A stretch of DNA of 64,000 nucleotides from an uncultured Acidobacteriaceae bacterium (lineage in GTDB: Bacteria > Acidobacteriota > Terriglobia > Terriglobales > Acidobacteriaceae): assembly GCA_964528615.1 (NCBI GenBank), contig CAZGSU010000024.1, positions 10,459-74,458 on the forward strand, read 5' to 3'. Positions within the stretch are counted from its first letter, which is position 1; each line of letters opens with the position of its first letter. Of the stretch, positions 1 to 64,000 are shown one piece after another. Both the position numbers and the translations under genes were made by a program. The notes under the pieces are model-generated. The model did no database searches. It was not told the DNA's origin and saw only the letters and a list, made by a program, of their open reading frames with translations.

Positions 1-1
1 T

Positions 2-1075
2 CCGGAGCTGAACGCCGAGTCGTCCGCGCGCCGTTTGCAGGGCCCACAGGCCGCGGTGGTTGCGCCTCCGCCCCGAATGGACGCCGCTTCACCGCGCCGG
101 TTGGGAGACATCAACATTGGTCACACCGAAGTGGTGGCGCCCGCACCGGAGTTGGCCGTAGCCGAGCAGCGCACACTGGGCGGCGGCGGCCAGACGGCAC
201 TCGGCTCTGCTGGACCTGCGGTCGTGCCGCCACCACCGTCGATTCAGGGCAATGCCGGTTCAGGCTCGGGTGGAAGGCTCATCTCGCTCGGAGTTCATCC
301 CGCGGCGATGCGCGAACCGCTGGAAACACCAAATGGAAATCGCCGCGGCACTTTTGCCGCCACTCCCGCCGGAAAAACGGGCGCAGCGGGCACTCCCGAC
401 GTTGCGACGAACGACTCGGGCAGCGGAAGTTCATCCGCCAGCAAGAACCGCAACGGGATTCCTTCGGGACTCATGGTCGGCGCCGCCCCCAATACTCAGA
501 ACAGTTCTACCGTCGCGGGCCAGGGACAGGGAAATGGAACTGGCGGCGGCACTGCGGCCGCTCAGAATTCGGACAACTCCCGATTGATTGCCGACGCTAC
601 CCCGCCACGGGTTAGTGCGACTCCGCCCGCTTCCGAGGTCTCCGAAGAAAAAGCCACCGATGTCGATCACTGGATCTTCGGTGACCGGAAGTTTTATGCC
701 ATGACGTTGAACATGCCGAACCTGAATTCGGCCGGCGGAAGCTGGGTGATTCGCTTCGCCGAACTCAACGGGAATGAAACCAAGGGTGAGCTGACAGCGC
801 CGGTGGCGACGCAGAAAGTTGATCCGGCCTATCCGCTGGAGATGATGCGCCGCAATGTACACGGGACAGTCACGCTCTACGCCGTGATTCGCAACGACGG
901 TTCGGTGACCGATGTGCGCGTTTTGCGGGGCGTGGACGACCAGCTCGACCAGTACGCCCGCGCCGCGCTGTCCCATTGGCGCTTTCGTCCGGCGACAAAG
1001 AACGGCGCTGCCGTGGATCTGGAAGCGGTGGTGATGATTCCGTTCAGGCCAGTACGGGGAAAGTCTAGTTTCTAG
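2..1075 (+). CDS. TonB-family protein with C-terminal TonB_C domain; 5' end runs off the window
   Basis: Frame is open from the window edge. A Pro/Gly/Ala-rich linker is followed by a TonB_C-like segment YPLEMMRRNVHGTVTLYAVIRNDGSVTDVRVLRG...ALSHWRFRPATKNG. The last codons lie inside a heptad repeat array. Confidence 0.8.
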   Translation, partial: PELNAESSARRLQGPQAAVVAPPPRMDAASPRRLGDINIGHTEVVAPAPELAVAEQRTLGGGGQTALGSAGPAVVPPPPSIQGNAGSGSGGRLISLGVHPAAMREPLETPNGNRRGTFAATPAGKTGAAGTPDVATNDSGSGSSSASKNRNGIPSGLMVGAAPNTQNSSTVAGQGQGNGTGGGTAAAQNSDNSRLIADATPPRVSATPPASEVSEEKATDVDHWIFGDRKFYAMTLNMPNLNSAGGSWVIRFAELNGNETKGELTAPVATQKVDPAYPLEMMRRNVHGTVTLYAVIRNDGSVTDVRVLRGVDDQLDQYARAALSHWRFRPATKNGAAVDLEAVVMIPFRPVRGKSSF

Positions 1076-1161
1076 ATTCCTAGATCCAGTTTCCGGTTTC
1101 TAGTTTCTAGTCCTCATACGATTCCGCCGGCACGACATCAACTGGAAACCTAGAAACTAGA
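1064..1161. repeat. heptad-repeat inverted-arm element, family A (unit TCTAGTT / GTTTCYR)
   Basis: Left arm 1064-1112 is TCTAGTT TCTAGAT TCCTAGA TCCAGTT TCCGGTT TCTAGTT TCTAGTC. Right arm 1140-1161 is AACTGGA AACCTAG AAACTAG A. tctagtttctag pairs with ctagaaactaga. Confidence 0.9.
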
Positions 1162-1175
1162 CGCTCGGGACTGCC

Positions 1176-3404
1176 TCACTTCCCTGCCCCCACCTTACCC
1201 TCCAGCATGGCGTAAATTGCCGGATTGGAGCATACCTCGTAGTAGTCTTGTCCGGTCCAGTGCTGCAGGGAAAATTTCTGAGGATCAATTTGCGGAATCT
1301 GGCCGGCGCGCACCAGGATTTTCTTGAAAATGTCATTGCCGACGGGAACCAGGCCGCTATGGAGTTGAAAAACTTCGCTACCCCAAAGTGCCGGCAAATC
1401 GAGTTGGCACGGTTCGATTGAGATTTCCTGCTGCAGCCGCTGGAAAGCTGCCCGGCTGATGCGAATTCCGTTGATATTGTATTTCAGGATGAAATCGTCC
1501 GGGCTGTCGACGCCGTCGCCGTCGTTCACGGTCTGAAAGGCATACACATTGAACGGGACCTTCACACCCTGGATGGCCTTGCGCACTCGCTTGCTGCAGG
1601 AGGACAGACGGTCACTCTCATTCAGGGCCTCGGAAATCATGATCTGATGTTCGCCGTCCATCAGGTACATGGGCGCGGAATCCTGAAACGAAATACCTGT
1701 TCCCAGTTCCAGAGTCGGCAGTCCTGCCCGCTCCAGAAGGTGGTTGTAGCCGCGCACGATCTCGATCATCTCCCGCGCCAGCACGCAAGCTCGAGCGACC
1801 GCAAGAGGAGGCTCGCCTTCGCGCTCCAGCATGGCGACGATGATGGCATCGCCTTCGACGAACACTTTGCTGGCGCCGTATTTGGCCAGCAATTTGTTGA
1901 CCGGATCGTAGAAATTCAGACTGAAGTAGGAAGCCGGATTCATTCCCTGCTCGAGCAAAGACCGGGTAAGCCGGGAAGAGTCGCGAATATCCGCCTTCAG
2001 AATCACGTGGCGCAGGACTTTGTCTTCAGACGGCTTCTGCTCTTCCGGGAGCAGGAATTCGTATAGCGTGCCGTTCATGGCGGAGAGGTCCCGCATCTTT
2101 TGATTGCCGATCAGATTGCCACCATCCAGGGCGGAATTCAGGGTTTCGAGTCGTCGCAAATCGCGGTGATAGCGCAGGAAATCACGCAGAAAACGCGCCG
2201 CCATCTTTGCCCGTTCCGTTCCGCGGCACGCCGCGACTCGGGCCATGGCAGAGTACAGGCTTTCGACCGACAGTTTGCCGTGCTCTTCGATCAGTTTCTC
2301 CACCCGGTCGCGCTCTTCCCGCGAGATCAGGCCATTCTTCAATTGCTGGGCATTGATGCGCGGCGAGTATTCGGATAGCAGCGGCACCACTTCGTAGGAC
2401 GCGATCACGTGGTCCATGAGCTTCTCGCGCTCGAGCAATTGCACCCAGGACTCCAGGCGCGCCCTCTGGCCGCGGCCCTCGCGCGTGCTCTCGTCGGGCT
2501 GGCCCGCACCTACCAGCTCATGGGCATTTTCCGGGACGTTCAGCCAGCCGTCGATTACGCTGTCGTCCTCCGCTTTCGGACCCAGATGCAGTGACAGCAG
2601 AAATTCGCGAGCCACCCGGCGCACATTGGAAAATCGGTCGGGGTCGCGATCGAAGTTGCCCAGCATGACATAGTGCTCTGCGTTCAGGTAGGTATCGCAG
2701 CCGTCTTCGGTGAAAACCAGCGGGTTGAGGAACAGCTTGTATTCCGCCTCGGCACGGTTGCCGAAAAGCGATCGCCGCATGCGGGCCAGTGTTTCTTTCT
2801 CAATCTCGCGCAGGATGCGGAACAATTCCTGCCCCGTCTTGCGCAGGATGATCTTTTTGGCGACCTGGAAACTGGCAACCCTCTCGCGATACTCCAACGC
2901 TTTCTGCTGGCGCACGCCTTCGTAACTCTTGAGCATCATGCGCCCGCGTTCCAGGAGTTGCGCGAACTGCGAGTTCAACTCGATGCGCAGAAATTTAATG
3001 ATCGCCGCCCTGCCCAGAACATCGACGGAAAGGTTTTCCGCCGCCTTGGCGCGATTCAGGGTCGAAACATGGAGGTCAGCGAGCAGAGGTTTGAGTTCCG
3101 ACGGGCTGGCCTTGGGCTGTTGAACCTTCAACGAGGCCATGGATCCGGCAAAATGATGGCCTGCCGTTCTCTCCTGCGTCTCGGCAGCCAGCAGTCCGTC
3201 CATGTTACCGTGGCGCACGATCAGGCTTGCGATCCGGGGCCGCGCCTGCTCGACAAATCGCGGGCTCAGATGAACATCGTGACGGAGGTTGTCCACACCC
3301 AATTGCAGATCTTCCAGAGTAAGCTTGGGCGTGTAACTGCTTAGGTGGGGTGGTTCGATCTCCTCGGGGGAGCGTCCGAGTTTGAAGATGGGGATGCGAG
3401 GCAT
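1176..3404 (-). CDS. large protein with C-terminal class III nucleotidyl-cyclase-like domain
   Basis: 742-aa ORF with ATG start. Motifs ILKADIRDSSRLT, VFVEGDAIIVAM, LGTGISFQDS and ALNESDRLSS match the positions of the two metal Asp and the Asn..Arg of adenylate/guanylate cyclases. The N-terminal ~440 aa is helical and not recognised. Confidence 0.6.
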   Translation of the reverse strand: MPRIPIFKLGRSPEEIEPPHLSSYTPKLTLEDLQLGVDNLRHDVHLSPRFVEQARPRIASLIVRHGNMDGLLAAETQERTAGHHFAGSMASLKVQQPKASPSELKPLLADLHVSTLNRAKAAENLSVDVLGRAAIIKFLRIELNSQFAQLLERGRMMLKSYEGVRQQKALEYRERVASFQVAKKIILRKTGQELFRILREIEKETLARMRRSLFGNRAEAEYKLFLNPLVFTEDGCDTYLNAEHYVMLGNFDRDPDRFSNVRRVAREFLLSLHLGPKAEDDSVIDGWLNVPENAHELVGAGQPDESTREGRGQRARLESWVQLLEREKLMDHVIASYEVVPLLSEYSPRINAQQLKNGLISREERDRVEKLIEEHGKLSVESLYSAMARVAACRGTERAKMAARFLRDFLRYHRDLRRLETLNSALDGGNLIGNQKMRDLSAMNGTLYEFLLPEEQKPSEDKVLRHVILKADIRDSSRLTRSLLEQGMNPASYFSLNFYDPVNKLLAKYGASKVFVEGDAIIVAMLEREGEPPLAVARACVLAREMIEIVRGYNHLLERAGLPTLELGTGISFQDSAPMYLMDGEHQIMISEALNESDRLSSCSKRVRKAIQGVKVPFNVYAFQTVNDGDGVDSPDDFILKYNINGIRISRAAFQRLQQEISIEPCQLDLPALWGSEVFQLHSGLVPVGNDIFKKILVRAGQIPQIDPQKFSLQHWTGQDYYEVCSNPAIYAMLEGKVGAGK

Positions 3405-3724
3405 GGTTGGCGGTCTTTTTTTTCCTTTACGGCCGCCGCACTGGGCGAACCATGCTGGCGCGAAATTGCATCACAGTTGGATTGTGCTTCATCGCGTGAA
3501 TCAGCGTGAGCAGGAATCAGCCCCCGCTTTCAACTCCCTCTCCTTGCAAGCTGCTGATATTCCTACCTATTCGCGAGCCTAGCATGCGTGCCGACCTCGG
3601 CCAACGTTACCCAAGTTTGCGGTCTGCCCGGAGACTGGGCAGCGGCGAACAATGCATTCCAGTTACTTCGGTCACCGTGCTGATGACCAAGCGTCAAGGT
3701 ATGATTTGTCGAACCGTGACCTCC

Positions 3725-4657
3725 ATGAAGAAGCTAAGATTCCTGGTTTCGCTGACTACCGACGACAACGATTATCAGACCGAGCAAGCCGCCGCTGCCG
3801 AAGAGGCGGCCCGGCGTCTGGGCGTGGAAATTAAAATCATCTACGCCGGTAACGACTCCATCACCCAGAGTCAGCAGATTCTGAACGCGATTCAGTCGCG
3901 ATCAGACTCCCAGCCTGATGGGATCATCTTCGAGCCTGTGGGTGGGACCGCTCTGCCGCAGGTGGCTCGTGCCGCCGTGGCCGCGGGTATTGCCTGGGTT
4001 GTCCTGAATCGAAGCGTCGAGTACATTGCCGAGATCCGCAAGACGTCCAAAGTTCCGATCTTTGTGGTCAGTTCGGACCACGAGCAGATCGGGCGCATCC
4101 AGGGACACCAGTTCGCTGCGCTTCTGCCAAAGGGCGGATCGGTGCTGTATGTTCAGGGTCCGGCTGACAGTCTGGCCGCCAAGCAGCGCACCAGCGGCAT
4201 GTATGAGACCAAGCCTGCAGAAGTCCAGGTGAAGGTCATGAGAGCGCAGTGGACCGAAGCCAGCTCCTATCGGGCTGTAAGTTCCTGGCTGCGGTTGTCT
4301 ACCTCGCATCAGGCCCGGATCGATCTGATTGCGGCCCAGGACGATGGCATGGCGCTGGGCGCCAGAAAAGCCTTTCAGGAACTGCCCGACAATGACGCCA
4401 AGCGGCGCTGGTTAAGCCTGCCGTTTATCGGATGCGATGGCCTACCCAAGACCGGTCAGGCATGGGTGAAAAGAGGATTGCTGACGGCTACGATTTTCGC
4501 GCCGCCCAACACGGGTCAGGCGCTGGACATGCTGGCCAAGGCCTTCAACAGTGGGACCGTGCCGCCGGAACTCACTCTGACTGCACCGGTGTCGGTGCCT
4601 GCTCTCGACGCGCTGGCTACGACCCACGCGGAAAAAGTACGGTTGCTGTCGGTTTAG
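3725..4657 (+). CDS. periplasmic-binding-protein type I fold (sugar-binding-like) protein
   Basis: Start taken at ATG 3725 (MKKLRFLVSLTTDDNDYQTEQ...). The ORF is open to 3506, but that extension looks non-coding. The alternating beta-alpha pattern is typical of sugar-binding and LacI ligand domains. No signal peptide or HTH is seen. Confidence 0.7.
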   Translation: MKKLRFLVSLTTDDNDYQTEQAAAAEEAARRLGVEIKIIYAGNDSITQSQQILNAIQSRSDSQPDGIIFEPVGGTALPQVARAAVAAGIAWVVLNRSVEYIAEIRKTSKVPIFVVSSDHEQIGRIQGHQFAALLPKGGSVLYVQGPADSLAAKQRTSGMYETKPAEVQVKVMRAQWTEASSYRAVSSWLRLSTSHQARIDLIAAQDDGMALGARKAFQELPDNDAKRRWLSLPFIGCDGLPKTGQAWVKRGLLTATIFAPPNTGQALDMLAKAFNSGTVPPELTLTAPVSVPALDALATTHAEKVRLLSV

Positions 4658-4787
4658 GTTCTCCTTTCAGCGTAATTTCCCATACGAGCGGCGAACGCTC
4701 TTCACCGCAGAGAAAGTTCGAGAGACCGTAGAGAAAACGCTGACTGCGGCAACGGGTCAGTTTCACGATACATCCCGCAAATCTAAT

Positions 4788-4856
4788 CCACCACCAAGGA
4801 CACGAAGTATGACGATGGCGTCTTACCCTCTAGGCTCTCCTTCGTGACCCTTGTGG
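4788..4856. repeat. imperfect hairpin containing a dispersed CCTTCGTGNCCCTTG motif
   Basis: ccaccaccaaggacacgaag (4788-4807) faces ccttcgtgacccttgtgg (4839-4856). The second arm recurs at 17753. Confidence 0.7.
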
Positions 4857-4966
4857 TTAACGGTTTTCGCGATTGACCCATTGCCCGATCGCCTGCAGCT
4901 TTCACACCCCTGACTCATCTTGATACATTATTCGTTTCTTATCGCTTGTTTACGCAAGGAGACACC

Positions 4967-5329
4967 ATGCCCACTTTGGTCGCCCAGCCCACACGCATTC
5001 GCGCCGCCGGCACAAAACCGAAACTCATCGACGAGTTCATCGGCCGGGTCAACACCAAGACTTCAGGAGTGAGCGTGGCCCACATGCACAGTCCGCAGGG
5101 CTGGGAAGAACCAGGACAAACGCCCGAATTCGACGAGTTCACCCTGGTGCTCAAGGGAGTTCTGCGGGTGAAGTACAAAGGCGGTGAGATGGACGTTCCC
5201 GCCGGTCAGGCGGTCATCGCCCACCGCGGCGAGTGGGTGCAATACTCGACGCCCGGAGAAGGCGAAACGGAATACATCGCCGTGTGCCTGCCCGCATTCG
5301 CGATGGAGACGGTGCACAGGGACGCATGA
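4967..5329 (+). CDS. cupin domain protein
   Basis: ATG at 4967 is preceded by aaggagacacc. Small beta-barrel pattern FTLVLKGVLRVKYKGGEMDVPAGQAVIAHRGEWVQY. Confidence 0.7.
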   Translation: MPTLVAQPTRIRAAGTKPKLIDEFIGRVNTKTSGVSVAHMHSPQGWEEPGQTPEFDEFTLVLKGVLRVKYKGGEMDVPAGQAVIAHRGEWVQYSTPGEGETEYIAVCLPAFAMETVHRDA

Positions 5330-5509
5330 AGCCGCCGGGTTCCGTTCTTCAACATCCCCACTTTCGCAAAGGAAGCGAAAAATGGGGCACCCGCTGATGT
5401 GCACCCGCTGACTCTGATTCGGATTTTGAATCCTGCGGCCCTCCATCATGGGTCATAATGCGTGAGCCGTCGATGTATCTTTCCCGATTGGGTGAATCCG
5501 GCAACTCGC

Positions 5510-6316
5510 ATGTTGATCCGTCTGGGATATGACATCCAATTCGAGATCCCCGCAGCCGTCGCCATGGTGGGGATGTTGTATGTGCATCCTTCCAGAGTTG
5601 CAGACCTGCGCGAAGCGGATGAGGTAAACATTGACCCTGCTCTCCGGGTGGAGAGCTACATGGATAGTTACGGCAATCGCTGTGCCCGATGGTTAGCGCC
5701 CGCAGGACCGCTCCATTTGAGTGGTTCCACTTTAATCGAGGACCCGGGAACACCGGATGAAGGTAATCCCGACGCACAGGAGCATCCGGTGAATGAATTA
5801 CCGCCGGAGACGCTGCGCTATCTGCTAAACAGCCGGTACTGCGAGGTGGACCGGCTGTCGAATATTGCAGTCGAGTTGTTCGGTCACCTGAAGCCGGGAT
5901 GGAGCCGGGTACAGGCAATCTGTGGCTGGGTGAACTGGAAAGTGGCATTCGGCTACCATCATGCGCGCTCTTCAAAAACTGCTCTGGATGTGTTCACCGA
6001 GCGCACCGGAGTCTGCCGCGACTTCCAGCACCTGGCGGTCACCTTCTGCCGCGCGTTGAACATTCCAGCCCGCTACGCGACGGGTTACCTGGGCGACATC
6101 GGTGTTCCGCCAGAACCGACCCCAATGGACTTCAGCGCCTGGTTCGAAGTTTATCTGCAAAATCGCTGGTGGACGTTTGACGCACGCCACATTCAGCCGC
6201 GAATCGGTCGCGTGCTCATGGCCACCGGACGCGATGCCTCCGATGTCGCGATTACGACCTCGTTCGGGATTGCGAACCTGACGGGGTTTAGTGTGATGAC
6301 GGAAGAAGTGAAGTGA
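5510..6316 (+). CDS. transglutaminase-like family protein
   Basis: Cys core GVCRDFQHLAVTFCRALNIPARYATGYL with downstream FSAWFEVYL and FDARH. N-terminus MLIRLGYDIQFEIP is typical of the family. The ORF is open to 5462. Confidence 0.85.
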   Translation: MLIRLGYDIQFEIPAAVAMVGMLYVHPSRVADLREADEVNIDPALRVESYMDSYGNRCARWLAPAGPLHLSGSTLIEDPGTPDEGNPDAQEHPVNELPPETLRYLLNSRYCEVDRLSNIAVELFGHLKPGWSRVQAICGWVNWKVAFGYHHARSSKTALDVFTERTGVCRDFQHLAVTFCRALNIPARYATGYLGDIGVPPEPTPMDFSAWFEVYLQNRWWTFDARHIQPRIGRVLMATGRDASDVAITTSFGIANLTGFSVMTEEVK

Positions 6317-6317
6317 T

Positions 6318-6360
6318 AGGTTTCCAGTTTCTGCAGGAAGAATCTGGAAACTAGAAACCT
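6318..6360. repeat. heptad-repeat hairpin, family A
   Basis: aggtttccagtttctgcagg / tctggaaactagaaacct gives a ~16-bp stem with one mismatch and two G:U pairs. Lies between convergent genes. Confidence 0.85.
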
Positions 6361-6414
6361 GTCTCTAAGTGCAGACGTAATCCACGACTCTAGATCTCGA
6401 CCGCACCCTTCGAA

Positions 6415-6678
6415 TCAAGCCTCCGAACTTGGTGGCTGTTCTTGCATCCCTTCCAGCAAACTGGCGATGTGCTCGAGACGCTGGCTGATGAGTCGTGTCG
6501 ACGGCGCGTTCTTCTGGGCCATCAGGATCAGTTTTACCGAAACCAGGAAGACACCGGTCTCAAGGAGCAGTTCGTGGGTGAATCCTTTGACGACTATGGA
6601 CACGAGAAAAAGCACCAGGGTCAGAGCAATTACAACCGCCGACCAGGGATCGGATTGCTTCAATTCTTCCTTTGACAT
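6415..6678 (-). CDS. small membrane protein, hypothetical
   Basis: 87-aa ORF with two hydrophobic helices (AVVIALTLVLFLVSIVV, GVFLVSVKLILMA). No family recognised. Confidence 0.5.
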   Translation of the reverse strand: MSKEELKQSDPWSAVVIALTLVLFLVSIVVKGFTHELLLETGVFLVSVKLILMAQKNAPSTRLISQRLEHIASLLEGMQEQPPSSEA

Positions 6679-6751
6679 AACTCCGTCTCCTTGGCTATGG
6701 ACTGCTGCGAAGCCGGTGCTGACGACTGAAGACCGAAGACTGGCGACTGGT

Positions 6752-7357
6752 TTACGGCGCTTCGATCAGTTCCATCTTGCCATCGCGGGTGCGATGCAGG
6801 ACCATCACTTTTCCTTTGGGATCACGGAAGACGAATACATCGCGGTCGCGGAAGTGTGCTTCTTTGATGGCCTCCTCGAGAGTCATGGGGTGCCGGGCGA
6901 CGGCATCTTCGGAACGCACCAGATGGACCTCGGTGGATTTGGCGACGGCGGGGAATTTGTGCACCACCAGTGAAATCTCGGTGGTTTCTGAGAGTCCGAT
7001 CGCAGCCGGAAGGGCCTCCTGGGCAGCTTTTCCATTCCATTTCTGGTTATGGTTTTCGTGCTGATGCCGCTTTTTGCTGCGCCATCGGGTCTTGTATTTG
7101 ACCGCCTGCTTTTCCAGGTGATCGATCGCCTGGCTGATGGCGGACTTCATGTCGCCGGCCTGAGCCACGCCGACCAACGGCCCGTTGCGCGGGCTGATGG
7201 TGATTTCCGCTTTGTGGCGGTGTTTTTCGATGGCCAGGGTTACCTTGCTATCGAATTTGTCGCCCAGAATCTTGCGGATTTTTGCCAGGCCGGTTTCGAC
7301 TGACTTGCGGAGGGTGGGAGTGATCTCGCACTTTCTGCCGGTAAACTCTACATTCAT
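6752..7357 (-). CDS. hpf: ribosome hibernation promoting factor, long form
   Basis: N-terminal S30AE-type MNVEFTGRKCEITPTLRKSVETGLAKIRK...KAEITI plus a C-terminal dimerisation-type domain PMTLEEAIKEAHFRDRDVFVFRDPKGKVMVLHRTRDG. Lies directly downstream of rpoN. Confidence 0.9.
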   Translation of the reverse strand: MNVEFTGRKCEITPTLRKSVETGLAKIRKILGDKFDSKVTLAIEKHRHKAEITISPRNGPLVGVAQAGDMKSAISQAIDHLEKQAVKYKTRWRSKKRHQHENHNQKWNGKAAQEALPAAIGLSETTEISLVVHKFPAVAKSTEVHLVRSEDAVARHPMTLEEAIKEAHFRDRDVFVFRDPKGKVMVLHRTRDGKMELIEAP

Positions 7358-7422
7358 GAGCGCCCCTTTCTATCTTATGGGCCCCGACTTGCGGCAGGGC
7401 TAAAGCCGTACCCTTCCCGCTG

Positions 7423-9258
7423 TTATTTCTTTACTCTGCGTTGGTGAGTGCTGGGAATGCGCATGTCTTCCCGATATTTCGCGACCGTGCGGCGGGTTAC
7501 CTGAATGCCCTGGGATTGAAGAATTCTGGTGATCTGTTCGTCAGTCAAAGGACGGCTGGGGTCTTCTTCCTCGATGAGTTTTTTGACTCGGCGCTTGAGG
7601 ATGAGCAGCGAAGTGTTGCCGCCCTGGGGACCATTCACGCTCTCGCTGAAGAAGTAGCGCAATTCGAAAACACCCTGGGGAGTGTGAGCATACTTGTTGG
7701 CGACCGCCCGGCTGACCGTGGAAGGATGCACCCCGATTTCTTCCGCCACCTCTTTGATCATCATGGGTTTGAGCTGGTCGATGCCCTTTTCCAGGAAGTC
7801 CTGCTGCCGGGTCACGATCGAATAGCAGACTTTGGTGATGGTCTGCTTGCGCTGCTCGATGTTCTTGATGAGCTGAATAGCGCTCTTGTAACGTTCCTTG
7901 ACGTAGTTGCGGGTGTCCTTGTCATTGGTATCGCGGGTCAGCAGCCGCTTGTAGGCCGGATTCAGGCGCAGTACCGGAACATCATCCTCATTCATCATCA
8001 CCAGCCACTCGTCGCCGTGCTTGATGAAAGCAACGTCGGGCTCGATCAGCCGCGGCTGGCTCTTGTTGTAACGCAGACCAGGGCGGGGATCGAGTGTCCG
8101 GATGTATTCCAGGGCTTCCTGTACAGCTTCGGGCGTACGGTTGATGGCGCGCGCAATTTCCTTATACTGCTTGCTCTGCAGGGCGCGCAGATGCTGGTCC
8201 ACGATGGCCACCGCATCGGAAAGAACCTGTACCGTGGCCTCACCGTTGCCATTCTTGTGCGTGGCAAGCTGGTGCTGGTGATAGCGCAACTGGTACAGCA
8301 GACAATCACGCAAGTCGCGGCACGCGACTCCCGGCGGATCCATCTGGCGCACCAGGTCGAGGGCTTCGTGCAGATCTTTGAGGTTGAAGGTGGGCTGGTA
8401 TACAGGCTGTGCCGGCTTTCGCTGCGGGGCTGGGTCGGGCTTTGCCGCTGGCGCGGGCGGCGGGATCTCAGGCGCAACCGCATCCGGCGCAGAGGCAGTC
8501 GCAGTTCCGTACTGGCTTGGGGAAGCGCCTACTGAAGAATGTAGAGCGGAATCGTCAACACCGCTCCATTCGGACAGGGGCGCCTCGTCGATGTCGTCGA
8601 CCGACGCATCCAGACCCAAAGCTTCGGCATTCGGCGAATCGAGTTCGTCCACCTCAGTGGCCAGCCCGAGCGCAGCAGCTTCTTTCACTACATTCGCCGC
8701 AATGGTCGCGTCCACTTCGGGTGCAGCCGGCGGGGCGGTGCCGAGTAGTTCCTCGTCGCTGGCGATCAGATAGCCATCTTCACTCAGGTTGCCGATGATG
8801 ATTTCGGCGGCTTCGCGCACTTCCGGACTCACCGACAAAGCGCCGAGCTGCCAGGTCAGGTGATCGGTGAGAGTGGTGGGCTTGGAAAGAAAATTTTCAA
8901 AGGATGGCCGCTCAATCTCTTCCATTTCGCCACGGCTGCGATAGCCGGGATCGAGATACTCCTGGAAAAATGAGCCGAAATCGATTTCCTCGAAAGGATC
9001 CTTCTTTTCGACCGCTGCAACCGTATTTTCTTCCGGGGCGACCCGTTCACGGTCTTCTTCCCGGCGGGCGGCATCATCCAGGAGGGGAACCGTGTCTTCC
9101 AGTTCCTCCAGGACCGGATTCTCCACCATCTCGGCGGTGATCATGTCGCGCAACTCAAGCTTGTTGAGTGCCAACACACTCACCATCTGCACGAGGCCAG
9201 GAGTAAGGATCTGCCTCTGCGAGACCTTCAGATGGAGCTTGGGCTGGAGTAGCACCAT
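7423..9258 (-). CDS. rpoN: RNA polymerase sigma-54 factor
   Basis: N-terminal LKVSQRQILTPGLVQMV, HTH GVHPSTVSRAVANKY, and RpoN box RRTVAKYRE. Contains a long acidic, Pro/Ala-rich region II. Confidence 0.95.
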   Translation of the reverse strand: MVLLQPKLHLKVSQRQILTPGLVQMVSVLALNKLELRDMITAEMVENPVLEELEDTVPLLDDAARREEDRERVAPEENTVAAVEKKDPFEEIDFGSFFQEYLDPGYRSRGEMEEIERPSFENFLSKPTTLTDHLTWQLGALSVSPEVREAAEIIIGNLSEDGYLIASDEELLGTAPPAAPEVDATIAANVVKEAAALGLATEVDELDSPNAEALGLDASVDDIDEAPLSEWSGVDDSALHSSVGASPSQYGTATASAPDAVAPEIPPPAPAAKPDPAPQRKPAQPVYQPTFNLKDLHEALDLVRQMDPPGVACRDLRDCLLYQLRYHQHQLATHKNGNGEATVQVLSDAVAIVDQHLRALQSKQYKEIARAINRTPEAVQEALEYIRTLDPRPGLRYNKSQPRLIEPDVAFIKHGDEWLVMMNEDDVPVLRLNPAYKRLLTRDTNDKDTRNYVKERYKSAIQLIKNIEQRKQTITKVCYSIVTRQQDFLEKGIDQLKPMMIKEVAEEIGVHPSTVSRAVANKYAHTPQGVFELRYFFSESVNGPQGGNTSLLILKRRVKKLIEEEDPSRPLTDEQITRILQSQGIQVTRRTVAKYREDMRIPSTHQRRVKK

Positions 9259-9261
9259 AGT

Positions 9262-9437
9262 TAGTCTTTAGTCGTCGGCCGTCAGTCGTTAGAAAAACAG
9301 TTGCCGGTCGTCAGTCGTCCGTCCTCAGTCGTCAGGAAAACAGCCTTCAGTCTTTGTTCTTTAAAAACCAGTTGTCGGTTTTCTGTTGTCAGTTGTCAGA
9401 AAGGCTGAAGACTGACGACCGAAGACTGCCGACTGCC
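9262..9437. repeat. heptad-repeat element, family B (unit CAGTCKT): four direct blocks plus one inverted block
   Basis: Direct blocks at 9262-9292, 9298-9335, 9341-9361 and 9369-9399, separated by A-rich linkers. Inverted block ctgaagactgacgaccgaagactgccgactgcc at 9405-9437. Confidence 0.9.
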
Positions 9438-9441
9438 TTTC

Positions 9442-10170
9442 TCACACCAGCGAAAAGCTCTCGCCCAGGTAAACCTTCCGGACCTGGGGATCGCTGGCCA
9501 ACTGCTCGGGCATTCCCGAGGCTAAAATTCTTCCCCCGTCGATGATGTACGCTCGATCCGTTACCGCCAGCGTTTCGCGTACGTTGTGGTCGGTGATCAA
9601 TACCCCGATTCCGCTGGTCTTCAGATCGCTGATGATCTTCTGCAAATCCAGGACGGCGATCGGGTCGATTCCGGAAAACGGCTCGTCAAGCAAAATGAAC
9701 GTCGGGTTAATGCACAACGCGCGAGCAATTTCCACGCGGCGCCGCTCGCCCCCGGACAGAGCGTAGCCACGATTCTGGCGGATATGCTCCAGGCCCAGTT
9801 GATCGATCAGCTCCTCCATTTTTTCCCGGCGCTCGTGCCAGGAAATGGGTTGGGCTTCCAACACAGCCAGAATGTTTTCCTCAACCGTAAGCTTGCGGAA
9901 AACCGACGCTTCCTGGGGGAGATAGCTGATGCCGTACTGGCGCGCCCGCAGGTACATAGGCACGTCGGTGATTTCTTCCTCGTCGATCAGTACCCGGCCG
10001 CTATCGGGGGGAATCAGGCCGACGATGGTATAGAACGTCGTGGTCTTGCCGGCGCCGTTAGGTCCAAGCAAACCAACAACTTCACCCTGCCCTACACGAA
10101 TGCTGACCCCATTTACAACCCGGCGACCGCGGTAAGACTTGCCGATTTCGTCAGTGGCCAGAGTACGCAT
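9442..10170 (-). CDS. lptB: LPS export ABC transporter ATP-binding protein
   Basis: Walker [10 protein letters not shown], signature LSGGERRR, Walker B ILLDEP. Position is immediately upstream of rpoN. Confidence 0.92.
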
Positions 10171-12423
10171 TTAACGTGCCACTCGCGTCTGGGTGACAGT
10201 AGGGGATTTGGTGCTGCCTTCAACCAGCACCCTACCATCGTGTCTAAATAAAGTCAACGAAACGCCGCTAATCTTGCCCTGTTCGGCATCAAAAATGCTA
10301 GGCGGCCCACCGCTGAGGACAAACTTGTCGTCGGACGACGTGTAAACCAGCCGATCACCGGTGGCAGTTCGAGCCGGCTGGGTAATGACCACATGGCCGC
10401 TGGCGATGATGCGATCGATCTTCCCGGATCCCGCAAGTGCCTGATTCGGAGTCGTTTGATCTTGAGCATACAAAAATATATCCATCTCATTTGCGGCGAT
10501 CGTGAGATCTGAGCCTCTGGCCTGTACGGTGCCCTCAAAGTGTGCTTTGCGCTCCTCGTCGGTGTAAGTGAGCCGCGCCGAGGTAATCTTGACGGGTGTC
10601 ACTTTTCCACTGTTTTCAGTCTGAGCCAGCACGGTGGAGACGGCGTGGGCAGCCGTTCCACGAGCAACCACGGAGCGGTAATTACGGTCGAATTCGATCG
10701 AGGGAGCCTCGATGACGTTAGCGTCCTGCCACAGTCGGGCATCGCCGGTGTAAAGGGCAACCGCGGGGCTGCTATGTGCCGTCATGGTGCGGGCAGTGAC
10801 GTGTATTGGATCCGAAGAGGCGAGCAGAGCGCCGCCAGGCTGCGCTTTCAGATCGCTGTAGGTGCTCTTGACCTCACCGTCGGCGAAGGCGTCCCCGGTC
10901 GTGCGGCTCAGACGCATAGTTCGAGCGGTGGTGGTCATGCCGCCATCAACCACCCGGGGCGAACCGGTCAGGACCAGCATCTGGTCGGCGGGAGTGTATC
11001 TGCCGAGATCTGCCCAGGCGCGGCGATCGCCATCCTTATAAGCGACGTTTCCCTGTTGCACGATGGAATCGATGCCGCTGCCGGGGCGAAACGATGCGTC
11101 GAGTGCGTTGCTGGTACTGACGCGGTCCGGCTGGCCCGGGGTCTGCGACGTTATGCGAGCGTCGGGAGCCCCGTGAACCGAGATTAGTTGTCCCAGGTCG
11201 TCGAAACGGGCCTGGAATTTACCGGCGGTGACCAGCGTCTGGCCTGCTGCCGGCGCAGTTGGCCGGAGAGCAATCTGTCCAGCGCCGGAGGTGTCGGCAC
11301 GCTCGAGGTGGCTGCCATTGGCTACTTTGAAGTCTATGACCGACGCGGTGACCTCGATCTCCTGAGCACCGGCGGATCCTGTCGCGGGCTTCTGAGGCTG
11401 CACCAGCCTGACGTTTTCCTGGGTGTGAACCGTGGTCAGCACATTCGCACCGGCGAAATTCAGGACGATCATGCCCGCGCTTCCTTGCATAGGCTGAGTG
11501 CCCGAATTCTCTATCCGAACATCGCCAAAGAACGTTGCCGTACGGAGCGCGTCCTGCTTGTCCGCCATCAGCAGTTCCAAGTGATCGGACTGAACTCTCC
11601 CGGACCTTTGGCCTTCAGACTCTACGAGTACGTTGCCGCCGGCCAGAAGGCTTTGCAATGTGTTGTCTGGACGCAGGAATAGCGTCCCCTTGTCGGCAGA
11701 CGCGCGCTGTGAAGCGCTCTGTAACCGCGGGAGCTCCAGGGAAACCAGCCGGGGATTTTTGGAAATCGTCCCCCGAATAGCAGTCAGACGGACGGGAGTG
11801 GCGCCGTGGAAGTCGATGTCCACCTGCGACTGCAGAGTAAGGGCGGTGGTATTGGCCTGATAGCTGAGGCCCACGGCCGACCCGCTGGCCTGGGGAATAC
11901 TGAATTCCACTTTTTCCTGGGTCGAGGCGTTTCCCGTCTTCTGGTTAAAGAGGAGGTTGGTGGTCGTGAGATGGAGGGGGTTTTTCAATTCTCTGGGGGT
12001 CGCCTGGTCGGGATGAAGCAAGCCTTCCGGATTGGCCTCAAGATCCATCTGAACCTGGCCTTTGCCCACCACGTCGCCGGACTGCGGATCGTACTCAAAG
12101 TCCGCTCCGTAAATCTGGTCGAAGCGGGCGGAATCGCGTCCGTACAGCGTGATCGTGACGTCATGCAATTCAGTGCGTCCACCTTCTTTGAACTGCACCG
12201 CCTTGCTGGCCTGGACTTTAAATAGAGTGTGACCCTGTTCGGAACGGGAGACAGTGAAACCCTGGGCACTCTGTTGTACCTCAAGGCCAATTTTCCCCGG
12301 AACGTCCCTGAGCGCACTCAGCGCCCGGTGGCGGGCATAGAAATACACCGACGCCACCAGCAGGAGAAGGGCGAAGGCGCCTGCCGCAAACCAGCGACGA
12401 AGACGAGAAACAGACAGGTGCAT
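10171..12423 (-). CDS. membrane-anchored LptC/LptA (OstA-like) multi-repeat protein
   Basis: 750 aa. N-terminal TM anchor FAAGAFALLLLVASVYFY, then an LptC-like start and several OstA-type segments (GNVLVES, GDVRIEN, GNVAYKDGDR, GDARLWQD, GHVVITQP). Its stop abuts the lptB start. Confidence 0.75.
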   Translation of the reverse strand: MHLSVSRLRRWFAAGAFALLLLVASVYFYARHRALSALRDVPGKIGLEVQQSAQGFTVSRSEQGHTLFKVQASKAVQFKEGGRTELHDVTITLYGRDSARFDQIYGADFEYDPQSGDVVGKGQVQMDLEANPEGLLHPDQATPRELKNPLHLTTTNLLFNQKTGNASTQEKVEFSIPQASGSAVGLSYQANTTALTLQSQVDIDFHGATPVRLTAIRGTISKNPRLVSLELPRLQSASQRASADKGTLFLRPDNTLQSLLAGGNVLVESEGQRSGRVQSDHLELLMADKQDALRTATFFGDVRIENSGTQPMQGSAGMIVLNFAGANVLTTVHTQENVRLVQPQKPATGSAGAQEIEVTASVIDFKVANGSHLERADTSGAGQIALRPTAPAAGQTLVTAGKFQARFDDLGQLISVHGAPDARITSQTPGQPDRVSTSNALDASFRPGSGIDSIVQQGNVAYKDGDRRAWADLGRYTPADQMLVLTGSPRVVDGGMTTTARTMRLSRTTGDAFADGEVKSTYSDLKAQPGGALLASSDPIHVTARTMTAHSSPAVALYTGDARLWQDANVIEAPSIEFDRNYRSVVARGTAAHAVSTVLAQTENSGKVTPVKITSARLTYTDEERKAHFEGTVQARGSDLTIAANEMDIFLYAQDQTTPNQALAGSGKIDRIIASGHVVITQPARTATGDRLVYTSSDDKFVLSGGPPSIFDAEQGKISGVSLTLFRHDGRVLVEGSTKSPTVTQTRVAR

Positions 12424-12560
12424 CTGGAGACAGTGTAATTCAGGCCGAAGGCGAAGGCTTCTACGAAACCGTTGGTGTTCGGAAGGCTTTTTTTAAAACC
12501 GGTTCGCAGCTCTCGGTGTCAAGTTCTCAGACATTGGACACGATCGTCTAAACTCAGACG

Positions 12561-13349
12561 ATGAAAACGCACGAGCCGGCGTTACTCGATTTGCAGAACG
12601 TCACCGTCATGCGGGGGGAGAAAGTCGTTCTGGAAAACTTCAGTCTCCGCATTCGCAATGACGAGCATGTGGCGATTCTGGGACCGAACGGCTGCGGGAA
12701 ATCCACACTGATTAAGACGATCACACGTGAATGTTATCCCGTCGCAGAGGAAGGCTCCTCGATGACCATTCTGGGACAGGAGCGCTGGGATGTTTTCGAG
12801 CTGCGCTCCATGTTGGGCATTGTCACAAACGATCTAATGTCCATGTGCACCGGACGTGCCTATGGACGCGACGTTGTCCTGTCCGGTTTCTTCAGCAGCA
12901 CCCGCATCTTTCCGCATCACAGCGTCGACCCCAGACACCGGGAACTGGCTGATGCCGCCCTCGAGCGCTTGCAAATATCCCACCTCGCCGAACACCCCGT
13001 CGCCGAAATGTCGTCGGGAGAAGCCCGCCGCGTGTTAATCGCCCGCGCCCTGGTCCACAAGCCGCGAGCTTTGTTGTTCGATGAACCGACCAACTCTCTG
13101 GATGTCTTCGCACGCCACAGCCTTCGTCAGACCATGAGGTCGCTGGCGAAGGCGGGAGTTGGGATCATTCTGGTGACGCACGACCTTTCTGACGTGATTC
13201 CGGAAATCGAACGCGTGCTGCTGATGTCGAATGGACGGATCGTAGCCGAAGGGCCGAAAGCTCGGATGCTTCAACCAGAACGGCTGGAAGGCCTGTTTGG
13301 AATCAAGGTGGAGCTGGCCCACCACGATGGCTACTACCATCTATGGTGA
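12561..13349 (+). CDS. ABC transporter ATP-binding protein (no adjacent permease)
   Basis: Walker A GPNGCGKST, signature MSSGEARR, Walker B LLFDEP. Confidence 0.85.
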   Translation: MKTHEPALLDLQNVTVMRGEKVVLENFSLRIRNDEHVAILGPNGCGKSTLIKTITRECYPVAEEGSSMTILGQERWDVFELRSMLGIVTNDLMSMCTGRAYGRDVVLSGFFSSTRIFPHHSVDPRHRELADAALERLQISHLAEHPVAEMSSGEARRVLIARALVHKPRALLFDEPTNSLDVFARHSLRQTMRSLAKAGVGIILVTHDLSDVIPEIERVLLMSNGRIVAEGPKARMLQPERLEGLFGIKVELAHHDGYYHLW

Positions 13350-15242
13350 GGCCGCGGAAACCGCTTTCATGGCTTCTGAAGACTGGCCAGATTTGGCTTC
13401 CGTCTTGAAGTCGCGGAGCGAGAGTTCCAGCCCGCCGTAATCCGGATGATCATTGTGATCGATCGTGAAGGCAATATCGATGCTGTCGCCGAGGAGCAAG
13501 CCAGCCTGTTGACAACGCTCGGCCATGTGCCAGCCAAGCGCGTTGAAGAGGATGGTGTTTTGCCGGTTGTCCGCAAGCTCTCTCCGGTCGCTGCGCCGAA
13601 TCGCTGCCGAGTCGGGATCGCACCGAGGCGTGGTCAAGATAGCCATGTCTGCAGTGTTGGATTTGGAGCCCAGCTTCAACTTGATGTGTTTGTCTTTGAG
13701 CACGCGGGGAGGGGCCACCAGGCAGACCTCGCGGGCGGTAAACACGGGTTGAGGATTTCCCACGCCGAAGGGTTGCAGGCGTTGGAGCGCCTGAAAGAGC
13801 TCGGGAGTCACCTGGTCAAGGGACAGGTTCGCATCGTAATTGAGCCTTGGCTCGAAGTCGGCCAGGGTCAGGCGCGCGCGGGCGTAGGCATCGAGATGAG
13901 TGCGCAGCTCGGGCACGCTGCCGGCTGGCAACGAGAAGCCAACCGCATGAGAGTGCCCGCCGAAACGGGTGAACAATCCGGCGCAGGATTCTAGCGCGTT
14001 CAGCAGGTGGAATGACGAGATGGAGCGCCCCGAGCCGTGGGCCTGCTCGCCATCGCACGAGATTACGAGCGCTGGGCGTCCATAGCGCTCCACCACCCGT
14101 GTGGCGGTGATGCCGATCACTCCGCGGTGCCAACTCTCGCCATCAATCACAATGCAAAAGGCGTCGTGCAGCGCCGGGTCTTCTTCGAAGCGTGACTCGA
14201 TGGATTTCAGGATGCTGCGTTCTTCCTCCTGACGATGGCCGTTAAGCTGGTCGAGCCGATTGGCGATCTCGCGTGCCCGCACCGGATCTTTCACGCTGAA
14301 AAGTTCGATGACGTCGCGGGCCACATTCATGCGACCGGCGGCGTTGATGCGCGGCGCCACACGGAAAGCGACCTCTCCCGCAGTGAGAGCTCGACCGCTG
14401 AGCTTCGCCACCTCCAGCAAGGCTTTGAGGCCGGGATTGACCGGCGATCGAAGGCCTTCCAATCCCAGTTTGGCAAAGACGCGATTCTCTCCGGTGAGCG
14501 GCACCGCGTCAGCGATGGTCGCAATCGCAACCACCTTCATGAACGAATTCAGCAGGCGGGCTCGATCCTTCTTCGGGGTTCGGCGTTCGATCAGACCCTG
14601 CGCGACTTTGAAGGCGACACCCGCGCCGCACAATGCTTTGCACGGGTACGCACAATTCGGCTGATTGGGATTGACCACGGCCAGCGCAGCCGGGATTCCC
14701 TGCGGGCCCGGAAGGTGATGGTCGGTGACGATCAAATCCACGCCCAGCCGGCGGGCCGTCTCCGCCGGAGCAAAGGCGCGGATACCCATGTCCACGCTGA
14801 TGATCAGCTTGATGCCGGCGGCGGCGGCCTGCTCGATGACATCGTCGCGCATGTCATAGCCGTCGCGGATGCGGTGGGGCACATGGAAATCGGCCGTGCC
14901 GCCGCACAGCTCAATCGCGGTCTTGAGTATGACGATCGCGGTCGTGCCATCCACGTCGTAGTCGCCGTAAATCAGAATGGATTCTTTGTTCTCGATGGCA
15001 GCTTCGATCCGGTCGACCGCGGCCTTCATGCCAGTCATCAAGTAAGGCGAATGCAAATGAGCGAGCGAAGGCGCGAGGAAGCGCTCCGCCGCTTCGGCTC
15101 CGCTGATACCGCGCATCACCAGCAGCGGACTGATTGTGGCGACGAGCTGAGGGTTTTTCAGTCCGAGAGAAGGTTGAGAGCTTAATTCCGCGGAAAGACA
15201 GTCGACAATAGACGAGTCAGCGGACTTTGAGACCCAGCGCAT
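13341..15242 (-). CDS. recJ: single-stranded-DNA-specific exonuclease RecJ
   Basis: DHH-family motifs GDYDVDGTT and LIVTDHHLPG, followed by DHHA1 GGHSHAVG. Confidence 0.92.
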   Translation of the reverse strand: MRWVSKSADSSIVDCLSAELSSQPSLGLKNPQLVATISPLLVMRGISGAEAAERFLAPSLAHLHSPYLMTGMKAAVDRIEAAIENKESILIYGDYDVDGTTAIVILKTAIELCGGTADFHVPHRIRDGYDMRDDVIEQAAAAGIKLIISVDMGIRAFAPAETARRLGVDLIVTDHHLPGPQGIPAALAVVNPNQPNCAYPCKALCGAGVAFKVAQGLIERRTPKKDRARLLNSFMKVVAIATIADAVPLTGENRVFAKLGLEGLRSPVNPGLKALLEVAKLSGRALTAGEVAFRVAPRINAAGRMNVARDVIELFSVKDPVRAREIANRLDQLNGHRQEEERSILKSIESRFEEDPALHDAFCIVIDGESWHRGVIGITATRVVERYGRPALVISCDGEQAHGSGRSISSFHLLNALESCAGLFTRFGGHSHAVGFSLPAGSVPELRTHLDAYARARLTLADFEPRLNYDANLSLDQVTPELFQALQRLQPFGVGNPQPVFTAREVCLVAPPRVLKDKHIKLKLGSKSNTADMAILTTPRCDPDSAAIRRSDRRELADNRQNTILFNALGWHMAERCQQAGLLLGDSIDIAFTIDHNDHPDYGGLELSLRDFKTEAKSGQSSEAMKAVSAASP

Positions 15243-15268
15243 GAGCTAAGAAAATTTAGGAAGATCCG

Positions 15269-15293
15269 TGTGGCGCGGGCGCCCCCGCCCGCG
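15269..15293 (+). repeat. GC-rich REP-like 25-mer hairpin, copy 1
   Basis: tgtggcgcgggcgcccccgcccgcg. Stem cgcgggc/gcccgcg with a 6-nt loop. Confidence 0.85.
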
Positions 15294-15296
15294 GCC

Positions 15297-15387
15297 TTTG
15301 ACTTTGACTTTCAGTCTTTGATTCTCAGACTCTGACTTCAGACTTTGACTTCAGACTTAATTCTCAGACTTTGACTCTCAGACCTCG
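15297..15387. repeat. direct heptad-like array, family E (TTGACTT / CAGACTT)
   Basis: About 13 degenerate units: tttgact ttgactt tcagtct ttgattc tcagact ctgactt cagactt ... No inverted arm. Confidence 0.85.
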
Positions 15388-15399
15388 ATTTCCATCCCT

Positions 15400-15425
15400 C
15401 CCGGGCGAGCGCGTCCGCGCCACAT
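15400..15425 (-). repeat. REP-like 25-mer, inverted diverged copy
   Basis: The reverse complement atgtggcgcggacgcgctcgcccggg matches 22 of 25 positions of the copy at 30916. Confidence 0.7.
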
Positions 15426-15432
15426 CAAGTCT

Positions 15433-15987
15433 TCAGATTTCTTCGTCCGGTCCGGGACCGTCGATGGGGATGCCGCCGAAGTCTTCGGACAGCTCCAGCA
15501 AGCGCTGATAATGGTCGTACCAGTCGGTGGAGGCTTCGTAGATCATCATGATGCCCTGGTGGGCGAAGCCCAGCTGCACAAACCCGGTCTTGCCCACGTA
15601 AGTCCGCAGCCAGCGGGCCTCATCCACATCTTCGTCGTTGGTGAACTCGAGGTTACCCAAACGTTCGACCATCTGGTCGAGCTCTTCGCGGCGCAGCGTC
15701 CAGGCATCCATGGTGAGGAAAGGCGCGGCCGCGGCCTTGGCCAGTTCCACGAAATCCTTCCAGCTGTCGGGGTTGTCCTCTGTTTTCCAGATTACGCTCT
15801 GCACTTCTTCATAGTCGACGTAACCATGGAAGCGGCGCATGCCGTGGCCCTCGATGAAGGCAACCATGTCATCTTTGAGGCCTGCCAGATTGTCGGGTGC
15901 GGGAGACATCGGTTTATTTCTGCCATTGTATGCCTGTTTTTGAACAGCAGCTACTAGCTGCTGGTTACTAGCGTCTGGCTTTTTCAC
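15433..15987 (-). CDS. hypothetical acidic protein
   Basis: 184-aa ORF with good coding appearance. An alternative start is at 15909 (MSPAPDN). No family recognised. Confidence 0.55.
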   Translation of the reverse strand: MKKPDASNQQLVAAVQKQAYNGRNKPMSPAPDNLAGLKDDMVAFIEGHGMRRFHGYVDYEEVQSVIWKTEDNPDSWKDFVELAKAAAAPFLTMDAWTLRREELDQMVERLGNLEFTNDEDVDEARWLRTYVGKTGFVQLGFAHQGIMMIYEASTDWYDHYQRLLELSEDFGGIPIDGPGPDEEI

Positions 15988-16072
15988 CTGATCGAAAATT
16001 CGTGCCGAGACTCGGTACAGTCGAATGTTTGGGATGAATGATCCCTATGCCGGCGTGCCTATGCGGAGGGTT

Positions 16073-16103
16073 AGCTAGAAGCCAGCAGCTAGAAGCTAGG
16101 AGC
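16073..16103. repeat. solo A-rich arm, family C (AGCTAGA)
   Basis: agctaga agccagc agctaga agctagg agc. No partner arm nearby. Confidence 0.75.
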
Positions 16104-16165
16104 AAGCGGTCGTTCCGCCCGCTTGTGCTAGACTGTCTGTTTCACAAGCCACTTCGATCCGCACT

Positions 16166-16444
16166 ATGCTGCTTTCCAAAGAATATGTGGGCTACTTGGC
16201 CCGCGAAGTCACCAAAAAGCTGATTGCTGGCGGACACATTGAGACCAAGTCTGTGCCTGCGGTCACGGAGAAGGTGCACGCCTCGATGCTGGAAGAGTTA
16301 TCGCTCGAAGACCGCATCAATGACGAAGTCCGGGTAATCCTGGAGGCGTATTCCGAGGAAATGCGCCGCACCGGCGCCAATTATCAGGAGATGTTCCGCA
16401 AGGTGAAGAGCGAACTGACGCGCAAGTACAAGGCGGTGCTGTGA
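16166..16444 (+). CDS. DUF507 family protein
   Basis: MLLSKEYVGYLAREVTKKLIAGGHIE...EDRINDEVRVILE resembles DUF507. Overlaps the next gene by 4 nt. Confidence 0.75.
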   Translation: MLLSKEYVGYLAREVTKKLIAGGHIETKSVPAVTEKVHASMLEELSLEDRINDEVRVILEAYSEEMRRTGANYQEMFRKVKSELTRKYKAVL

Positions 16445-16716
16445 GAATCAGCCGGGACAAGGTGAACAAGGTTGCCCACGTGGTCACGGACGCGCTAGCG
16501 GAACTCGACGCAGTCGATTTCATCGAAGACCGGAACACCATCCGGCTTGAGGTTCGCAAGATTCTGGAAGACCTGCTCAACCAGGAAGCGAGAATCGATC
16601 AGGCTGCACGCCAGAAGATCGAAAGCCAGAAGCGCACGATTCTTGAGGGCAGCCAGGAGTGGGACATCCTGTACCGTAAGTATTACAACGAAGAAGTGAA
16701 AAAGCTGGGGGTATAG
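16441..16716 (+). CDS. DUF507 family protein (second paralog)
   Basis: GTG start overlaps the upstream stop (GTGA). ISRDKVNKVAHVVTDALAE...IRLEVRKILEDLL follows the same pattern as the upstream gene. Confidence 0.7.
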   Translation: MRISRDKVNKVAHVVTDALAELDAVDFIEDRNTIRLEVRKILEDLLNQEARIDQAARQKIESQKRTILEGSQEWDILYRKYYNEEVKKLGV

Positions 16717-16749
16717 TCGTCGGTCTTCAACAACTTCCTATTACATCCT

Positions 16750-17508
16750 TCACAGCACCTGCTCGACGCCGCTTCCTGATCGGCTGGTCAGCCATTGATA
16801 ACGGGGCGTGGCGCGGCGCTCGCGACGAGTACCAACGTTACCCCGGCTCATCAGGCTGGCGGGATGTTTTTCAGCGGTCACCTGGTGCCATCCGCTGCCG
16901 GAGGTCACATCGAAGGCCCCGATGTATCCGCCGGAAAGCAATTGCAATGGCGACTGGATGTGGTTGACCTGGTCAAATTGCGTGGATCCCTTGGTGCGGA
17001 AATCCTCAAACCAAGCCGGGAAAACTAAATCTGAGACGCGCACGATGCCGATTTCATAGCCATCGGCGTCTGACTCGCAGGCATCGCAAACTTCGTACGC
17101 GTAGCGTGTGCCGGCATTGGCCGCGGTCTGCAACAGCACCGACAGGTTGATGTTGGGATCAGCCAGCATTTCGAGAAGTTCGTGGCTCGCCGTGACTGAC
17201 CAGGTAAGCCCGTATTTCAGGTCGGTTCCGGCAAATACTTTCCCGATGGGCAGACCGTCAGGAGTGAGGTCGTGGTAACCGAGCGCGCCCGCCTGATCGG
17301 AATCGTCGAGGATAGCGAGCCACCACGTTCCTTCCGGTGGACTTGCAGTTCCCGGGATAAAGTTAAGTTTGGCGTCGATTCCCCAGACTGGCCGGAAATC
17401 GTTGCTCACCTGTTTCTGCAGAGCATCGACCACGGGCCTGATCTCGCTGTCGTTAAGTACCGTAGTAGCGTTGACAATGGAGATATTAACGGGAGTGATT
17501 TGAGACAT
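16750..17508 (-). CDS. hypothetical protein (HELLE motif)
   Basis: 252-aa ORF with ATG start. Contains WSVTASHELLEMLADP. No family recognised. Confidence 0.6.
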   Translation of the reverse strand: MSQITPVNISIVNATTVLNDSEIRPVVDALQKQVSNDFRPVWGIDAKLNFIPGTASPPEGTWWLAILDDSDQAGALGYHDLTPDGLPIGKVFAGTDLKYGLTWSVTASHELLEMLADPNINLSVLLQTAANAGTRYAYEVCDACESDADGYEIGIVRVSDLVFPAWFEDFRTKGSTQFDQVNHIQSPLQLLSGGYIGAFDVTSGSGWHQVTAEKHPASLMSRGNVGTRRERRATPRYQWLTSRSGSGVEQVL

Positions 17509-17752
17509 GGCCTTCTCCTTTTAGTAAAAGATTCGGAGAACGCGCAGGGAACTTGCGTGACTCTGTGTTTGCGAAATTAATCTTCGGCCGCTTGAGACGC
17601 AAGGGCACGGATCACGAAAAAATGCGTGGCTTCCCATAGTGGGAGACTGCTCGTGATTGGTTTCGGGAGGATCAAAAGAGACGAATTTCTGCAGGAGACC
17701 GGAATAACTTCACGAACTACCGAAGACGGCAGACACACAAGCGCGAATCTTG

Positions 17753-17782
17753 CCTTCGTGTCCCTTGGTGCCCTTGGAGGTG
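17753..17782. repeat. second copy of the CCTTCGTGNCCCTTG motif
   Basis: ccttcgtgtcccttggtg matches 16 of 18 positions of 4839-4856. Confidence 0.65.
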
Positions 17783-17875
17783 AAATCAGGATGCCGCCGA
17801 GCCGCCCACGGCATTGCCGTGCCGGGCGAGTGCAAGTATCGTAGACGGAGGAGCCTTTGAACTGCGAGGGAAGTT

Positions 17876-18316
17876 ATGGGTGTTTACCTCGTCTCCGCTA
17901 TGCTAGTTGCTGTCCAAGTGTTCAATTTGCCTCCCCCACCGAGAGCGTTGCCACTATTGCTTCAACTCCAGCCTTCGTTCAAGGGGTATGGCGGCAGTCC
18001 GCGGATAAGTTCCGTATCCCGCTTACACATCTCGGAGACTGCCTCTGTGAAACGCTTGTTAAAGAAAGTCGAACCCGATTACCCAAGTGAAGCCAAGGCT
18101 GCAGGCGTTGAGGGCGATGTTGTTTTCAAGATCGCGATTGGAATCGATGGCACAGTAGAGGAAATCCACCTCCGGCGCGGGAAACCCCTGCTGATAGAAG
18201 CGGCGGCGAAGGCAGTTTCAAAGTGGCGGTATGAGGCTTATATCTTTAACGGCAACCCCGTGGAAGTAGAGACCTTTGCCACGGTCAGATTTCAGCTGCC
18301 TACCAAACATCAGTGA
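17876..18316 (+). CDS. TonB C-terminal domain protein
   Basis: VEPDYPSEAKAAGVEGDVVFKIAIGIDGTVEEIHLRRG...AVSKWRYEAYIFNGNPVEV. Confidence 0.8.
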   Translation: MGVYLVSAMLVAVQVFNLPPPPRALPLLLQLQPSFKGYGGSPRISSVSRLHISETASVKRLLKKVEPDYPSEAKAAGVEGDVVFKIAIGIDGTVEEIHLRRGKPLLIEAAAKAVSKWRYEAYIFNGNPVEVETFATVRFQLPTKHQ

Positions 18317-18343
18317 CTTTGAAAATAGCCAGTCGGACTTCGT

Positions 18344-19414
18344 TTGAATCACAGCAGCCAAATTACGAACCTGGTGAAACAGTACGCCCGCGACGCCGGC
18401 TTCGAGCTGGCGGGGATTGCGCCGGTCAATGACTTCGACGAACTGGATCGGTTTCGGGAGTGGATCGCAGCCGGGCGTGCGGGCGAGATGAAGTACATGG
18501 AGGCCCGCGACGATTCCGGCTCTCTCAAGCGCGCCTCGTTGTGCTCGACGCTGCCCTGGGTTCGCAGCGTAATCGTCTGCGCGATCAACTACAACACTGC
18601 CCACCCCTATTCAACCCAGGTTGAGGATCCCGAGCGGGGATGGATTGCCCGCTACGCATGGGGACATGAGGACTATCACCAAGCGGTGATGAGCAGGCTG
18701 CGTGTCGTAGAAACCAGCCTGCGCCAGGCCGTTTCTGAATCAGAAACGCCGCTGCAGACGCGCTGCTATGTGGATACCGGCCCGATCGTTGAACGCGTCT
18801 ACGCCAAATATGCCGGCGTGGGCTGGATCGGCAAGAATACATGCATCCTGAACCAGAAGCTGGGATCATGGCTTTTCCTGGGTGTAATCCTGACCTCGCT
18901 CGAACTCGAACCCGATCTCCCTGCGCCAGATCGCTGCGGCACCTGCACGCGCTGTATCGATGCCTGCCCTACCGACGCGCTGCTCGCGCCCTATCAACTG
19001 GATTCGAATCTTTGCATCTCATATCTCACTATTGAAAAACGTGGTGCGATTCCGGAAGATTTGCGCACAGGAATGGGCCGCCACCTTTTCGGCTGCGATA
19101 TCTGCCAGGATGTTTGTCCCTGGAACCGCAAGGCGCCGGTCACCGGTGCTGCGGAATTTCAGCCCAGGGATGGGCTGGTCAATCCCGCGTTGGAATGGCT
19201 GGCAGAAATCACAAACGAAGAATTCCGGGAAACATTCCGCGGATCGGCGGTGCGCCGCGCCAAACGCAGCGGTCTGAGGCGAAACGCCGTGATTGCCATG
19301 GGCAACAGCGGCGATCGGCGTTTCGGACCTTTGCTGGAAACACTGAAAAACGACGAAGATGAGGTAGTCGCGGAGAGCGCGGCGTGGGCGGCGGGCAAGC
19401 TGCAGACTGATTAG
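18344..19414 (+). CDS. queG: tRNA epoxyqueuosine(34) reductase
   Basis: Two 4Fe-4S motifs, CGTCTRCIDACPT and CDICQDVCPWN, plus a C-terminal HEAT-like tail. The TTG start is uncertain. Confidence 0.88.
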   Translation: MNHSSQITNLVKQYARDAGFELAGIAPVNDFDELDRFREWIAAGRAGEMKYMEARDDSGSLKRASLCSTLPWVRSVIVCAINYNTAHPYSTQVEDPERGWIARYAWGHEDYHQAVMSRLRVVETSLRQAVSESETPLQTRCYVDTGPIVERVYAKYAGVGWIGKNTCILNQKLGSWLFLGVILTSLELEPDLPAPDRCGTCTRCIDACPTDALLAPYQLDSNLCISYLTIEKRGAIPEDLRTGMGRHLFGCDICQDVCPWNRKAPVTGAAEFQPRDGLVNPALEWLAEITNEEFRETFRGSAVRRAKRSGLRRNAVIAMGNSGDRRFGPLLETLKNDEDEVVAESAAWAAGKLQTD

Positions 19415-19435
19415 TCGCAGATTGATGCATTTCGC

Positions 19436-19466
19436 GTTTCCAGTTTCCGGTTTCTGGTTTCTAGAG
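19436..19466. repeat. solo T-rich arm, family A
   Basis: gtttcca gtttccg gtttctg gtttcta gag. Confidence 0.8.
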
Positions 19467-19650
19467 CAACAAAGAAATCAGATAGCGGCCTTCGCCCCGA
19501 CGTTTTTTGACTGGTACGCGCGAGATCCGCCGCGGGACCGCTTCCAACGCGGGTAAAGGAATTGTTCCAACCTGAGTCAACAGCCGCGGCTGGCCAGGTC
19601 GAGGCCTGACCACCGTGATAGCATGGTTTTAATCGGGTGCTTGCCTGATC

Positions 19651-21603
19651 ATGCCTTGCTTCCGCCTCACCTCGCGACTCCTTCTCGTGGCTCTGTTCTG
19701 CGCAAGCAGCCTCTCGTCGGCGCTCTCTGGGCATCCAGCCGAACCCAAGTGGATCAGGGTGAGTTCTGCTCATTTTTCTGTGCTCACCGACGCGGGGGAA
19801 AAGAAGGGGCGGGAAGTAGCGTTACGCTTCGAGCAAATGAGAGACATCTTCGCGCAGCTCTTCGTAAAGACCAAGCTGCGGCTGCCGGAGCCGCTCGACG
19901 TCATCGCTCTGGCTTCGGACGAAGAGTACATCCGCATCGCACCAGTCCGCCAGGGCCGACCCATTTCCGCGCCGGGATTTTTTCTGCCCGGCGACGATCG
20001 CAACTTCATCGTGCTCGATGTTTCTGCGGAAGACGGCTGGCGGGCGGTCTCGCGCGAGTTTGCGCGCCTGCTGCTGAATTTCAACTATCCCCCTACCCAG
20101 GATTGGTTTGACGAAGGCTTTGCGCAATATTTCTCCAGCCTGCGCCTGGGAGACGACCAGGCACAGATCGGCGGCGACCCGGCACAGAACCGGCCCTGGG
20201 ACCAAGGCTCCGGTCAATCGTCTTCCACTCAATCAGCCGCCGCCTCGAACCAGCCCGGATCGCTGGTGGAATTGCTAAATGGGCCGTGGCTGACGATTCC
20301 GGAGTTGTTTGCGATGCGCCGAGGTTCATCGGGATATCCCGCCATGTTCTACGCGCAGTCCTGGATCGTAATGCACTATTTGCTCAACCGGAACAAACTG
20401 TCAGACGCTGGATCTTATTTCGGTTTGGTGGAAATAAAAAAGCTCCCGGTGGAGCAGGCCATCCAGCAGGCGTTCGGTGTGAGCGCTACCGAATTCGAAT
20501 CTGCGGTGAAAGACTATTTTCATTCGCTTTCCTGGTCGCAAACGCCAGGGAACGGTAAGCCGCCCGATCCGACGGTTGCGCAGGCCTATCAGTCCCTGCA
20601 TCCGCTCGCAGCCGGCAACGTGGGGAGCAGCGTAAAAGACATCCCAGACGCACAGGCCCGGGCACTGGTCGCGGAAGTTGCAGTGCGGCTGCCTGAACAT
20701 CGCGAGCAGGCAGAACAGGATCTCCGATCAATCGTCGCCGACCCTAACCCTAAGATGGATAACGCAATCGCTCACCGCGCTCTGGGCTGGTCGCGGATGG
20801 AGAAGAAGGAATTCGATCAAGCGGGTGAGGAGCTGGCCCGAGCCTCAGAGCTCGACCCGCGCGATACCTGGGTTCACTTCTACCTGGCGTTGGTAAAATA
20901 CCGCGCCTCCCTGGCGAGCCACCAACCCATTCTCGGCGTCTCCAACATGATTCAGGATCTGGTGGCGGTGGTCGACTTTGATCCAGATTTTGCCGAGGCC
21001 CATCACATGCTCGCGGTGGCGCGACTCCAGGGAGGCGGCGTGCATTCGGCGATGGAATCGATCCGGGTGGCGATCCAGCTCAGTCCGCGCAACGAGCAAT
21101 ATCTTCTGGACCTGGCCCGGATTGAGCTGGCGGGAAAGCAATGGGACGATGCGACGGTGCAGCTCGATCGCCTCAAGAACAGCCTGAATCCGGAAATCGC
21201 GCAAGCCGCTCGCAAGCATCTGGACGATCTGCCCACCTTAAAGAAGTATGGAGTCCTGCCACAGGAGAGTGCAGATTCCAAGTCCACTCCAGCGGTTGTG
21301 TACCAGAATTCGGGAGAGGCGTCGGAGTCCGATCAGGCGGCCCCAGCGGAACCGGCGGTGGACAACCGCAAAGTTCAATTCCTCAAAGGGAAGCTGCTGA
21401 GCGTCGACTGCAGCCATGGGCCGGCGGCAACCTTGACGGTCAGGGCAGGCGCCAGGGCCATGAAATTTCGTACCGATGATTACAAGTCGTTGCTGATGGT
21501 TGGGGACGAATTTTCCTGCGAATGGAGAGATCGTACTGTAGTGGTGAACTACAAAGCTGGTGGAAAAGCCGACGGCGACCTGGTGTCGGTTGAAGTCCAG
21601 TAG
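19651..21603 (+). CDS. secreted TPR-repeat protein with degenerate MA-clan peptidase-like N-domain
   Basis: Signal-like N-terminus LLLVALFCASSLSSALS. REFARLL...DWFDEGFAQYF sits where HExxH...EG.A.Y would be. TPR-like helices cover the C-terminal half. Confidence 0.7.
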   Translation: MPCFRLTSRLLLVALFCASSLSSALSGHPAEPKWIRVSSAHFSVLTDAGEKKGREVALRFEQMRDIFAQLFVKTKLRLPEPLDVIALASDEEYIRIAPVRQGRPISAPGFFLPGDDRNFIVLDVSAEDGWRAVSREFARLLLNFNYPPTQDWFDEGFAQYFSSLRLGDDQAQIGGDPAQNRPWDQGSGQSSSTQSAAASNQPGSLVELLNGPWLTIPELFAMRRGSSGYPAMFYAQSWIVMHYLLNRNKLSDAGSYFGLVEIKKLPVEQAIQQAFGVSATEFESAVKDYFHSLSWSQTPGNGKPPDPTVAQAYQSLHPLAAGNVGSSVKDIPDAQARALVAEVAVRLPEHREQAEQDLRSIVADPNPKMDNAIAHRALGWSRMEKKEFDQAGEELARASELDPRDTWVHFYLALVKYRASLASHQPILGVSNMIQDLVAVVDFDPDFAEAHHMLAVARLQGGGVHSAMESIRVAIQLSPRNEQYLLDLARIELAGKQWDDATVQLDRLKNSLNPEIAQAARKHLDDLPTLKKYGVLPQESADSKSTPAVVYQNSGEASESDQAAPAEPAVDNRKVQFLKGKLLSVDCSHGPAATLTVRAGARAMKFRTDDYKSLLMVGDEFSCEWRDRTVVVNYKAGGKADGDLVSVEVQ

Positions 21604-21648
21604 GCTCTCGACGAACCGACATTGGCGAGTTCGCCGGAAATAACAAAC

Positions 21649-21670
21649 CCTCCCAGGGGAAGCTGAGAGG
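21649..21670 (-). terminator. candidate intrinsic terminator of the cold-shock gene
   Basis: cctccca/tgagagg stem with one mismatch. On the minus strand it is followed by tttgttatttcc. Lies about 25 nt after the csp stop. Confidence 0.5.
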
Positions 21671-21695
21671 GCTCGCAGTGGTTGAAACCGACCTT

Positions 21696-21902
21696 TTATT
21701 GCACCCGCACCACGTTACCTGCCTGAAAGCCTTTCGGGCCCTTGAGCAGATCGAATTCCACCGTCTCGCCTTCGTTCAGCGTGCGATACCCATTCTCCTG
21801 GATGGCGGAGAAATGAACGAAAACGTCCTCCCCGGTAGAGCGCTGGATGAACCCGTATCCCTTCGCCCCGTTGAACCACTTTACTGTGCCCTTCTCTCTC
21901 AC
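21696..21902 (-). CDS. cold-shock protein (CspA family)
   Basis: [15 protein letters not shown] (RNP1) and VFVHFSAI (RNP2). Confidence 0.95.
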
Positions 21903-22332
21903 AAAGAACTCCTTTCACTTCTACTCTGTAATTTAACTTTCGCTTCCTCCGTGAAGCTCGTGCTCCTCTACTAACCCCCTCCAGAGGAAACGAAAGCACT
22001 GCCGGTTCGTGTTTCAGCTACCCCGCCAACAAGAAAGCTCCGACAGCCTTGTCCGTTGGAAAAAACCACGGACAGAACTCCGGAGCAATCGTAATGGCAC
22101 GAGTTGTGACTCCAGGACACAAACCGTTAAACCCCCAACACGGACTCGCAGCCCCAAATTGCGGGCGGTGAGCAGAAGATAATATTCATGAACTCCTTTT
22201 CTGGCAAGTGAAGAAATGCAGGTGTAAAACGATTCAGCACGGGGTTTTGCGCGCGCAAGACAGGGTAGCGCAGCGCCCGCGCTTCGCGGCCGTAGGCATC
22301 AGCATCGCAACTCTCTGATAGGATTAGAGAAA

Positions 22333-23220
22333 ATGCTCCATGACCAGGAGTCAAGTTTGATCGATTCGAGGCCCCCGGCTGCCCATTCACCCTCCGCGTG
22401 GAATGAGGATCCCTACTCCGGCCTGGTTCGTTCCACACTGAAATATTTGTTACGCACCGAGGTACACACGTTTGCGTTTTCCGTAGCAGCCAATGCGCTG
22501 CTCTCTTTCTTTCCTTTCGTACTACTGCTGATGACTTTGATCCGGCGAGTGTTTCGTTCTCCAGTGATGTACGACGTCGTGGTGCAACTGTTACGCGATT
22601 TTCTGCCGGCCGGGCAAGATTTTGTGATTCGCAATCTGAATGCCCTGGTCGGCGCCCGCGATCGCGCCCAACTGGCTTCGCTCCTGATTCTTCTGGTGAC
22701 CTCGACCGGAATCTTCATGCCGTTGGAAGTGGCACTGAATCGTATCTGGGGGTTCCCCAACAATCGCTCTTACTTCGGAAATCAATTGATATCTCTTGGC
22801 CTGGCTTTCAGCTGCGGGGTGCTGGCCTTGCTGTCGATTGCGTCCACCGCGGGAAACGTGGCGTTGGTGGGAAATCTGCTGCGAAGTCATGGGCCTTTTG
22901 TGGTGCGGTTGGGTGGTTTCCTCATGATGAAGGGCTTCGCCATCGCTGCCAGCATTGCTATTTTTTTCCTGATCTATTGGGTGCTGCCGAACGGCAAGAT
23001 ACCCGTCCGGGCCGTGCTGCCCACCGCGGTAATCATGGGATTGCTATCGGAGACCCTGAAATATGCCTACATCCTGGCCTTGCCCTGGCTGAATTTCCAG
23101 GAAGTTTATGGACCCTTCGCCTTGTCGGTAAGCCTGATGTTCTGGGCTTTCCTTTCCGGATTGCTGTTGCTGACGGGAGCTCATTTATCTGCGCGAGGGT
23201 ACCGCGGGCGAAGAGTGTGA
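22333..23220 (+). CDS. YihY/BrkB family membrane protein
   Basis: Multi-TM protein with FAFSVAANALLSFFPFVLLL and a C-terminal ...WAFLSGLLLLTGAHLSA pattern. Confidence 0.8.
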   Translation: MLHDQESSLIDSRPPAAHSPSAWNEDPYSGLVRSTLKYLLRTEVHTFAFSVAANALLSFFPFVLLLMTLIRRVFRSPVMYDVVVQLLRDFLPAGQDFVIRNLNALVGARDRAQLASLLILLVTSTGIFMPLEVALNRIWGFPNNRSYFGNQLISLGLAFSCGVLALLSIASTAGNVALVGNLLRSHGPFVVRLGGFLMMKGFAIAASIAIFFLIYWVLPNGKIPVRAVLPTAVIMGLLSETLKYAYILALPWLNFQEVYGPFALSVSLMFWAFLSGLLLLTGAHLSARGYRGRRV

Positions 23221-23390
23221 CCCGAAGCAGTGTCTTCCCTATCCAGCATCCTGGCGTCGGACGGCGGCATCGAGCATTGGTTGTACATCACACGTCTTCG
23301 TGATGGCTGGCACATCCCCGCGGTATCTCTTACCTTTAGCATTGTTTGATTCCCCGTCCCATCTGGTCTCGTTTCAAACGAGGCTTGGCC

Positions 23391-24023
23391 ATGCCATTTT
23401 CGTTGCGGCCGCTGATGTTTGGGCTGGCGTTGTTTTTTGTGCCTCAATTCCTGCTCTCTGCCGGGGCCCAGAACCTGGTGGTCAATCGCATCCCTCCTTC
23501 GTTCTCAAGTCTGCGCCAGATGAACCGGAATTCGCGTTTCATATTCGACGGAACTGTGCTGTCGGTAGGGCGAGTGGTCGAATCCGGATCGGACACCGTG
23601 CCCACGGTGCAGATCACCTTTCGTGTGGAACGAGCGATTCGCGGTACCCGCAACGGACAAGTGCTGACCATCCGGGAGTGGGCCGGCTTGTGGGACTCCG
23701 GGGACCGCTATCGCGCCGGTGAACGTCTCTTGTTGTTCCTGTACAACCCCAGCAAGCTTGGCTTGACTAGCCCAGTTGGAGGCCCACTCGGCCGCTTCGC
23801 CGTGGACTCGGGAGGAAACGTGAGTCTGGAAAATGGCTGGCTGGCCGCCCTCTCGCCCGATGAAGTTTCACGGCAACCGTTGCGCGGAAGGGCTCTGCTC
23901 GACAGCCGCGACTTTGCGCTGGCGATCGAGCGCTCGGCCACGCAGCGGTCAGCGACCCCGCGTGCTGCCACTCAACGTTCTGCCACTCAACGCACGGCTG
24001 CCCCGAATGTGGCGGCGGAGTAA
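23391..24023 (+). CDS. secreted hypothetical protein with C-terminal SATQR repeats
   Basis: ATG 23391 gives the signal peptide MPFSLRPLMFGLALFFVPQFLLSAGAQ. The tail reads SATQRSATPRAATQRSATQRTAAP. Confidence 0.6.
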   Translation: MPFSLRPLMFGLALFFVPQFLLSAGAQNLVVNRIPPSFSSLRQMNRNSRFIFDGTVLSVGRVVESGSDTVPTVQITFRVERAIRGTRNGQVLTIREWAGLWDSGDRYRAGERLLLFLYNPSKLGLTSPVGGPLGRFAVDSGGNVSLENGWLAALSPDEVSRQPLRGRALLDSRDFALAIERSATQRSATPRAATQRSATQRTAAPNVAAE

Positions 24024-24026
24024 ATC

Positions 24027-25506
24027 ATGGCACGAGCGTTTTACGCGCTGGCGCCAGGGATCGTACTCCTCATCGTGCTTCCGCTAGCTGTGCGGGCAGG
24101 CGGTCCGCGGGACGTTGCTGGAGCCAGTTACTTCGATGCCGCAAGCAAAGGTGTCCCGCTTACCTGGGCGGGCGGTGTGATCAGCTACTACACTGACCGC
24201 GGGAACCTGAGTCCGGTCCTTCCCGGAGCTACGGCGGACGCATTCGTGGCTGATGCCTTCAGCCGCTGGACCTCCATCCAGACGGCGGCGGTCTCGGCGG
24301 TGCGAGCGGGTCAACTCGGCGAAGACGTCAGCGGGGCCAACGTCAGCGCCAGCGGCGGAGCCCTGATGCTGCCGGCCGATATTCTCCCTTCGGCGGTGAA
24401 CTTGCCGGTGGCCATCGTTTACGATGCAGACGGAGCTGTAACCGACGCGCTGCTCGGCCAGGGCGCGGGAAGCGCCAGCGCCTGCTTCGACAACGCTGCG
24501 TACGGTGGAGTGGACAGCTTCAGCACCGACGCGCATCTGCTGCACGCGCTGGTCATTCTGAACGGAATGTGCGCGCAGACCTCGCAGCTTCTTTCCTGGC
24601 GTGCGGCGGCGCAGGCAGTTGCACGCTGCTGACCGACGAGAGCGGTCAGGCCTTGTCGCGGGTCACGGTTCTGCAGGCCGCCGTCATCAATATCAGCGTC
24701 CTGCTGGCGACTGCCTCTTACAAGACCCCGAACTCGGTGCAGGCGACGCTGCTCGGAACGTCGTCTGCCCTGGACATTTCGCTGGTTTCGGCGTTTGCCT
24801 GGATTGCTCAAGGTGCGACCATTGACGTTCCTCTCGCCGCCCGCCTGCCGGCCAACGGCTCGCCCGTGGCCGGTAGCATTGTGAATTATCAGGTGGTGAA
24901 AGGATCGGGCACACTCAGCTCCGCCAGCCCTCTCAGCGATCCGAATGGGTTCGCCAATACTACGCTGCACCTGGCTGCGCTTGGCGGCGATGTGCAGGTG
25001 AGCGCGTGCGTGGCCCCAGGAAACAAACCGTGCCAGATTTTCTCGGTGACGGCGGTGCCCGCGTCCGCGCTCCAACTGCAGCCGGTGGCTGGGAGCACCC
25101 AAATTCTTGCCGTGGGTCAGAGTTTCAAGCCGGTGATGGTGCGGGTCACGAATTCAGCGACCCCGGCCCACCCCGTACTTGGCGCAAACGTAACCTTCCA
25201 GGCGGTGGTGTCCCGACCGGTCGCCACTCCGCCGCCGATTTCGACGGAATTATCATCACCAGAAGTCCTGCTCCAATTATCGTCTCATCGTCGCGGTTGG
25301 CGGTGCTTTCCGACTCAGCCGGGCGGGCCACACTTCAGCCCTCTACTGGAGGAGCGCAGGGAGCGGTCCTGATCCAGGGGACGGCGGCGGCCGGAATCAG
25401 TATTCTTCCCTTCCAATTGCAGTCACTCTCGCCCCCGGCGTCCTCCGGGCCCGGAGTTCAGTCTCAGTTTCCCGGCAACTCGTGGCGCCGTGTGGCATCT
25501 AACTGA
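24027..25506 (+). pseudogene. secreted Ig-like (Big_1-type) repeat protein disrupted by two frameshifts
   Basis: A signal peptide ORF (24027-24632) continues in another frame (24569-25372), then in a third (to 25506). The protein sequence stays coherent across both junctions (~24570-24630 and ~25228-25245 at a ccgccgccg run). Confidence 0.55.
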
Positions 25507-25622
25507 TTGAAGAAAACTGCAGCTCTCCTGTGTTCGTCCCTCTGAGCGGAGAGGGTGCGGACACGGGGGGAGCCGCGGTGAAACGGGCAGCGTTCCCTCT
25601 CAGATTTCGCTACACTATCAGT

Positions 25623-26465
25623 ATGAGATCTATGCTGCGATACGCAGTGCTCGTGGCCGCGTTAGTTGCCGGCCCCTTGTCGCTCCAGAGCCTTGCCGAC
25701 GAAGGCCCACTCGACCCCACCCCGCCTAAAGGAACCACGACGGAGGAAATCATTCGGCGTTTCGCGGCCAAGGAAAAGGAATTCCAGCAGGCGCGCGACC
25801 AGTACACCTACCGCCAGGACGTCAAAGTGCAGACGCCGGAGGACGATGGCGAATATCACGAAGTCTTCGACGTGCTCTTTGACGATCAGGGCAAACGTTT
25901 GGAAAACGTGGTGTATGCACCGCAGTCCTCGCTCTCCCGTATTTCGATGTCCCCAGAGGACATCGATGATATCCGGCACCGGCTGCCCTTCGTGCTGACC
26001 AGCGACGAGATCCCCGAGTATCAGATTGTTTATGTCGGGCAGCAGCAGGAAGACGAGCTGCACTGCTATGTTTTCGACATTGCTCCCAAGGAAATCGTCG
26101 GCAAGAAACGATATTTCCAGGGCCGCCTCTGGGTCGATGACCGCGATTTTCAGATCGTGAAGACGTATGGCAAGACCGTCCCTGACATTCGCAAGAAGAG
26201 GGGACAGGAAAATCTCTTTCCCAAGTTCACCACCTGGCGTGAACAGATCGACGGCAAATACTGGTTCCCTACCTATACCAAAGCCGACGATGAGCTGCAT
26301 TTTTCTACGGGCGACATACGCATCCGCGAGATCGTGAAGTACAGCGATTACAAGCGCTTCGGATCAAACGTGAAGATCACGTATGAAGGCCAGGAAGTGC
26401 AGAAGGCACCAGGAGCGGAGAAAGACAAGTCTCAGGCCCAGACGCCGGACAAGCCGCAGAAATAG
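25623..26465 (+). CDS. LolA-like / outer-membrane lipoprotein-sorting-like secreted protein
   Basis: ATG 25623 gives the signal MRSMLRYAVLVAALVAGPLSLQSLA. Later HCYVFDIAPKE...FQGRLWVDDRDFQIVK matches the pattern of that fold. Confidence 0.6.
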   Translation: MRSMLRYAVLVAALVAGPLSLQSLADEGPLDPTPPKGTTTEEIIRRFAAKEKEFQQARDQYTYRQDVKVQTPEDDGEYHEVFDVLFDDQGKRLENVVYAPQSSLSRISMSPEDIDDIRHRLPFVLTSDEIPEYQIVYVGQQQEDELHCYVFDIAPKEIVGKKRYFQGRLWVDDRDFQIVKTYGKTVPDIRKKRGQENLFPKFTTWREQIDGKYWFPTYTKADDELHFSTGDIRIREIVKYSDYKRFGSNVKITYEGQEVQKAPGAEKDKSQAQTPDKPQK

Positions 26466-26587
26466 TTCCTGGTTTCCGGTTTCTAGTTTCCAGCAATTGC
26501 AGCTGGAACGAACCGCAGAAATCGTTTTAGTTCCGTATGAAGCCTGTGTCGGGTTCTAGAAACTGGAAACTAGAAACCTGAAACTAG
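26466..26587. repeat. heptad-repeat inverted-arm element, family A, long loop
   Basis: Left arm ttcctggtttccggtttctagtttccag (26466-26493). Right arm ttctagaaactggaaactagaaacctgaaactag (26554-26587). A 16-nt perfect core ggtttctagtttccag is shared. Confidence 0.9.
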
Positions 26588-27192
26588 TAAAAAAGATACT
26601 TCCGCCACTTATCATCTGAGCGGCCCATCAGGCGCATGATGTGCCGGCTGGTGTGCAGGTTGAAGGCGCGGGGCTCGCGCATCAGTTTCATATCCGCTTC
26701 GGTAGGAAACTGGTTACCCTTTTGGCGGTTGCAAGGATGGCAGCAAGCCACCAGGTTTTCCCAGGTGGAAGCTCCGCCTCGCGAACGCGGCACCACGTGG
26801 TCAAGCGTCAGTTCGCCGGATGGCAGTACTTCACCGCAGTATTGGCAGGTATTCCGGTCACGCAGGAGGATATTCTTGCGTGAGAGCGCGCGGGTCTGGT
26901 GCGGGATGCGCCGGTATTCGAGCAAGCGAATCACTGACGGCACACGAATGGCCAGGCGGGCGGCGTGAAGGAAGTGTCCATTCTCTTCTTCCGTCATCGC
27001 GACCCCCTTGAGTACCAGGACGATGGCTCGTCGCGCAGCGCATACATTGATCGGCTCGTAGGATGCGTTCAGCACCAGCACGGGTGTGTGCAGGGCGTGA
27101 CCGTTGCCGTCGCGGTGAACTCCAAAAACGGCCGGCGCGGGTGCATGGCCCCGCAGCGAGCCGCTCATCGAATTGTTCCACTTCCCCGACAT
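26584..27192 (-). CDS. HNH endonuclease
   Basis: CQYCGE...[33 protein letters not shown]. Confidence 0.85.
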
Positions 27193-27247
27193 ACTTACTT
27201 GGCCTTCAACTGCAGCCGCGACCCCAATGCGAGATGTATTCGCCCGC

Positions 27248-28075
27248 CTATCCTGCTGCCGCCATCACTCGTTCTTCTTCTGCCCAGCTCTGCGGCAGGA
27301 GCGCGGCCTTCGCATCTGCTTTCAGGGTCCGAGCTACAGTCGCCACAAATACTTTAGATGCGCCCGCCCGCCGCAGAACCCGGGCGCACTCCGAAACTGT
27401 GGTGCCGGTGGTGAACACGTCGTCTACCAGCAGCACCTCGTGACCGTCGATTTGCTCCGGCCTGGCCACGGCAAACGCACCACAAATGTTTTCCCGCCGC
27501 TGATGCCGCGTCAGCCCGGTTTGCGATTGGGTCTCGCGACATCGCGCCAGAACCCCGGTGGTTAGCCTGAGCCGGCCGCTTCCAGGCCCCACCTTCAACG
27601 CGTGCCGAGCGATCAACTCCGACTGGTTAAAGCCGCGCTGGCGCAGCTTCCGCGCATGCAATGGCACGGGCACAACCACGACCGGCCCTTCCGCCCAGGA
27701 AGATTTCAGTTCGCTCATGGCGTCTGCCAGCATGCGTCCCAGCACCCGCGCGGCGGGATGCACCTGCTCGTATTTAAGCAGATGTATCAGTTCGCGCAAC
27801 CCACCTTCGTAACTGCCGTACGCCACCGCTCTGGCATACGGCGGCTCCAGCCTCCGGCACAGCCCGCAACGCGGTTCGTCCGGCGAGCCGGTTAAAGCGT
27901 AGGGACTAAGCAGCCGCTCGCCGCAGACGAAGCAGACCCCGCCCTCGATTGAGCGCATGTCGGAAAGGCATGCCTGGCAGACCGGCAGGCGGGAAATGTT
28001 GATCAGGGGGGCACCGCAAAGGCGACAATCGGAGGGGAAAAGGGTAGCGAAGAGACTTTCAGCAACACCGCTCAT
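27248..28075 (-). CDS. comF: ComF family protein (phosphoribosyltransferase domain)
   Basis: N-terminal Cys clusters CRLCG...CQAC...CFVCG and PRT motif [13 protein letters not shown]. Confidence 0.85.
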
Positions 28076-28257
28076 CGAGGAGACCAGGATCGAGGCCAGC
28101 GACGTATCCCGTGTCCCAACCTTGGTTCCGGAAGCTCGGATTGAGTCCTCGCTACTGCTGAAGACGAACCTCCCACGCCGGTTCGAGCCCAGAAAGTACG
28201 GCGGCCAAACCCACCTCAGTATAGCGGGCTACGATGTCCCAGGCAACGACTCAACAG

Positions 28258-28467
28258 TCAGGCAACTGCGCGCCGTGCCGATTTGGACTCACGGCGTTCT
28301 CGTACCGGGACAAACACCAGCTCGTACGAACGATTGAAGCAATCGCCGCAACGCACCGGTCGATGCAGCACCAGGGGCAAAAGCAATTTTTCCGTTAGAC
28401 TTCTTGGACGTGAGCGGTATCCGTTAAAACCACCGCATTCCCGACATTGAAACAGTCCGGAGAGCAT
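28258..28467 (-). CDS. small zinc-ribbon-like protein, hypothetical
   Basis: 69 aa with CRECG...CGDC pairs. Same strand as comF and upstream of it. Confidence 0.4.
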   Translation of the reverse strand: MLSGLFQCRECGGFNGYRSRPRSLTEKLLLPLVLHRPVRCGDCFNRSYELVFVPVRERRESKSARRAVA

Positions 28468-28851
28468 GGCTACCTCGGGAGGGCCAGAGAAAAAGTGCCA
28501 GCCATGATAGCAGAACTAGCCGTCGGAAAGGAATCGAAGTAGTGGGGTCAGTTTGAAATTCTGGTGCTCCCGCACGGCCACTTCCTGGAATTGGCGATGG
28601 ATGCGGGCCGTTCGCAGGATTGAGGCCTTTGATACTTTGGCGGACGCTGGGTTTTGTATTGGGTCGAATTTGATCTTGGGTGGCGCAACTACGCACGCCT
28701 AAAGGCCTGCTCCACCCTTTGGCAAACGGTGGGGGAACGGCGCCGGGCACTTGTAAAACCAGCGCCATGCATGTTAACGTGCGCCGTCTCATATCTTTAA
28801 ACTCTTTATCAGCCAAGCCAAAGCAGTGCCTGCAGTTCAGGATCCCAGATC

Positions 28852-30909
28852 ATGAGTTCTCAAAACCCCGAAAATCCCAGCGCAACCCCAAAAGCATTCA
28901 AACCTTACGTCCCGGAAAACATGGAAATGAGGGAGTTCACCCCGCGCGCAGTGTTGCTGGGGCTGGCAATGACAGTGGTTCTGGGCGCGGCCAATGCCTA
29001 TCTGGGCCTTCGCGCGGGAATTACCATCGCCGCCACCTATCCGGCCGCGGTCATTGGCATGGCGGTATTGCGGGCGTGGAAAGGGACTCTGCTGGAAGAG
29101 AACATCGCCCGTACTGCCGGTTCGATCGGAGAGGGCATTGCGGCAGGCGCTATTTTCACCATCCCGGCGTTCGTGATCGCCAGAGCGTGGCCCTCTTTTC
29201 GACCGGCCGACGCGTACTGGAAATCCACGGCATTGATCATGGTGGGCAGCATTCTCGGGGTCCTGTTTATTTCCCTGGTGCGGCGCGTCATGGTCGAAGA
29301 TCCGGAACTACCCTTTCCTGAGTCGGTTGCCGCATCGGAGATTCACAAGGCGGGCCAGCGGGGCGCCCAGGCCGCGAAATATCTCTTCTGGAACATCGGT
29401 GTAGGCGGCGTGATTTACATACTCGGCAAGTTCGGTTTGTTTGCCGCAGACCAGGATTTTCACTTTGGCGTGGGCAGTCTGGGCCACAGCCAGGTGCGTC
29501 TCGGGACCCTTGGCAGCAGCAAGGTGGTGCCCACGGGAGGCATCAGCGTGTTCGCGGCTCCCAGCGTCAGCCCTGCTTATCTGGGCGTGGGTTACATCAT
29601 CGGAGTCCGGCTGGCTTCCATCCAGTTTGCCGGCAGCGTTCTGGCGTGGGGACTGCTTGTTCCAATGATGATTTATTTTCTTGGTCCCCAGCTAAAACAA
29701 TACTTGCCCGCTGGTACACCAAACGATTGGGCGGGCATGGCGGATTCCGTGTGGCGATATATCGTACGGCCCATCGCGGTTGGCGGAATGCTGGTGGGCG
29801 CTGCATACACCCTGTTCAAGATGCGGAATAGTTTGACCTCAGGCTTTGGCAAGGCGCTCGCCGACTTGCGCCAGACCGCGGACCAGAGAGCCAAGTTGAC
29901 CCGCACTGAACGCTACATGAGTTTCAAGACTGTTTTCAGCATGATCGCCGTGGTGTTCGTGTTGATGTGTTTTCTCTACATCCATATTTCGGGACTGGTG
30001 TGGCCGGCAATCCTCGCCGCAGTGGTAATGCTGGTGATCGGATTTTTCTTCGCCACAGTCTCGGGAAACCTGGTGGGATTCATTGGCTCGTCGAACAATC
30101 CGGTATCGGGTCTGACGCTCTCGACCTTGCTGATTGCAGCGCTGCTCATGGCTTCGATGGGAGTCTCCGGAACCTCGGGGGTGGCGGCGGTGCTGGGCGT
30201 GGCAGCGGTGGTTTGTGTGTCTTCGTCGGTAGCCGGGGAATTGCTGCAAGATTTCAAGGTTGGCTACATTCTGGGCGGCACACCGCAGAAGATTCAGATC
30301 GCAGAGCTGATCGCCGTGGTGGTGGCGAGCTTGGTGATGTACTGGCCGCTCATGTTGCTACACGAAGGCAGCATCAGGGCCGGCGGTATTGGATTTGGCG
30401 GCGCCGATCTCCCCGCGCCTCAGGCGGGACTCATGGCTACGCTGGCTCAGGGCATCGTGGGTGGCGATATGCCATGGCCGCTGGTGGGAGTCGGCATTCT
30501 GTTCGGCATCTCGATGATCATGATGCAGGTGAAAAGCCCGATGCTGGTGGCGGTCGGCATGTACCTACCGTTCGGAACCACGTTCGCGATTTTTGTAGGC
30601 GGAGTGTTCCGCACAGCCGGCGATTGGCTGGCCAAACGCCGCGGCTTGAATGAGGCACAGAGGGCGCGAGTGGAGAATGCCGGAGTTCTCACCGCGTCCG
30701 GCCTGATCGCTGGCGAAGCCATACTGGGGTTGGTTTGGGCGGGACTGCAGTTCGCCCCGCCATGGGCAAGGCCGCTAATCTTCCGAAATCCCTCGTATCT
30801 TGTGGGCGGCATGATCGTGCTGATTGCTTTGGCAGCTTTGATGATCCGGCTTCCCTTGACAAGCGCCGGCGATCCGAACGAGCCCGCGCCGCCGACCGCA
30901 ATGATGTGA
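28852..30909 (+). CDS. OPT family oligopeptide transporter
   Basis: 685 aa with many TM helices. N-terminus REFTPRAVLLGLAMTVVLGAANAYLGLRAGITIAATYPAAV is typical of bacterial OPT proteins. Confidence 0.85.
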   Translation: MSSQNPENPSATPKAFKPYVPENMEMREFTPRAVLLGLAMTVVLGAANAYLGLRAGITIAATYPAAVIGMAVLRAWKGTLLEENIARTAGSIGEGIAAGAIFTIPAFVIARAWPSFRPADAYWKSTALIMVGSILGVLFISLVRRVMVEDPELPFPESVAASEIHKAGQRGAQAAKYLFWNIGVGGVIYILGKFGLFAADQDFHFGVGSLGHSQVRLGTLGSSKVVPTGGISVFAAPSVSPAYLGVGYIIGVRLASIQFAGSVLAWGLLVPMMIYFLGPQLKQYLPAGTPNDWAGMADSVWRYIVRPIAVGGMLVGAAYTLFKMRNSLTSGFGKALADLRQTADQRAKLTRTERYMSFKTVFSMIAVVFVLMCFLYIHISGLVWPAILAAVVMLVIGFFFATVSGNLVGFIGSSNNPVSGLTLSTLLIAALLMASMGVSGTSGVAAVLGVAAVVCVSSSVAGELLQDFKVGYILGGTPQKIQIAELIAVVVASLVMYWPLMLLHEGSIRAGGIGFGGADLPAPQAGLMATLAQGIVGGDMPWPLVGVGILFGISMIMMQVKSPMLVAVGMYLPFGTTFAIFVGGVFRTAGDWLAKRRGLNEAQRARVENAGVLTASGLIAGEAILGLVWAGLQFAPPWARPLIFRNPSYLVGGMIVLIALAALMIRLPLTSAGDPNEPAPPTAMM

Positions 30910-30915
30910 CGGTTA

Positions 30916-30940
30916 TGTGGCGCGGGCGCCCTCGCCCGCG
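30916..30940 (+). repeat. GC-rich REP-like 25-mer hairpin, copy 2
   Basis: tgtggcgcgggcgccctcgcccgcg, beginning 7 nt after the OPT stop. Confidence 0.85.
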
Positions 30941-31065
30941 ATTTCCCCTGAATTCTCGGGCAAAAGAGCGCCGATGAAAGCTTCGTCTGCGTCAAATGCA
31001 ACAGTCTGGTTGACCAACCCAAGCAGCGGTGGTGGTCGGGATGGCGCTATTGCCCGAATGGCCAC

Positions 31066-31416
31066 GTGCTCTACGTCCGAGGTTTTGGGCCTTCGGTGGA
31101 GCAGTCGTTCTGGAAGTCGTTCCTGAAGGGTTTTGTACCGAGCATCATTGTCTTCGGCTTGATCGTACTAACGTTTGCCGTTGCTGCTGATCTCCCCAAC
31201 CGGGTTCGGGGGTCGGTGGCGCCTACCGTGGGATTCGTGGTGTCTGTCTTCTATTTACTTACGGGCCTCATCTCGTTAAGAAAAGTGCACATCTGGTCGG
31301 GGCGGGCAGGGCCGGTTCAAAGGCTGGTTGCTTACGCGAGGGGAAGAGCCTACGGTTTTCTTGCCGCTGTTGCCTGCCAGCTTGGCATCATATTAGCGTT
31401 ACTGTTTGTGAAGTGA
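31066..31416 (+). CDS. hypothetical membrane protein
   Basis: 116 aa with three hydrophobic helices. GTG start is uncertain. Confidence 0.45.
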   Translation: MLYVRGFGPSVEQSFWKSFLKGFVPSIIVFGLIVLTFAVAADLPNRVRGSVAPTVGFVVSVFYLLTGLISLRKVHIWSGRAGPVQRLVAYARGRAYGFLAAVACQLGIILALLFVK

Positions 31417-31551
31417 CGCGCTTCCGAGGAAATTGACGATTAGCACGCTTTGAACCGCCTGCGCGTTCCCCTTCGTTGCTGGAGGAGGTCAGAATCGCGA
31501 ATTTAACTGGTGGTCGTCTGTCCGAGGTCCGAAGTCCGAAGCCTGTTCTCA

Positions 31552-32256
31552 ATGTCCATCCCCGAAAATGTCGTTCTAGTACGCGAGCTGATTGCAGCCG
31601 CTGCGCGCCGCGCCAGGCGGAATCCCGAAGAAATCACGCTCATGGCGGTAAGCAAGACTTTCGCTGCGGAGCGCGTCCGCGAGGCTTACCGGGCTGGACT
31701 TCGGGCGTTCGGCGAGAATCGCGTGCAGGAATTTGCCGGCAAGGCTGGAGCTCTCGCTGATTTGGAAGATGCCAAATGGCACATGATCGGCCATCTGCAG
31801 ACGAACAAGGCTTTGAGGGCGGTGGAACTTTTTACTGCAATCGACTCGGTGGATTCGCTGCGCCTGGCGGAAAAACTAAATGCCTCGGCCGGGCAGTGTG
31901 GGAAGAAGCTTCAGGTGTTGATCGAGATCAACGTTGGCGGGGAGGCGGCCAAGAGCGGCCTGCCTTCTGAATCGCCCGAGCTGGAAAAGCTTCTCCTCGC
32001 CGCACCGCAACTGGAACACCTGGAGCTTCGCGGCTTGATGACCATCCCGCCGTTCACCGATGATCCGCAACAGGCACGGCCCGATTTTCGCAAGTTGCGC
32101 GAATTGCGTGACCAGATCGCGGCGCGGAGACTGCCGAACGTCAGCATGAATGTACTTTCCATGGGCATGTCGCACGACTTCGAGATTGCGATCGAAGAAG
32201 GCTCGACCTGCGTGCGAGTGGGTACAGCAATCTTTGGAGAAAGGGCAAAAGCCTAA
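31552..32256 (+). CDS. yggS: YggS family pyridoxal-phosphate homeostasis protein
   Basis: ATG 31552. PLP-Lys context ITLMAVSKTF, GENRVQE, HMIGHLQTNK and LSMGMSHDFEIAIEEGST. Confidence 0.9.
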   Translation: MSIPENVVLVRELIAAAARRARRNPEEITLMAVSKTFAAERVREAYRAGLRAFGENRVQEFAGKAGALADLEDAKWHMIGHLQTNKALRAVELFTAIDSVDSLRLAEKLNASAGQCGKKLQVLIEINVGGEAAKSGLPSESPELEKLLLAAPQLEHLELRGLMTIPPFTDDPQQARPDFRKLRELRDQIAARRLPNVSMNVLSMGMSHDFEIAIEEGSTCVRVGTAIFGERAKA

Positions 32257-32298
32257 CCAGAGGCATAGGGAAATCCGAAGGCATTTGTCTGAGTTCGC

Positions 32299-32316
32299 TG
32301 TGTCGATTTCGACACA
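32299..32316. promoter_or_regulatory. perfect 8+8 palindrome upstream of the DUF167 gene
   Basis: TGTGTCGA tt TCGACACA, ending 21 nt before the ATG at 32337. Confidence 0.25.
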
Positions 32317-32336
32317 TCTGTGGTAAATCGCTCGTC

Positions 32337-32624
32337 ATGGTGTCCGTTCACGAGACGCTCTCGGGTGTGACGTTCGCGGTCAAGGTTCATCCCCGCGCCA
32401 GGAAGAATGCCATCACCGGCGAGATCGGTGATGCGCTGAAAGTGTCTTTGACTGCTCCGCCCGTGGAGGGACGGGCCAACGAGGCCTGCATAGAATTCTT
32501 CGCAAATCTTTTGAAGGTTGCCAGATCCTCCGTTACCATAGCGTCCGGCCAGACCAGCCGGAGCAAGATCGTTCATGTCACAGGAATTTCCGCGGAGGAA
32601 GTCAGGCGGAGACTCTCGGTCTGA
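32337..32624 (+). CDS. DUF167 (YggU) family protein
   Basis: VKVHPRARKNAI...LKVSLTAPPVEGRANEACIEFFA. Confidence 0.85.
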   Translation: MVSVHETLSGVTFAVKVHPRARKNAITGEIGDALKVSLTAPPVEGRANEACIEFFANLLKVARSSVTIASGQTSRSKIVHVTGISAEEVRRRLSV

Positions 32625-33921
32625 TCCGGTAAACCACCACCAGGAGCCGTTTCTGACCTTTTCCGAACGCTTGCATGAGATTCGCACTGGTTTTGAGCGG
32701 CCATTCTGGGTCGCCAATATCAGCGAACTTTTTGAACGGCTTTCCTACTATGCCGCGTTCGCATCGCTGGCGCGCTACCTGCACGAGACCTTGAATTTTC
32801 GCGTGGAACAGGCCAGCAGCCTGACTGGACTGTTCGGAGGCCTGGTCTGGTTTCTGGCAGTATTCGGCGGGACCGTCGCGGATCGTCTGGGCTTCCGCCG
32901 GTCGCTTTCGCTGGCCTACCTGACTCTGAGTTGCTCGTACTTCCTGCTGGGATCGATCGGCGCGCCCTGGCTCGCTCCGGTACGCAACGCGATGCCGCTG
33001 GGCGTGCTGGTGACGCTGATCCTCATGCTGCCGGCGTTGGGCGTCGCGTTGGTCAAACCATGCGTAGTCGGAACCACGGCACGCGCTTCCAAAGAAAATG
33101 TTCGCTCCATCGGCTATTCGATTTACTACACGCTGGTAAACATCGGCGGGGCTGCCGGACCTTACATTGCGTCCTGGGTGCATCAACACATGCGGGTGGA
33201 GAATGTCTTTCGGGTGGCGGCATTGAGCGTATTCGCCATGTTCTTCGCCGTGCTGCTGCTGTTCAAAGAGCCGCGTCGCTCTGGCGATGCCCCGACCACG
33301 AGCCTGGCTCAGTCGGCAAAGAACTTTGGCACTGTCATTTCCAATCCTCGATTCATGTTGTTCCTGTTGATCTTCTCCGGCTACTGGGTGGTTTACTGGC
33401 AGGAATTCATCATTCTGCCGCTTTATGTCCACGACTATATTGATCCCAAGGCCAACACCGAACTGCTGCTCGTAACCGGGCCCCTGACGGTGATCACGCT
33501 GCAGCTGCTGGTGAGCATTCTCACGCAGAAGATGCCCGCATTTCGCGCCATCACTCTCGGAACACTTATTTCCGGCGTTGCGTGGCTCATTCTGATCGCG
33601 CGTCCCACGGTTCTTATAGCCGTGTTCACGCTGTTTGCGGTTTCGATTGGCGAGATTACGCAATCCCCACGCTACTACGAATATATTTCGCGGCTCGCAC
33701 CACCCGGACAACAGGGAACGTACATGGGCTTTGCCTTCCTACCCATCGGCATTGGCTCGCTGGCCGGCGGCTGGTTCGGAGGGAAACTGATCCATCACTT
33801 TGGAGAAGTCACTCATCAGCCGGGCCGCATCTGGTGGGCGGTGACCGCTGTTGGTGTTGCGACCGCGGCGCTGTTGTGGACTTATGACAAGACGCTGAAA
33901 CCCGCCGGCGTTGCCCAGTGA
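32575..33921 (+). CDS. MFS transporter, POT/PTR2-like
   Basis: ELFERLSYYA motif and about 12 TM helices. ATG 32575 overlaps yggU by 50 nt; the in-frame TTG at 32671 is an alternative start. Confidence 0.8.
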   Translation: MSQEFPRRKSGGDSRSDPVNHHQEPFLTFSERLHEIRTGFERPFWVANISELFERLSYYAAFASLARYLHETLNFRVEQASSLTGLFGGLVWFLAVFGGTVADRLGFRRSLSLAYLTLSCSYFLLGSIGAPWLAPVRNAMPLGVLVTLILMLPALGVALVKPCVVGTTARASKENVRSIGYSIYYTLVNIGGAAGPYIASWVHQHMRVENVFRVAALSVFAMFFAVLLLFKEPRRSGDAPTTSLAQSAKNFGTVISNPRFMLFLLIFSGYWVVYWQEFIILPLYVHDYIDPKANTELLLVTGPLTVITLQLLVSILTQKMPAFRAITLGTLISGVAWLILIARPTVLIAVFTLFAVSIGEITQSPRYYEYISRLAPPGQQGTYMGFAFLPIGIGSLAGGWFGGKLIHHFGEVTHQPGRIWWAVTAVGVATAALLWTYDKTLKPAGVAQ

Positions 33922-33926
33922 AATAG

Positions 33927-34658
33927 ATGGTGCAAGGGAAAATAACGCCTGCCTCCGTTGCCAATGAGATCCGTCGCACATTGAAGGCGGGCGGCTCGGT
34001 CGAGCGGGCATCCAGCGTGCAGCGGTTCTTCAAGGACGAAATCCAATCCCAGGGCTGGCGTACCGCGGACGTCCGCCGGGCTTCCATTCGATGGCGGCGG
34101 GAAATCCTGCAACAATCCGACCTCAAATTTCTTCTACGGGTAGCGGACGATCTTTTCACGGGGACGGTCAATGAAGAGAAGAATGTGGCGGTGTTTCTGC
34201 TGGAAAACATTACCGCCGGGTTTGGCGATGAAGAGTTTCGACTCCTCGAGTCCTGGCTGCGGCGAATCAGCAACTGGTCTGACCACGATGCATTGGTGCA
34301 CTATCTGATCGCCCCGATGATTGTGGCCAAACCGGCGCGAGCAAGGAAGGTATTTCTCTGGGCGAAGTCGAAGAATCGTTGGTATCGCCGGGCCGCGTGC
34401 GTAGCTTTGATCCAGGGCACACGGCGGAAAATGTTCTTTCCTGAAATCACGAAGCTGGGTGACCAGCTTCTCTTGGACGAGGACGACATGGTGCAGAAGG
34501 GCCTGGGCTGGCTGTTGCGGGAAACCGCGAAGGCCGATGCAAGGCGCACGATGCCATACCTGATGAGTATTCGTGAGCGGGCATCGCGACTGGTACTGAG
34601 GACAGCTTGCGAAACCCTTCCGGTCGGGATCCGGAAGAGAGTTCTAACGGCTCCGTGA
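33927..34658 (+). CDS. DNA alkylation repair protein (AlkD/AlkC-like HEAT repeats)
   Basis: VQRFFKDEIQSQGWRTADVR...NWSDHDAL...KGLGWLLRE pattern. Confidence 0.75.
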   Translation: MVQGKITPASVANEIRRTLKAGGSVERASSVQRFFKDEIQSQGWRTADVRRASIRWRREILQQSDLKFLLRVADDLFTGTVNEEKNVAVFLLENITAGFGDEEFRLLESWLRRISNWSDHDALVHYLIAPMIVAKPARARKVFLWAKSKNRWYRRAACVALIQGTRRKMFFPEITKLGDQLLLDEDDMVQKGLGWLLRETAKADARRTMPYLMSIRERASRLVLRTACETLPVGIRKRVLTAP

Positions 34659-34684
34659 ACTTTTCGAATGGGCTGACGCAAACT

Positions 34685-34724
34685 GCCGAGCTTCGCTCGG
34701 CCTGACCGGGTCTGAGACCCGGTC
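34685..34724 (+). terminator. two consecutive GC-rich hairpins after the alkylation-repair gene
   Basis: gccgag cttcg ctcggc followed by gaccgggtc tga gacccggtc (9 bp perfect). No U tract follows. Confidence 0.35.
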
Positions 34725-34807
34725 CCACACAGGCGCCGATGATGTTAGGGCCGGATGCGTTCGGCGCAGCACCCTTGTTTTGGGCCTGTTAGAATAGTTG
34801 TTTGCCC

Positions 34808-35974
34808 ATGGATCTTGCCGCCATCCAAGCCGCGCTTCGCGAGCGGAACATCGATGCCTGGCTCTTTTACGATCACCATCATCGCGATCCCATCGCATAC
34901 AGTGTGCTGGGATTGCCCGCCGGACAAATGGTCACCCGGCGGTGGTTCTATCTGATTCCGGCGAATGGCGAACCGGTAAAACTCGTACATAGAATTGAGT
35001 CCGGCCACCTCGACACCCTTCCGGGACAGAAAAAGCAATATTCCGGGTGGCAGGAACTGTTCGACCAGGTCAAGGCAATGCTCACCAATTCTCGGGACAT
35101 TGCCATGCAATATTCGCCGAACAACCTGGTCTTCACTATTTCATTGGTGGATGGCGGCACGCTCGACCTGATCCGCGGCCTGGGCAAGAACGTGGTCAGT
35201 TCTGCCGACCTGGTGGCACAGTTCCAGGCAACCTGGAGCGAAGATCAGATCAAATCCCATTTCGCAGCCCGCGATGCGATTGACCCAATTACCACCGCCG
35301 CATTCCAGGAAATCGGCCAGCGCGTACGGAACGGCGGCACAAACGAACATCAGATGCAACAGTGGATCCTGGAGGCTTTTCGCCGTGAAAACCTCGTGGC
35401 CGACGATCTTCCTGTAGTCGCGGTCAACGCCAACAGCGGCAATCCGCACTACGCTCCGGAGCCCGCGCATTCAAGACCTATTGGTCGGGGAGATTTTGTC
35501 CTGCTCGATATCTGGGCTAAGAAGAACACGCCCGAGGCCGTATACTACGACATCACATGGACTGGTTTTGTGGGCGAGTCGCCTTCCGATCGCATGCGGG
35601 AGGTCTTCAACACGGTCCGCCAGGCGCGCGACGTCGGAGTGAAGACTGTGTGTGAAGCGGTGGCTGCCGGCAGACCCATCGCGGGATGGGAAGTTGATCG
35701 CGCGGTTCGGAGTTTCATCAGGGATGCCGGCTTCGAGCGGTATTTTATTCATCGCACGGGACATTCCATCGGCACCGATGTTCACGCCAACGGCGCAAAC
35801 ATGGATGACCTGGAAATTCACGACGAGCGCCGTATCCTGCCTAACTCGTGCTTCTCCATCGAGCCCGGCATTTATTTGCCGGAGTTCGGAGTGCGCAGTG
35901 AGGTGAACGTGCTGGTAAGGTCGAAGGCGGCGGAAGTGACGGGCAAAATTCAAAGTGAAATCGTGACCATCTGA
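34808..35974 (+). CDS. M24 family metallopeptidase (Xaa-Pro aminopeptidase-like)
   Basis: DFVLLDIWA, HRTGHSIG, FSIEPGIY and VRSEVNV metal-ligand contexts. Confidence 0.88.
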   Translation: MDLAAIQAALRERNIDAWLFYDHHHRDPIAYSVLGLPAGQMVTRRWFYLIPANGEPVKLVHRIESGHLDTLPGQKKQYSGWQELFDQVKAMLTNSRDIAMQYSPNNLVFTISLVDGGTLDLIRGLGKNVVSSADLVAQFQATWSEDQIKSHFAARDAIDPITTAAFQEIGQRVRNGGTNEHQMQQWILEAFRRENLVADDLPVVAVNANSGNPHYAPEPAHSRPIGRGDFVLLDIWAKKNTPEAVYYDITWTGFVGESPSDRMREVFNTVRQARDVGVKTVCEAVAAGRPIAGWEVDRAVRSFIRDAGFERYFIHRTGHSIGTDVHANGANMDDLEIHDERRILPNSCFSIEPGIYLPEFGVRSEVNVLVRSKAAEVTGKIQSEIVTI

Positions 35975-36400
35975 ATGGCAAATTCTACGAAACCAGCTCC
36001 GGAAGCGCAGAAGACACCAACGACGCCGGCATCTTCCGGGATGGCGGTGATCGCGCCGGCTGTGGGATGGCTGATTCCGGGCGCAGGGCACCTGATCCAG
36101 AAGCGCTGGATACGCGGCCTGTTGCTCATGGCCTCGATCAGCACCATGTTCATTCTCGGACTGCTGATGCAGGGCCGGGTCTATCTGCTCAACGGTGGCG
36201 ACATTCTGGACATTCTCGGATTCGTCGGGGATGTGGGAGCCGGCGGGCTCTACATTGTGACTCGCATGCAAGGCTGGGGACACGGTGCCATCGCCCACGC
36301 GACTGCGGACTATGGCACCAAGTATCTGATCGTGGCCGGATTGCTGAATTTCATCAGCGTGGCCGACGCCTACCACATCGCCATCGGGAAAAAATCGTGA
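35975..36400 (+). CDS. hypothetical membrane protein
   Basis: ATG overlaps the upstream stop (TGAATG). GWLIPGAGHLIQKRWIRGLLL followed by TM helices. Confidence 0.6.
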   Translation: MANSTKPAPEAQKTPTTPASSGMAVIAPAVGWLIPGAGHLIQKRWIRGLLLMASISTMFILGLLMQGRVYLLNGGDILDILGFVGDVGAGGLYIVTRMQGWGHGAIAHATADYGTKYLIVAGLLNFISVADAYHIAIGKKS

Positions 36401-36413
36401 TCGGAAAAACAGA

Positions 36414-36596
36414 ATGACCCTGGAACTCAGCCATTTCAGCGCCGCCGTGCTGTTCTCGGTATTCGCCTCCGTAGTTTTTGGAATCACCCAGCGCAATAAC
36501 CCCACCGAGCAGGTCCGCTACGGCTTGTATTGCTTCGTGATGTTTGCCGGTGGAGTGTTTCTGGCGGGCTGGGTGATGTGGCTGTTAAGACATTAG
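36414..36596 (+). CDS. small membrane protein, hypothetical
   Basis: 60 aa with two TM helices, tightly spaced after the preceding gene. Confidence 0.45.
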   Translation: MTLELSHFSAAVLFSVFASVVFGITQRNNPTEQVRYGLYCFVMFAGGVFLAGWVMWLLRH

Positions 36597-36604
36597 GCAT
36601 CGGA

Positions 36605-36666
36605 CCTCGGGCGTCAGGCGTCCGCCCTCTGATTTTCGCGGACCGGCCGAAGTCTGACGCCCGAGG
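36605..36666. terminator. 13-bp perfect inverted repeat with nested hairpin between convergent genes
   Basis: cctcgggcgtcag ... ctgacgcccgagg. The interior holds gtccgc...gcggac. Confidence 0.45.
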
Positions 36667-36680
36667 CCCGCCGTCCGTTC

Positions 36681-37667
36681 CTATCCTTCCCACACGAACG
36701 CATCGAACACTCGCCGGGTTTCAAATCCGAGGCGCTGGTAGAGGCTCACGGCGCGGGCATTCGCCTCGGTCACGGTGAGGGAGAGCAGCGAGAAATTGCG
36801 CAGGCGAAGATTTCCCGCGGTGGCTGCGATCAGCAATTCGCCGAGCCCGTGCGAACGGTATTCAGGCAGCACGCAGACCTGGGTCACGTGTCCAACGTCG
36901 TGGCGTACACGGGAACACAGGATCAGCCCGACCAGACTGTGCGCCCGCTTGTGCACGGCCACAAATGATCCTTCAGGATCGAACGTGCCGCATCCCGGAA
37001 AACGCACAATGTTGTTCAGAAAACGCAGGGAGCCGCTTAGAGTGCGGTACTGATCGTTGATCTCGGAGTCCACATGGCCACGGTATGCCGTCGTGATTAC
37101 CGCGGCGGCCGGCTGGTAGTCCTGCTCCAGCCAGCGCCGAATTTCAATTTCGGGGTCCGGCTGCGGCGGCGGTTTTACGGCGTCACTCAGGGGCAGCACC
37201 ATGAAGAGCCGGGGATGCCTTTGAAATCCCTGCTCAACAAATGGCCGCGCGACCAGGCCGGCTTCGTGTACCAGCAATTGCGCCTCAACCCGATGAATGC
37301 CGGGTGACTGCTGCAGGGTTTCGATCACATGCAGCAGCAGGCGCGACTCCACTTCGCGAGGATCGGGCAGCCTGCCGCCGTTGGCGACAAAAAGATCTCC
37401 GATTACGCCTTTGCTGCCTTCATAGACAAAAAAGGCGTATCCCACAATTCGTCCGCGTTCGACGGCGGCATAGCCCGGCAGGATCTTGGCATCCACGTAG
37501 CGCAGGATCATTTCTGCGGAGCCGCTGTAATCCCAGGAAAGCACACGCGCCCATTCCCGCACCTCGTCCTCGAGCAACGGACGCAGATCGACGGACGAGA
37601 AATGCCTGAGGTCGAGTATCTCCACCTGGAGGCTCCTGGAGGGTTCCGGCTTGCTAAGCGCGCTCAT
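36681..37667 (-). CDS. GNAT family N-acetyltransferase (tandem GNAT-like halves)
   Basis: Start taken at M31 (MSALSKPE). The C-terminal half has VCVLPEYRSHGLGELL...LYQRLGF. The ORF is open to 37757. Confidence 0.75.
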   Translation of the reverse strand: MSALSKPEPSRSLQVEILDLRHFSSVDLRPLLEDEVREWARVLSWDYSGSAEMILRYVDAKILPGYAAVERGRIVGYAFFVYEGSKGVIGDLFVANGGRLPDPREVESRLLLHVIETLQQSPGIHRVEAQLLVHEAGLVARPFVEQGFQRHPRLFMVLPLSDAVKPPPQPDPEIEIRRWLEQDYQPAAAVITTAYRGHVDSEINDQYRTLSGSLRFLNNIVRFPGCGTFDPEGSFVAVHKRAHSLVGLILCSRVRHDVGHVTQVCVLPEYRSHGLGELLIAATAGNLRLRNFSLLSLTVTEANARAVSLYQRLGFETRRVFDAFVWEG

Positions 37668-37750
37668 GGCGGGCTGCGAACAGCGAGTGTAGTGCTTCAT
37701 CCGGCAGGAGGCAAACGGGGGGATAAGAAGTGGTAACAGCGAGACGGCAG

Positions 37751-37992
37751 TTGGCATTTAGCAATTGGCATCTGGCTTTTCGGAACGCGGCGGGCAAGCT
37801 TGTTTCCCAGACGGGCGAGGACCAGGGTGCGGGATGAGAGAGCAAACCGCAGCGGCTAAAGCCACAACGTACGGCGCAGGTTCCGGCACGACTAACGTCG
37901 TGCCCTTCCCCCAAACGAATCGCCATAGCCAATGCGAAATTCCAAATGCCAAGTGCTAAGTGCCAAGTGCCAAATGCCACATGCTAAGTGCC
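37751..37992. repeat. heptad-repeat inverted-arm element, family G (TTGGCAT / AGTGCCA) with ~145-nt interior
   Basis: Left arm ttggcat ttagcaa ttggcat ctggctt (37751-37780). Right arm aatgcca agtgcta agtgcca agtgcca aatgcca catgcta agtgcc (37927-37992), which overlaps the GT39 stop. Confidence 0.85.
37885..37904. other. perfect 8-bp hairpin inside the family G element
   Basis: ggcacgac taac gtcgtgcc. Confidence 0.7.
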
Positions 37993-39675
37993 GCCATTCC
38001 CTGCCACCCAGTAGTAATCAAGGCCCTGTGGCGCAAAACTTCCCAGATATGTGACGCGCCGGGATGTTGTCCACTTTGCCAGCTTCTCGCGCTGTCCCTC
38101 GCGCGCGATCAATAGATGTTCGCCGTTCGGGATTTGTCCCAGTTCGTAACGCACGATGCTCTGATTGCGATAGAACTGCAACCCATACTCGGTCTCTCGT
38201 GAAAGCTGCAGAATCGCCAGGGGCAGAGATCTGTTATCCACCCGGCTGACTTCCTGGGACAGAGGACGAGCGGAAAGCGTGGCATCGAGCGCGGGAGCGC
38301 CCAGACGCAGCACCGCGGCTACGGCCAACACTACCGGCACTAGGGTCACGAAGCGCAACACTCGAAGGCCAAGCTGGCCGCGCAAGGTCAGCGCTATACC
38401 GACGGCCAGCACCGCCGCAAACACCAACGAGATCGCGGCCGCCCGTCCCCACGGCAGCCTGTGCTGGAACACGATATATTGCATCATCAGGGAAACGACT
38501 ATGGGTAGCGATGCCACGATTGAGTGCAGGAGAATCAGAGGAAGGCCCGGACGATCCTGATCCGCTACATGTCTGCGCACGTATTCCGCCAGCAGAAGTG
38601 TGCCGGCAGGCAGGGCCGGCAGAATATAGCCGGGCAGCTTCGACGCGGAAAATGAAAAGAACCCAAGCGGAACCAGAAACCAAATGACAAGAAATGCAGG
38701 CAAGGCGTCTTCGGAGTGAAACATACTTCTCTTTTCTGTCCACAAGACCTGAAGACTCTCGACCAGTGCGGCGATCACAAACACCGTCCACGGCACAAGC
38801 GCAAGCAGGACGACTGGTACGTAATACCAGAACGGCTGGGCATGGTGATAAAGGTCGCTGCCAAAGCGTTGCAGATTGTGCTCCAGAATAAACACGCGAA
38901 AGAATTCCGGATTATTGAGCTGGACCGCGACATACCAGGGAAGCGCAACCATCACCCACAACGCAATGCCCGGAATCCAAAGCGTCCGCCCGATGAGCCG
39001 ATAGTCGCCTTTGGCGGCGGCGAAAATGGTCACGATGACGGCAGCGAGAAATGGCGCGACCGGCCCCTTGGCGAGAGTGGCCAGCCCGAGGAAGAGATAA
39101 AACAGCGCGAGGTAGCGTTGGTTCTCGCGTTCATACCAGGCATACCATGCCAGCATGGCGATGCTGAACGTGGCCGCGAGCGGCATATCCGTCGACGCGG
39201 CGCGGGCAAATCCGATCACACCGCTGGCCGCGGCCGTCATCAGGGCACCATCGAGCGGAAAGCCGACGAAAGGAAATCCTGAGCGAAAGCGCCGCAGGAA
39301 GAGATAGACGGAAAGCACCATGAGGGTGGCATCCACCGCCGAAAACACGCGCGCCGCCCAATCGCTGACGCCGAAGACGCTGTAGGCGAGCATGGTTTGC
39401 CAGTAATACAGCGCCGGCTTCTCCAGCCAGGGTTTACCACCAAGGGTAGGAGTAACCCAGTCATGCCGGGCGAGCATTTCCCGCGCCACCTGCGCGTAAC
39501 GCGGCTCGTCCGCTCCAACCAAACCAAAATATGAGAGCCCGAAGAAAAACAGAAAACCGCAGAAGCCGGCCAGGAGCAGCCATTCAGAGCTGATTCTCGT
39601 ACCAACCGGATTTGCGGCGGTGGAACCCGGGCCAGCAGGATTCGGTTTCGATGGCGAGTTTGATGAAGACGGCAC
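37984..39675 (-). CDS. glycosyltransferase family 39 (ArnT/PMT-like) membrane protein
   Basis: GADEPRYAQVAREML loop motif and many TM helices. GTG 39675 has an upstream AGGAAA. The ORF is open to 39804, which would overlap nrnA by 110 nt. Confidence 0.8.
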   Translation of the reverse strand: MPSSSNSPSKPNPAGPGSTAANPVGTRISSEWLLLAGFCGFLFFFGLSYFGLVGADEPRYAQVAREMLARHDWVTPTLGGKPWLEKPALYYWQTMLAYSVFGVSDWAARVFSAVDATLMVLSVYLFLRRFRSGFPFVGFPLDGALMTAAASGVIGFARAASTDMPLAATFSIAMLAWYAWYERENQRYLALFYLFLGLATLAKGPVAPFLAAVIVTIFAAAKGDYRLIGRTLWIPGIALWVMVALPWYVAVQLNNPEFFRVFILEHNLQRFGSDLYHHAQPFWYYVPVVLLALVPWTVFVIAALVESLQVLWTEKRSMFHSEDALPAFLVIWFLVPLGFFSFSASKLPGYILPALPAGTLLLAEYVRRHVADQDRPGLPLILLHSIVASLPIVVSLMMQYIVFQHRLPWGRAAAISLVFAAVLAVGIALTLRGQLGLRVLRFVTLVPVVLAVAAVLRLGAPALDATLSARPLSQEVSRVDNRSLPLAILQLSRETEYGLQFYRNQSIVRYELGQIPNGEHLLIAREGQREKLAKWTTSRRVTYLGSFAPQGLDYYWVAGNGGT

Positions 39676-39694
39676 GAGTCGGTTTCCTGGAGAC

Positions 39695-40654
39695 CTATTG
39701 CAGGGAGGAGCCAAGGCGCAATTCCGCCAGAATCCGTTCAGTCGCGACCGACAAGGGTCCATCAAGCGCGCACCCGCTGGCGCATTGATGTCCGCCGCCG
39801 CCAAAATGCTCAGCCACCGCTGCTACGTCCACTTTCCCTTTGCTGCGCAAACTTACGCGAAACCGTCCATCAGGAAGTTGGCGGAAGAATAATGCCACCT
39901 CAACACCTTGCATGGAAAGCGCGTAGTTCACCAGGCCCTCGCAATCTTCTTCCTTCGCGTCGCAGCCTAGCATCTGCTCCTGGGACACCGAGATCCAGGC
40001 CAGGGGTCCTTCCCGGTGAAGGTTGGAAAGGGCCGCTCCCAACAGGCGCATCTTGGCTGTGGAGTGCCCAAAATAAATGTTGCGTGCGCAATGTGCCGGG
40101 TCCGCGCCGGCCAGCACCAGTTCACGCGCCAGCGCGAAGGTATGTTCGTTCGTCCCTTCAAACATGAAGGCACCGGTGTCGGTGAGAACCGCGGTGTACA
40201 GGCAGGTGGCGATCTCGGGGGAAATCTTCAGCCCGGCCTCTCGCCCCAGGCGGTAGACCATTTCCGCCGTGGCCACAGCGTGAGGATCAATCCAGTTGAC
40301 GTGTGCGAAAGGCTTGCCGCTGACATGGTGATCAATGCTGATCAGGAAGCGGTCTTCAAGTCCTTGAAGGCGGGTGCGCTGGATACTGTCGCATTCCAAT
40401 ATGATCGCGGCGTCGTAGTCGCCATTCACGCGTTCCGCCTGAACCACGGTTTCAGCAAAAGGCAGGGGCTGATAAATCCGGGGCACACCATCGTGGAGAA
40501 CGACATCCGCTTCTTTACCCATCAAGCGCAGGATCTGACGACAAGCCAGGGCCGAACCGATCGCGTCCCCGTCCGGTCGCGCGTGCGAGGTCAGCAGGAA
40601 GCGGTTGCGCTGTTCGATATGTTTGAGAACCTCGGTCAACATATCAGTCGTCAC
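39695..40654 (-). CDS. nrnA: DHH/DHHA1 phosphoesterase, NrnA-like oligoribonuclease/pAp phosphatase
   Basis: HARPDGDAIGS, ISIDHH and FGGGGHQCASG. The GTG start lies inside a heptad array; ATG at 40642 is an alternative. Confidence 0.88.
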   Translation of the reverse strand: MTTDMLTEVLKHIEQRNRFLLTSHARPDGDAIGSALACRQILRLMGKEADVVLHDGVPRIYQPLPFAETVVQAERVNGDYDAAIILECDSIQRTRLQGLEDRFLISIDHHVSGKPFAHVNWIDPHAVATAEMVYRLGREAGLKISPEIATCLYTAVLTDTGAFMFEGTNEHTFALARELVLAGADPAHCARNIYFGHSTAKMRLLGAALSNLHREGPLAWISVSQEQMLGCDAKEEDCEGLVNYALSMQGVEVALFFRQLPDGRFRVSLRSKGKVDVAAVAEHFGGGGHQCASGCALDGPLSVATERILAELRLGSSLQ

Positions 40655-40794
40655 TTCAGTCGTCAGTCTTCAGTCTTCAGTCTTCAGTCGTCAGTCGTTC
40701 GCCAGGTGCATATGGACCATCAGTTGTCAGTCATCGGTTGCCAGTTCTCAGTTTCCGGCCTTGCTTGACGACTGAAGACTGACGACTAAAGACT
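40645..40794. repeat. heptad-repeat element, family B: two direct blocks plus one inverted block
   Basis: 40645-40700 cagtcgtcacttcagtcgtcagtcttcagtcttcagtcttcagtcgtcagtcgttc. 40721-40758 cagttgtcagtcatcggttgccagttctcagtttccgg. Inverted block 40767-40794 gacgactgaagactgacgactaaagact. Confidence 0.9.
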
Positions 40795-41155
40795 ATCTCT
40801 TCTTTTTCCTTGTCCGGCCTAGTAACTCGTCGATTCTGGCACCGTACTTGTCGGAGCGGTCCAAGTGGAAATAGAGTTCGGGCGGACGACGGAGGTGCAA
40901 GTTTTCCGCCACCTCGCGACGGATATATCCGACCGCCGCCGTGAGGCCCTCCAGCGATCGCGCAGCTTCTTCGTCATCCCCATCAAGCGACACGAAGACT
41001 TGCGCCGAGCGCGAATCCTCCGCTAGCACCACACTGGTGACGCTGACCAGGCCGATGCGTGGGTCGCCCAGCTCGCCTTCCACGATCGTTTCAATCTCTT
41101 CCCGCAAGGCCTCTCCCAGGCGCTCCCGATGATATTTCGCGCCACGCTTCTCCAC
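40793..41155 (-). CDS. rbfA: ribosome-binding factor A
   Basis: RLGEALREEIETIVEGELGDPRIGLVSVTSVVLAEDSRSAQVFVSL. GTG 41155 has AAGAGG 5 nt upstream. The ORF is open to 41224. Confidence 0.88.
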   Translation of the reverse strand: MEKRGAKYHRERLGEALREEIETIVEGELGDPRIGLVSVTSVVLAEDSRSAQVFVSLDGDDEEAARSLEGLTAAVGYIRREVAENLHLRRPPELYFHLDRSDKYGARIDELLGRTRKKKR

Positions 41156-41277
41156 AGGCACCTCTTGAGTAAAACGGATGAGAATATCAGAAAAACCGGG
41201 TCGTGGTCTCGTAATGGCGGGCACTTTCGGGTGCCTGCGGAAGTGTAGACGCGAGAACCAATTACGATCAGGGACGG

Positions 41278-41565
41278 TCAGAGATATTCGAGAAAGGAAT
41301 CGGCAATATCAGCGCCGCCGTTGTTGGCGATGCTTGTCGCCTTGCGTTCCACATTTTTCATGAGTCCGTCGAGATAGTCGCGTGAATCCGAAATACCGAC
41401 CACGCCAATCGTCGCCCGGTTCCACAAGCCGCTGGGATCGAGCTCCGCCACGGCCACGTTGAAGTGGGCGCGCAGCCTGTCTTTCAGGCTGCGTACCACC
41501 TGCCGCTTGTCTTTGAGGGACTGCGCCGCTTCGATGTGCAGTTCGAGGGTGAGAAAAGCGATCAA
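41278..41565 (-). CDS. DUF503 family protein
   Basis: IAFLTLELHIEAAQSLKDKRQVVRSLKDRL. A TTG start at 41565 fits the family length. Lies between infB and rbfA. Confidence 0.8.
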   Translation of the reverse strand: MIAFLTLELHIEAAQSLKDKRQVVRSLKDRLRAHFNVAVAELDPSGLWNRATIGVVGISDSRDYLDGLMKNVERKATSIANNGGADIADSFLEYL

Positions 41566-41569
41566 GGAG

Positions 41570-41660
41570 GTCGTTGATCCTTGGTCGTTGGCCTTTGGCA
41601 ATAGCCAAATAAGAACTTCGGCATGTGCAGGTTTCGAGCCAACGGCCAACGACGAACGAC
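41570..41660. repeat. heptad-repeat inverted-arm element, family D (GYCKTTG)
   Basis: Left arm gtcgttgatccttggtcgttggcctttggc, right arm gccaacggccaacgacgaacgac. Lies in the infB-DUF503 spacer. Confidence 0.85.
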
Positions 41661-41665
41661 TGCTC

Positions 41666-44590
41666 TTAAGCCATGGCTTCGGCCGCGACCTTTTCGGTCA
41701 CGAAGGCTTCGATCACGTCGCCCACCTTGATGTCGCCGTAGTTCGAGATCGAGATGCCGCACTCCATGCCGTTGCGCACCTCACTGGCGTCGTCTTTGAA
41801 GCGGCGGAGTGATCCGACCTTGCCCGTGAACACGACGTTATTGTCGCGCAGCAGGCGCACTTCGGAGTCGCGCTTGATGAAGCCGTCGGTCACAGAGCAT
41901 CCCGCAATCGTGCCCACCTTCGGGATGCGGAAAGTCTCCTTCACCTGGGCCCGGCCCTGGTAGGTTTCCTTGATCGTGGGCTCCAGCAGACCGGTCATGG
42001 CGCGTTTGATCTCGTCCTGCAACTCATAAATGATCGAGTGCAGCCGGATGTCGACCTTCTCCTGCTCCGCCAGTTCCTGCGCCTTGCGCTCCGGACGCAC
42101 GCTGAAGCCAATGATGATGGCGTTCGAGGCCGAAGCCAGCAGCACGTCGGACTCGGTGATGGCGCCCACGCCAGAACGCAGAACTTTCAGCCGCACTTTG
42201 TCGTTCGACAGCTTCGAGAGCAAGTCACTCAGCACTTCCACCGATCCACCCACATCGGCTTTCAGGATGATGTTCAGTTCCTTGGTGCCCGCCGTTTTCA
42301 GCTGTTCGGCCAGGCCTTCCAGAGATACGCGAGAACTCTTTGCCAGTGTCGCCTCGCGGGCTTTCTGTTCGCGAAATTCAGAAACGCCCCGGGCTTTGTC
42401 ACGGTCCGCCACTACGACGAACTGGTCGCCCGCCTGCGGCAGACCTTCCATACCCAGAATCTCAACTGGTGTGGAAGGCGGAGCAGTCTCGAGCTGCGCG
42501 CCGCGATCGTCAAACATGGCGCGCACTTTGCCGTAGACATTGCCGACCACAAAGTTATCTCCCGCGCGCAAGGTGCCGTTTTGTACCAGCACAGTGGCGA
42601 CGGGTCCGCGTCCGCGGTCCAGCTTGGCTTCCAGAACCACGCCGCTGGCGGGACGATCGGGAGTAGCCTTGAGTTCCTGTAGGTCGGCCACCAGGCAGAT
42701 CATTTCCATCAGCAGGTTCAGATTCGTCTTCTGCTTGGCAGAAACATCCACGAACACCGTGGTTCCGCCCCAGTCTTCCGGCACCAGTCCGCGATCAGCC
42801 AGCTGCTTCTTCACCCGGTCGGGCAACGCGTCCGGCTTGTCGATCTTGTTCACCGCGACGATGATGGGCACTTCCGCGGCATGGGCGTGGTCAATCGCTT
42901 CCAGCGTCTGCGGCATGACACCATCGTCTGCGGCCACGACCAGCACTACGATATCGGTGGCTTTGGCTCCACGCGCTCGCATCCGGGTAAACGCTTCGTG
43001 ACCCGGTGTGTCCAGGAACACAATCTGGCGGCCGAATGCCGGAGATTCCTTGTCCTGAATCGTCACCTTGTAAGCGCCGATGTGCTGCGTGATGCCGCCA
43101 GCCTCGCCTCCAGCAACGTTGGTCAGCCGGATGGAATCGAGCAGCGTAGTCTTGCCGTGATCGACGTGGCCCATGATGGTGACCACGGGCGGACGCGGCA
43201 CGCCTTCAGTCGGAGTGCCTTCCTCGCCTGCGGCGGCCTCGGAAACTTCCTTGGCAGCCTGTTCTTCGAAGGTGATCACATTCGTATCGGCTCCGAAGAA
43301 GCGCGCCATCTCGCTGGCCAGTTCGGTATCCAGCGTCTGGTTGATAGTGGCGAACACACCGCGGGCCAGCAGGCGAGCAATCAGATCTTTGGCGCGGATT
43401 CCCAGCTTTTCCGCCAGGTCTTTAACGCTGATGCCTTCTGTGATGGTGATGCTGCGCGTGATCGGCTGCGGCTCGTTTGACAGCGACAGCCGCGGCGGCG
43501 GCGTGTAGCCCTTCATCGGGCCTTCTTTTATTCCACGCGGTACATAGCGCTGTCCCGGCCTGCGGGATGGCGCTCCAGGCCGGCTGCCGGGCCGTGTCGT
43601 CGGCCCCGGAGGCAATGCCCCCGGCCCTACTCCCAGCGGACGCGTCCCGGTCGGAGACTGGCGCGTCGGATGCATCGGCCTGCGCTCGCCCGGACGAAGT
43701 GGCGGCCGGTTTGACGGCGCACCCGGTCGCGGCCGCTGAAAAATCGGTTGTCCCGGAACCGGGCGTCCCGGCGCAGGACGCGCCGTCCCACCTACCGGAG
43801 TTCCTGCAGCACTGGCGGGTGGAGCTGGTCGCAAGGGCGCCTTATATACCGGACGCGGTCCAGTCTGCGGCACGATCATCCTCGGTGGCGGAGCTTGCGG
43901 CGGTGCCGACGCGAGGGGTGCAGCCGGTCGGGCAACCATGGCCGGGGCGGGCGGTTGCGACGGAGGGGGCCGCAGAGATGTCGCTGCCGCAGCTGCGGGA
44001 GTCACGCTCGCGGTTGGCGCCGCGGGTGCAACCGCGGCCGGTCGCGGGGCCACAGGAGCCGACGAAGCCGCTGGCGGTCCCGGAGGCGCAGGCGCCGGTG
44101 GAACCGGTGGCGGCGCTGTAAAGGTTGGCCTCGGCGTCGAAGTCGGAACCACGAACTTCGGTGGCGCTGCCGGCGCGGGAGGACTGGGCGGCTTCGGAAG
44201 CGGAGCTCTGACGGCTGGCGGCGCGGCGGCGAAAGCTGGCTTGGTTTCTACCGGCGCGGGTGCAGCGGCCGGCGGAGCAGCCGCAGCAACGGGAGTCTGT
44301 TGCTTGCCGATAATGGCTTTTAGAGCGTCGCCGGGCTTGGAAATATGCGAGAGATCGATCTTGGTCTTGATTTCATCGGCGTCAGCGCGCCCCGGTCGCG
44401 AGGTCCGGCTGGAAGTCTGCGCCTGGCTGGCGGCGCGGAATTGTGCGCGCACTTTTTCCGCTTCATGGTCTTCGAGAGAACTGGAATGGCTCTTCTTCTC
44501 GGTGACTCCAATCTCGGGAAGTACATCGAGAATCGATTTGCTTTTGACTTCCAGCTCCCTTGCCAGATCGTTGATTCGAATCTTGCTCAT
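41666..44590 (-). CDS. infB: translation initiation factor IF-2
   Basis: [13 protein letters not shown]-domain, a long Pro/Ala-rich N-terminal region, and the operon context. Confidence 0.97.
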
Positions 44591-44696
44591 CCGCCCTTTC
44601 CGTCCTGCAGACTGTCCGCGCTAAGTCTTCATATCAACCTCACGGCGTCAGCTTTGGGTCCTGCGAGTCGCTCGCGCCAGCGCGAGAGAATTGCAC

Positions 44697-46223
44697 TTAC
44701 TGCTTGTCCTCGGAAGCTGCAGGTTTGTCCGCGGACTCCGCCGGTTCTGCATCGCCGGCAGTTTCCTCGGGTTCGCTGGCTTCGACATCGCCAGCTTCGA
44801 GCATCGCTTCTTCGACAGTTCCTTCAGTTGCTTCTTCGACGGAAACCGTTTCGGCTTCTACACCCGCGGCTGCTTCCTCGACAGCACCCTCTGGAGCCGT
44901 TTCCCCATCAGCGGGCGTGGCGACGGCTTCACCGGTCTCGCCCGATTCCAGGCTGGCAAAATAATTATTGACTGCCAGACTGATTTTTTCCACCGTCTTG
45001 GGGCCAATCCCCTCGATAGCCTCCAGTTGCTCGGGGGTCATGTCCGCGAGGGATTCGACCGTGGTCACACCTGCTGCGCTCAGTTTCTCAATCAGCCCGT
45101 CACCCAGACCAGACACATTCTCCAGCGGGGTTGAGGCGGAACCCACCAGCGCCGACATCTGCTGTTCCACTTCCTGCCGCTTCTCTTCCTCGCTCTTGAT
45201 ATCGATCTTCCAGCCCAGCAGTTTCGCCGCCAGCCGGACATTCTGTCCCTTCTTGCCGATGGCAAGAGAAAGCTGGCTGTCGTCAACCACAACTTCCAGA
45301 TGCTTGTCCGCCGAATCGACCACGGTCACACGGCTTACCTTGGCAGGCTGCAGCGCCTTTTCTGCGAAGGTCACCGCGTCTTCGTGATACTCGATAATGT
45401 CGATCTTCTCGCCACGCAGCTCGCGGATGATGGACTGCACCCGCATGCCTTTCATGCCGACGCAGGCGCCAACCGCGTCCACGTCTTTATCCTTCGACAT
45501 GACTGCAATCTTGGTGCGCTCTCCGGCTTCACGCGCGATGGCGCGGATCACAACCGTTCCGTCATAGATTTCCGGGACTTCGGTCTGGAACAAGTGTTGC
45601 ACCAGTTCCGGCGCAGCCCGCGAAACCACGACCGCCGGCCCTTTTGAGGCCCGCTCCACCCGCGCAATGACCGCCCGGACGCGCTCGCCCATGGCGAACG
45701 ATTCCAGCCGCGACTGCTCTTTACGCGGCATGCGCGCTTCCGCTTTGCCGATGTCGAAGATCACATCCGGACCCTCGATCCGCTTCACGGTGGCGTTGAC
45801 GATCTCGCCGACGCGGCCGATGTACTCGTTGTACACAGTGTCGCGTTCCGCTTCCCGCACTTTCTGGAAGATCACCTGTTTCGCGAGCTGTGCCGCAATG
45901 CGTCCGAGGATTCCTTCGGTCTGCTTGTTGATCTGAAGCTCGCCACCAAGCTCGACATTGGGATTGATCTTGCGGGCATCATCCAGCGTGACCTGAAGCG
46001 AAGGGTCTTCCACCTGTTCCGGAGTCTCCACAATGGTCTTGACCGCAAAGGCGCGGATCTTGCCGGTCTCTTTGTCCAGTTCGGCGCGCAGGTTTTCCTG
46101 CGTCTTGTAATACTTGCGCGTCGCGACCACGATGGCATCTTCTACCGCGCTCACCACAATTTGCGGATCAATGCCTTTTTCCCGGCTCAACGCGTCGATC
46201 GTGTTATACAGCTCACTTGCCAT
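44697..46223 (-). CDS. nusA: transcription termination/antitermination factor NusA
   Basis: N-terminal, S1 and KH domain order (GRIAAQLAKQVIFQKVREAERD, GACVGMKGMRVQ, AIGKKGQNVRLA). HhH region and acidic tail. Confidence 0.96.
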   Translation of the reverse strand: MASELYNTIDALSREKGIDPQIVVSAVEDAIVVATRKYYKTQENLRAELDKETGKIRAFAVKTIVETPEQVEDPSLQVTLDDARKINPNVELGGELQINKQTEGILGRIAAQLAKQVIFQKVREAERDTVYNEYIGRVGEIVNATVKRIEGPDVIFDIGKAEARMPRKEQSRLESFAMGERVRAVIARVERASKGPAVVVSRAAPELVQHLFQTEVPEIYDGTVVIRAIAREAGERTKIAVMSKDKDVDAVGACVGMKGMRVQSIIRELRGEKIDIIEYHEDAVTFAEKALQPAKVSRVTVVDSADKHLEVVVDDSQLSLAIGKKGQNVRLAAKLLGWKIDIKSEEEKRQEVEQQMSALVGSASTPLENVSGLGDGLIEKLSAAGVTTVESLADMTPEQLEAIEGIGPKTVEKISLAVNNYFASLESGETGEAVATPADGETAPEGAVEEAAAGVEAETVSVEEATEGTVEEAMLEAGDVEASEPEETAGDAEPAESADKPAASEDKQ

Positions 46224-46255
46224 AGATAATTCCAGTCAACACAAACGGGAACTCT

Positions 46256-46352
46256 GCAATTGAGTGATTTTGAAATCGGGTAATTTTGTAATTTGAAACC
46301 CACCCGAGAAACCAGGGTTTGAAAATTACAAAATTACTCAATTTCCCAATGC
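46256..46352. repeat. heptad-repeat inverted-arm element, family F (AT-rich, GTAATTK)
   Basis: gggtaattttgtaatttgaaaccc (left) against gggtttgaaaattacaaaattactc (right), with loop acccgagaaacca. Lies in the nusA-rimP spacer. Confidence 0.9.
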
Positions 46353-46354
46353 TT

Positions 46355-46849
46355 CTAAATCTCCGGCACCAGGTTGGCCTTCTCTACATTGGCCAGCGCA
46401 ATTTCCAATTTCTCGGCAGTGCCCGGCTCCGGACGCCGTTTCTTTTTGACCGCGCTCAGATCCAGCGTCAAATGCCCGTGGTGAAAGCCTTCCAGCCGCC
46501 CCTCGAAATGGCGGTTTCCGTTCACCGGCTGCAGCGTCGTCAGCTTCACGCGACTTCCCGCGAAGCGTTCATAATCGGCCGGACGAGTTAATTTTCGATC
46601 CAGCCCTGGAGAAGAAACCTCCAGCGTGTACGAACCACCCGGAACCGCGTCCTCCACGTCGAGGATGGTGCCGACTTCCCGGCTCAGATTCGCGCAGTCC
46701 TCGTGCGTAACCCCGGCGGGCTTGTCGATGACGATGCGCAGCATGCGCGCCTTACCTCCGCCGCGCAACTCCACTTCCACGACCTCCAGTCCACTGGAAG
46801 CCGCAACTCGCTCCGCGATCTCGCGCACTTTGTCAATCTCAAGTGCCAT
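46355..46849 (-). CDS. rimP: ribosome maturation factor RimP
   Basis: VVEVELRGGGKARMLRIVIDKP...YTLEVSSPGLDRKL. Confidence 0.93.
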   Translation of the reverse strand: MALEIDKVREIAERVAASSGLEVVEVELRGGGKARMLRIVIDKPAGVTHEDCANLSREVGTILDVEDAVPGGSYTLEVSSPGLDRKLTRPADYERFAGSRVKLTTLQPVNGNRHFEGRLEGFHHGHLTLDLSAVKKKRRPEPGTAEKLEIALANVEKANLVPEI

Positions 46850-46900
46850 GAAACCAATAGCTTACAGCCGATTTCGCCGTCCCAAAACGGGCCGAAACTA

Positions 46901-46921
46901 AAAAGTGGGCTTGCGCCCACT
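46901..46921 (-). terminator. intrinsic terminator/attenuator about 50 nt upstream of rimP
   Basis: Minus strand reads agtgggc gcaa gcccact followed by ttttagttt. This is a 7-bp stem with a GNRA loop and a U tract. Confidence 0.6.
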
Positions 46922-46969
46922 GGTGTGTCTCGCCACGTGCTGGTAACTACACAACAGTTCTCAACGACG

Positions 46970-46998
46970 AATATACGCCGTTCGGGAGCAAAAGACAA
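46970..46998 (-). promoter_or_regulatory. candidate sigma-70-type promoter for the rimP-nusA-infB leader
   Basis: Minus strand reads TTGTCT, a 17-nt spacer, then TATATT. Confidence 0.35.
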
Positions 46999-47195
46999 AC
47001 CACTGGGACACCGTGGGCGCTCGCGAGAACCGCGTTGCAAAAATAAAGACTCTGCCCTGCAGAACTCTTCAAGGGCTGGCGCTCAAACCGCAACGGTGTT
47101 GAAGAAGTCCGAAAAACCGGGGCTTCAGGATGACAAACAAACCGACATCGAGTGAACGATGCTGGAGTGGTAAAGCTTTTGGAACACTTCAAACG

Positions 47196-48956
47196 CTATT
47201 GCGGCATAGGCGCTCCGAGGGATCCCACTAAACCGGTGCGGTTGTCCTGCACTCCGAGTCTGAGCTCGTTGTTCCCCGCATGAGGGTCCAGGTCCATATG
47301 CAACAGAAGCCCGTGCTGCACGAGTTGCTGGAAGGTGTTTGCATCGAAAGTCTGATCGACCTTCATGCTCCGGTTGCCGACCATCCTCCCGTCAGGCGAA
47401 AAAACGGCAGCGTAGAACGCCACATTCAGTTTCTTGCCATTGCCGGCGTCTTCCGCGGAAACGGTGCTGGCATCCACCAGAAAATCCACTCCTACCTTGC
47501 CCTTCGCGACGCGATTGTCAGCGGAGGGCACCACCCGAGCCGTGAAGGCGACCAGGGTGGACGGTGCTGCGTCGCCCAGCGCCGAAGCCACCGCCTGGTC
47601 CGAGTTGTAACCCTTGAGCTGCATGGGATCGACGGCAAAGTAGCCTCGCCGGTGTTGAACATCGACACCATCGCGCTTCACCTTCACCATGATCGTCCGG
47701 TATTTGCCATCGTACTTCTTGTTGTCTGGATAGTAACCGATCGTGTATGACGCCGCGCTGTCCAGGAAGGCGCGCTCCACTCCAAACTTGATTTCATTCT
47801 GGTTGACGTAGGCGCGTCCTCCGGTCTCGTGAGCGATGTCGAGCATAGTTTCCTGAGAGTCGGTGGAGTTCGACAGCGTCAGGCCTCGGGCATCGACGGG
47901 ATAGACCGCCACTTGCGCACTCGCCAGCCGAGCCTCAAGCTCACGTATGTCTCCGGCGTGGGACTGGCGGAATGCGGCCGCAGCGTTTCCCGCGGCATGC
48001 TGGCCAACCCGGCGCGTATCCAGACTGGGCAACGTTTCTTCAAGCTCGGCGTCTGTCATAGTGCGGTTCTCCGGAACCAGCGAGAAGGGAAGATTTCCCG
48101 TTACCCATATGATATTTTTGCGGCCCGGCAACCCTCCCAGAATGCGCGCCAGGCTGTTGAGAGCGTTCAAACTCAACACTGCCCTCTGGTCCTCTGCGTA
48201 AGCGGCCTGCGCCCCGGCAAAAACTGTCAGTGCGGCCAGGGCGGTGTCGATCTGTCCGGCCGCCGCGCTTCTCGTGAGCCCTGATGTGTCGCCGCCACCG
48301 GTCGCTGGAGGTGTACTCGCATCCATCGCGACTATGGTTGAACCGGTGGTAGGGTCGCCGGCAGCAGCGCTGGTTTCAGGCCGGCTGGCGCTGGCAAACG
48401 TCTGTGGCTGCGGATTGTAGCGTTGCAGCGCAGCAATCAGAACTTGCGGGTCACTGGTAAAGTCCTGCAAAACCTTCAGCGCACCGGTCAGGGTGAAGAC
48501 CGCCAGGCGCTGTCCGGGCTTGAGTTGCTGCTGGACGAAGGCAAGCATCTGCCGCCGGGCATAACTCTGGTCGGAATAGGGAGTATTGACCGCATCCAGC
48601 AACATGACCGTTATGGGCCCGCCCGGGGACCGATATTGCGGCCTATTCGAATAGATGCCGGGCGGCAACGGCTGTGCCGCCGCCAGGTTCTCTCCCGGAG
48701 TCACGAAAGTGGAGATCTTCTGCCCTTTGCCATTCTCCTCAACCTCAAAATCTTCGGGATGCAGTCCGGCGATCGCCCTGCCCTGCTTGTCCGTCACGAC
48801 TACATCCACCAGCACCAGGTGGGTGCTGACCCGGATCGTCGGCGCCGGAACTTCTCCCGGCGAAGACGAGGGTGCCTGAAACCATCCTCCGGTTACGATG
48901 CTCGCCAGCAGAAGCAGAGACAGCAAAGGCCAGCGGTGCGCCAGATGCCTTTTCAT
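47196..48956 (-). CDS. VWA domain-containing secreted protein (VWFA-related acidobacterial type)
   Basis: Start at MKRHLAHRWPLLSLLLLASI (signal). THLVLVDVVVTDKQGRAIAGLHPEDFEVEENGKGQKI opening is typical of that family. The ORF is open to 49109. Confidence 0.8.
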   Translation of the reverse strand: MKRHLAHRWPLLSLLLLASIVTGGWFQAPSSSPGEVPAPTIRVSTHLVLVDVVVTDKQGRAIAGLHPEDFEVEENGKGQKISTFVTPGENLAAAQPLPPGIYSNRPQYRSPGGPITVMLLDAVNTPYSDQSYARRQMLAFVQQQLKPGQRLAVFTLTGALKVLQDFTSDPQVLIAALQRYNPQPQTFASASRPETSAAAGDPTTGSTIVAMDASTPPATGGGDTSGLTRSAAAGQIDTALAALTVFAGAQAAYAEDQRAVLSLNALNSLARILGGLPGRKNIIWVTGNLPFSLVPENRTMTDAELEETLPSLDTRRVGQHAAGNAAAAFRQSHAGDIRELEARLASAQVAVYPVDARGLTLSNSTDSQETMLDIAHETGGRAYVNQNEIKFGVERAFLDSAASYTIGYYPDNKKYDGKYRTIMVKVKRDGVDVQHRRGYFAVDPMQLKGYNSDQAVASALGDAAPSTLVAFTARVVPSADNRVAKGKVGVDFLVDASTVSAEDAGNGKKLNVAFYAAVFSPDGRMVGNRSMKVDQTFDANTFQQLVQHGLLLHMDLDPHAGNNELRLGVQDNRTGLVGSLGAPMPQ

Positions 48957-49013
48957 CAGAGAGCCTCCTTCGATTCGCCGCGATGCCCCAAACAGGGTGC
49001 GAACAAAAGTTAG

Positions 49014-50606
<1,593 letters not shown>

Positions 50607-50624
50607 ACGCGGGAAAGCTCGCGC

Positions 50625-51182
50625 TTGAACTCAACTCCCTCAACCCCAGCTCACTCGCATTTGGGCGGCTTGAAACCCAGCCGCCTGAACCGAAGTCAAG
50701 ACGAACTGCTTAAGACCTGGATCGCGGCCACTCTCTGGCTCGGCCTTATTGTTGCCGAGTCCACCAATTTCTTTTCGGCTGAGAACACCGGCCGGTTCCT
50801 TTATTCGATACTTCATTTTCTGCTGGGAGTTGTACCGGCTCACTTTCCCATCTGGCACTTCTACCTTCGTAAGACCGGCCACTTCGTTGGCTACTTCATG
50901 CTGAGCCTGCTGCTGTTCCGCGCCTGGCGAGCTACCTTTCCGTTTCCCGGTGCGGGCTGGAACATTCAATGGGCGAGAATCTCTTTCTTCATGACCGCGC
51001 TGGTCGCCTGCCTCGACGAGTGGCATCAAACCTATCTTCCGAAACGTACCGGGAGTCTGCACGACGTATTACTCGACAGTACGGCGGCCCTGGTGGCCCA
51101 AGTGGTCCTGTATCTGATTCTGCGGTGGCGCTCCACAGGTCTAACAGGCGATGAAGCGCTGAAGAAGACGACTGAAGACTGA
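50625..51182 (+). CDS. VanZ family protein
   Basis: Four TM helices with LDEWHQTYLPKRTGSLHDVLLDS. The TTG start is uncertain. Confidence 0.7.
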   Translation: MNSTPSTPAHSHLGGLKPSRLNRSQDELLKTWIAATLWLGLIVAESTNFFSAENTGRFLYSILHFLLGVVPAHFPIWHFYLRKTGHFVGYFMLSLLLFRAWRATFPFPGAGWNIQWARISFFMTALVACLDEWHQTYLPKRTGSLHDVLLDSTAALVAQVVLYLILRWRSTGLTGDEALKKTTED

Positions 51183-51190
51183 CGACTGCT

Positions 51191-51682
51191 CTAGTACATG
51201 GAATCGTACTTGGTCACGACCCATTCGCCGTCTTTCCTCTCCAGGGTTACGGAGAAGAGTTCCTTGTAGGTACCTTTTTGATCGGGACCGTTGCGGCGCT
51301 TGCCCCGGTAGCGCAGGATGCGCAATGGGGGCGTGTCCTCCCAATCCACTACCTCCCAGGAAACCAGGGGGTGCTGGGCTTCCGAGTCGCAAAGAAAAGC
51401 AGCGTATTTTTTGCGATAGTCCTTCGCCCAGTCAGCAAGCTCTTCCTTGCAATTTCCGTCACGCATGCTGCGGATGAACTTGGCCGCCTCCCGCTCGGAA
51501 GTGCGGTCACGCAGAGGATTCAGCGAAATTGAGTTTGGCACGCCGGAGAGCGGGTCGCGGTCTTCGGAACGGTCCAACACCGGGCCTTGCCCGTTTAAGT
51601 GCATCAGATAGCCAAAGAAAATCAGCAGCAGCAGTACGCCAGCACCCGCGGCGATGCCGATTTGATTGCGTGAAAACTCCAT
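51191..51682 (-). CDS. hypothetical membrane-anchored protein
   Basis: 163 aa with an N-terminal TM helix IAAGAGVLLLLIFFGYL. No family recognised. Confidence 0.6.
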   Translation of the reverse strand: MEFSRNQIGIAAGAGVLLLLIFFGYLMHLNGQGPVLDRSEDRDPLSGVPNSISLNPLRDRTSEREAAKFIRSMRDGNCKEELADWAKDYRKKYAAFLCDSEAQHPLVSWEVVDWEDTPPLRILRYRGKRRNGPDQKGTYKELFSVTLERKDGEWVVTKYDSMY

Positions 51683-51766
51683 GGCTCTACATCAGTCTAA
51701 CGTGAGGTGCGCCGAGCGCAAGATTACGGCGGATAGACGCCGCGGGACATGTACGGTTGGGTGGGG

Positions 51767-51796
51767 CAGCTGTCAGCTCTCAGCCTTCAGCTAGAC
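51767..51796. repeat. short direct heptad array (CTSTCAG type)
   Basis: cagctgt cagctct cagcctt cagctag ac. Confidence 0.7.
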
Positions 51797-51799
51797 ACG

Positions 51800-51831
51800 A
51801 AAAAGGGACAGGCGAGAAGCCCGTCCCTTTT
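51800..51831 (-). terminator. intrinsic terminator after rplQ (A/T-flanked, potentially bidirectional)
   Basis: aaaagggac aggcgagaagcc cgtcccttttat. On the minus strand the stem is followed by ttttt. Lies 20 nt after the rplQ stop. Confidence 0.65.
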
Positions 51832-51851
51832 ATCAGTGCCTTCCTTAACTC

Positions 51852-52364
51852 TTACTCTTTGTCCTTGGCCTTGTCCTCGCCTTCGGCGTGGTCGGCGGGA
51901 TGCTCGACGCCTTGCTGCGCCTCGGCTTCTTCCATGGCCTTCTTAGCCTCTTCGGCGCGTTTGGAACGGACAGCCGCTCGCTTCTCGCGTTTTTCTTCCT
52001 GCAACTTCTCGCTGCCCAACAGCTCGATGAACGCCGTGTCGGCGCCGTCACCCTTGCGCCATCCGGCACGAACGATGCGCAGGTAACCGCCTTCGCGGTC
52101 CCCGAAACGCGGAGCGACCGTGTCGAAAAGGCGACTGACGGCTGCCTTGGTCATCAGGTAGGCGCCGGCCTGGCGGCGCGCGGAAAGGTCTCCGCGCTTG
52201 CCCAGCGTAATCATCTTTTCCACGATTGGCCGCATGGCTTTCGCCTTGGGCACGGTGGTTTCGATGCGCTCTTCGACGATGAGCGAAGTCACCAGGTTCC
52301 GCAGCAACGAGCGGCGGTGGCTGGTATTACGTCCCAGTTTCCATCCTGCAACTTTGTGACGCAT
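51852..52364 (-). CDS. rplQ: 50S ribosomal protein L17
   Basis: [24 protein letters not shown]. Lys/Glu-rich C-terminal extension. Confidence 0.97.
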
Positions 52365-52397
52365 TTGAATCCCTCGGGGCCAGTTAACGACAGATGG

Positions 52398-52506
52398 CCA
52401 GTTCAGTTCTGTATCTTGGTTTCCAGCTTCTGGTTTCCAGTTTCAAAATTCCTGGTCGCAGAAGAAACACGCAGCCTCAGGGATTTTGGAAACTGGAAAC
52501 GAAACC
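52398..52506. repeat. heptad-repeat inverted-arm element, family A (rpoA-rplQ spacer)
   Basis: Left core ggtttccagcttctggtttccagtttc (52418-52444). Right arm ttttggaaactggaaacgaaacc (52484-52506). Confidence 0.85.
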
Positions 52507-52527
52507 GGGTGGCGCAAGCGCCACCCG
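52506..52527 (-). terminator. 8-bp GC hairpin just after the rpoA stop (possible partial terminator or processing site)
   Basis: gggtggcg caag cgccaccc. On the minus strand it is followed by the T-rich family A arm tttcgtttccagtttcc. Confidence 0.4.
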
Positions 52528-52535
52528 GAACTGCT

Positions 52536-53570
52536 TTACAGATCGTTGTCCGGACCGTACGCCGATGCCGGCAGCACCTGGTTCGAAGTCGGGCCAGGCA
52601 CGGCATTGCCGTGCTCGTCGATCTTCATTCCCAGGCTCAACCCCATCGACGACAGAATCTCCTTGATCTCGTTCAGCGACTTGCGGCCGAAGTTCTTGGT
52701 CTTCAGCATTTCGGCCTCAGTCTTCTGCACCAGTTCTCCGATGGTCTGGATGTTCGCGTTCTTCAGGCAGTTGTAGCTGCGTACTGAGAGTTCCAGTTCC
52801 TCGACCGACCGGTTCAGGTTCTCGTTCTTGATTTCCGGCTTGCGGTCTTCGGTGGAAGTGGAGGTCTCGATATCCTCTTCGAAGTTGATGAAGATATTCA
52901 TGTGGTCCTTCAGCAGCTTCGCCGCCAGGCCGATGGAATCTGCCGGGGTGATGGAGCCGTTGGTCCACACTTCGAGCGTCAGCTTGTCGTAGTCGGTAAT
53001 CTGCCCCAGCCGTGCGGCTTCCACGGTGTAGTTGCACTTGCGCACCGGAGAGTGCACGGAGTCGATGGGGATGAAACCGATGCCCAGATCTTCGTCGAAG
53101 TTCTTGTCGGCCGCAACGTAGCCGCGGCCGCGCTTGAGGCGCATCTCCATATCGAGCTTGCCGCCTTCGCTGACGGTGGCGATGTAAACGTCCTTGTCGA
53201 GCACTTCCACGTCGGCGTCGGCTTCGATCATGCCGGAGGTAACCACGCCCGGCTGGTCAGCCCGCAGGTAGATAGCCTTGGGCGCGTCACCCGCCAGCTT
53301 GAACGGAATCTGCTTCAGGTTGAGGATGATGTCAGTCGCGTCCTCAACCACTCCGGGAATCGACTGGAATTCGTGCAGCACGCCTTCGATCTTGACCGCG
53401 GTTACCGCTGCTCCTTCGATCGAAGACAGCATAACGCGCCGCAGAGCGTTGCCGATGGTGGTCCCGAAGCCACGTTCAAAGGGCTGGGCCCAGAAGATGC
53501 CGTACTTGTCAGTTAGGGTTGAAGTGTCGACGGCGAGACGTTTGGGTTTTTGAAATCCCTTCCAAAGCAT
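52536..53570 (-). CDS. rpoA: DNA-directed RNA polymerase subunit alpha
   Basis: Start at [28 protein letters not shown], and [20 protein letters not shown]. Confidence 0.97.
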
Positions 53571-53674
53571 TACGTTGTTTCTCCCTCGGCCGTTTGGCTC
53601 AGTCCTGACATCCCTGAAGTGGTCCGAGTTCATTTCAGGTCAAGCGTCAGAGACAGGCTGATCTGGCTCGAATT

Positions 53675-53791
53675 GTTGGGACCTTGGTCGTTGGCCTTTG
53701 GCCAAACCAACAGCGAAACGACTGACAGATATCGTCGCAGGTCTTCGGCCCTTGATTTTTAGCTAACGACCAAGAGCCAACGACCAACGAC
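53675..53791. repeat. heptad-repeat inverted-arm element, family D (rpsD-rpoA spacer)
   Basis: Left arm gttgggaccttggtcgttggcctttggcc. Right arm gctaacgaccaagagccaacgaccaacgac. Confidence 0.88.
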
Positions 53792-54420
53792 TACTTGCTG
53801 TACAACTCCACAATCAACTGCTCGTTGACCGGCAGGTTGATATCTTCGCGCTTGGGCAACGCCAGAACCTTGCCTTTGTAATTATCGCGATCGATCTCCA
53901 GCCAGTTGGGTGCATTCTGGTGGCTGGCAAATTCCTTCGCCGGCTCCAGGATGGGCAACTTCTTGCTACCTTCGCGGATGGCGATCTCCTCGCCCATACT
54001 CACCTGGTACGACGGAATGTTTACCTTGCGCCCATTCACCTGGATGTGGCCGTGACGCACCAGCTGGCGCGCCTGGCGGCGGGACATGCCGAAACCGAGA
54101 CGGTAGACCACATTGTCCAGACGGCGCTCCAACTGTTGCAGAAGCATTTCGCCGGTAACGCCGCGAGTCCGGGCCGCTTTCTCGAAATAATTGCGGAACT
54201 GGCCTTCCTGGGTAAAGTAGATGCGCTTGGCTTTCTGCTTTTCGCGCAACTGCAAGCCGTAGCCGACAATCTTGGCCTTGCGGTCCTTGCCATGCTGGCC
54301 AGGAGCAAAATTCCGCTTCTCGATGGGACACTTATCGCTGAAGCACTTGGTGCCTTTGAGGAACAGCTTCATGCCCTCGCGGCGGCAGAGACGGCAGACG
54401 GGATCGGTATAACGCGCCAA
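53791..54420 (-). CDS. rpsD: 30S ribosomal protein S4
   Basis: [23 protein letters not shown]. Confidence 0.97.
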
Positions 54421-54486
54421 GTTGTTTTCTCCTTGTTAGATGACCGGTTTACAGGTTTGGCTTCACCCTTCGTCCCGGACCAAAAT

Positions 54487-54551
54487 CAGTTTCTAGTTGC
54501 TGGTTTCCAGTTTCCAGTCTGAGAACTGCGAACCAGAAACCGGAAACTGCC
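54487..54551. repeat. heptad-repeat hairpin, family A (rpsK-rpsD spacer, first)
   Basis: cagtttctagttgctggtttccagtttccagtctgag / cgaaccagaaaccggaaactgcc. Confidence 0.85.
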
Positions 54552-54573
54552 CTTTAAACAAAAAACGGCTGTC

Positions 54574-54630
54574 CCAGTTCTCTGTATCCAGTTTGAGCCA
54601 AAGGCTTTGAAACTAAGAACTCGGAAACTA
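54574..54630. repeat. heptad-repeat hairpin, family A variant (rpsK-rpsD spacer, second)
   Basis: ccagttctctgtatccagtttgag / ctttgaaactaagaactcggaaacta. Confidence 0.75.
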
Positions 54631-54633
54631 TCT

Positions 54634-55080
54634 TTACACCCTTCTCCTCTTCGGCGGACGGCAACCGTTGTGCGGGATCGGGGTAGCGTCTTTGATGTTG
54701 CGGACTTCGATACCGGCCGCAGCCAGCGCGCGGATTGCCGATTCGCGTCCAGAACCCGGACCGCTTACTCGGACCTCAACGCTGCGCACCCCGTGATCGC
54801 GCGCCATATTGGCCGCGTTCTGAGCCGCCTGCTGAGCAGCAAAGGGCGTCCCTTTACGCGATCCGCGAAAACCGAGCGACCCGGAACTCTTCCAGGCCAG
54901 AACATTTCCCGCCTGATCGGCGATCGTGACAATGGTGTTGTTGAACGAGGCCTGGATGTGGGCGATGCCGTGCGGAACGTGCTTCCGCTCCTTCTTCTTG
55001 AAGGTTTTCTTCTTGCCCTTTTTGTCCGGCGCCGCTGCTCCGGTCGCTCCCGCTGCCGCTGGTGCTGCTGTTTTTGCCAT
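54634..55080 (-). CDS. rpsK: 30S ribosomal protein S11
   Basis: [16 protein letters not shown]...[11 protein letters not shown]. Ala/Lys-rich N-terminal extension. Confidence 0.97.
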
Positions 55081-55083
55081 ATT

Positions 55084-55129
55084 AGCTTCTAGCTCCTAGC
55101 TTTTGGCTTCTAGCCAGGAGCTAGAAGCT
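55084..55129. repeat. heptad-repeat hairpin, family C (GCTNCTR) (rpsM-rpsK spacer)
   Basis: agcttctagctcct (55084-55097) pairs perfectly over 14 bp with aggagctagaagct (55116-55129). Confidence 0.92.
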
Positions 55130-55142
55130 AAACGCTGATTTG

Positions 55143-55529
55143 CTAAGTTTTTGCCGTCGCCTTCTTCTTTTGTGCGACCGTGCCTTTGCGTGGGCCCTTG
55201 CGGGTGCGCGCGTTGGTGTGGGTCCGTTGTCCGCGGACGGGCAGGTTCCGGCGATGGCGATAGCCGCGGTAGGAACCGATTTCGATGAGCCGCTTGATGT
55301 TCATCGAAACCTCCTTGCGCAGATCGCCTTCCACCAGACCTTCGTTTTCGATGACCTGGCGGATGCGGTTGACTTCGTCTTCACCCAGGTCTTGAACCTT
55401 TTTCATCGGGTCCACTTTGGCCGCGTCCAAGATGCGCGCCGCGCGCGGGTTGCCGATGCCGTAGATATAGGTCAGCGCGATATTCGCCCGCTTGTTGCGC
55501 GGAAGGTCAACGCCTGCAATACGTGCCAT
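55143..55529 (-). CDS. rpsM: 30S ribosomal protein S13
   Basis: [26 protein letters not shown]. Confidence 0.97.
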
Positions 55530-55541
55530 AGTGCTCCTCTA

Positions 55542-55655
55542 TTATCCCTGACGCTGCTTGTGCTTGGAAATGACGCAGATCACCCGCACCACGCCCTTGC
55601 GGTGGATGACCTTGCACTTGTCGCAAATTTTCTTGACCGATGCTCGTACTTTCAT
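55542..55655 (-). CDS. rpmJ: 50S ribosomal protein L36
   Basis: Hand translation gives [37 protein letters not shown], followed by TAA. Not in the ORF track because it is under 60 aa. Confidence 0.93.
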
Positions 55656-55660
55656 AGACC

Positions 55661-55685
55661 CAGCCTTCAGCCTTCAGCCGTCAGC
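55661..55685. repeat. short direct heptad array (CAGCCKT) (infA-rpmJ spacer)
   Basis: cagcctt cagcctt cagccgt cagc. Confidence 0.75.
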
Positions 55686-55713
55686 AAACCCGCGACGACG
55701 GAGGAGGCGGCAT

Positions 55714-55932
55714 TCATTTGTAGCGGTACACGATGCGGCCGCGGTTCAGGTCGTAGGGCGAAAGCTCGACTGCGACCTTGTCACCGGGCAGGATGCGAAT
55801 GAAGTTCTTGCGCATTTTTCCCGAGACGTGCGCCAGCACCTGGTGCTTGTTTTCCAGTTCCACACGGAACATGGCGTTGGGCAGCGGCTCGACTACCGTT
55901 GCCATAACCTCAATCGCGTCCTCTTTGCTCAT
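55714..55932 (-). CDS. infA: translation initiation factor IF-1
   Basis: [53 protein letters not shown]. Confidence 0.97.
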
Positions 55933-55946
55933 CGACTCCTTAGAAT

Positions 55947-56036
55947 CAGCTGCTAGCTTCTGGCTACTAGCTTCTCGCTAAATCCCACAACTTTCGGTTC
56001 GGGCTAGCAGCTAGAAGCCAGTAGCTAGAAGCTGCC
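55947..56036. repeat. heptad-repeat inverted-arm element, family C (map-infA spacer)
   Basis: Left arm cagctgctagcttctggctactagcttctcgc. Right arm ggctagcagctagaagccagtagctagaagctgcc. Confidence 0.9.
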
Positions 56037-56789
56037 TTACTGCGTCAAAATCATCGGGCCATCTTTCATGATCGCGACGCAATGCTCGAAGTGGGCACTG
56101 TAGCTGCCATCGGCAGTTACGGCGGTCCACTTGTCATCGAGAACGCGAGTTCCGGGATTGCCGGAATTCACCATGGGCTCGATGGCCAGCACCATGCCTT
56201 CGCGCAACCGGGCCCCGTGTCCACGAGTACCATAGTTCGGCACCTGCGGTTCTTCGTGCAGACGGGTTCCAATTCCGTGTCCCACAAATTCGCGAACCAC
56301 GCTGAAGCCATTGGCCTCCACGAACTCCTGTACCGACGCCCCAACATCTCCAACCGCGTTTCCGATTCTGGCCGCCTCGATACCACGGTACAACGACGCT
56401 TCAGTGACTTCGAGCAGCTTGGACAGCTCGGGCGTAATCGATCCATCCACCGGAACGGTGATGGCAGCATCGCCGTAATAGCCGTCAAGCACCACGCCGC
56501 AATCGATGGAAACGATATCGCCGGCTTTGAGCAGTCTCTTCTCCGAGGGAATGCCGTGCACGATTTCTTCATTGATCGAGGTGCAAAGCACGCAGGGATA
56601 ATCGTAGTACCCCTTGAACGCAGGCTTCACCCCCAGATCCTTGATCTTCTGTTCGGCAGCGCGCTCGAGATCCATAGTGGTCGCGCCCGGCGCCACCAGG
56701 CCGCGAACATGGTTCAGAACCTCGCGCACGATGCCGCCACTGCGCCGCATCTTCTCAATCTCGGCCGCCGATTTGCAGACAATCGCCAT
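56037..56789 (-). CDS. map: type I methionyl aminopeptidase
   Basis: IVSIDCGVVLDGYYGD, FVGHGIG, LAIEPM and SAHFEH metal-ligand contexts. Confidence 0.96.
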   Translation of the reverse strand: MAIVCKSAAEIEKMRRSGGIVREVLNHVRGLVAPGATTMDLERAAEQKIKDLGVKPAFKGYYDYPCVLCTSINEEIVHGIPSEKRLLKAGDIVSIDCGVVLDGYYGDAAITVPVDGSITPELSKLLEVTEASLYRGIEAARIGNAVGDVGASVQEFVEANGFSVVREFVGHGIGTRLHEEPQVPNYGTRGHGARLREGMVLAIEPMVNSGNPGTRVLDDKWTAVTADGSYSAHFEHCVAIMKDGPMILTQ

Positions 56790-56812
56790 GTGCCGTTTCT
56801 TGACTTCGTGGT

Positions 56813-57529
56813 TCAGTTGTTGCGAGCCACGGCGCGATGGCTCTCGATCACCTGAAAGATCTGCTCCGTAACCTGTTCGACCGGCAGATCGCCGTCCACC
56901 GAAACCAGCCGCCCTTTGCCCTCGTAGTATTCGGCAACCGGCTTGGTCTGCAGTTCGTAGGCCGCCAGTCGTTCCCGGATGATTTCTTCACGATCATCTT
57001 CGCGGGTCACCAGCGTAGAACCATCAACATCGCATCGATCAGCGACACGGGGTGGCTGGGAGTAGACGTTGTAGATCCGTCCACAGACGGGACAAGAGCG
57101 GCGTCCGGTAATCCGACGCAACAACTTATTATAGTCCACGTTAATTCGGATCACAATGGGCAGGCACGTGCCACGCTGCGCGTTATCAAAGAACTCGTGC
57201 TCCAGAAATGCATCCAGCCATCCGGCCTGGGCCGGATTGCGGGGAAAACCATCCAGAATGAAGCCGCGCTCGCAGTCCGCCTGCCGCAAGCGCTGGGCGA
57301 CCATGTCGTAGACCAGGTCATCCGGCACCAATTCGCCCCGCGCCATCACATCCTTGGCCGCCACTCCCAAAGGAGTGCCGCGCTGCACATTTTCACGGAG
57401 AAGATCGCCCGTGGAAATCTGTGGAATGCGGTAGTGCTCGACTATCTGTTTGGCCTGCGTCCCTTTACCCGCGCCCGGCGAGCCGAGCAGGATGACAGGT
57501 CCGATGCCGCGCGAGGTTGTCTCCGCCAT
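56813..57529 (-). CDS. adk: adenylate kinase (Zn-lid type)
   Basis: Start at MAETTS. P-loop GSPGAGKGTQ and lid CPVCGRIY...DRCDVDG. Confidence 0.95.
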   Translation of the reverse strand: MAETTSRGIGPVILLGSPGAGKGTQAKQIVEHYRIPQISTGDLLRENVQRGTPLGVAAKDVMARGELVPDDLVYDMVAQRLRQADCERGFILDGFPRNPAQAGWLDAFLEHEFFDNAQRGTCLPIVIRINVDYNKLLRRITGRRSCPVCGRIYNVYSQPPRVADRCDVDGSTLVTREDDREEIIRERLAAYELQTKPVAEYYEGKGRLVSVDGDLPVEQVTEQIFQVIESHRAVARNN

Positions 57530-57641
57530 CGAACTGGTCCTCCAGCCCCCCGATTCCAATTCCGTTCAACCAGCACGACGAGCCGACTTCAACCTCTGTT
57601 CGCCCTTACTCATTAACACGAACTCTATCCAGCCGCCTGGC

Positions 57642-59030
57642 TCAAGACCAGGTGCGGCGCCCGCGAATACGCCCGCTGCGCGGCGTAAAGCCGTCATAGT
57701 GGCGCATCACCAGTTGGGCTTCGATCTGGGTCACCGTGTCCATGGCTACGCCAACCACAATCAGCAGCGATGTGCCGCCAAAGTAAAAGTTGACGCCTAG
57801 CCCGTTGGTCATCCAGGTAGGAAGCCGCTCGAAAAACGCTCCAATCGGCCCGTAGAGATGGTTCAGGTGAATTCCCGTAATCATCCACTCCGGAATGAAG
57901 GAGATGATAATCAGGTAGAGCGCGCCCACCAGCGTGATCCGGGTCAGAATCTCGTTGATGTGGTCCGCAGTGCGCTTGCCAGGACGAATGCCGGGAATGA
58001 ACCCGCCGTACTTGCGCATGTTGTCCGCAACCTCGTTGGGGTTGAAGACAATCGAAACATAGAAATAGGCGAAAAAGATGATTCCCACCGCATACAGAAA
58101 AGTGTAAAGCGGTTCCCCCCATCCCAGGTTGCGGATCAGCTCTCCAAAATAGCGGTTGTTGCGCAGGCTGTAGCCCACGGTCTGCGGCAGGGTCAGGATC
58201 GACGAGGCGAAAATTACCGGCATAACGCCGCCCGAGTTTACCCGCAAGGGCAGGTGCGTAGACTGCCCGCCCATGACCTTGCGCCCGACCACCCGCTTGG
58301 CGTACTGGACCGGGATCCGGCGCTCGCAACGCTCCACGTAGACTATGAAAGCCACCACCAGGATCATCACACCGATCAGCATGATCATGGCCGGCGCAGT
58401 AAAGGCGCCCCAGGCGTCGGTGCGGACCTTGTCGAAGAGATCGATGATTCCACGCGGCAAGCCCACCACAATGCCGGCGAAGATCAGCAGCGACATGCCG
58501 TTGCCCACGCCGCGCTCGGTAATCTGTTCACCCAGCCACATGATGAAGGCGCTCCCCGTGGTCAGGGTCAGCATGGTCATCAGGACGAAGGCCGCGCCGG
58601 GATGGACAACGAAGTCTCCGCTGCGTTGCAGCTGCCAGGCGATGCCGAAAGACTGGATCGAGGCCAGGATCACGGTGAGGTAACGCGTCCACTGCGTGAT
58701 CTTCTTGCGTCCCAGTTCGCCCTCTTTCTGTAGTTTGGCCAGGGGCTCGTAGACCACGGTAAGCAGCTGCAAGATGATCGACGCCGTGATGTACGGCATG
58801 ATGCCCAAAGCGAAGATGGTCAAACGGCGGAGCTGGCCACCGGAAAAGAGATCAACGAAGCCCAGCAGACTGCCTTTGTTCTGCTCAAAAAACTGTTGCA
58901 GCTTGTCCGCATTGACACCCGGCGTGGGGATATGACCGCCCAGGCGGTAAACCGCCAGCAAGCCCAGGGTAAACAGAATGCGCTTGCGCAGGTCCGGAAT
59001 GCGAAAGACGTTGGCCAGTTTTTCCAGCAT
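57642..59030 (-). CDS. secY: preprotein translocase subunit SecY
   Basis: 10-TM protein with LFSGGQLRRLTIFALGIMPYITASI. Confidence 0.97.
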   Translation of the reverse strand: MLEKLANVFRIPDLRKRILFTLGLLAVYRLGGHIPTPGVNADKLQQFFEQNKGSLLGFVDLFSGGQLRRLTIFALGIMPYITASIILQLLTVVYEPLAKLQKEGELGRKKITQWTRYLTVILASIQSFGIAWQLQRSGDFVVHPGAAFVLMTMLTLTTGSAFIMWLGEQITERGVGNGMSLLIFAGIVVGLPRGIIDLFDKVRTDAWGAFTAPAMIMLIGVMILVVAFIVYVERCERRIPVQYAKRVVGRKVMGGQSTHLPLRVNSGGVMPVIFASSILTLPQTVGYSLRNNRYFGELIRNLGWGEPLYTFLYAVGIIFFAYFYVSIVFNPNEVADNMRKYGGFIPGIRPGKRTADHINEILTRITLVGALYLIIISFIPEWMITGIHLNHLYGPIGAFFERLPTWMTNGLGVNFYFGGTSLLIVVGVAMDTVTQIEAQLVMRHYDGFTPRSGRIRGRRTWS

Positions 59031-59034
59031 GGGG

Positions 59035-59469
59035 CTACAACACCTCGAACTTGCCGCCGGCCTTGGTGATCTTCTCCTGGGCCGACTTGGAAAACTTGTG
59101 AGCGTGCACGGTGAGCGCGATGGTAAGTTCCCCGTCGCCCAGCACCTTCAACCGGTTCTTGCCCTTGATCACGCCCGCCTTGCGCAACACCTCGGGCGTG
59201 ATAGTGGTCTCGCCCAGCGCTGCCAGCTTCTCCAGATTCACGATGTTGAATTCCTGGCGGAAGATGTTGGTGAATCCGCGTTTGGGCATGCGGCGATGCA
59301 AAGGCATCTGGCCGCCTTCAAAGCCGCGCATCATGCGCGAGCCGCTGCGTGACCGCTGGCCTTTGTGCCCGCGAGTGGAGGTCTTGCCCATCCCCGAACC
59401 CATACCGCGGCCGACGCGCTTCTTGTTCGCTGTCGCCTTCTTTGGTGCGCGAATATTAGAAAGATTCAT
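59035..59469 (-). CDS. rplO: 50S ribosomal protein L15
   Basis: GRGMGSGMGKTSTRGHKGQRSRSG. Confidence 0.97.
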   Translation of the reverse strand: MNLSNIRAPKKATANKKRVGRGMGSGMGKTSTRGHKGQRSRSGSRMMRGFEGGQMPLHRRMPKRGFTNIFRQEFNIVNLEKLAALGETTITPEVLRKAGVIKGKNRLKVLGDGELTIALTVHAHKFSKSAQEKITKAGGKFEVL

Positions 59470-59477
59470 AGCAATAA

Positions 59478-59540
59478 GCTCTCAGCACAGCTATCAGCTC
59501 CCAGTCTTGCTGAGGACTGATGACTAACGACTTAGGACTG
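59478..59540. repeat. heptad-like inverted arms (CTCAGCW type) (rpmD-rplO spacer)
   Basis: gctctcagcacagctatcagctcccagtc / gctgaggactgatgactaacgac. Confidence 0.7.
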
Positions 59541-59750
59541 AACTATCTCCACCAGATGCGGCACCTTGGCCACCATGCCGCGGATGGCCGGATTGTCAGG
59601 CCGCTCGATCACCTGGTTCAGCCGGGTGAAACCCAGCCCCTTCACCACCAGCTTCTGCTGGACGGGAGCGCAAATGGCGGAGCGCACCCACTTCAACTGG
59701 ATCTTGGCGCCGCCGCCCGCATACGTTTTCTTGGCCAATTTATTGGGCAT
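59532..59750 (-). CDS. rpmD: 50S ribosomal protein L30
   Basis: IQLKWVRSAICAPVQQKLVVKGLGFTRLNQ, plus operon position. Confidence 0.93.
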   Translation of the reverse strand: MPNKLAKKTYAGGGAKIQLKWVRSAICAPVQQKLVVKGLGFTRLNQVIERPDNPAIRGMVAKVPHLVEIVQS

Positions 59751-59752
59751 GA

Positions 59753-60265
59753 TTACAGTTCCTCAGCCGTCTTGCCGCGCATGGCGGCAACGTCACTCCG
59801 GTTCTTCAGATGTTTGAGCGCATCGAACGTCGCCTTGATCACGTTGTGCGGGTTGGTGGTGCCGATGGACTTGGTCAGCACGTTCTGCACTCCCACCGAG
59901 TTCATGACCGCGCGCACCGCGCCGCCGGCGATGACGCCAGTACCTTCCGGAGCCGGTTTCAGCAGCACCCGGCCGGAACCGAAACGTCCCAGCACCAAGT
60001 GTGGAATGCTGGTCTGCGTAAGGTTGACCCGCATCAGGTTCTTCTTCGCCGACTCAATTCCCTTGCGGATGGCCTGGGGGACTTCCTTGGCTTTTCCTGA
60101 GCCGTAGCCTACGACCGCAGCGCTGGGATCTCCCACTACCACCAGGGCAGCGAAGGAGAGGTTCTTGCCTCCCTTAACCACTTTCGTGACGCGATTGATC
60201 GCGACCACTTGGTCTTTCAGTTGGTAAGAATTCGCATCAAGCTTCTTAATGACTGTTGGCATCAT
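59753..60265 (-). CDS. rpsE: 30S ribosomal protein S5
   Basis: [27 protein letters not shown]. Confidence 0.97.
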
Positions 60266-60270
60266 GCCTC

Positions 60271-60372
60271 ATTTTGTAATTTCGTAATCGGGTAATTTAG
60301 TAATTGAAAAACTCATCATGTGATTCGGTCTTAAGTTACACAACTACCCAATTACACAATTTCTCAATTCCC
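60271..60372. repeat. heptad-repeat inverted-arm element, family F (rplR-rpsE spacer)
   Basis: Left arm attttgtaatttcgtaatcgggtaatttagtaattg. Right arm gttacacaactacccaattacacaatttctcaattccc. Confidence 0.85.
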
Positions 60373-60737
60373 TAGAACTGCAGTCCGGCTTCACGCGCGG
60401 AATCGGCCAGGGCCTTAACCCGTCCGTGATAAATGTAGCCGCCGCGATCGAATACGACCTTGTTGATCCCCTTGGCCTTGGCGCGCTCGGCGATATTCTT
60501 GCCGACCGTCTTGGCGGCGGCAAGGTTGCCTCCGGTGCGCTTCTCTCCCTTCTTGCCTTCGGCCGAGTTTGCCGACACCAGGGTCGCGCCATGCAGATCG
60601 TCAATCAACTGAACGTAAATATGATTCAGTGAGCGATACACATTCAGCCGCGGCCGCTCGGCGGTGCCGAGAATCTTTTTGCGGATGCGTTCGTGAACGT
60701 GCCGCCGGTTCTGGTTCTTGGAGGTTTGCGTAAGCAT
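60372..60737 (-). CDS. rplR: 50S ribosomal protein L18
   Basis: Start at [42 protein letters not shown]. Confidence 0.96.
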
Positions 60738-60748
60738 TTTTTCCAGTC

Positions 60749-60877
60749 CTTGGCCGTTGGTCGTTGGTCGTTGGCAAAAGCCCAACCATCACGACTCTCA
60801 AATATGGCTGATGGGTATCACCCATCCCTTGCCGTTCGGGGTTGGCCAACGACCAAGGACCAACGACCAACGACGAC
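60749..60877. repeat. heptad-repeat inverted-arm element, family D (rplF-rplR spacer)
   Basis: Left arm ccttggccgttggtcgttggtcgttggc. Right arm ggccaacgaccaaggaccaacgaccaacgacgac. The interior holds the 7-bp hairpin gatgggt atc acccatc. Confidence 0.9.
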
Positions 60878-61416
60878 TACTTCGCTCCCGTCTTCCCAAC
60901 CTTCTTCTTCAAGCGCTCGCCCACATAGCGCACGCCCTTGTTCTTATACGGATCGGGCGGCCGCAGGCTGCGCATTTCGGCTGCGACCTGACCCACCTTC
61001 TGGCGGTCGATGCCGGTGACGCTCAGCTTGGTCTGCTTGGGATCGACCGTCGCTTCAATCCCAACCGGCAGCGGGTACTCAATGGGATGAGAATATCCCA
61101 GGCTGAATACCACGGTGCCCTTTCCCTTCAACTCGGCGCGATATCCGATGCCGACAATTTCCAGTTCGCGGGTCCAGCCCTTGGTGACACCCTCAACCGC
61201 GTTGTTGACCAGGGCGCGGGCCAGCCCGTGCACCGCCGCCTGCGAATCGTTCTCGCGGATGGCCACCAGGTTGCCGTCCTGCTGCTCCACCCGGATGCCG
61301 CGGGGCAGTTGGGTATCCAGCTTGCCCTTGGGCCCCTGCACGGCGACCACGTTGCCCTCAATCTTGACCGCTACCCCCTTGGGGAGCGGGATCGGCTTTC
61401 TTCCAATTCTTGACAT
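60877..61416 (-). CDS. rplF: 50S ribosomal protein L6
   Basis: [22 protein letters not shown]. Confidence 0.97.
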
Positions 61417-61417
61417 A

Positions 61418-61534
61418 GGCTTCTAGCTTCTAGCTCCTGGCTTCTAGCCAAGTCGCGTTTCTGCGATTACCGCAAGATGTTCCAACTCGCCGCGCTCCGT
61501 AGCTAGTAGCCAGTAGCTAGTAGCTAGAAGCGGC
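61418..61534. repeat. heptad-repeat inverted-arm element, family C (rpsH-rplF spacer)
   Basis: Left arm ggcttctagcttctagctcctggcttctagcc. Right arm gtagctagtagccagtagctagtagctagaagcggc. Confidence 0.9.
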
Positions 61535-61536
61535 TC

Positions 61537-61935
61537 CTACCAAATCTCGCACAGTACTTCGCCGCCAACGCCCTGCTTGCGGGCCTGGCGTCCGGTCATC
61601 ACTCCGCGCGGGGTGGTCAGGATATTGATGCCCAGACCGCCCAGCACGCGCGGGATTTCGCTGCGCCGCACATAGACCCGGCAACCCGGCCGGGAGACGC
61701 GCTCCACGTTCGAGATCGCGGCTTCGTTATTGTTGCCATACTTCAGATAGATCCGCAGGACCTTGTGGCCTTCCTCTTCCGCGGGCTTGAAATTGGAGAT
61801 GTAGCCTTCCTCTTTGAGGATGCGGGCAATCTCCAGCTTCAGCTTGGAAGCGGGAACGTCTACCTTTTGATGGCGGGCGCGGATCGCATTCCGAATGCGC
61901 GCCAGCATGTCTGCGACCGGATCGGTCAACCTCAT
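61537..61935 (-). CDS. rpsH: 30S ribosomal protein S8
   Basis: LTDPVADMLARIRNAIRARH. Confidence 0.97.
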   Translation of the reverse strand: MRLTDPVADMLARIRNAIRARHQKVDVPASKLKLEIARILKEEGYISNFKPAEEEGHKVLRIYLKYGNNNEAAISNVERVSRPGCRVYVRRSEIPRVLGGLGINILTTPRGVMTGRQARKQGVGGEVLCEIW

Positions 61936-62010
61936 CGTTTGCTTCTCCTCCGCCGCCCGTTTGCTTCGGTCATCACTGCCCTGCCCCGAAGAACCCGCGA
62001 CGACGTGCTG

Positions 62011-62035
62011 TGTGGCGCGGGCGCCCTTGCCCGCG
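62011..62035 (+). repeat. GC-rich REP-like 25-mer hairpin, copy 3 (rpsN-rpsH spacer)
   Basis: tgtggcgcgggcgcccttgcccgcg. It differs from the other copies only at the two loop positions. Confidence 0.85.
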
Positions 62036-62046
62036 TCCCTTCTTTC

Positions 62047-62268
62047 CTACCACGACGACTTCGAAACTCCGGGAATTTCTCCCCGCAAAGCCAGCCCCCG
62101 GAAACACAGGCGGCAGATGCCGAATTTGCGCAGATACGCCCGCGGGCGCCCGCACAGTTTGCAGCGGTTGTGTCGGCGCGAGGAAAATTTCAGCTTCGGC
62201 CCTTTGCCGCGCGCCTTGTCATACTTTGCTTCGATCTTTGCGTCCTTCACCCGTTTTGCAGTAGTCAA
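62047..62268 (-). CDS. rpsN: 30S ribosomal protein S14 (zinc-binding form)
   Basis: [40 protein letters not shown]. 73 aa with a short N-terminal extension. Confidence 0.95.
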
Positions 62269-62278
62269 TTTACCTTTC

Positions 62279-62330
62279 GCTCCTAGCTTCTGGTTGCCAG
62301 ATCTCAGCCTGCAGCCGCCAGCTCTCAGTC
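62279..62330. repeat. heptad fragments (family C piece plus CTCAGCC-type piece) (rplE-rpsN spacer)
   Basis: gctcctagcttctggttgcc followed by cagatctcagcctgcagccgccagctctcagtc. Confidence 0.6.
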
Positions 62331-62367
62331 AAGACCTGATCCAAATCTCTGGCACTCAATTTCTAAT

Positions 62368-62991
62368 CTACGGACGGAACGGCATGCCTAGATGCTTCAA
62401 CAGCAGGCGTGCCTGATCGTCGTTTCCCGCCGTGGTCACGATGGTGACGTTCATCCCCTTGGTCTTGTCCACGCGGGAATAATCGATCTCGGGAAAAATC
62501 AGCTGGTCGTGCAAACCCAGGGTATAGTTTCCGCGGCCATCGAACGACTTGGTTGAGACCCCCTTGAAGTCGCGCACCCGGGGCAGCGCCACGTTCACCA
62601 GCCGATCGAAAAACTCGTACATGCGATCCCCGCGCAGCGTGACCATGGCACCGATGGCCTGGCCTTCGCGCACTTTGAAGGCCGCAATCGACTTCCTGGC
62701 CCGGGTCGTCACCGGCTTCTGGCCCGTAATCTGGCCCAGTTCGTTGACCGCTGGGTCGAGGATCTTGGCGTTCTGAGTGGCTTCGCCCACACCCATGTTG
62801 ACCACGATCTTGTGCAGGTGAGGCACCGCCATCGGGTTCTTCAGGTCGAATTCCTTCATCAAGGCGGGTGCAACTTCAGCCTTGAACCGGCTCTTAAGCC
62901 GGGGCGTCTCCTTGGCGCTGTGATGCGCCTGCGCCGGCTTCGCCTCCTGCTGCTGCTTTTCGCCTTGCTTCTCTTTTTTCTCTTTTGCCAT
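62368..62991 (-). CDS. rplE: 50S ribosomal protein L5
   Basis: [19 protein letters not shown]...VNMGVGEA. About 28-aa Lys/Glu/Gln-rich N-terminal extension. Confidence 0.96.
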
Positions 62992-63008
62992 TTGTTTCCT
63001 CTGGAACC

Positions 63009-63086
63009 CAGCTGCTAGCTACTGGCTTCTAGCTTCTAACTTCAAACCGCGGTTTTTTGTGCTCTGGCTAGCAGCTAGCAGCTATT
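63009..63086. repeat. heptad-repeat inverted-arm element, family C (rplX-rplE spacer)
   Basis: Left arm cagctgctagctactggcttctagcttctaac. Right arm ctggctagcagctagcagctatt. Confidence 0.88.
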
Positions 63087-63089
63087 TTG

Positions 63090-63434
63090 CTACTTATCCA
63101 GCGTGGCGCCGCACTTGCGGCACACTCGCACTTTGCGCTCGCCCTGGTACTCGTGCCCGATCCGCACCGGGCGCTTGCAACTGGTACACATCAGGGCCAC
63201 GTTGGAGATGGCAATCCGGCTCTCCTGTTCCGCGATCCCGCCTTTTACGTTCCGCTGCGGATTGGGCCGGACATGCTTCTTGACCAGCATCACGTGCTCG
63301 ACCAGGATCTTGGCGTCGTTGGGAAAAACTCGCAGCACGCGGCCTTCTTTTCCCTTGTCGCGGCCAGTAATCACTTTCACCGTATCGTTGCGGCGAAGGT
63401 CGACTCGTTTGTGTTCTGTCGCTACTGTCTTCAT
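63090..63434 (-). CDS. rplX: 50S ribosomal protein L24 (C-terminal Cys4 zinc-ribbon variant)
   Basis: DTVKVITGRDKGKEGRVLRV KOW motif. C-terminus CTSCKRPVRIGHEYQGERKVRVCRKCG. Confidence 0.96.
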   Translation of the reverse strand: MKTVATEHKRVDLRRNDTVKVITGRDKGKEGRVLRVFPNDAKILVEHVMLVKKHVRPNPQRNVKGGIAEQESRIAISNVALMCTSCKRPVRIGHEYQGERKVRVCRKCGATLDK

Positions 63435-63448
63435 AAGAACCCTTAACC

Positions 63449-63557
63449 AAATTTAGTAATTGAGTAATTTTGTAATTTTGCCATTGAAAATTCATTTCCC
63501 CACTGATTCTGGGTTCAATTACCAAATTGCTCAATTACGCAATTGCTCAATTACTCC
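63449..63557. repeat. heptad-repeat inverted-arm element, family F (rplN-rplX spacer)
   Basis: Left arm aaatttagtaattgagtaattttgtaattttgcc. Right arm caattaccaaattgctcaattacgcaattgctcaattactcc. Confidence 0.88.
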
Positions 63558-63562
63558 ATGCC

Positions 63563-63934
63563 TCACAGAACTTCCGGCGCCAGTGACACGATCTTCAAAA
63601 ACTTTTTCTCGCGCAGTTCGCGGGCTACCGGACCGAACACGCGGGTCCCTACCGGCTCGCCGGCCTCATTGATCAGCACCGCGGCATTCTGGTCGAAGCG
63701 GATGTAGGTGCCATCGCGGCGCCGGTGCTCCTTGCGGGTGCGCACGATCACCGCCTTCACTACTTTCCCCTTCTGCACCTGGCCTTCGGGGGCGGCCTCC
63801 TTCACGCTGGCGGTGATGACATCGCCCAGTCCCGCGTTCAGGCCGGTCGAACCGCCCAGCGGCAGAATCATCTGCAGCTTGCGGGCGCCGGAGTTGTCGG
63901 CGACCTCGAGCATCGTTCTCATCATCACAGCCAT
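63563..63934 (-). CDS. rplN: 50S ribosomal protein L14
   Basis: [22 protein letters not shown] lies 8 nt upstream of the ATG. Confidence 0.97.
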
Positions 63935-63948
63935 GATCTTGACCTCCC

Positions 63949-64000
63949 TCAGCGTTCCAAATCAGCCTTGCTGCTGACGGCGCGCGCTAGCTGACTTCCG
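63949..64000 (-). CDS. rpsQ: probable 3' end of 30S ribosomal protein S17 (partial, off window)
   Basis: Open frame ending ...KADLER then TGA, 14 nt upstream of the rplN ATG. Assigned only from the conserved S17-L14 gene order. Confidence 0.45.

Follow-up and report, generated by a model that had tools for sequence, protein, structure and literature searches.

Intergenic heptanucleotide repeats occur in several bacteria, the STRR sequences of cyanobacteria being one case. In Xanthomonas they include convergent inverted GGGAATC pairs (PMC4692102), TAACTGA repeats of Beggiatoaceae abut start codons (PMC4679880), and Geobacter metallireducens has paired tandem 7/8/9-mers (PMC2700814). The elements studied here, from a 64,000-nt stretch of DNA (the window) of an uncultured soil member of Terriglobia (Acidobacteriota), are best read as the Terriglobia form of such intergenic heptanucleotide simple-sequence repeats, arranged in foldback pairs, and the opinion of the first-pass annotation that they fit no named repeat class is not supported in view of these earlier descriptions. 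No Rfam family matches the elements. The analogy with REPINs holds for the distribution (3' or intercistronic) and the hairpin shape, but fails for the unit structure, the loops and the transposase: REP units are palindromic, whereas the arms in the window are direct tandem arrays, the loops are unrelated between copies, and Pfam finds neither RAYT nor any other transposase gene in the window.

The arrays are genuine and far beyond chance. When gene gaps are read against a curated gene map, 25 of the 51 that measure 25 nt or longer contain strong arrays (1/5 divergent, 3/5 convergent and 21/41 tandem) and three more contain weak ones, while confirmed coding sequence has essentially none. An array comprises 3-12 degenerate 7-nt units, or 8-nt units at four loci, and Tandem Repeats Finder yields approximately 35 period-7 arrays in the window. 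Among 21-nt windows with at least 80% self-match, 113 are seen at lag 7, 0-10 at each of the other lags from 2 to 13, 8 at lag 15 and 37 at lag 14, which is double the period; first-order Markov shuffles give 0-1 whatever the lag. At a threshold of 11/14 matches, 44 lag-7 arrays are found, compared to 1.2 in shuffles. Both the 7-nt periodicity and the presence of several unit types, far above chance, are hence upheld, and the letters of the example array at the start of Table 1 match the earlier reading exactly.

The unit types are not independent, as had been supposed when they were called multiple orthogonal families: the five common ones align in a single register, Y-R-G-(T/C)-N-N-Y, with the shared cores TCAG, CTAG and TTAG, and another, family F, is an octamer rather than the 7-nt unit first proposed. 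The G of the common register is 91-99% invariant across the five types. At the R position every family is polymorphic between A and G (A predominates with 65-76% in four of them, G with 65% in family D). Moreover, compared to column-permuted controls, ATG/GTG are depleted and stop triplets enriched in the units, on both strands.

Table 1. Repeat elements identified in the window.
Element	Position	Strand	Remarks
Two-armed, family A (GTTTCYR)	1064..1163	.	T-rich 1064-1112, A-rich 1141-1163; z -4.7/-4.5; convergent flanks (TonB_C-like gene ends 1075 (+), 742-aa gene ends 1176 (-)); first unit overlaps stop codon; orthologues keep family A, copy number 3-7
Single array, family B (CAGTCKT)	6718..6750	-	T-rich on - strand; begins 2 nt past hpf stop codon (6752); following gene has own AAGGAG Shine-Dalgarno
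Composite	9263..9437	-	Fills lptB-to-rpoN junction; order along the mRNA: T-rich B arm after lptB stop (complement of 9401-9437), inner array (9375-9400, GTTGTCA units on + strand), A-rich B arms (complement of 9263-9335) ending 5 nt before rpoN ATG, which lacks Shine-Dalgarno
Family E array (~12 GACTTYR units, 15300-15383)	15269..15424	-	158-aa gene-to-recJ junction; enclosed by GC-rich inverted repeat 15269-15291 / 15402-15424; copy number 12, 6, 5, 2, 2 in near-identical strains
Two-armed, family C (AGCTNCT)	15949..16107	.	Between two conserved flanks; only element in a divergent region (158-aa gene (-), DUF507 gene (+)); close relatives carry C, D or G-type alleles here
Single T-rich array, family A	19427..19465	+	Starts 13 nt after queG stop codon (19414)
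Two-armed, family A	26463..26590	.	89% complementary; z -7.5/-8.0; fills convergent junction exactly; outermost units contain both stops, 26463-26465 (+) and 26584-26586 (-)
Single array (AGGTCCG/AAGTCCG units)	31518..31545	+	Ends 6 nt before yggS-like start (31552)
Two-armed, GC-rich heptads (TCGGRCS)	36600..36670	.	Convergent junction; 85% complementary; z -5.9/-5.4
Two-armed, family G (RGCAYTT)	37746..37986	-	PMT-to-GNAT junction; overlaps PMT stop codon; loop ~160 nt, itself with GGCACG...CGTGCC hairpin
Two-armed, family B	40653..40795	-	Fills rbfA-to-DHH/DHHA1 junction exactly (rbfA stop codon 40793-40795, next gene starts 40654); 93% complementary over 29 nt
Two-armed, family D (GYCKTTG)	41571..41661	-	Fills infB-to-DUF503 junction; stem 1 nt after infB stop, partner base 4 nt before next gene's predicted start
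Two-armed octamer, family F (GTAATTKN)	46267..46350	-	rimP-to-nusA junction; 80% over 35 nt
Single array, family B	51159..51190	.	Convergent junction; overlaps end of VanZ-like gene
Single array, A-rich in mRNA sense (GCTGARR)	51764..51791	-	Upstream of next gene; just downstream of canonical terminator after rplQ
Two-armed, family A-like	52417..52506	-	rpoA-to-rplQ junction; weak by lag score; arms in mRNA sense GGTTTCGTTTCCAGTTTCC ... GAAACTGGAAACCAGAAGCTGGAAACC
Two-armed, family D	53682..53791	-	rpsD-to-rpoA junction; T-rich arm from rpsD stop codon
Two-armed, family A, almost without loop	54487..54549	-	rpsK-to-rpsD junction
Two-armed, family C, 2-nt loop	55080..55136	-	Fills rpsM-to-rpsK junction; A-rich arm ends 1 nt before rpsK ATG
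Single array, A-rich in mRNA sense (GCTGAAG)	55658..55687	-	infA-to-rpmJ junction; ends 2 nt before rpmJ ATG
Two-armed, family C	55948..56033	-	map-to-infA junction
Hybrid	59474..59531	-	rpmD-to-rplO junction; B-type units GTCGTTA GTCATCA GTCCTCA form the T-rich arm (mRNA sense), followed by A-rich arm of other type, GCTGATA, GCTGAGA; relatives have matched CAGCTMT arms here
Two-armed octamer, family F	60271..60371	-	Fills rplR-to-rpsE junction
Two-armed, family D	60746..60878	-	Fills rplF-to-rplR junction; 83% over 41 nt; z -7.8/-6.6; last A-rich unit mutated to CAAGGAC, Shine-Dalgarno-like
Two-armed, family C	61417..61536	-	Whole rpsH-to-rplF junction; 82% over 39 nt; stem from 6 nt after rpsH stop codon to 2 nt before rplF ATG
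Two-armed, family C	63010..63087	-	rplX-to-rplE junction; near-identical strains carry alleles of C, F or TTAGC type
Two-armed octamer, family F	63448..63559	-	rplN-to-rplX junction

The inverted-arm layout is well reproduced: most arrays are paired as complementary arms, arms of the two-armed elements are 72-93% complementary, and 17 out of 17 such elements have much more stable folds than their dinucleotide shuffles (z from -2.4 to -8.0). Loops range from approximately 2 to 160 nt, wider than the 5-145 nt given before. In the predicted structures, the stem begins 0-11 nt past the stop codon and its partner base is 2-19 nt ahead of the start codon. Among related loci, 72% of the arm pairs drawn from one intergenic region reach a score of at least 12, versus 15% of those drawn from different junctions. 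Complementarity between the two arms of an element does not, however, exceed that with arms from other elements of its family. Several observations count against a foldback model. Six loci are single-armed (6718, 19427, 31518, 51159, 51764 and 55658), and one element, the hybrid, joins poorly matched arms of two different unit types. Covariation is weak, with only 2-3 compensatory pairs in two orthologous alignments; with composition controlled, the sense strand has no better folding z-scores than the antisense one; and the triplet bias of the units is present on both strands.

In the window the T-rich arm comes first in all of the approximately 20 two-armed copies, so the polarity described as strict stands there, but in relatives it becomes a bias of about 9:1: the A-rich arm is first in approximately 10% of two-armed copies, that is, a bias of roughly 90% over some 170 related loci. 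Nor is a polarity intrinsic to the element supported, as it follows gene sense, T-rich arrays standing after stops and A-rich ones before starts. Before start codons 96 A-rich versus 23 T-rich arrays are found, and after stop codons, 92 T-rich versus 51 A-rich. Among two-armed copies from 80 independent metagenomic spc-operon loci, 41 have the T-rich arm first versus 2 with the opposite order, and in these loci T-rich arrays begin at a median of 3 nt past the stop codon. The T-rich arm typically has 3-5 units and its first unit lies within a few nucleotides of a stop codon. The end of the A-rich array coincides with, or falls close to, the start codon of the following gene or, where the neighbour is convergent, that neighbour's stop codon, so that the two arrays leave little or none of the spacer unoccupied. 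A junction that lacks arrays measures 10-31 nt, versus 80-160 nt for occupied ones. Divergent regions are poorer in arrays per kb, approximately 4-fold in close relatives and 2.6-fold over all loci. The A-rich array often stands in place of the Shine-Dalgarno sequence: when the array ends at most 8 nt from the start codon, 22% of cases show an SD-like 4-mer, versus 57-66% otherwise.

In the spc/alpha ribosomal and nusA-infB operons these elements fill almost all cistron junctions, lying within co-transcribed essential operons. With genes assigned by Pfam, the filled junctions are rplN-rplX-rplE, rpsH-rplF-rplR-rpsE, rpmD-rplO, map-infA-rpmJ, rpsM-rpsK-rpsD-rpoA-rplQ, rimP-nusA, infB-DUF503 and rbfA-DHH. 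A role as terminators is rejected, since the elements occupy internal operon junctions nearly throughout. The alpha operon is closed by a canonical terminator at 51800-51832 (A-tract, GC stem, T-tract), so ordinary terminators exist elsewhere in this organism.

The foldback pairs are best read as acting, or being tolerated, at the mRNA level. A ribosome opening a structure that sequesters a ribosome-binding site is an established coupling mechanism (atpHA, MS2 coat-replicase); for the elements of the window a similar opening is proposed. In the transcript, the two arrays would zip into an imperfect stem of 20-35 bp with several pairing registers, looping out the spacer and drawing together the stop of the upstream cistron and the start of the downstream one. 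A terminating ribosome would cover the first T-rich units and open the stem base, freeing the A-rich leader, often the carrier of the Shine-Dalgarno sequence or its substitute, and so translation of the downstream cistron would stay coupled to that of the upstream one across a gap of 60-210 nt. Where an operon ends or two genes converge, this stem may serve as a 3' protective hairpin, not a terminator. That the foldback serves translational coupling or 3' protection by setting stop beside start is a tentative model, to which we assign a probability of roughly 0.4. The divergent element 15949..16107 counts against coupling: it apparently lies upstream of both flanking genes, leaving the coupling model nothing to account for there.

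Arrays probably evolve in place, by copy-number slippage and loss of one arm, with occasional replacement of a single arm or a whole allele. Near-identical strains differ in the copy number of their arrays, and entire alleles are exchanged between them. A serious rival explanation is that the repeats are tolerated slippage DNA without function, and such rapid allele turnover is equally compatible with weak constraint and with function. The elements constitute a rich variant of a repeat class that is known in bacteria but still unexplained.

The array quoted in the first-pass annotation is present exactly as given, with its complementary arm 28 nt downstream, and about 35 period-7 arrays have been identified in the window by Tandem Repeats Finder (TRF). 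The enrichment at lag 7 expected from that annotation is indeed observed: lag 7 yields 113 windows (21 nt, self-match of 80% or more), compared to 0–1 in Markov-1 shuffles; lags 14 and 15 have 37 and 8 such windows, and each of the remaining lags from 2 to 13 has 0–10. At a threshold of 11/14 matches, the window contains 44 lag-7 arrays vs 1.2 in shuffles; in the same scan lags 4, 5, 10, and 11 are not enriched, and the slight excess seen at lags 6, 9, and 12 is probably due to codon periodicity. A general 14-nt super-period, hinted at by TRF, was rejected, as the lag-14 match is below the lag-7 match in 32 of 37 arrays. Tandem head-to-tail heptamers are longer and commoner than expected by chance and occupy dispersed non-coding sites, both in the window and in the related loci from relatives and metagenomes (L001–L176), as is characteristic of heptanucleotide LSSR/STRR repeats.

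Several unit types coexist, as had been proposed, with family F (GTAATTK) turning out to be an 8-nt rather than a 7-nt unit, at four loci. Contrary to what had been suggested, the families are not orthogonal: the five commonest unit types align to a single pattern, Y-R-G-(T/C)-N-N-Y, where the G is invariant in 91–99% of units. In four families the R position is mostly A (about 70% of units), with G in about 25%, and these proportions are reversed in family D (GYCKTTG). The mean array length for these five types is 4.1–4.8 units. CAGT is found in 31% of arrays and in 12% of distinct units, compared to 2.4% expected, and the conserved core including the preceding base is TCAG, CTAG, or TTAG, each of them a stop codon on one or both strands. 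Stop triplets occur in 91% of A-rich arrays vs 56% of column-permuted controls, and ATG or GTG in 10% vs 35%; as this composition is present on both strands, it was rejected as a signature of the sense strand. Substitutions cluster at one or two positions per unit, which makes the arrays a poor fit to a freely decaying microsatellite. Quadruplex formation was ruled out by the absence of G-runs: no GGG or longer run is present in the five profiled unit types, which sets them apart from the Xanthomonas-type G-rich unit (GGGNATC, four G-tracts), and a single GGG occurs in one GC-rich array.

At the species level, the genomes closest to the window belong to uncultured Terriglobia/Terriglobales MAGs near Candidatus Sulfotelmatobacter, and a protein identical to LptB of the window is encoded on soil metagenome contigs. 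The gene map on which the gene-context statistics are based was built with Pfam and a codon log-likelihood caller, and at 54–64 kb it identifies the spc and alpha ribosomal-protein operons. A call by the longest ORF with a GC3 filter misassigns the strand for 5 kb of the spc operon, and antisense ORFs of up to 259 codons with no Pfam matches beat the true short genes there. The long antisense ORFs that arise from the arrays are spurious, and gene callers applied to Terriglobia MAGs can be misled by the arrays.

Coordinates of features discussed in the text (window positions unless stated otherwise; stem offsets are for predicted stems)
Feature	Position	Strand	Remarks
Example array	1064–1112		
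Gene cluster lptB-rpoN-hpf	within the first 20 kb		
GC-rich hairpin GGCACGGCTTYAGCCGTGCC	7393–7412; 37885–37904		2 window matches vs 0.05 expected
GC-rich motif GGCGCCCGCGCCACAC	15268–15283; 30915–30930; 62010–62025		3 window matches vs 0.22 expected
Inverted repeat of GGCGCCCGCGCCACAC around a GACTTYR array	15269–15424		
Array of variable copy number	15300		12, 6, 5, 2, and 2 units in near-identical strains
Family A (GTTTCYR) element	26463–26590		
HNH endonuclease gene	26584–27192	-	202 aa
Cumulative GC skew feature	~36–40 kb		climbs to ~36 kb, then falls steadily
GC-rich array with a single GGG	36600		
Gene cluster rimP-nusA-infB-DUF503-rbfA	40.8–46.8 kb		
Textbook intrinsic terminator TAAAAGGGACGGGCTTCTCGCCTGTCCCTTTTT	51800–51832	-	20 nt past the rplQ stop
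spc and alpha operons	54–64 kb	-	rplN, rplX, rplE, rpsN, rpsH, rplF, rplR, rpsE, rpmD, rplO, secY, adk, map, infA, rpmJ, rpsM, rpsK, rpsD, rpoA, rplQ
Wrong-strand gene calls	54.6–57.6 kb; 59.5–62.3 kb		longest ORF with GC3 filter
Antisense ORFs	54607–57616; 59520–62286	+	
Hybrid element, rpmD-rplO	59474–59531		arms of two different types
Stem, rpsH-rplF			6 nt after stop, 2 nt before start
Stem, infB-DUF503			1 nt after stop, 4 nt before start
Stem, infA-rpmJ			4 nt after stop, 4 nt before start
Stem, rplF-rplR			3 nt after stop, 5 nt before start
Conserved stretch of ~100 nt upstream of rpoN (L042–L054)	~10780–10900 (locus coordinates)		

Two other dispersed sequences were seen in the window. 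The short GC-rich hairpin GGCACGGCTTYAGCCGTGCC, located in intergenic regions unrelated to one another and also present in three related loci (L025, L039, and L041) in lptB-rpoN or neighbouring regions, may represent a separate small REP-like repeat family. The GC-rich motif GGCGCCCGCGCCACAC forms an inverted repeat around the GACTTYR array, and one copy lies in the rpsN-rpsH junction. The turn in cumulative GC skew may reflect the switch to minus-strand genes or a replication landmark. The HNH endonuclease gene ends in the outermost unit of a family A element, which is probably a coincidence.

The arrays follow gene ends. Of 51 window intergenic regions of at least 25 nt, 25 carry a strong array: 1/5 of the divergent, 3/5 of the convergent, and 21/41 of the tandem ones. 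In all related loci, read in the gene sense, A-rich arrays prevail over T-rich ones near start codons (96 vs 23), and T-rich over A-rich near stop codons (92 vs 51). In an independent sample, 80 metagenomic loci of known sense strand that were retrieved through ribosomal protein S8, six spc junctions bear arrays in 32–54% of cases, and T-rich arrays start at a median of 3 nt past the stop codon.

In all of approximately 20 two-armed copies of the window the T-rich arm precedes the A-rich one, as had been reported, and the strictness of this rule is lost in relatives, where the T-first to A-first ratios are 45:6, 41:2 (the S8 loci), and 88:9. The last of these is the ratio for tandem regions; the corresponding ones are 5:0 for convergent and 8:0 for divergent regions, the latter mostly representing one orthologous site. 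Given these counts and the gene-sense counts, the arm polarity is real, yet it is a bias of about 9:1 coinciding with the gene-sense rule; an orientation fixed in this way is also a property of the Xanthomonas pairs. The arms are 72–93% complementary and 2–160 bp apart, and all 17 two-armed elements tested fold far better than dinucleotide shuffles (z from –2.4 to –8.0, both strands). Strand-specific G-U pairing was considered as a possible mark of selection on the RNA: by raw minimum free energy the sense strand folds better in 10 of 12 tandem elements, whereas z-scores against composition-matched shuffles show no such preference. RNAalifold applied to two orthologous junctions finds only two to three compensatory pairs, the divergence being too small. 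Arms of the same junction match by family in 72% of cases vs 15% across junctions, and the complementarity between the two arms of an element does not exceed that with same-family arms of other elements. A search of the window against Rfam 15 yields no matches at gathering thresholds and only spurious sub-threshold ones at E ≤ 0.1, and the window contains no tRNA or tmRNA genes.

The boundaries of the elements follow the codons closely. In the predicted stems that bridge junctions of the window, the first paired base lies 0–11 nt past the stop and its partner 2–19 nt before the start. Short junctions in relatives carry an A-rich array alone, abutting ATG, e.g., GAACTGAGAACTGATT directly preceding the ATG of rpmC. 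Arrays ending at most 8 nt from the start codon are accompanied by an SD-like 4-mer in 22% of cases, compared to 57–66% otherwise, and in several elements the last A-rich unit is an SD-like variant, with CAACGAC changed to CAAGGAC and CTGACGAC to CTGAGGAC. Arrays abutting a start codon with no Shine-Dalgarno, as in the TAACTGA-type repeats of Beggiatoaceae, are found at rpoN, rplF, rpsK, and rpmJ of the window and at rplP and rpmC of relatives.

We tentatively propose, with a probability of about 0.4, that the elements act at the mRNA level as junction-spanning stems providing for stop-start coupling; the folding in vivo and the function are what we infer from the anatomy. The arms would pair across the junction with the spacer looped out, setting the stop codon next to the following start codon. 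The terminating ribosome would then open the stem base and free the A-rich, often SD-less leader, and translational coupling would thereby be kept across long junctions, while at the ends of transcription units the same stem could serve as a protective 3′ hairpin. Structure-mediated coupling is known for E. coli atpHA and the MS2 coat-replicase junction, where the terminating ribosome opens a stem sequestering the downstream ribosome-binding site. The other strand of that stem lies at the end of the upstream cistron, as is proposed here, but those are idiosyncratic single structures, whereas in our model one modular stem built of repeats would recur at dozens of junctions.

Long stable stems just past stop codons could also be hairpin-dependent or bidirectional terminators, and in a consensus scan of the first 20 kb the number of canonical terminators does not exceed expectation (18 vs 19 expected). 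This explanation seems to us most improbable. In the spc, alpha, and nusA-infB operons the elements separate essential genes that are transcribed together, and thus cannot be efficient terminators; the T-rich arm comes first, so that the stem is not followed by a U-tract, and no T-run follows the A-rich arm. Some of the rare A-first copies of relatives (L042 and L043) do have a T-run after the stem, and these resemble ordinary terminators. Moreover, the alpha operon is closed by a textbook intrinsic terminator, indicating that canonical terminators are in use in this organism where operons end. A reading of the T-rich arms as Rho rut sites was rejected, as their C and G contents are about equal (27% and 28%).

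The main rival of the junction-spanning stem is a possible, if on balance doubtful, explanation requiring no function: heptamer and octamer arrays could grow by replication slippage, with inverted copies arising by template switching, and purifying selection would spare only harmless layouts, that is, A-rich and start-codon-free arrays before starts, T-rich ones after stops, and self-folding ones that keep operon coupling. The architecture would then be a filter and not a device. Heptamers are the commonest long SSR class in many prokaryotes, and polymerase slippage has been proposed as their source, according to the summary of Mrazek et al. (2007) given in PMC4679880. Orthologous arrays hold their position among relatives, with variable positions and copy number shifting, as at the array of 12 to 2 units in near-identical strains. 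At rplF-rplR of one related locus (L095) one arm was deleted together with the loop, and the A-rich arm alone was kept, which is also expected from slippage. At the rpsH-rplF junction, 32 of 72 loci have the AGCT core, and none has any of the other four that were tested; judging from such sequence comparisons, junctions tend to keep one core over long divergence, and cores that persist and drift in place agree with slippage. The array density is patchy among Terriglobales, even among close relatives, and fades in the most distant ones, and in some lineages the junctions are compact and array-free (10–31 nt, vs 80–160 nt when occupied). The within-element complementarity, no better than that between elements, is likewise in line with slippage. 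On the other hand, the substitutions are uneven, with one G nearly invariant and the same A/G polymorphism in all families, unlike in a decaying neutral SSR; the arrays are degenerate (72–90% match) and not homogenised; a small number of unit types is encountered again and again, at many unlinked loci and in different species; the arms are family-matched far beyond chance; arrays stand in for the Shine-Dalgarno of essential genes; and non-coding DNA shows no enrichment of periods of 5, 6, 9, 10, and 11 nt.

Whole alleles are also exchanged. Among lineages, lptB-rpoN carries CAGTCKT, GTCGTTG, CAGTGGY, GTTCTCA, AGCTMTT, or the octamer GGTTTCAA, and in each of these the T-rich arm follows lptB. 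Genomes whose LptB proteins are at least 98% identical have elements of type C (GCTNCTR), D, or G (RGCAYTT) between conserved flanks in the DUF507 region, and the loops differ too. Strains with identical S8 have three alleles at rplX-rplE (C, F, and TTAGC types), three at rpsH-rplF, and two at rplF-rplR (B or D types, B being CAGTCKT) in addition to the L095 derivative. The first-pass annotation considered REPINs to be the closest analogy. The likeness extends to the hairpin shape and to the intercistronic distribution: like REP, BIME, and REPIN, the elements are abundant extragenic hairpins located after genes and between cistrons, rare in divergent regions, and represented by several families per genome; mRNA stabilisation is among the roles proposed for those repeats. 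The analogy fails at the arms, which are headless direct arrays of 7- or 8-mers, and at the loops.

Spread of the elements in trans as a REPIN, MITE, or foldback element, with the arms as terminal inverted repeats of transposase-binding units served by, e.g., RAYT, appears very unlikely. It would explain identical unit types at unlinked loci, the patchy phylogenetic distribution, and wholly different alleles, loop included, at one site in near-identical strains (DUF507, rplX-rplE, and rplF-rplR). Eukaryotic foldback elements, moreover, have inverted arms made of short tandem repeats. However, REP units are imperfect palindromes of 20–40 nt with a conserved tetranucleotide head (GTAG or CGTC) in near-identical copies spread by RAYT, whereas the loops of non-orthologous copies here show no homology, and near-identical full copies, as in REPINs, are not seen. 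No target-site duplications occur at the boundaries of the DUF507, rplX-rplE, and rplF-rplR alleles, a single arm can be replaced alone, as in the hybrid rpmD-rplO element, and junction-specific cores last over long divergence. A clean empty site is lacking, as the sole "empty" case is the L095 deletion retaining one arm. The window has no transposase, RAYT, or reverse transcriptase gene, and, specifically, no RAYT (Y1 transposase) was detected among its ORFs scanned against Pfam. Taken together, positional conservation, copy-number change, allele swaps, unrelated loops, and kept cores point mainly to evolution in place, by slippage, arm loss, and unit turnover, with occasional replacement, and not to a classic transposable element.

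Some junctions contain other conserved features. In lptB-rpoN of two related loci (L014 and L016) a different hairpin is found, with units of approximately 10 nt (AAGGACACG…/…CGTGTCCTT), the A-rich arm first, and a TTTT loop; hence, repeat-built hairpins at this junction are not confined to heptamers or to one polarity. A sub-clade (L042–L054) has a conserved stretch (…GGTTACCAAGGCGTGGGCACATTGACCTTTCGTGTCC…GCATGAGAAGCTAAATTTTCC…) upstream of rpoN, flanked by GTTCTCA/TGAGAAC arrays, which could be a small RNA or a leader. In the same junction of L027, L034, and L039 there is a small ORF of about 75 codons starting with ATGACAATTGACGAACGG…; in L027 it is located between GTCGTTG and CAACGAC arms, so that arms can bracket a gene. 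At rpsH-rplF of more distant Acidobacteriota (L163–L176), a conserved motif consisting of GGCTGCAGTGGAAC, a variable hairpin, and GGGACTCGCAAGCC precedes AAGGA; it is a candidate ribosomal-protein leader before rplF. Many relatives (L115–L146, rplX-rplE) have CTCACGAACCGGTAACCACTCCGAAACCGTGAGAGGAAG directly upstream of rplE, possibly the operator through which S8 controls spc translation; it is absent from the rplX-rplE junction of the window.

An unlikely alternative is that each 7-nt unit of the T-rich arm is a binding site for an OB-fold domain of a cold-shock protein (Csp) or S1, so that when abundant the protein would keep the hairpin open, allowing for antitermination or translation, and when scarce would let it close. 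The T-rich arm is transcribed first on either strand, and hence a protein could coat it before the complementary arm exists; this would account for the T-first order on both strands and for the variation of unit types around a shared core. Csp proteins are reportedly antiterminators acting in the E. coli nusA-infB operon, as Bae et al. are said to have found in 2000. The period equals the heptanucleotide site size of Bacillus subtilis CspB, which prefers 5′-GTCTTTG/T-3′, the favoured bases being C at position 3 and T at positions 2, 4, and 6 (PMC1904285); read from the invariant G, the units are GTCGTTG in family D (6/7 matches), GTCTTCA and GTCGTCA in family B, and GTTTCYR in family A. Csp and S1 have already been suggested to bind TAACTGA heptamers (PMC4679880). 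Still, the match is partial and concerns one Bacillus protein in vitro, families C, F, and G fit poorly, and lone A-rich arrays abutting start codons are left unexplained. In Xanthomonas the arm after stop codons is purine- and G-rich (PMC4692102), so that the model does not generalise.

A combination of the two ideas is a little more speculative still: the heptads might form a general modular device, where each is an OB-fold (Csp/S1) footprint and the protein level opens or closes the stop-start stem at hundreds of junctions. If so, coupling and mRNA stability would be set together at hundreds of junctions, including those of ribosomal-protein operons, and the TCAG/CTAG/CAGT core would unite cyanobacterial STRR, Beggiatoaceae TAACTGA, and the prokaryote-wide excess of heptamer SSR under one mechanism.

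Sites in double-stranded DNA, with each 7- or 8-bp unit bound by a small dimeric protein such as an RHH protein (omega repressor, MetJ) and the arms forming head-to-head filaments for nucleoid organisation or regulation, appear improbable to a higher degree than Csp/S1 footprints. Operators of RHH proteins do have periods of 7 and 8 bp, as in the omega repressor heptads and the 8-bp MetJ boxes. The conservation within units is position-specific, the arms are matched by unit identity and not by fine-scale pairing, and in one divergent region an element is enclosed by two conserved flanks, both of which have a –10-like hexamer identified by eye. Paired tandem repeats of Geobacter metallireducens have been annotated as putative global-regulator sites (PMC2700814). 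Nevertheless, the promoter location of omega-type operators does not agree with arrays that are depleted in divergent (promoter) regions, and array boundaries that follow stop and start codons within a few nt, orientation tracking gene sense, replacement of Shine-Dalgarno, and the variable arm spacing all argue against DNA sites, as do the hundreds to thousands of sites per genome obtained by extrapolation.

The observation of the first-pass annotation is confirmed and its interpretation partly supported; in particular, the statement that the repeats belong to no named class is contradicted by intergenic heptamer repeats described in Xanthomonas, Beggiatoaceae, and G. metallireducens. Each Xanthomonas genome has about 185 GGGAATC arrays, of which 70–75 are convergent inverted pairs (Rehm et al., 2015, PMC4692102). 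Like the elements studied here, these are degenerate intergenic heptamer arrays, mostly of about four units there, forming pairs on opposite strands with a fixed convergent orientation and able to form stem-loops (PMC4692102). They are enriched between co-oriented and depleted between divergent ORFs, are located at most 50 bp from a stop codon when on the sense strand or from the next ORF when on the antisense strand, and keep orthologous sites between species with varying length; likewise, our arrays are rare between divergent ORFs and close to stop and start codons. On the contrary, Xanthomonas has one G-rich unit, read as quadruplex-forming, compared to at least seven unit types here, the purine/pyrimidine polarity relative to genes is reversed, and our arrays are far denser (about half of intergenic regions) and enter ribosomal-protein operons. 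The strain-to-strain allele replacement is not described there.

TAACTGA direct repeats are known from marine Beggiatoaceae, cyanobacteria, and Bacteroidetes, with S1, Csp, or CsrA as proposed binders (MacGregor, 2015, PMC4679880). Their "forward" arrays lie directly before start codons, the most frequent distance being 1 nt, apparently replacing the Shine-Dalgarno, and occur inside ribosomal-protein operons (PMC4679880). Read as its reverse complement, TCAGTTA, this unit agrees with the Y-R-G-T register of our arrays, and near-identical units exist in relatives (GAACTGA and GATAACT; GAACTGAGAACTGATT before rpmC and TGATAACTGACAAC in lptB-rpoN of L001), while the main window units differ and share the ACTG/CAGT core. 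TAACTGA is, however, a single unit type and almost always single-armed (one inverted case among 170), whereas here most loci are two-armed and unit types are many. In G. metallireducens, "global regulator binding sites" of classes 1–3 consist of three to five tandem units of 7, 8, or 9 nt, mostly in pairs on opposite strands at variable distance, with several classes in one genome (PMC2700814). They differ in being annotated as DNA-binding sites with gene sense not analysed, in amounting to tens of copies per genome, and in the insertion sequences tied to class 1, none of which are seen here.

The STRR arrays of cyanobacteria differ from ours in being mostly single and longer, and in the phylum and GC content of the host. 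They are said to have been described by Mazel in 1990 as tandem heptanucleotides at many dispersed intergenic sites, with several unit types co-resident; STRR1 (CCCCAGT) and STRR3 (CAACAGT) presumably contain the same CAGT core that is enriched here. To our knowledge, neither an inverted-arm layout nor a stop/start juxtaposition has ever been described for STRR, and we know of no established function or mechanism for heptanucleotide repeats, known since that cyanobacterial report of 1990.

New are the phylum, the density, and the number of co-resident unit types with one core, as well as the exact stop/start bracketing, the colonisation of nearly every spc and alpha junction, and the allele turnover between near-identical strains. 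The anatomy predicts stop-start juxtaposition and SD-independent initiation from A-rich heptad leaders, and, further, dependence on upstream translation or on Csp/S1; as these predictions are sharp and testable, the element merits follow-up. With its gene-sense rule, codon-exact boundaries, and arrays at the junctions of essential operons, this lineage constitutes a dense and diverse natural experiment on heptamer repeats.

Follow-up and report, generated by a model that had tools for sequence, protein, structure and literature searches.

A probable REPIN-like doublet with an expanded tail array upstream of recJ in an uncultured Terriglobales genome

Introduction

In the spacer between recJ and a conserved hypothetical gene of an uncultured acidobacterium, two inverted copies of a GC-rich 25-mer enclose an array of short tandem units that all run in the same direction. 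The locus raises the question of what kind of element this composite is, and of how the array came to lie inside it. An initial annotation had taken it for a MITE-like unit with REP inverted repeats, and had suggested that the array might be a snapshot of how heptad arrays are seeded or mobilized. REPINs and RAYTs have been described by Bertels & Rainey 2011 (PMC3116915), and the diversity of REPs by Nunvar et al. 2013 (PMC3686654). A literature search for REP or heptamer repeats of Acidobacteria gave no specific result.

The host genome, G000, is a Terriglobales (Acidobacteriota) MAG of 4.82 Mb in 155 contigs, with 58% GC and a completeness of 92%. The window, meaning the whole 64,000-nt stretch that was analyzed, is contig C24:10459-74458 of G000, and positions without a contig name refer to it.

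Results

Layout of the unit

The unit measures 156 bp (15269-15424) and sits within a 190-bp spacer (15243-15432) between two minus-strand genes. The features of the locus, and two further copies of its REP in the window, are as follows.

13341..15242, minus strand: recJ, with DHH, DHHA1 and RecJ_OB domains; downstream of the unit on the transcribed strand
15243..15268, minus strand: recJ leader, 26 nt, outside the element; with 15425-15432 it sums to 34 nt, the size of an empty spacer
15269..15293, plus strand: left REP, with a 5' TGTGG head, an 8-bp GC stem (CGCGGGCG/CGCCCGCG) and a 4-nt loop; perfect family consensus
15294..15311, plus strand: conserved REP tail GCCTTTGACTTTGAC(TTT), common to REP subfamilies with different stems; array seed
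15297..15387, plus strand: tandem array of some 6-7 units of 13/14 nt (TCAGACTTTGACT), all in the same direction and with no inverted arm
15388..15399, plus strand: non-repetitive right end of the inner region (…CTCGATTTCCATCCCT), common to the orthologous elements in the genome G001 and in a metagenome contig (three-way alignment)
15400..15424, minus strand: right REP, inverted and decayed, with 3 substitutions relative to the consensus
15433..15987, minus strand: ORF184, a conserved 184-aa hypothetical gene; upstream of the unit on the transcribed strand
30916..30940, plus strand: singlet REP of the same family, without tail, 1 mismatch to TGTGGCGCGGGCGCCCCCGCCCGCG
62011..62035, plus strand: singlet REP of the same family, without tail, 2 mismatches to TGTGGCGCGGGCGCCCCCGCCCGCG

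ORF184 has no Pfam or NCBIfam match. Relatives of it are encoded by 556 stretches in genome contigs, and the 80 listed are almost all from Terriglobia/Acidobacteriota.

The left 25-mer TGTGGCGCGGGCGCCCCCGCCCGCG was found exactly at 15269-15293, and its recurrence at 30916 and 62011, where shuffles expect 0 copies, bears out the initial annotation. The inverted arm is equally real: its reverse complement, TGTGGCGCGGACGCGCTCGCCCGGG, is identical to the 30916 copy at 22 of 25 positions. Its span of 25 nt is 15400-15424, one position shorter than had been reported (15400-15425). Two of the three substitutions in the right REP disrupt its own stem, as read directly from the sequence. The two arms are complementary at 87% over 23 nt and enclose 106 nt.

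The enclosed array had been counted as about 13 heptads. Its same-direction character stands, and TRF reported it at 15300-15383 with a period of 14, 6.2 copies, 79% matches and a score of 105, together with a period-7 sub-run at 15325-15358. A description as 6-7 units of 13/14 nt suits the array better than one as 13 independent heptads. Within +/-200 nt, it has zero reverse-complement 7-mers; the combination of a 7-nt period with an inverted partner arm, by which heptad-hairpin or STRR-like arrays are recognized, is therefore not found here. The absence of an inverted arm had been thought unique in the window, which was mistaken, as the same test found no such arm for the arrays at 9369-9399, 51767-51792, 55661-55685 and 59510-59541.

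A dispersed REP family arranged in convergent pairs

Copies of the REP in G000 were counted by substitution-only matching to the degenerate consensus TGTGG[C/G]GCGGGCGCCC[T/C]CGCCCGC[G/C]. The census, spread over many contigs, comprised 170 copies at <=4 mismatches, of which 91 had <=1. Each of three Markov-simulated genomes gave 0-1 matches at <=4 mismatches, so the similarity of the inverted copy in the unit lies beyond chance. The TGTGG head was present in 105 of the 170 copies, with TGTAG/GTAGG variants in others. About 20 of the 170 constitute a second, GTAG-headed bipartite family, and 149 of the TGTGG type remain.

Across the 170 copies, stem positions 6/25 read CG in 82, GC in 67 and AT in 4, against CC in 2 and GG in 7, while positions 11/20 read GC in 157 and AT in 7. 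These compensatory changes at both pairs support the predicted 8-bp stem. In shape, a 25-nt imperfect palindrome with a tag next to the stem, as in its dispersed high copy number, the repeat is thus a REP. The family was present in all 41 genus genomes searched, at 3-140 copies each, and a reversed-pattern control gave 0.

Neighboring REP pairs less than 400 bp apart in G000 were convergent, with heads outside, in 32 of 33 cases. The search for further REP-bounded units that the initial annotation proposed was thereby successful, yielding about 31-32 convergent doublets. Their gaps range from 24 to 108 nt (median 62.5), the 106 nt of the unit being among the four largest. Convergent pairs account for 42% of REP copies. 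Singlets are the commoner form, with 87 copies to 31 doublets (2.8 to 1), and doublet REPs, with a mean of 1.56 mismatches compared with 1.25 for singlets, are not better conserved.

Two observations concern variant REPs. The bipartite family consists of GTAGGGGCGGGCGCCCTCGCCCGCC followed directly by a second hairpin, CAGCCGAGCAAAGCTCGGCAG, and is exemplified at C14:3304, C17:5106, C49:12035 and C95:24970 among its roughly 20 copies in G000. A related form of it occupies the ORF184-recJ spacer of the genus relatives L027, L033-L035 and L040-L044. Separately, the doublets at C22:~16830-16880 and C73:~15285-15330 of G000 have a right REP split by the same insert of about 25 nt (CGCGGGCGAGGGC-CCCTTCGACTTCGCTCAGGGCAGGT-CCGCGCCACA), which is either a nested insertion or a REP variant.

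Occupancy of the ORF184-recJ spacer

Among about 90 orthologs, many ORF184-recJ spacers are empty, at 0-36 nt. Others hold CTTTGCG/CGCAAAG hairpin arrays, a REP type of the form GGACGGGCG…CCGAGCGAAGCTCGG, GATTGTT hairpins, GTCATCCTGAGCGAAGCGAAGGATC elements or GTAG-headed REPs. When the 156-bp unit is subtracted, the G000 spacer comes to 34 nt, the size of an empty site. The comparison with relatives that had been suggested for this spacer thus revealed both empty sites and sites filled differently.

The same doublet was found at the same site in G001, the closest relative, where the element is 117 bp long, and in the metagenome contig Ga0075021_10000136 (L201), where it is 90 bp long. In each of the three pairwise comparisons, the flanking genes share 88-89% identity along most of their length, and the ORF184 part is 93% identical between G000 and the metagenome contig. 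At the junctions, the flanks of the three copies read …ATCCG| on one side and |TCAAG, |CAAGT or |CAACA on the other.

The target-site duplication that was looked for at these junctions was absent from all three copies, which identifies the unit as a REP doublet (REPIN-like) and not as a MITE of the TIR/TSD type. The description as a MITE-like unit with REP inverted repeats was essentially right in its outline and has to be amended on this point. A classical MITE, that is, a DDE-transposon with an internal deletion that keeps its terminal inverted repeats and is flanked by a target-site duplication, would account for a short non-coding unit bounded by terminal inverted repeats. Nevertheless, the arms are themselves hairpins and match the flanks of a Y1/HUH gene described below, not IS ends; together with the missing duplication in every orthologous copy, this leaves a classical MITE with next to no credence.

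Two further features of the spacer were observed. Across Terriglobales lineages, the position (window 15243-15432; L008-L098) behaves as a landing hot spot, holding at least five unrelated palindromic families or nothing. The apex of the CTTTGCG/CGCAAAG hairpin, GGTCAAAGGCTTTTAACC (L011, L013-L015, L021, L025 and others), includes a stretch complementary to the nine bases with which the REP tail opens (GCCTTTGAC), a likeness that may be a coincidence or may reflect a shared origin.

Probable origin of the array in the REP tail

Many REPs in G000 are followed by a GCYTTTGAC(T)TTGA tail, and the array continues this tail, GCCTTTGACTTTGA, seamlessly. Genus-wide BLAST matches span the REP plus its tail (query 626-669) at 91-100% identity, and sister REP subfamilies with different stems carry the tail as well. 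An unexpanded sister doublet at C145:2285-2359 has a 25-nt spacer, GCCTTTGACTTTGATTTTCAG-CCCT (spacer GCCTTTGACTTTGATTTTCAGCCCT), which corresponds to the two ends of the inner region of the unit joined without the repeats.

The orthologous elements show the same relationship. The inner region is 67 nt long in G001, and one indel of 39 nt (3 x 13) within the array accounts for the difference from G000. In the metagenome contig the inner region is 40 nt long and contains no array; both of its arms are perfect REPs, and the orthologous right arm is perfect in G001 too. Since the inner region measures 40, 67 or 106 nt in three lineages, the array has changed length in place. The direction of this change, expansion as opposed to contraction, is inferred by parsimony with respect to typical doublets, the three lineages being approximately equidistant. 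Tails have also been extended elsewhere: a doublet of a sister subfamily in G034 carries an independent expansion of 13 nt x 10.4, contiguous with the tail of its right REP, and another in G048 carries a 45-nt duplication that includes the tail.

Genome-wide, TRF detected 859 arrays with a period of 6, 7, 13, 14 or 21 in G000, among which the array of the unit is the sixth longest (88 nt against a median of 29). Only six of these loci abut a REP, five of them on the tail side. The other 853 lie away from any REP and show no sequence relationship in their units. One of the six, C22:16780-17030, is a second doublet enclosing same-direction heptads. The claim that the two repeat systems are combined at a single place consequently holds within the window and fails for the genome. 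The interpretation of the array as a snapshot of heptad-array seeding or mobilization is not upheld either, given an in-place expansion of the REP tail, a period of 13/14 nt and contact with a REP in six of 859 arrays.

These data also bear on the possibility of an accidental composite, in which two REPs landed independently around a pre-existing heptad array, or of REP tails acting as a general seed of heptad arrays. Both repeat systems favor intergenic DNA, the REP-adjacent arrays lie mostly on the tail side, and the CTTTGCG hairpin apex in the spacers of relatives resembles the REP tail. Such an origin is nevertheless very improbable: the array begins within the conserved tail, the element of the metagenome contig has no array, the unexpanded sister doublet possesses the same inner start and end, nearly all arrays of the genome are remote from REPs and unrelated in their units, and the period is 13/14 nt rather than 7.

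As a separate observation on short-period arrays in G000, TRF listed 568 of period 7, 255 of period 14 and 55 of period 21, compared with 128 of period 6 and 168 of period 8. Period-7 arrays are thus strongly over-represented, and only about one-third have a clear inverted partner in an exact 7-mer test.

Predicted folding of the unit

On the transcribed strand, the arms are predicted to form a long, interrupted stem that encloses a mostly unpaired loop of about 106 nt. The RNA fold has a calculated energy of -75.7 kcal/mol, against -58.6 +/- 4.2 for shuffles (z = -4.07), and the DNA fold of the unit is similar (z = -2.81). A scan of the region for intrinsic terminators (a GC hairpin followed by a U-run) gave 0 terminator-like sites, and Rfam gave 0 matches at E <= 1. 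One promoter-like match in the region, on the plus strand at the recJ start, was judged irrelevant.

The strength of the predicted stem invites a functional reading, in which the unit has been selected for its structure in the ORF184-recJ transcript or DNA (as an mRNA stabilizer, processing site, insulator or attenuator), the hairpin being what matters and the REP identity being incidental. Other hairpin-forming repeats fill the spacer in many relatives, and E. coli REPs are known to stabilize upstream mRNA (PMC3733652). The arms are moreover well preserved in two of the lineages (perfect in the metagenome contig, 1 mismatch in 50 nt in G001) despite a flank divergence of about 11-12%. On the other hand, many relatives have spacers of 0-36 nt and no hairpin, the region has neither a terminator pattern nor an Rfam family, the inner region has no fixed length (40 to 106 nt), and the G000 right arm is losing its pairing. 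That the site is occupied by repeat families unrelated to one another suggests that it is permissive for landing. On balance, a selected structural role is unlikely. Pairing of the arms on the ORF184-recJ transcript may, on the folding model, have an incidental effect on mRNA stability; nothing indicates a selected function.

Association with a RAYT-like transposase gene

A search for RAYT or Y1 genes, advised in the initial annotation, detected genes of the RAYT type, with the REP-flanked clade intact in the closest relative and decayed in G000. In G001, gltX and a sulP-like gene enclose a gene for an HUH/Y1 protein of 179-204 aa. The REP of the unit occurs upstream of this HUH/Y1 gene, and a REP doublet with a GCCTTTGACTTTG tail follows immediately downstream. 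Among 40 genus genomes, orthologs at >=69% identity occurred at 10 loci, and all 10 had the REP of the unit on both sides within 170 bp at 0-2 mismatches. None of the paralogs at 52-58% identity was flanked, except that of G008, by a related REP subfamily (5 mismatches).

The flanked clade has the invariant residues D86, H87 and H89 (…DHVH…) and Y152, N156, P157 and V158 (EYIRQNPV). Its profile found E. coli TnpA-REP (PDB 4ER8) as the best PDB match (E 3.1e-8), followed by ISDra2 TnpA at 1e-5, and the HUH motif and catalytic Tyr of 4ER8 both aligned with the clade. The flanked gene of the relatives therefore combines an HUH motif and a Tyr with a similarity to TnpA-REP that exceeds its similarity to IS200/IS605 TnpA. 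TnpA-REP acts on the E. coli REP/BIME system, its substrate being a tagged REP hairpin in single-stranded DNA (Messing et al. 2012, PMC3479197). It is the best solved-structure relative of the flanked clade, but the similarity is remote (36.5 bits). A PDB search with the single G001 sequence gave no match, and only the profile reached 4ER8. The flanked protein narrowly missed the cut-offs of NCBIfam NF047646 (77.3 against 80 bits) and of Pfam Y1_Tnp (22 against 23).

At the syntenic gltX-sulP locus of G000 (C21:29404-29548), the RAYT gene is cut to a stump of about 50 N-terminal codons, with a degenerate REP upstream and an intact REP downstream. No other copy of the flanked clade was found in this genome at its 92% completeness.

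REP abundance does not follow the gene closely. In G015, G036, G039 and G014, 119-140 REP copies were counted, yet no Y1 gene with this REP on both sides; in these four genomes, REP populations seem to persist without a cognate RAYT. Over the genus genomes, mean copy numbers of about 77 and 60, by presence of the RAYT ortholog, indicate no clear relation. As abundance does not track the ortholog, the link to the RAYT is a strong positional association and not a demonstrated dependency.

G000 has five or six Y1/RAYT-like genes of its own, three of which exceed the NF047646 cut-off. They were considered as the cognate enzyme and rejected, as none has the REP of the unit within 700 bp; they carry other hairpins instead (CCCAC…GTGGG and similar). 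The top NF047646-scoring RAYTs across the genus, including that of G000 contig C82, were likewise discarded because the REP of the unit does not flank them.

Around the RAYT-like genes of G000 at C82:4200-4228/4880-4900, C72:17909-17935 and C80:3832-3862, long CCCAC…GTGGG hairpins form brackets that overlap the coding ends, which recalls the acidobacterial 'TIRYT' arrangement (PMC3733652). In addition, three RAYT orthologs (L134 in G005, L135 in G002 and L138 in G052) contain their own REP inside the coding frame, where it translates as …GEGARP… downstream of the N-terminal part and ahead of the HUH motif.

Discussion

Taken together, the data are probably best explained by a REPIN-like doublet of a RAYT-associated family that was inserted once, whose tail array then expanded, and which is now an immobile fossil in G000. 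The doublet would have entered a spacer of about 34 nt in the common ancestor of the three lineages, likely by RAYT-mediated single-strand transposition, a route that would leave no target duplication. The slippage-prone REP tail (GCC-TTTGAC-TTTGAC…) would then have gained units of 13/14 nt by replication slippage, giving rise to the array. Having lost the cognate RAYT, G000 would now carry an immobile element with a decaying right arm. The unit belongs to an already known kind, REP/REPIN-RAYT, and is an ordinary small bacterial mobile repeat.

The likeness to REPINs extends over several features. The unit consists of two short palindromic REPs, inverted, with a spacer of tens of bases and one predicted hairpin. 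Its family is dispersed, with copies running into the hundreds, one HUH/Y1 transposase gene has these REPs at its flanks in relatives, no target duplication is made, and presence or absence at orthologous sites differs between related genomes. The convergence of 32 of the 33 neighboring pairs and the pairing of the arms of the unit are what is expected of inverted doublets that fold as one hairpin. In contrast, Bertels & Rainey 2011 (PMC3116915) describe REPIN doublets as the prevailing form and as more conserved than singlets, and neither was found in G000, which in both respects departs from canonical Pseudomonas REPIN populations. The host belongs to Acidobacteriota and not to Proteobacteria. 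Doublet spacers here are not conserved except for the tail motif, and the tail is an expanding microsatellite. The cognate RAYT has been lost in G000 and apparently in many members of the genus with >100 REPs.

The unit may also be compared with the GTAG-tagged REPs and 'HH dimers' of Di Nocera et al. 2013 (PMC3733652), who recorded a GTGG tag variant in Opitutus terrae and conserved short 'tails' at the untagged end of GTAG REPs. Common to both are a tetranucleotide tag beside a 6-9-bp stem and dimers with tags outside and spacers of 20-100 bp. The tag here, however, is mostly GTGG with GTAG in the minority, and the tail is repetitive and 14 nt or more in length. For Acidobacteria, the same paper gives only TIR-flanked 'TIRYT' genes, not REP-flanked ones as found here. 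Relative to BIMEs, there is no evidence in the present elements for IHF or gyrase sites between the REPs. With cyanobacterial STRR heptamers and the heptad hairpins of G000, the array shares short tandem units in intergenic DNA; it differs in its period of 13/14, the lack of an inverted arm and its origin in a REP tail, and does not belong to the heptad-hairpin class.

A more far-reaching proposal is that the REP tail GCCTTTGACTTTGA… has a function within the mobile unit, for instance as the cleavage or target site of the RAYT, that its recurrent expansion inside doublets is one route to the short-period arrays of Terriglobales, and that some 'heptad hairpins' are REPIN interiors that outlived their REPs. 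This proposal is decidedly improbable.

REP/REPIN-RAYT systems are best documented in Proteobacteria, and the present family extends their host range to an uncultured soil genus of Acidobacteriota. The occurrence of >100 REP copies in genomes where no REP-flanked RAYT was found bears on the debate over whether REPINs need a RAYT to persist. The allelic series of 40, 67 and 106 nt shows how the interior of a doublet can grow by slippage of its own tail. In annotation, a unit of 'REP plus heptads' such as this one can be treated as ordinary repeat DNA and not as a new system.

Follow-up and report, generated by a model that had tools for sequence, protein, structure and literature searches.

The 64,000-nucleotide stretch of DNA analysed here (the window), from a soil acidobacterium of the order Terriglobales, carries on its minus strand a ribosomal operon that extends from rplN (63934-63563) to rplQ (52364-51852), in the canonical order assigned to it by an earlier inspection of the letters alone (hereafter the sequence-only reading). 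With the starts of rplR, adk and rpoA placed at 60737, 57529 and 53570, respectively, all 19 spacer lengths given in that reading were reproduced: 128 nt for rplN-rplX, 98 for rplX-rplE, 99 for rplE-rpsN, 111 for rpsN-rpsH, 120 for rpsH-rplF, 139 for rplF-rplR, 106 for rplR-rpsE, 2 for rpsE-rpmD, 62 for rpmD-rplO, 4 for rplO-secY, 112 for secY-adk, 23 for adk-map, 104 for map-infA, 58 for infA-rpmJ, 12 for rpmJ-rpsM, 62 for rpsM-rpsK, 213 for rpsK-rpsD, 220 for rpsD-rpoA and 171 for rpoA-rplQ. The junctions are indeed far longer than those of compact operons: all 52 complete Terriglobales loci have long spacers, with a median of 96 nt versus 20 nt in Bryobacterales-type outgroups. Palindrome inserts loosen several-fold an operon that in bacteria is normally among the most compact and, because 60-140 nt of folded RNA separate the cistrons, termination-reinitiation coupling in its simple form is unlikely at most junctions.

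Of the 15 spacers that measure 58 nt or more, 10 were found to contain a long imperfect hairpin in which tandem 7-nt or 8-nt units are arrayed in mirror image along the two arms. These hairpins are real: the gapless inverted repeats score 11.5 to 23.5 (arm period 7 or 8), none of 300 shuffled spacers reached a score of 10, and the RNA fold z-scores are -6.4 (rpsM-rpsK), -6.1 (rpsH-rplF), -6.0 (rplF-rplR), -5.9 (rpoA-rplQ), -5.6 (rpsD-rpoA), -5.1 (map-infA), -4.3 (rplR-rpsE), -3.6 (rpsK-rpsD), -3.2 (rplX-rplE) and -2.6 (rplN-rplX). The unit families are GCTNCTA, GCTNTCA, GCTNTTR, GTCGTTG, GTTTCNR, GTAATTGN and CAGTGGN. The claim that a hairpin occupies every long spacer holds for these ten junctions but not for the other five (z from -0.1 to -1.8), which hold a GC palindrome, arrays that are decayed or have a single arm, or no element at all; the sequence-only reading had annotated them in much the same way. 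The overall observation of repeat hairpins filling the spacers is partly confirmed.

The rplN-rplX hairpin (63450..63555; this and all following features are on the minus strand) consists of tandem 8-nt units of the GTAATTGA type (5' arm 63544-63517, 3' arm 63477-63450; score 18, period 8). The GCTNCTA unit builds the hairpins of rplX-rplE (63009..63084; arms 63083-63067 and 63026-63010; score 12, period 7), rpsH-rplF (61419..61531; unit x4; arms 61531-61502 and 61448-61419; score 22.5, MFE -60 kcal/mol), map-infA (55947..56034; score 19.5, MFE -51.3) and rpsM-rpsK (55082..55131; a 20-bp near-perfect stem; score 17.5, MFE -34.8). In the nearest relative, L091, the counterparts are a GCTNTTA-type hairpin at rplX-rplE, a GCTNTCA-type hairpin at rpsH-rplF and, inside the same flanks CAGCT...AGCTG, a GCTNTTA-type hairpin at map-infA; the rpsM-rpsK hairpin is about 90% conserved. 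The rplF-rplR hairpin (60746..60874; unit GTCGTTG / CAACGAC; arms 60874-60834 and 60786-60746; score 23.5, MFE -71.3) has an ortholog in L091 that is about 95% identical in the arms and has diverged in the loop. The GTCGTTG unit recurs at rpsD-rpoA (53684..53787; score 13, MFE -49.9), where the hairpin begins 3 nt 3' of the rpsD stop codon and the family is the same in L091, L001, L006 and L013 but different in L005, L002 and L007. The 8-nt unit GTAATTGN at rplR-rpsE (60271..60360; score 11.5, period 8) is shared as a family with L091, L006, L013 and L007. The rpsK-rpsD spacer contains a weaker GTTTC-type hairpin (54568..54628), seen in the MFE structure only and distinct from the top inverted repeat of that spacer, followed by a second one (54487..54549; GTTTCNR / YNGAAAC; score 13.5, period 7). 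At rpoA-rplQ (52433..52500; GTTTCCA / TGGAAAC; score 15), the hairpin differs by SNPs and small indels between same-species contigs. In L091, CAGTGGN-type hairpins take the place of the second rpsK-rpsD hairpin and of the rpoA-rplQ hairpin.

Among the remaining long spacers, rplE-rpsN carries a one-armed purine-rich heptamer array (62279..62328; CTGAGAG / CTGGCGG / CTAGGAG) that has no partner arm and no significant fold (z -0.4) and is about 80% conserved in L091. The 'REP 25-mer' of the sequence-only reading at rpsN-rpsH (62014..62037) was rejected as a heptamer hairpin: it is a GC-rich palindrome, GACGCGGGC..GCCCGCGCC, in a spacer with a non-significant z of -1.8; a near-identical copy occupies the same junction in L006, and a related pair of palindromes lies at 15269-15291 and 15402-15424. 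The rpmD-rplO spacer holds a decayed GCTNTCA-type element (59470..59531; z -0.2) that is an intact GCTNTCA-type hairpin in L091. Directly 5' of rpmJ, a one-armed (GCTGAAG)n array (55660..55686; TRF 55661-55685, period 7) shows no fold (z -0.1) and is also kept in L001, L003, L007, L009 and L091. The RNA fold of secY-adk yielded no significant hairpin (z -1.3). At the end of the operon (51767..51827), the rplQ terminator, GGGACGGGC..GCCTGTCCC followed by TTTTT (about 51800-51827), precedes a lone (GCTGANA)n array (51767-51794; TRF 51767-51792).

In the relatives, the median distance is 5 nt from the stop codon to the 5' arm and 21 nt from the end of the 3' arm to the next start, in agreement with the proposed order of stop, hairpin, Shine-Dalgarno sequence and start at most junctions. 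This order fails at rpsH-rplF, rpsM-rpsK and rplF-rplR, where positions -15 to -4 lie within the stem: 11 of these 12 positions are paired at rpsH-rplF, with the stem stopping 2 nt 5' of the rplF ATG, and all 12 at rpsM-rpsK, where the stem spans the rpsK ribosome-binding region. One alternative is that the hairpins serve as internal terminators or attenuators through which transcript levels are set gene by gene. Directly 3' of rpoA, a GC hairpin with a TTTCGTTTCC tail (52505..52528; 10 pairs, 9 of them G-C) appears terminator- or attenuator-like; it is visible in the RNA fold, where it was folded jointly with the rpoA-rplQ hairpin (z -5.9 for the two together), and is missing in L091. However, a T-rich tail follows only 10.6% of 303 hairpins in the relatives, a U-tail is found on none of the 10 heptamer hairpins in the window, and 3' arms are A-rich (175 versus 17), the opposite of a terminator; a general terminator role was rejected and per-gene attenuation is highly improbable. 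Promoter-like sites are not enriched either (4 found, 4.4 expected).

Conserved, structured leaders that are not repeats take up part of three of the longer spacers: roughly 65 nt in rpsN-rpsH, 61 nt in rpsK-rpsD and 105 nt in rpsD-rpoA. The rpsH leader (61936..62005) forms two helices followed by GGAGGAGAAG and the start codon and is kept across Terriglobales, with both-sides changes in some sequences at all 10 predicted pairs. The rpsD leader (54421..54481) has the arrangement GNNCGG-GACGAAG-variable hairpin-GUAAA-CCGNNC, then AAGGAG; all 61 nt are identical in L091, where the adjoining hairpin is replaced, and the motif recurs, together with helix covariation, in both Terriglobales and Bryobacterales. 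No Rfam match was found for either of these two leaders. The rpsD leader is not a repeat and is likely an S4 feedback site. The rpoA leader (53571..53675) is about 98% identical to that of L091 and recognisable across Terriglobales. The location of these leaders directly 5' of rpsH, rpsD and rpoA would fit gene-by-gene control.

The hairpins themselves turn over rapidly. When genomes sharing 84-94% of secY nucleotides were compared, the element was replaced, absent or unalignable in 195 of 293 cases. Of about 11 hairpins, five belong to different families in the window and in L091, next to leaders that are 98-100% identical, and pairs at 91-94% identity repeat this pattern. The L091 rplN-rplX spacer is just 17 nt long and lacks a hairpin. 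Absent or unrelated spacers in relatives, which the sequence-only reading had named as evidence against its interpretation, are largely what was found. Units change in concert, from TCAGCTN/NAGCTGA to TCAGTTN/NAACTGA between L025 and L026 and from GCTNCTA to GCTNTTA between the window and L091. In retained orthologs, arms are more conserved than loops (0.84 versus 0.68), a comparison biased by low complexity. The tandem heptamers of the arms recall hypermutable simple-sequence repeats that serve as contingency (phase-variation) switches, and heptamers are over-represented among bacterial SSRs (PMC4692102, PMC4679880). Nevertheless, ten same-species contigs from different samples (99.8-99.9% identity) have no 7-nt indels and a constant unit number in every arm, units within an arm are non-identical, and the genes concerned are essential housekeeping genes, all of which makes switching the least credible of the explanations considered.

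The hairpins are not specific to this operon: members of these families also lie at rimP-nusA, infB-DUF503 and lptB-rpoN, 3' of rbfA, in 4 of 10 gaps between convergent genes and in one divergent gap. Within the window, 10 of 15 long gaps of the operon are occupied, a larger share than the 9 of 31 elsewhere (p = 0.025), and for each of the 19 operon junctions there is at least one relative with a hairpin. At least five periodic hairpins are present in 25 of the 52 complete Terriglobales loci, and 12 of the 52 have long spacers without heptamer hairpins. Because removal of the hairpin leaves a median of 23 nt (IQR 15.5-51; outgroup spacers, 16.5 nt), the element appears to be a discrete insert just past the stop codon; at leader junctions, 84 nt remain versus 65 nt in the outgroup. 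That neighbouring spacers mostly use different families is correct for the window, but same-family neighbours (53 of 248 pairs) are as frequent as expected by chance (54.1 +/- 4.8), which undercuts the suggestion that family differences favour local folding. A DNA-level function, as gyrase or nucleoid-protein sites or cruciform-prone relief of supercoiling in heavily transcribed operons, would account for the strand symmetry of the structure potential and for the presence of the palindromes in operons that are conserved and presumably transcribed at high levels (spc/alpha, nusA-infB, lptB-rpoN); it likens them to REP/BIME elements, for which a chromosomal role, in DNA topology and nucleoid structure, has been proposed (PMC12306157). 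We consider it improbable: neither a binding protein nor a conserved recognition sequence is evident, units differ freely between families, a period of 7 nt is out of step with the DNA helical repeat, and some close relatives lack hairpins at the same sites.

A possible, albeit doubtful, alternative is adaptive intercistronic punctuation, under which the hairpins are selected RNA elements, any stable stem suffices, and the stems insulate cistrons, set processing or exonuclease-stop sites and substitute for the translational coupling of compact operons, permitting separate translation and autoregulation of each r-protein gene. The clade-wide long spacers and hairpins, their enrichment in the operon, their consistent placement and the conserved leaders agree with such a role, as do arms mirror-ordered beyond plain periodicity (18.3 observed versus 16.2 unit-shuffled) and the sharing of a family at the same junction (449 versus 289 +/- 17), although shared ancestry alone predicts the latter. 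On the mRNA strand, one-armed arrays are rich in purines (54 versus 12), with lone arrays in relatives A-rich in 49 cases versus T-rich in 14, which could reflect RNA-level selection close to ribosome-binding sites. In 246 hairpins versus 40, the 5' arm is T-rich. However, no strand-specific pairing signal was detected (264 G.U versus 253 A.C), the sense-minus-antisense MFE gap is compositional (-2.04 kcal/mol versus -1.88 in shuffles), and compensatory doubles show no excess (16.6% versus 18.3% in the unit-shifted control). These results show no strand-specific selection on pairing; a lack of selection on pairing had likewise been named beforehand as contrary evidence. Moreover, the hairpin of any given junction is dispensable in close relatives, a fraction of the loci is long-spaced without heptamer hairpins, decayed copies persist, and the same elements lie between convergent genes and in a divergent gap. 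The suggestion of the sequence-only reading that the hairpins may insulate, process or stabilise each cistron separately is partly supported, being kept alive by the clade-wide expansion and occupancy, the mirror-ordered arms, the purine-rich one-armed remnants and the leaders.

On balance, the hairpins are probably tolerated REP-like repeat DNA rather than a tailored regulator; with modest confidence, we view them as REP/STRR-like palindromic modules that are kept at the DNA level and exert, at most, generic hairpin effects. A long spacer would comprise an ordinary spacer of about 20 nt, which at rpsH, rpsD and rpoA additionally includes the conserved leader, and a module inserted a few bases past the stop codon. 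These modules form part of a larger set of intergenic palindromes, found throughout the genome and across Terriglobales, that are gained, lost and swapped between families on the time-scale of species divergence, with units changing in concert, and may be propagated or homogenised by a selfish or a recombination- or slippage-driven process. The existence of decayed and one-armed copies speaks for this view. Against it, the search for a mobilising mechanism was negative: the loops of different copies are unrelated, target-site duplications were not seen, and none of the 20 window ORFs scanned encodes a transposase. The modules would be tolerated in essential operons because the arms carry no U-tails and because they presumably snap together and loop the insert out of the transcript, so that the distance from the stop codon to the next ribosome-binding site would be much like that in compact operons. 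Like any stable intercistronic hairpin, they would block 3'-exonucleases, stabilising the upstream segment, and would make coupling of the reinitiation type weaker. The ribosome-binding region at rpsH-rplF, rpsM-rpsK and rplF-rplR may be sequestered by the base of the stem until a ribosome that terminates 2-11 nt upstream melts it. The clade-wide high occupancy, operon enrichment, mirror order, arm conservation, purine bias and T-rich 5' arms all speak against mere tolerance.

In their heptamer architecture, the window modules are similar to the cyanobacterial STRR hairpins, such as the 7-bp STRR hairpins of unknown function between hupS and hupL (PMC2670836), and, as intergenic palindromes, to REP/BIME elements; REPs are mostly located downstream of coding regions (PMC3733652).

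The spc/alpha ribosomal-protein operon is a textbook case of an operon in which the genes are tightly packed, translation is coupled and feedback spreads downstream from a single binding site. In the window, the operon is encoded on the minus strand, from rplN (63934-63563) to rplQ (52364-51852), in the order rplN, rplX, rplE, rpsN, rpsH, rplF, rplR, rpsE, rpmD, rplO, secY, adk, map, infA, rpmJ, rpsM, rpsK, rpsD, rpoA and rplQ, an annotation with which the independent gene calls of contigs from the same species agree. With the starts of rplR, adk and rpoA placed at 60737, 57529 and 53570, respectively, all 19 spacer lengths of the sequence-only reading were reproduced: rplN-rplX, 128 nt; rplX-rplE, 98; rplE-rpsN, 99; rpsN-rpsH, 111; rpsH-rplF, 120; rplF-rplR, 139; rplR-rpsE, 106; rpsE-rpmD, 2; rpmD-rplO, 62; rplO-secY, 4; secY-adk, 112; adk-map, 23; map-infA, 104; infA-rpmJ, 58; rpmJ-rpsM, 12; rpsM-rpsK, 62; rpsK-rpsD, 213; rpsD-rpoA, 220; and rpoA-rplQ, 171. 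In the public calls, rpsN begins 18 nt further downstream, and rplE-rpsN would then measure 117 nt. The rplE product (207 aa in total) has its N terminus extended by about 27 residues rich in Lys, Glu and Gln (62911-62991, minus strand), an extension that is also present in the same-species contigs and in L091, the locus of the nearest relative (208 aa).

Ten of the 15 long spacers (at least 58 nt) contain a long inverted repeat, the arms of which are arrays with a period of 7 or 8 nt, as detected using TRF, an inverted-repeat search and a gapless scan; the period was identified by TRF in both arms. The hairpins fall into families that share one unit: GCTNCTA at rplX-rplE, rpsH-rplF, map-infA and rpsM-rpsK; GTCGTTG at rplF-rplR and rpsD-rpoA; GTTTCNR at rpsK-rpsD and rpoA-rplQ; and the 8-mer GTAATTGN at rplN-rplX and rplR-rpsE. 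The inverted-repeat scores of these ten elements range from 11.5 to 23.5, with none of 300 shuffled spacers reaching 10, and as RNA they yield fold z-scores of -2.6 to -6.4 against 200 dinucleotide shuffles. Stem mismatches, about one per seven pairs, coincide with the unit's variable position. Folding against shuffles gave no significant structure for the five other long spacers, rplE-rpsN, rpsN-rpsH, rpmD-rplO, secY-adk and infA-rpmJ, so the earlier statement that every long spacer is occupied by a hairpin was too strong, although the detailed junction-by-junction list behind it is largely accurate. Among these five, rplE-rpsN and infA-rpmJ contain one-armed arrays, rpmD-rplO a decayed hairpin and rpsN-rpsH a GC-rich palindrome followed by a conserved leader, and secY-adk is free of repeats. 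The palindrome at rpsN-rpsH (62014-62037) represents a second kind of repeat, GACGCGGGC..GCCCGCGCC with a CCACA tail, that recurs at 15269-15291 and 15402-15424 and is found in near-identical form, again at the rpsN-rpsH junction, in L006, the locus of another relative.

None of the heptamer hairpins in the window has a T-rich tail, and only 10.6% of those in relatives do; a role in intrinsic termination was accordingly rejected. The sole terminator-like site within the operon is a GC hairpin at 52505-52528 (minus strand), directly after rpoA and 5' of the heptamer hairpin, with 10 pairs, nine of them G-C, and a TTTCGTTTCC tail; it is missing from L091 and could act as an attenuator between rpoA and rplQ. 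Promoter-like sites occur at chance level, with no enrichment of internal promoters. At rpsH-rplF, rpsM-rpsK and rplF-rplR, the ribosome-binding region is located in the base of the stem, with 10-12 of 12 positions paired, and the opposite strand of the stem base starts 2-11 nt beyond the stop codon of the upstream gene. At these three junctions, a terminating ribosome would be expected to open the stem, a classical route to coupling.

Hairpins of the operon families are found elsewhere in the window as well, at rimP-nusA (46272-46345), infB-DUF503 (41578-41659), downstream of rbfA (40665-40794) and at lptB-rpoN (9307-9433). More broadly, GTAATT-, GTCGTTG- and AGTCNTC-type hairpins lie in the junctions of the minus-strand rimP-nusA-infB-DUF503-rbfA operon (40665-46345) and of lptB-rpoN (9263-9435), and hairpins of the operon families occupy four of the 10 convergent gaps and one divergent gap. 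Each of the 10 operon hairpins, like eight of the nine others in the window, has at least one gene on its 5' side. Hairpins are present in 10 of 15 long gaps within the operon vs 9 of 31 elsewhere in the window (p = 0.025), a modest enrichment in a small sample. Two one-directional tandem arrays were also detected by TRF, namely (AATGCCA) x8.9 and a 14-nt unit, GACTTTGACTCTCA, x6.2, at 37931-37992 and 15300-15383.

To place the operon among its relatives, 80 loci from Terriglobales and Bryobacterales-type outgroups were collected by a secY-centred scan, and the 20 genes of each were annotated by tblastn. Across 52 complete Terriglobales loci, the spacers between rplN and rplQ add up to a median of 1813 nt (range 1192-2845). 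Individual spacers have a median length of 96 nt, compared to 20 nt in the outgroups, where the sums range from 313 to 846 nt. Inverted-repeat scores of at least 10 were found in 40% of 1026 spacers, and 25 of the 52 Terriglobales loci possess at least five periodic hairpins; in the 12 loci without any periodic hairpin, the long spacers are occupied by other palindromes. Hairpin carriers include Terracidiphilus MAGs. Several spacers of locus L005 contain the palindrome AGAGACGTAGC..GCTACGTCTCT instead, and Granulicella-type loci (L043, L006 and L013; adk-map and other junctions) contain repeats resembling GTCATCCC/TGAGC..GGATCTGC. Two MAGs labelled 'Candidatus Binatia' (L014) and 'Candidatus Eisenbacteria' (L024) encode a Terriglobales-like operon with heptamer hairpins as in the window and a SecY 83-84% identical; the contigs concerned are probably mis-binned.

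The placement of the elements is consistent. Over 280 hairpins, the 5' arm begins a median of 5 nt past the stop codon, and a median of 21 nt separates the end of the 3' arm from the next start, with arms of about 26 nt and loops of about 28 nt; period 7 was assigned to 237 of the relatives' period-classified hairpins. Removal of the hairpin leaves a median of 23 nt, close to the 16.5 nt of outgroup spacers, and the hairpins thus behave as discrete inserts in otherwise ordinary short spacers. Each of the 19 junctions, even the ones with a tight spacer in the window, has a periodic hairpin in some genome; because an element of about 100 nt can be accepted at every one of them, close spacing can be essential at none in these organisms.

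Within the species the hairpins are stable. Across ten contigs (99.8-99.9% identity), unit number is constant, and the density of variants in spacers is about fourfold that in coding sequence; with no 7-nt indels in any arm, these contigs show no hypervariability of the contingency-locus simple-sequence repeat type. In L091, SecY is 97% identical and the operon as a whole about 85% identical at the nucleotide level: rplN-rplX has no hairpin there and is only 17 nt long, about five hairpins belong to the same family and have well-conserved arms and diverged loops, and five sites carry a different family. When hairpins were compared across 30 genome pairs with secY nucleotide identity of 84% or more, an ortholog could be aligned for 98 and was not alignable for 195. 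Closely related genomes also show concerted change, in which all units of both arms, between the same flanks, differ by the same compensated base pair, for instance TCAGCTN/NAGCTGA vs TCAGTTN/NAACTGA at rpsH-rplF of two relatives (L025 and L026) and GCTNCTA vs GCTNTTA at map-infA of the window and L091. Sharing of a family at the same junction exceeds chance (449 vs 289 +/- 17), which fits partial inheritance. The suggestion that neighbouring spacers favor different families was not borne out: adjacent hairpins belong to the same family in 53 of 248 cases, against an expected 54.1 +/- 4.8.

Several tests bear on selection at the RNA level. Stem mismatches of the G.U and A.C types are equally frequent (264 vs 253), so this asymmetry was discarded as a sign of selection on the RNA. 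Sense strands fold 2.0 kcal/mol more stably than antisense strands, but shuffled sequences show a gap of 1.9 kcal/mol, and hence the difference is compositional. Pair-specific compensation is not detectable in orthologous hairpins, where double changes affect 16.6% of true pairs vs 18.3% of pairs shifted by one unit. The arms are mirror-ordered beyond what periodicity alone provides (score of 18.3 vs 16.2 after whole-unit shuffling with the register re-optimized), a property that would result equally from origin by inverted duplication, from correction within the palindrome and from selection on pairing. Purine.purine mismatches outnumber pyrimidine.pyrimidine ones (300 vs 182), probably because the sense strand is rich in purines, and one-armed arrays are predominantly purine-rich on the mRNA strand (54 vs 12), which could stem from the tolerance or usefulness of purine-rich sequence near ribosome-binding sites.

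The polarity of the arms is fixed: in 246 hairpins vs 40 from the window and the loci of its relatives, a T-rich 5' arm is combined with an A-rich 3' arm and, since the elements are palindromes, the polarity is the same on both strands. Possibly, the reverse order is disfavored because it would put a U-rich tract behind the inner stems and end transcription there; alternatively, the polarity may stem from the shared descent of the families. Avoidance of Rho through late transcription of a C-rich arm was dropped, given that the polarity involves T vs A and that G vs C is unclear (156 vs 123).

Conserved sequence does exist in these spacers, next to the hairpins. Three stretches are retained in relatives while the adjoining hairpins change, namely the sequence immediately preceding rpsD (~61 nt), that immediately preceding rpoA (~105 nt) and a stretch ahead of rpsH (~65 nt). 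The rpsD leader (54421-54481, minus strand) consists of GNNCGG, GACGAAG, a variable hairpin, GUAAA and CCGNNC, followed by AAGGAG; it is identical in L091 and is present, with helix covariation, in Terriglobales and Bryobacterales. The helices become apparent when the sequences are anchored at GTAAA; RNAalifold on a poor MAFFT alignment gave no structure. The presence of this leader accounts for the length of rpsK-rpsD even in compact outgroup operons, and it is a candidate S4 autoregulatory site. The rpsH leader (61936-62005, minus strand), located directly 5' of rpsH and ending in GGAGGAGAAG at its 3' end, is predicted to form two helices in which all 10 pairs show double, compensatory changes in some of 33 relatives, and it may be an S8 feedback site at the protein's own gene rather than at rplE. 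Both leaders look like gene-proximal feedback sites, and neither matches an Rfam family. The rpoA leader (53571-53675, minus strand; about 105 nt) is about 98% identical in L091 and recognizable across Terriglobales, where the adjoining hairpin varies. A sub-threshold match to the Rfam Alpha_RBS model (RF00140; 25.7 bits vs a gathering score of 38, E = 0.015) at 55497-55593 (minus strand) covers the tight rpmJ-rpsM junction, where the alpha operon has its classical S4 site. Just 5' of rplE, a conserved stem, CACGAACCGG ... CCGAAACCGTGAG, is present in loci L003, L005, L007, L009, L036 and L043 and missing in the window, L001, L002 and L013; it may be an rplE-proximal leader lost from some lineages.

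The hairpins are discrete palindromic inserts located just after stop codons, genome-wide and clade-wide, that turn over fast, change their units in concert, possess a strand-symmetric potential for structure and lack terminator tails. Such elements would spread or be homogenized at the DNA level, as in the REP and STRR repeats; they would be tolerated insofar as the transcript folds them out, and their effects would be generic only, comprising a barrier to exonucleases and weaker reinitiation coupling. The hairpins are probably not a tailored regulator. An adaptive model, in which they serve as 'punctuation' of the operon, is in our judgment the less likely reading, though by no means a negligible one. 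A more far-reaching reading is quite improbable: Terriglobales would have rebuilt ribosomal-protein operon expression such that a sequence-independent, structure-dependent hairpin punctuates nearly every cistron, the 7-nt period is read by an RNA- or ssDNA-binding protein or nuclease, the mRNA is cleaved or protected so as to yield units under separate control, as in chloroplast operons, and the rpsH, rpsD and rpoA leaders replace coupling in feedback.

What stands out is the saturation of one ribosomal operon throughout an order of abundant soil bacteria, with 1.2-2.8 kb of operon spacer compared to 0.3-0.85 kb in neighboring orders. Terriglobales hence represent a natural test of the degree of coupling that ribosome synthesis requires, and the concerted evolution of units together with the swapping of families at fixed sites demands a mechanism. 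There are practical implications as well, because hairpin repeats break short-read assemblies and give rise to spurious ORFs, such as the 'LVVGPWSLA...' frames across GTCGTTG arrays.

Among known elements, miniature inverted-repeat transposable elements (such as Correia/NEMIS, ERIC and RUP) are likewise short non-coding inserts with inverted ends that form hairpins in co-transcribed RNA, and such co-transcribed hairpins can alter mRNA stability. Such elements are marked by a consensus conserved over their full length, by defined terminal inverted repeats and by target-site duplications. None of these features was seen in the hairpins described here: loops are unrelated within a family, and pairs of genomes with and without a hairpin show no duplicated flank. 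Assignment to a structured cis element of the Rfam type was rejected too, with no match to a curated family at the gathering score, only spurious miRNA models at E-values up to 5, and no strand- or pair-specific conservation.

REP/BIME/REPIN elements of Enterobacteria and Pseudomonas are transcribed, can stabilize upstream mRNA, and are lineage-specific, with rapid turnover and an origin thought to be selfish (PMC3733652, PMC3116915, PMC12306157). The present elements would share these traits and, like REPs, are abundant imperfect palindromes found mainly just 3' of stop codons, in operons or convergent gaps; their location, mostly downstream of coding regions, is that of REPs. However, a 20-40 nt consensus with a GTAG or CGTC head is conserved among REPs, which are also linked to RAYT transposases, whereas copies here share only the short unit, with arms that are tandem arrays, unrelated loops, and unit order and number that differ among the copies of one family; the CGTCG at the start of some GTCGTTG-type arms is part of the unit. 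No RAYT was seen in the window, and a Pfam scan of 20 window ORFs detected no transposase. RAYT-like 'TIRYT' genes specific to Acidobacteria have been reported (PMC3733652).

Heptamer arrays concentrated in intergenic regions are known from Xanthomonas (GGGAATC) and from Beggiatoaceae and cyanobacteria (TAACTGA), heptamer repeats being over-represented in bacteria, and in Xanthomonas some of the copies are inverted (PMC4692102, PMC4679880). These arrays share with the hairpins their intergenic enrichment, their occurrence between the same gene pairs in related species and extensive variation in length and sequence, but those arrays are mostly direct, built of a single unit, and G-quadruplex-prone or located just 5' of start codons, whereas here a two-armed palindrome is the rule and there are several families.

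An incomplete literature search, which does not prove absence, found no description of such elements in Acidobacteria. The closest precedent, by analogy of architecture, is the cyanobacterial STRR heptamer hairpin between hupS and hupL, the function of which is unknown, with transcript stability or translational coupling suggested (PMC2670836); a passage of the same paper cites Jackman and Mulligan 1995 for 'highly variable but structured intergenic regions'. In both cases, as at hupS-hupL and in nif intergenic regions, tandem 7-nt units are arranged in inverted orientation and form a hairpin between co-transcribed genes, and the elements occupy many of a genome's intergenic regions and differ from one close relative to the next. 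The likeness is architectural: the host belongs to Acidobacteriota, the unit sequences are not those described for STRR in the cited literature, most spc/alpha junctions are filled, and several families coexist, each with a variable unit position. Heptamer-array hairpins, so far mainly cyanobacterial, are thereby extended to Acidobacteriota.
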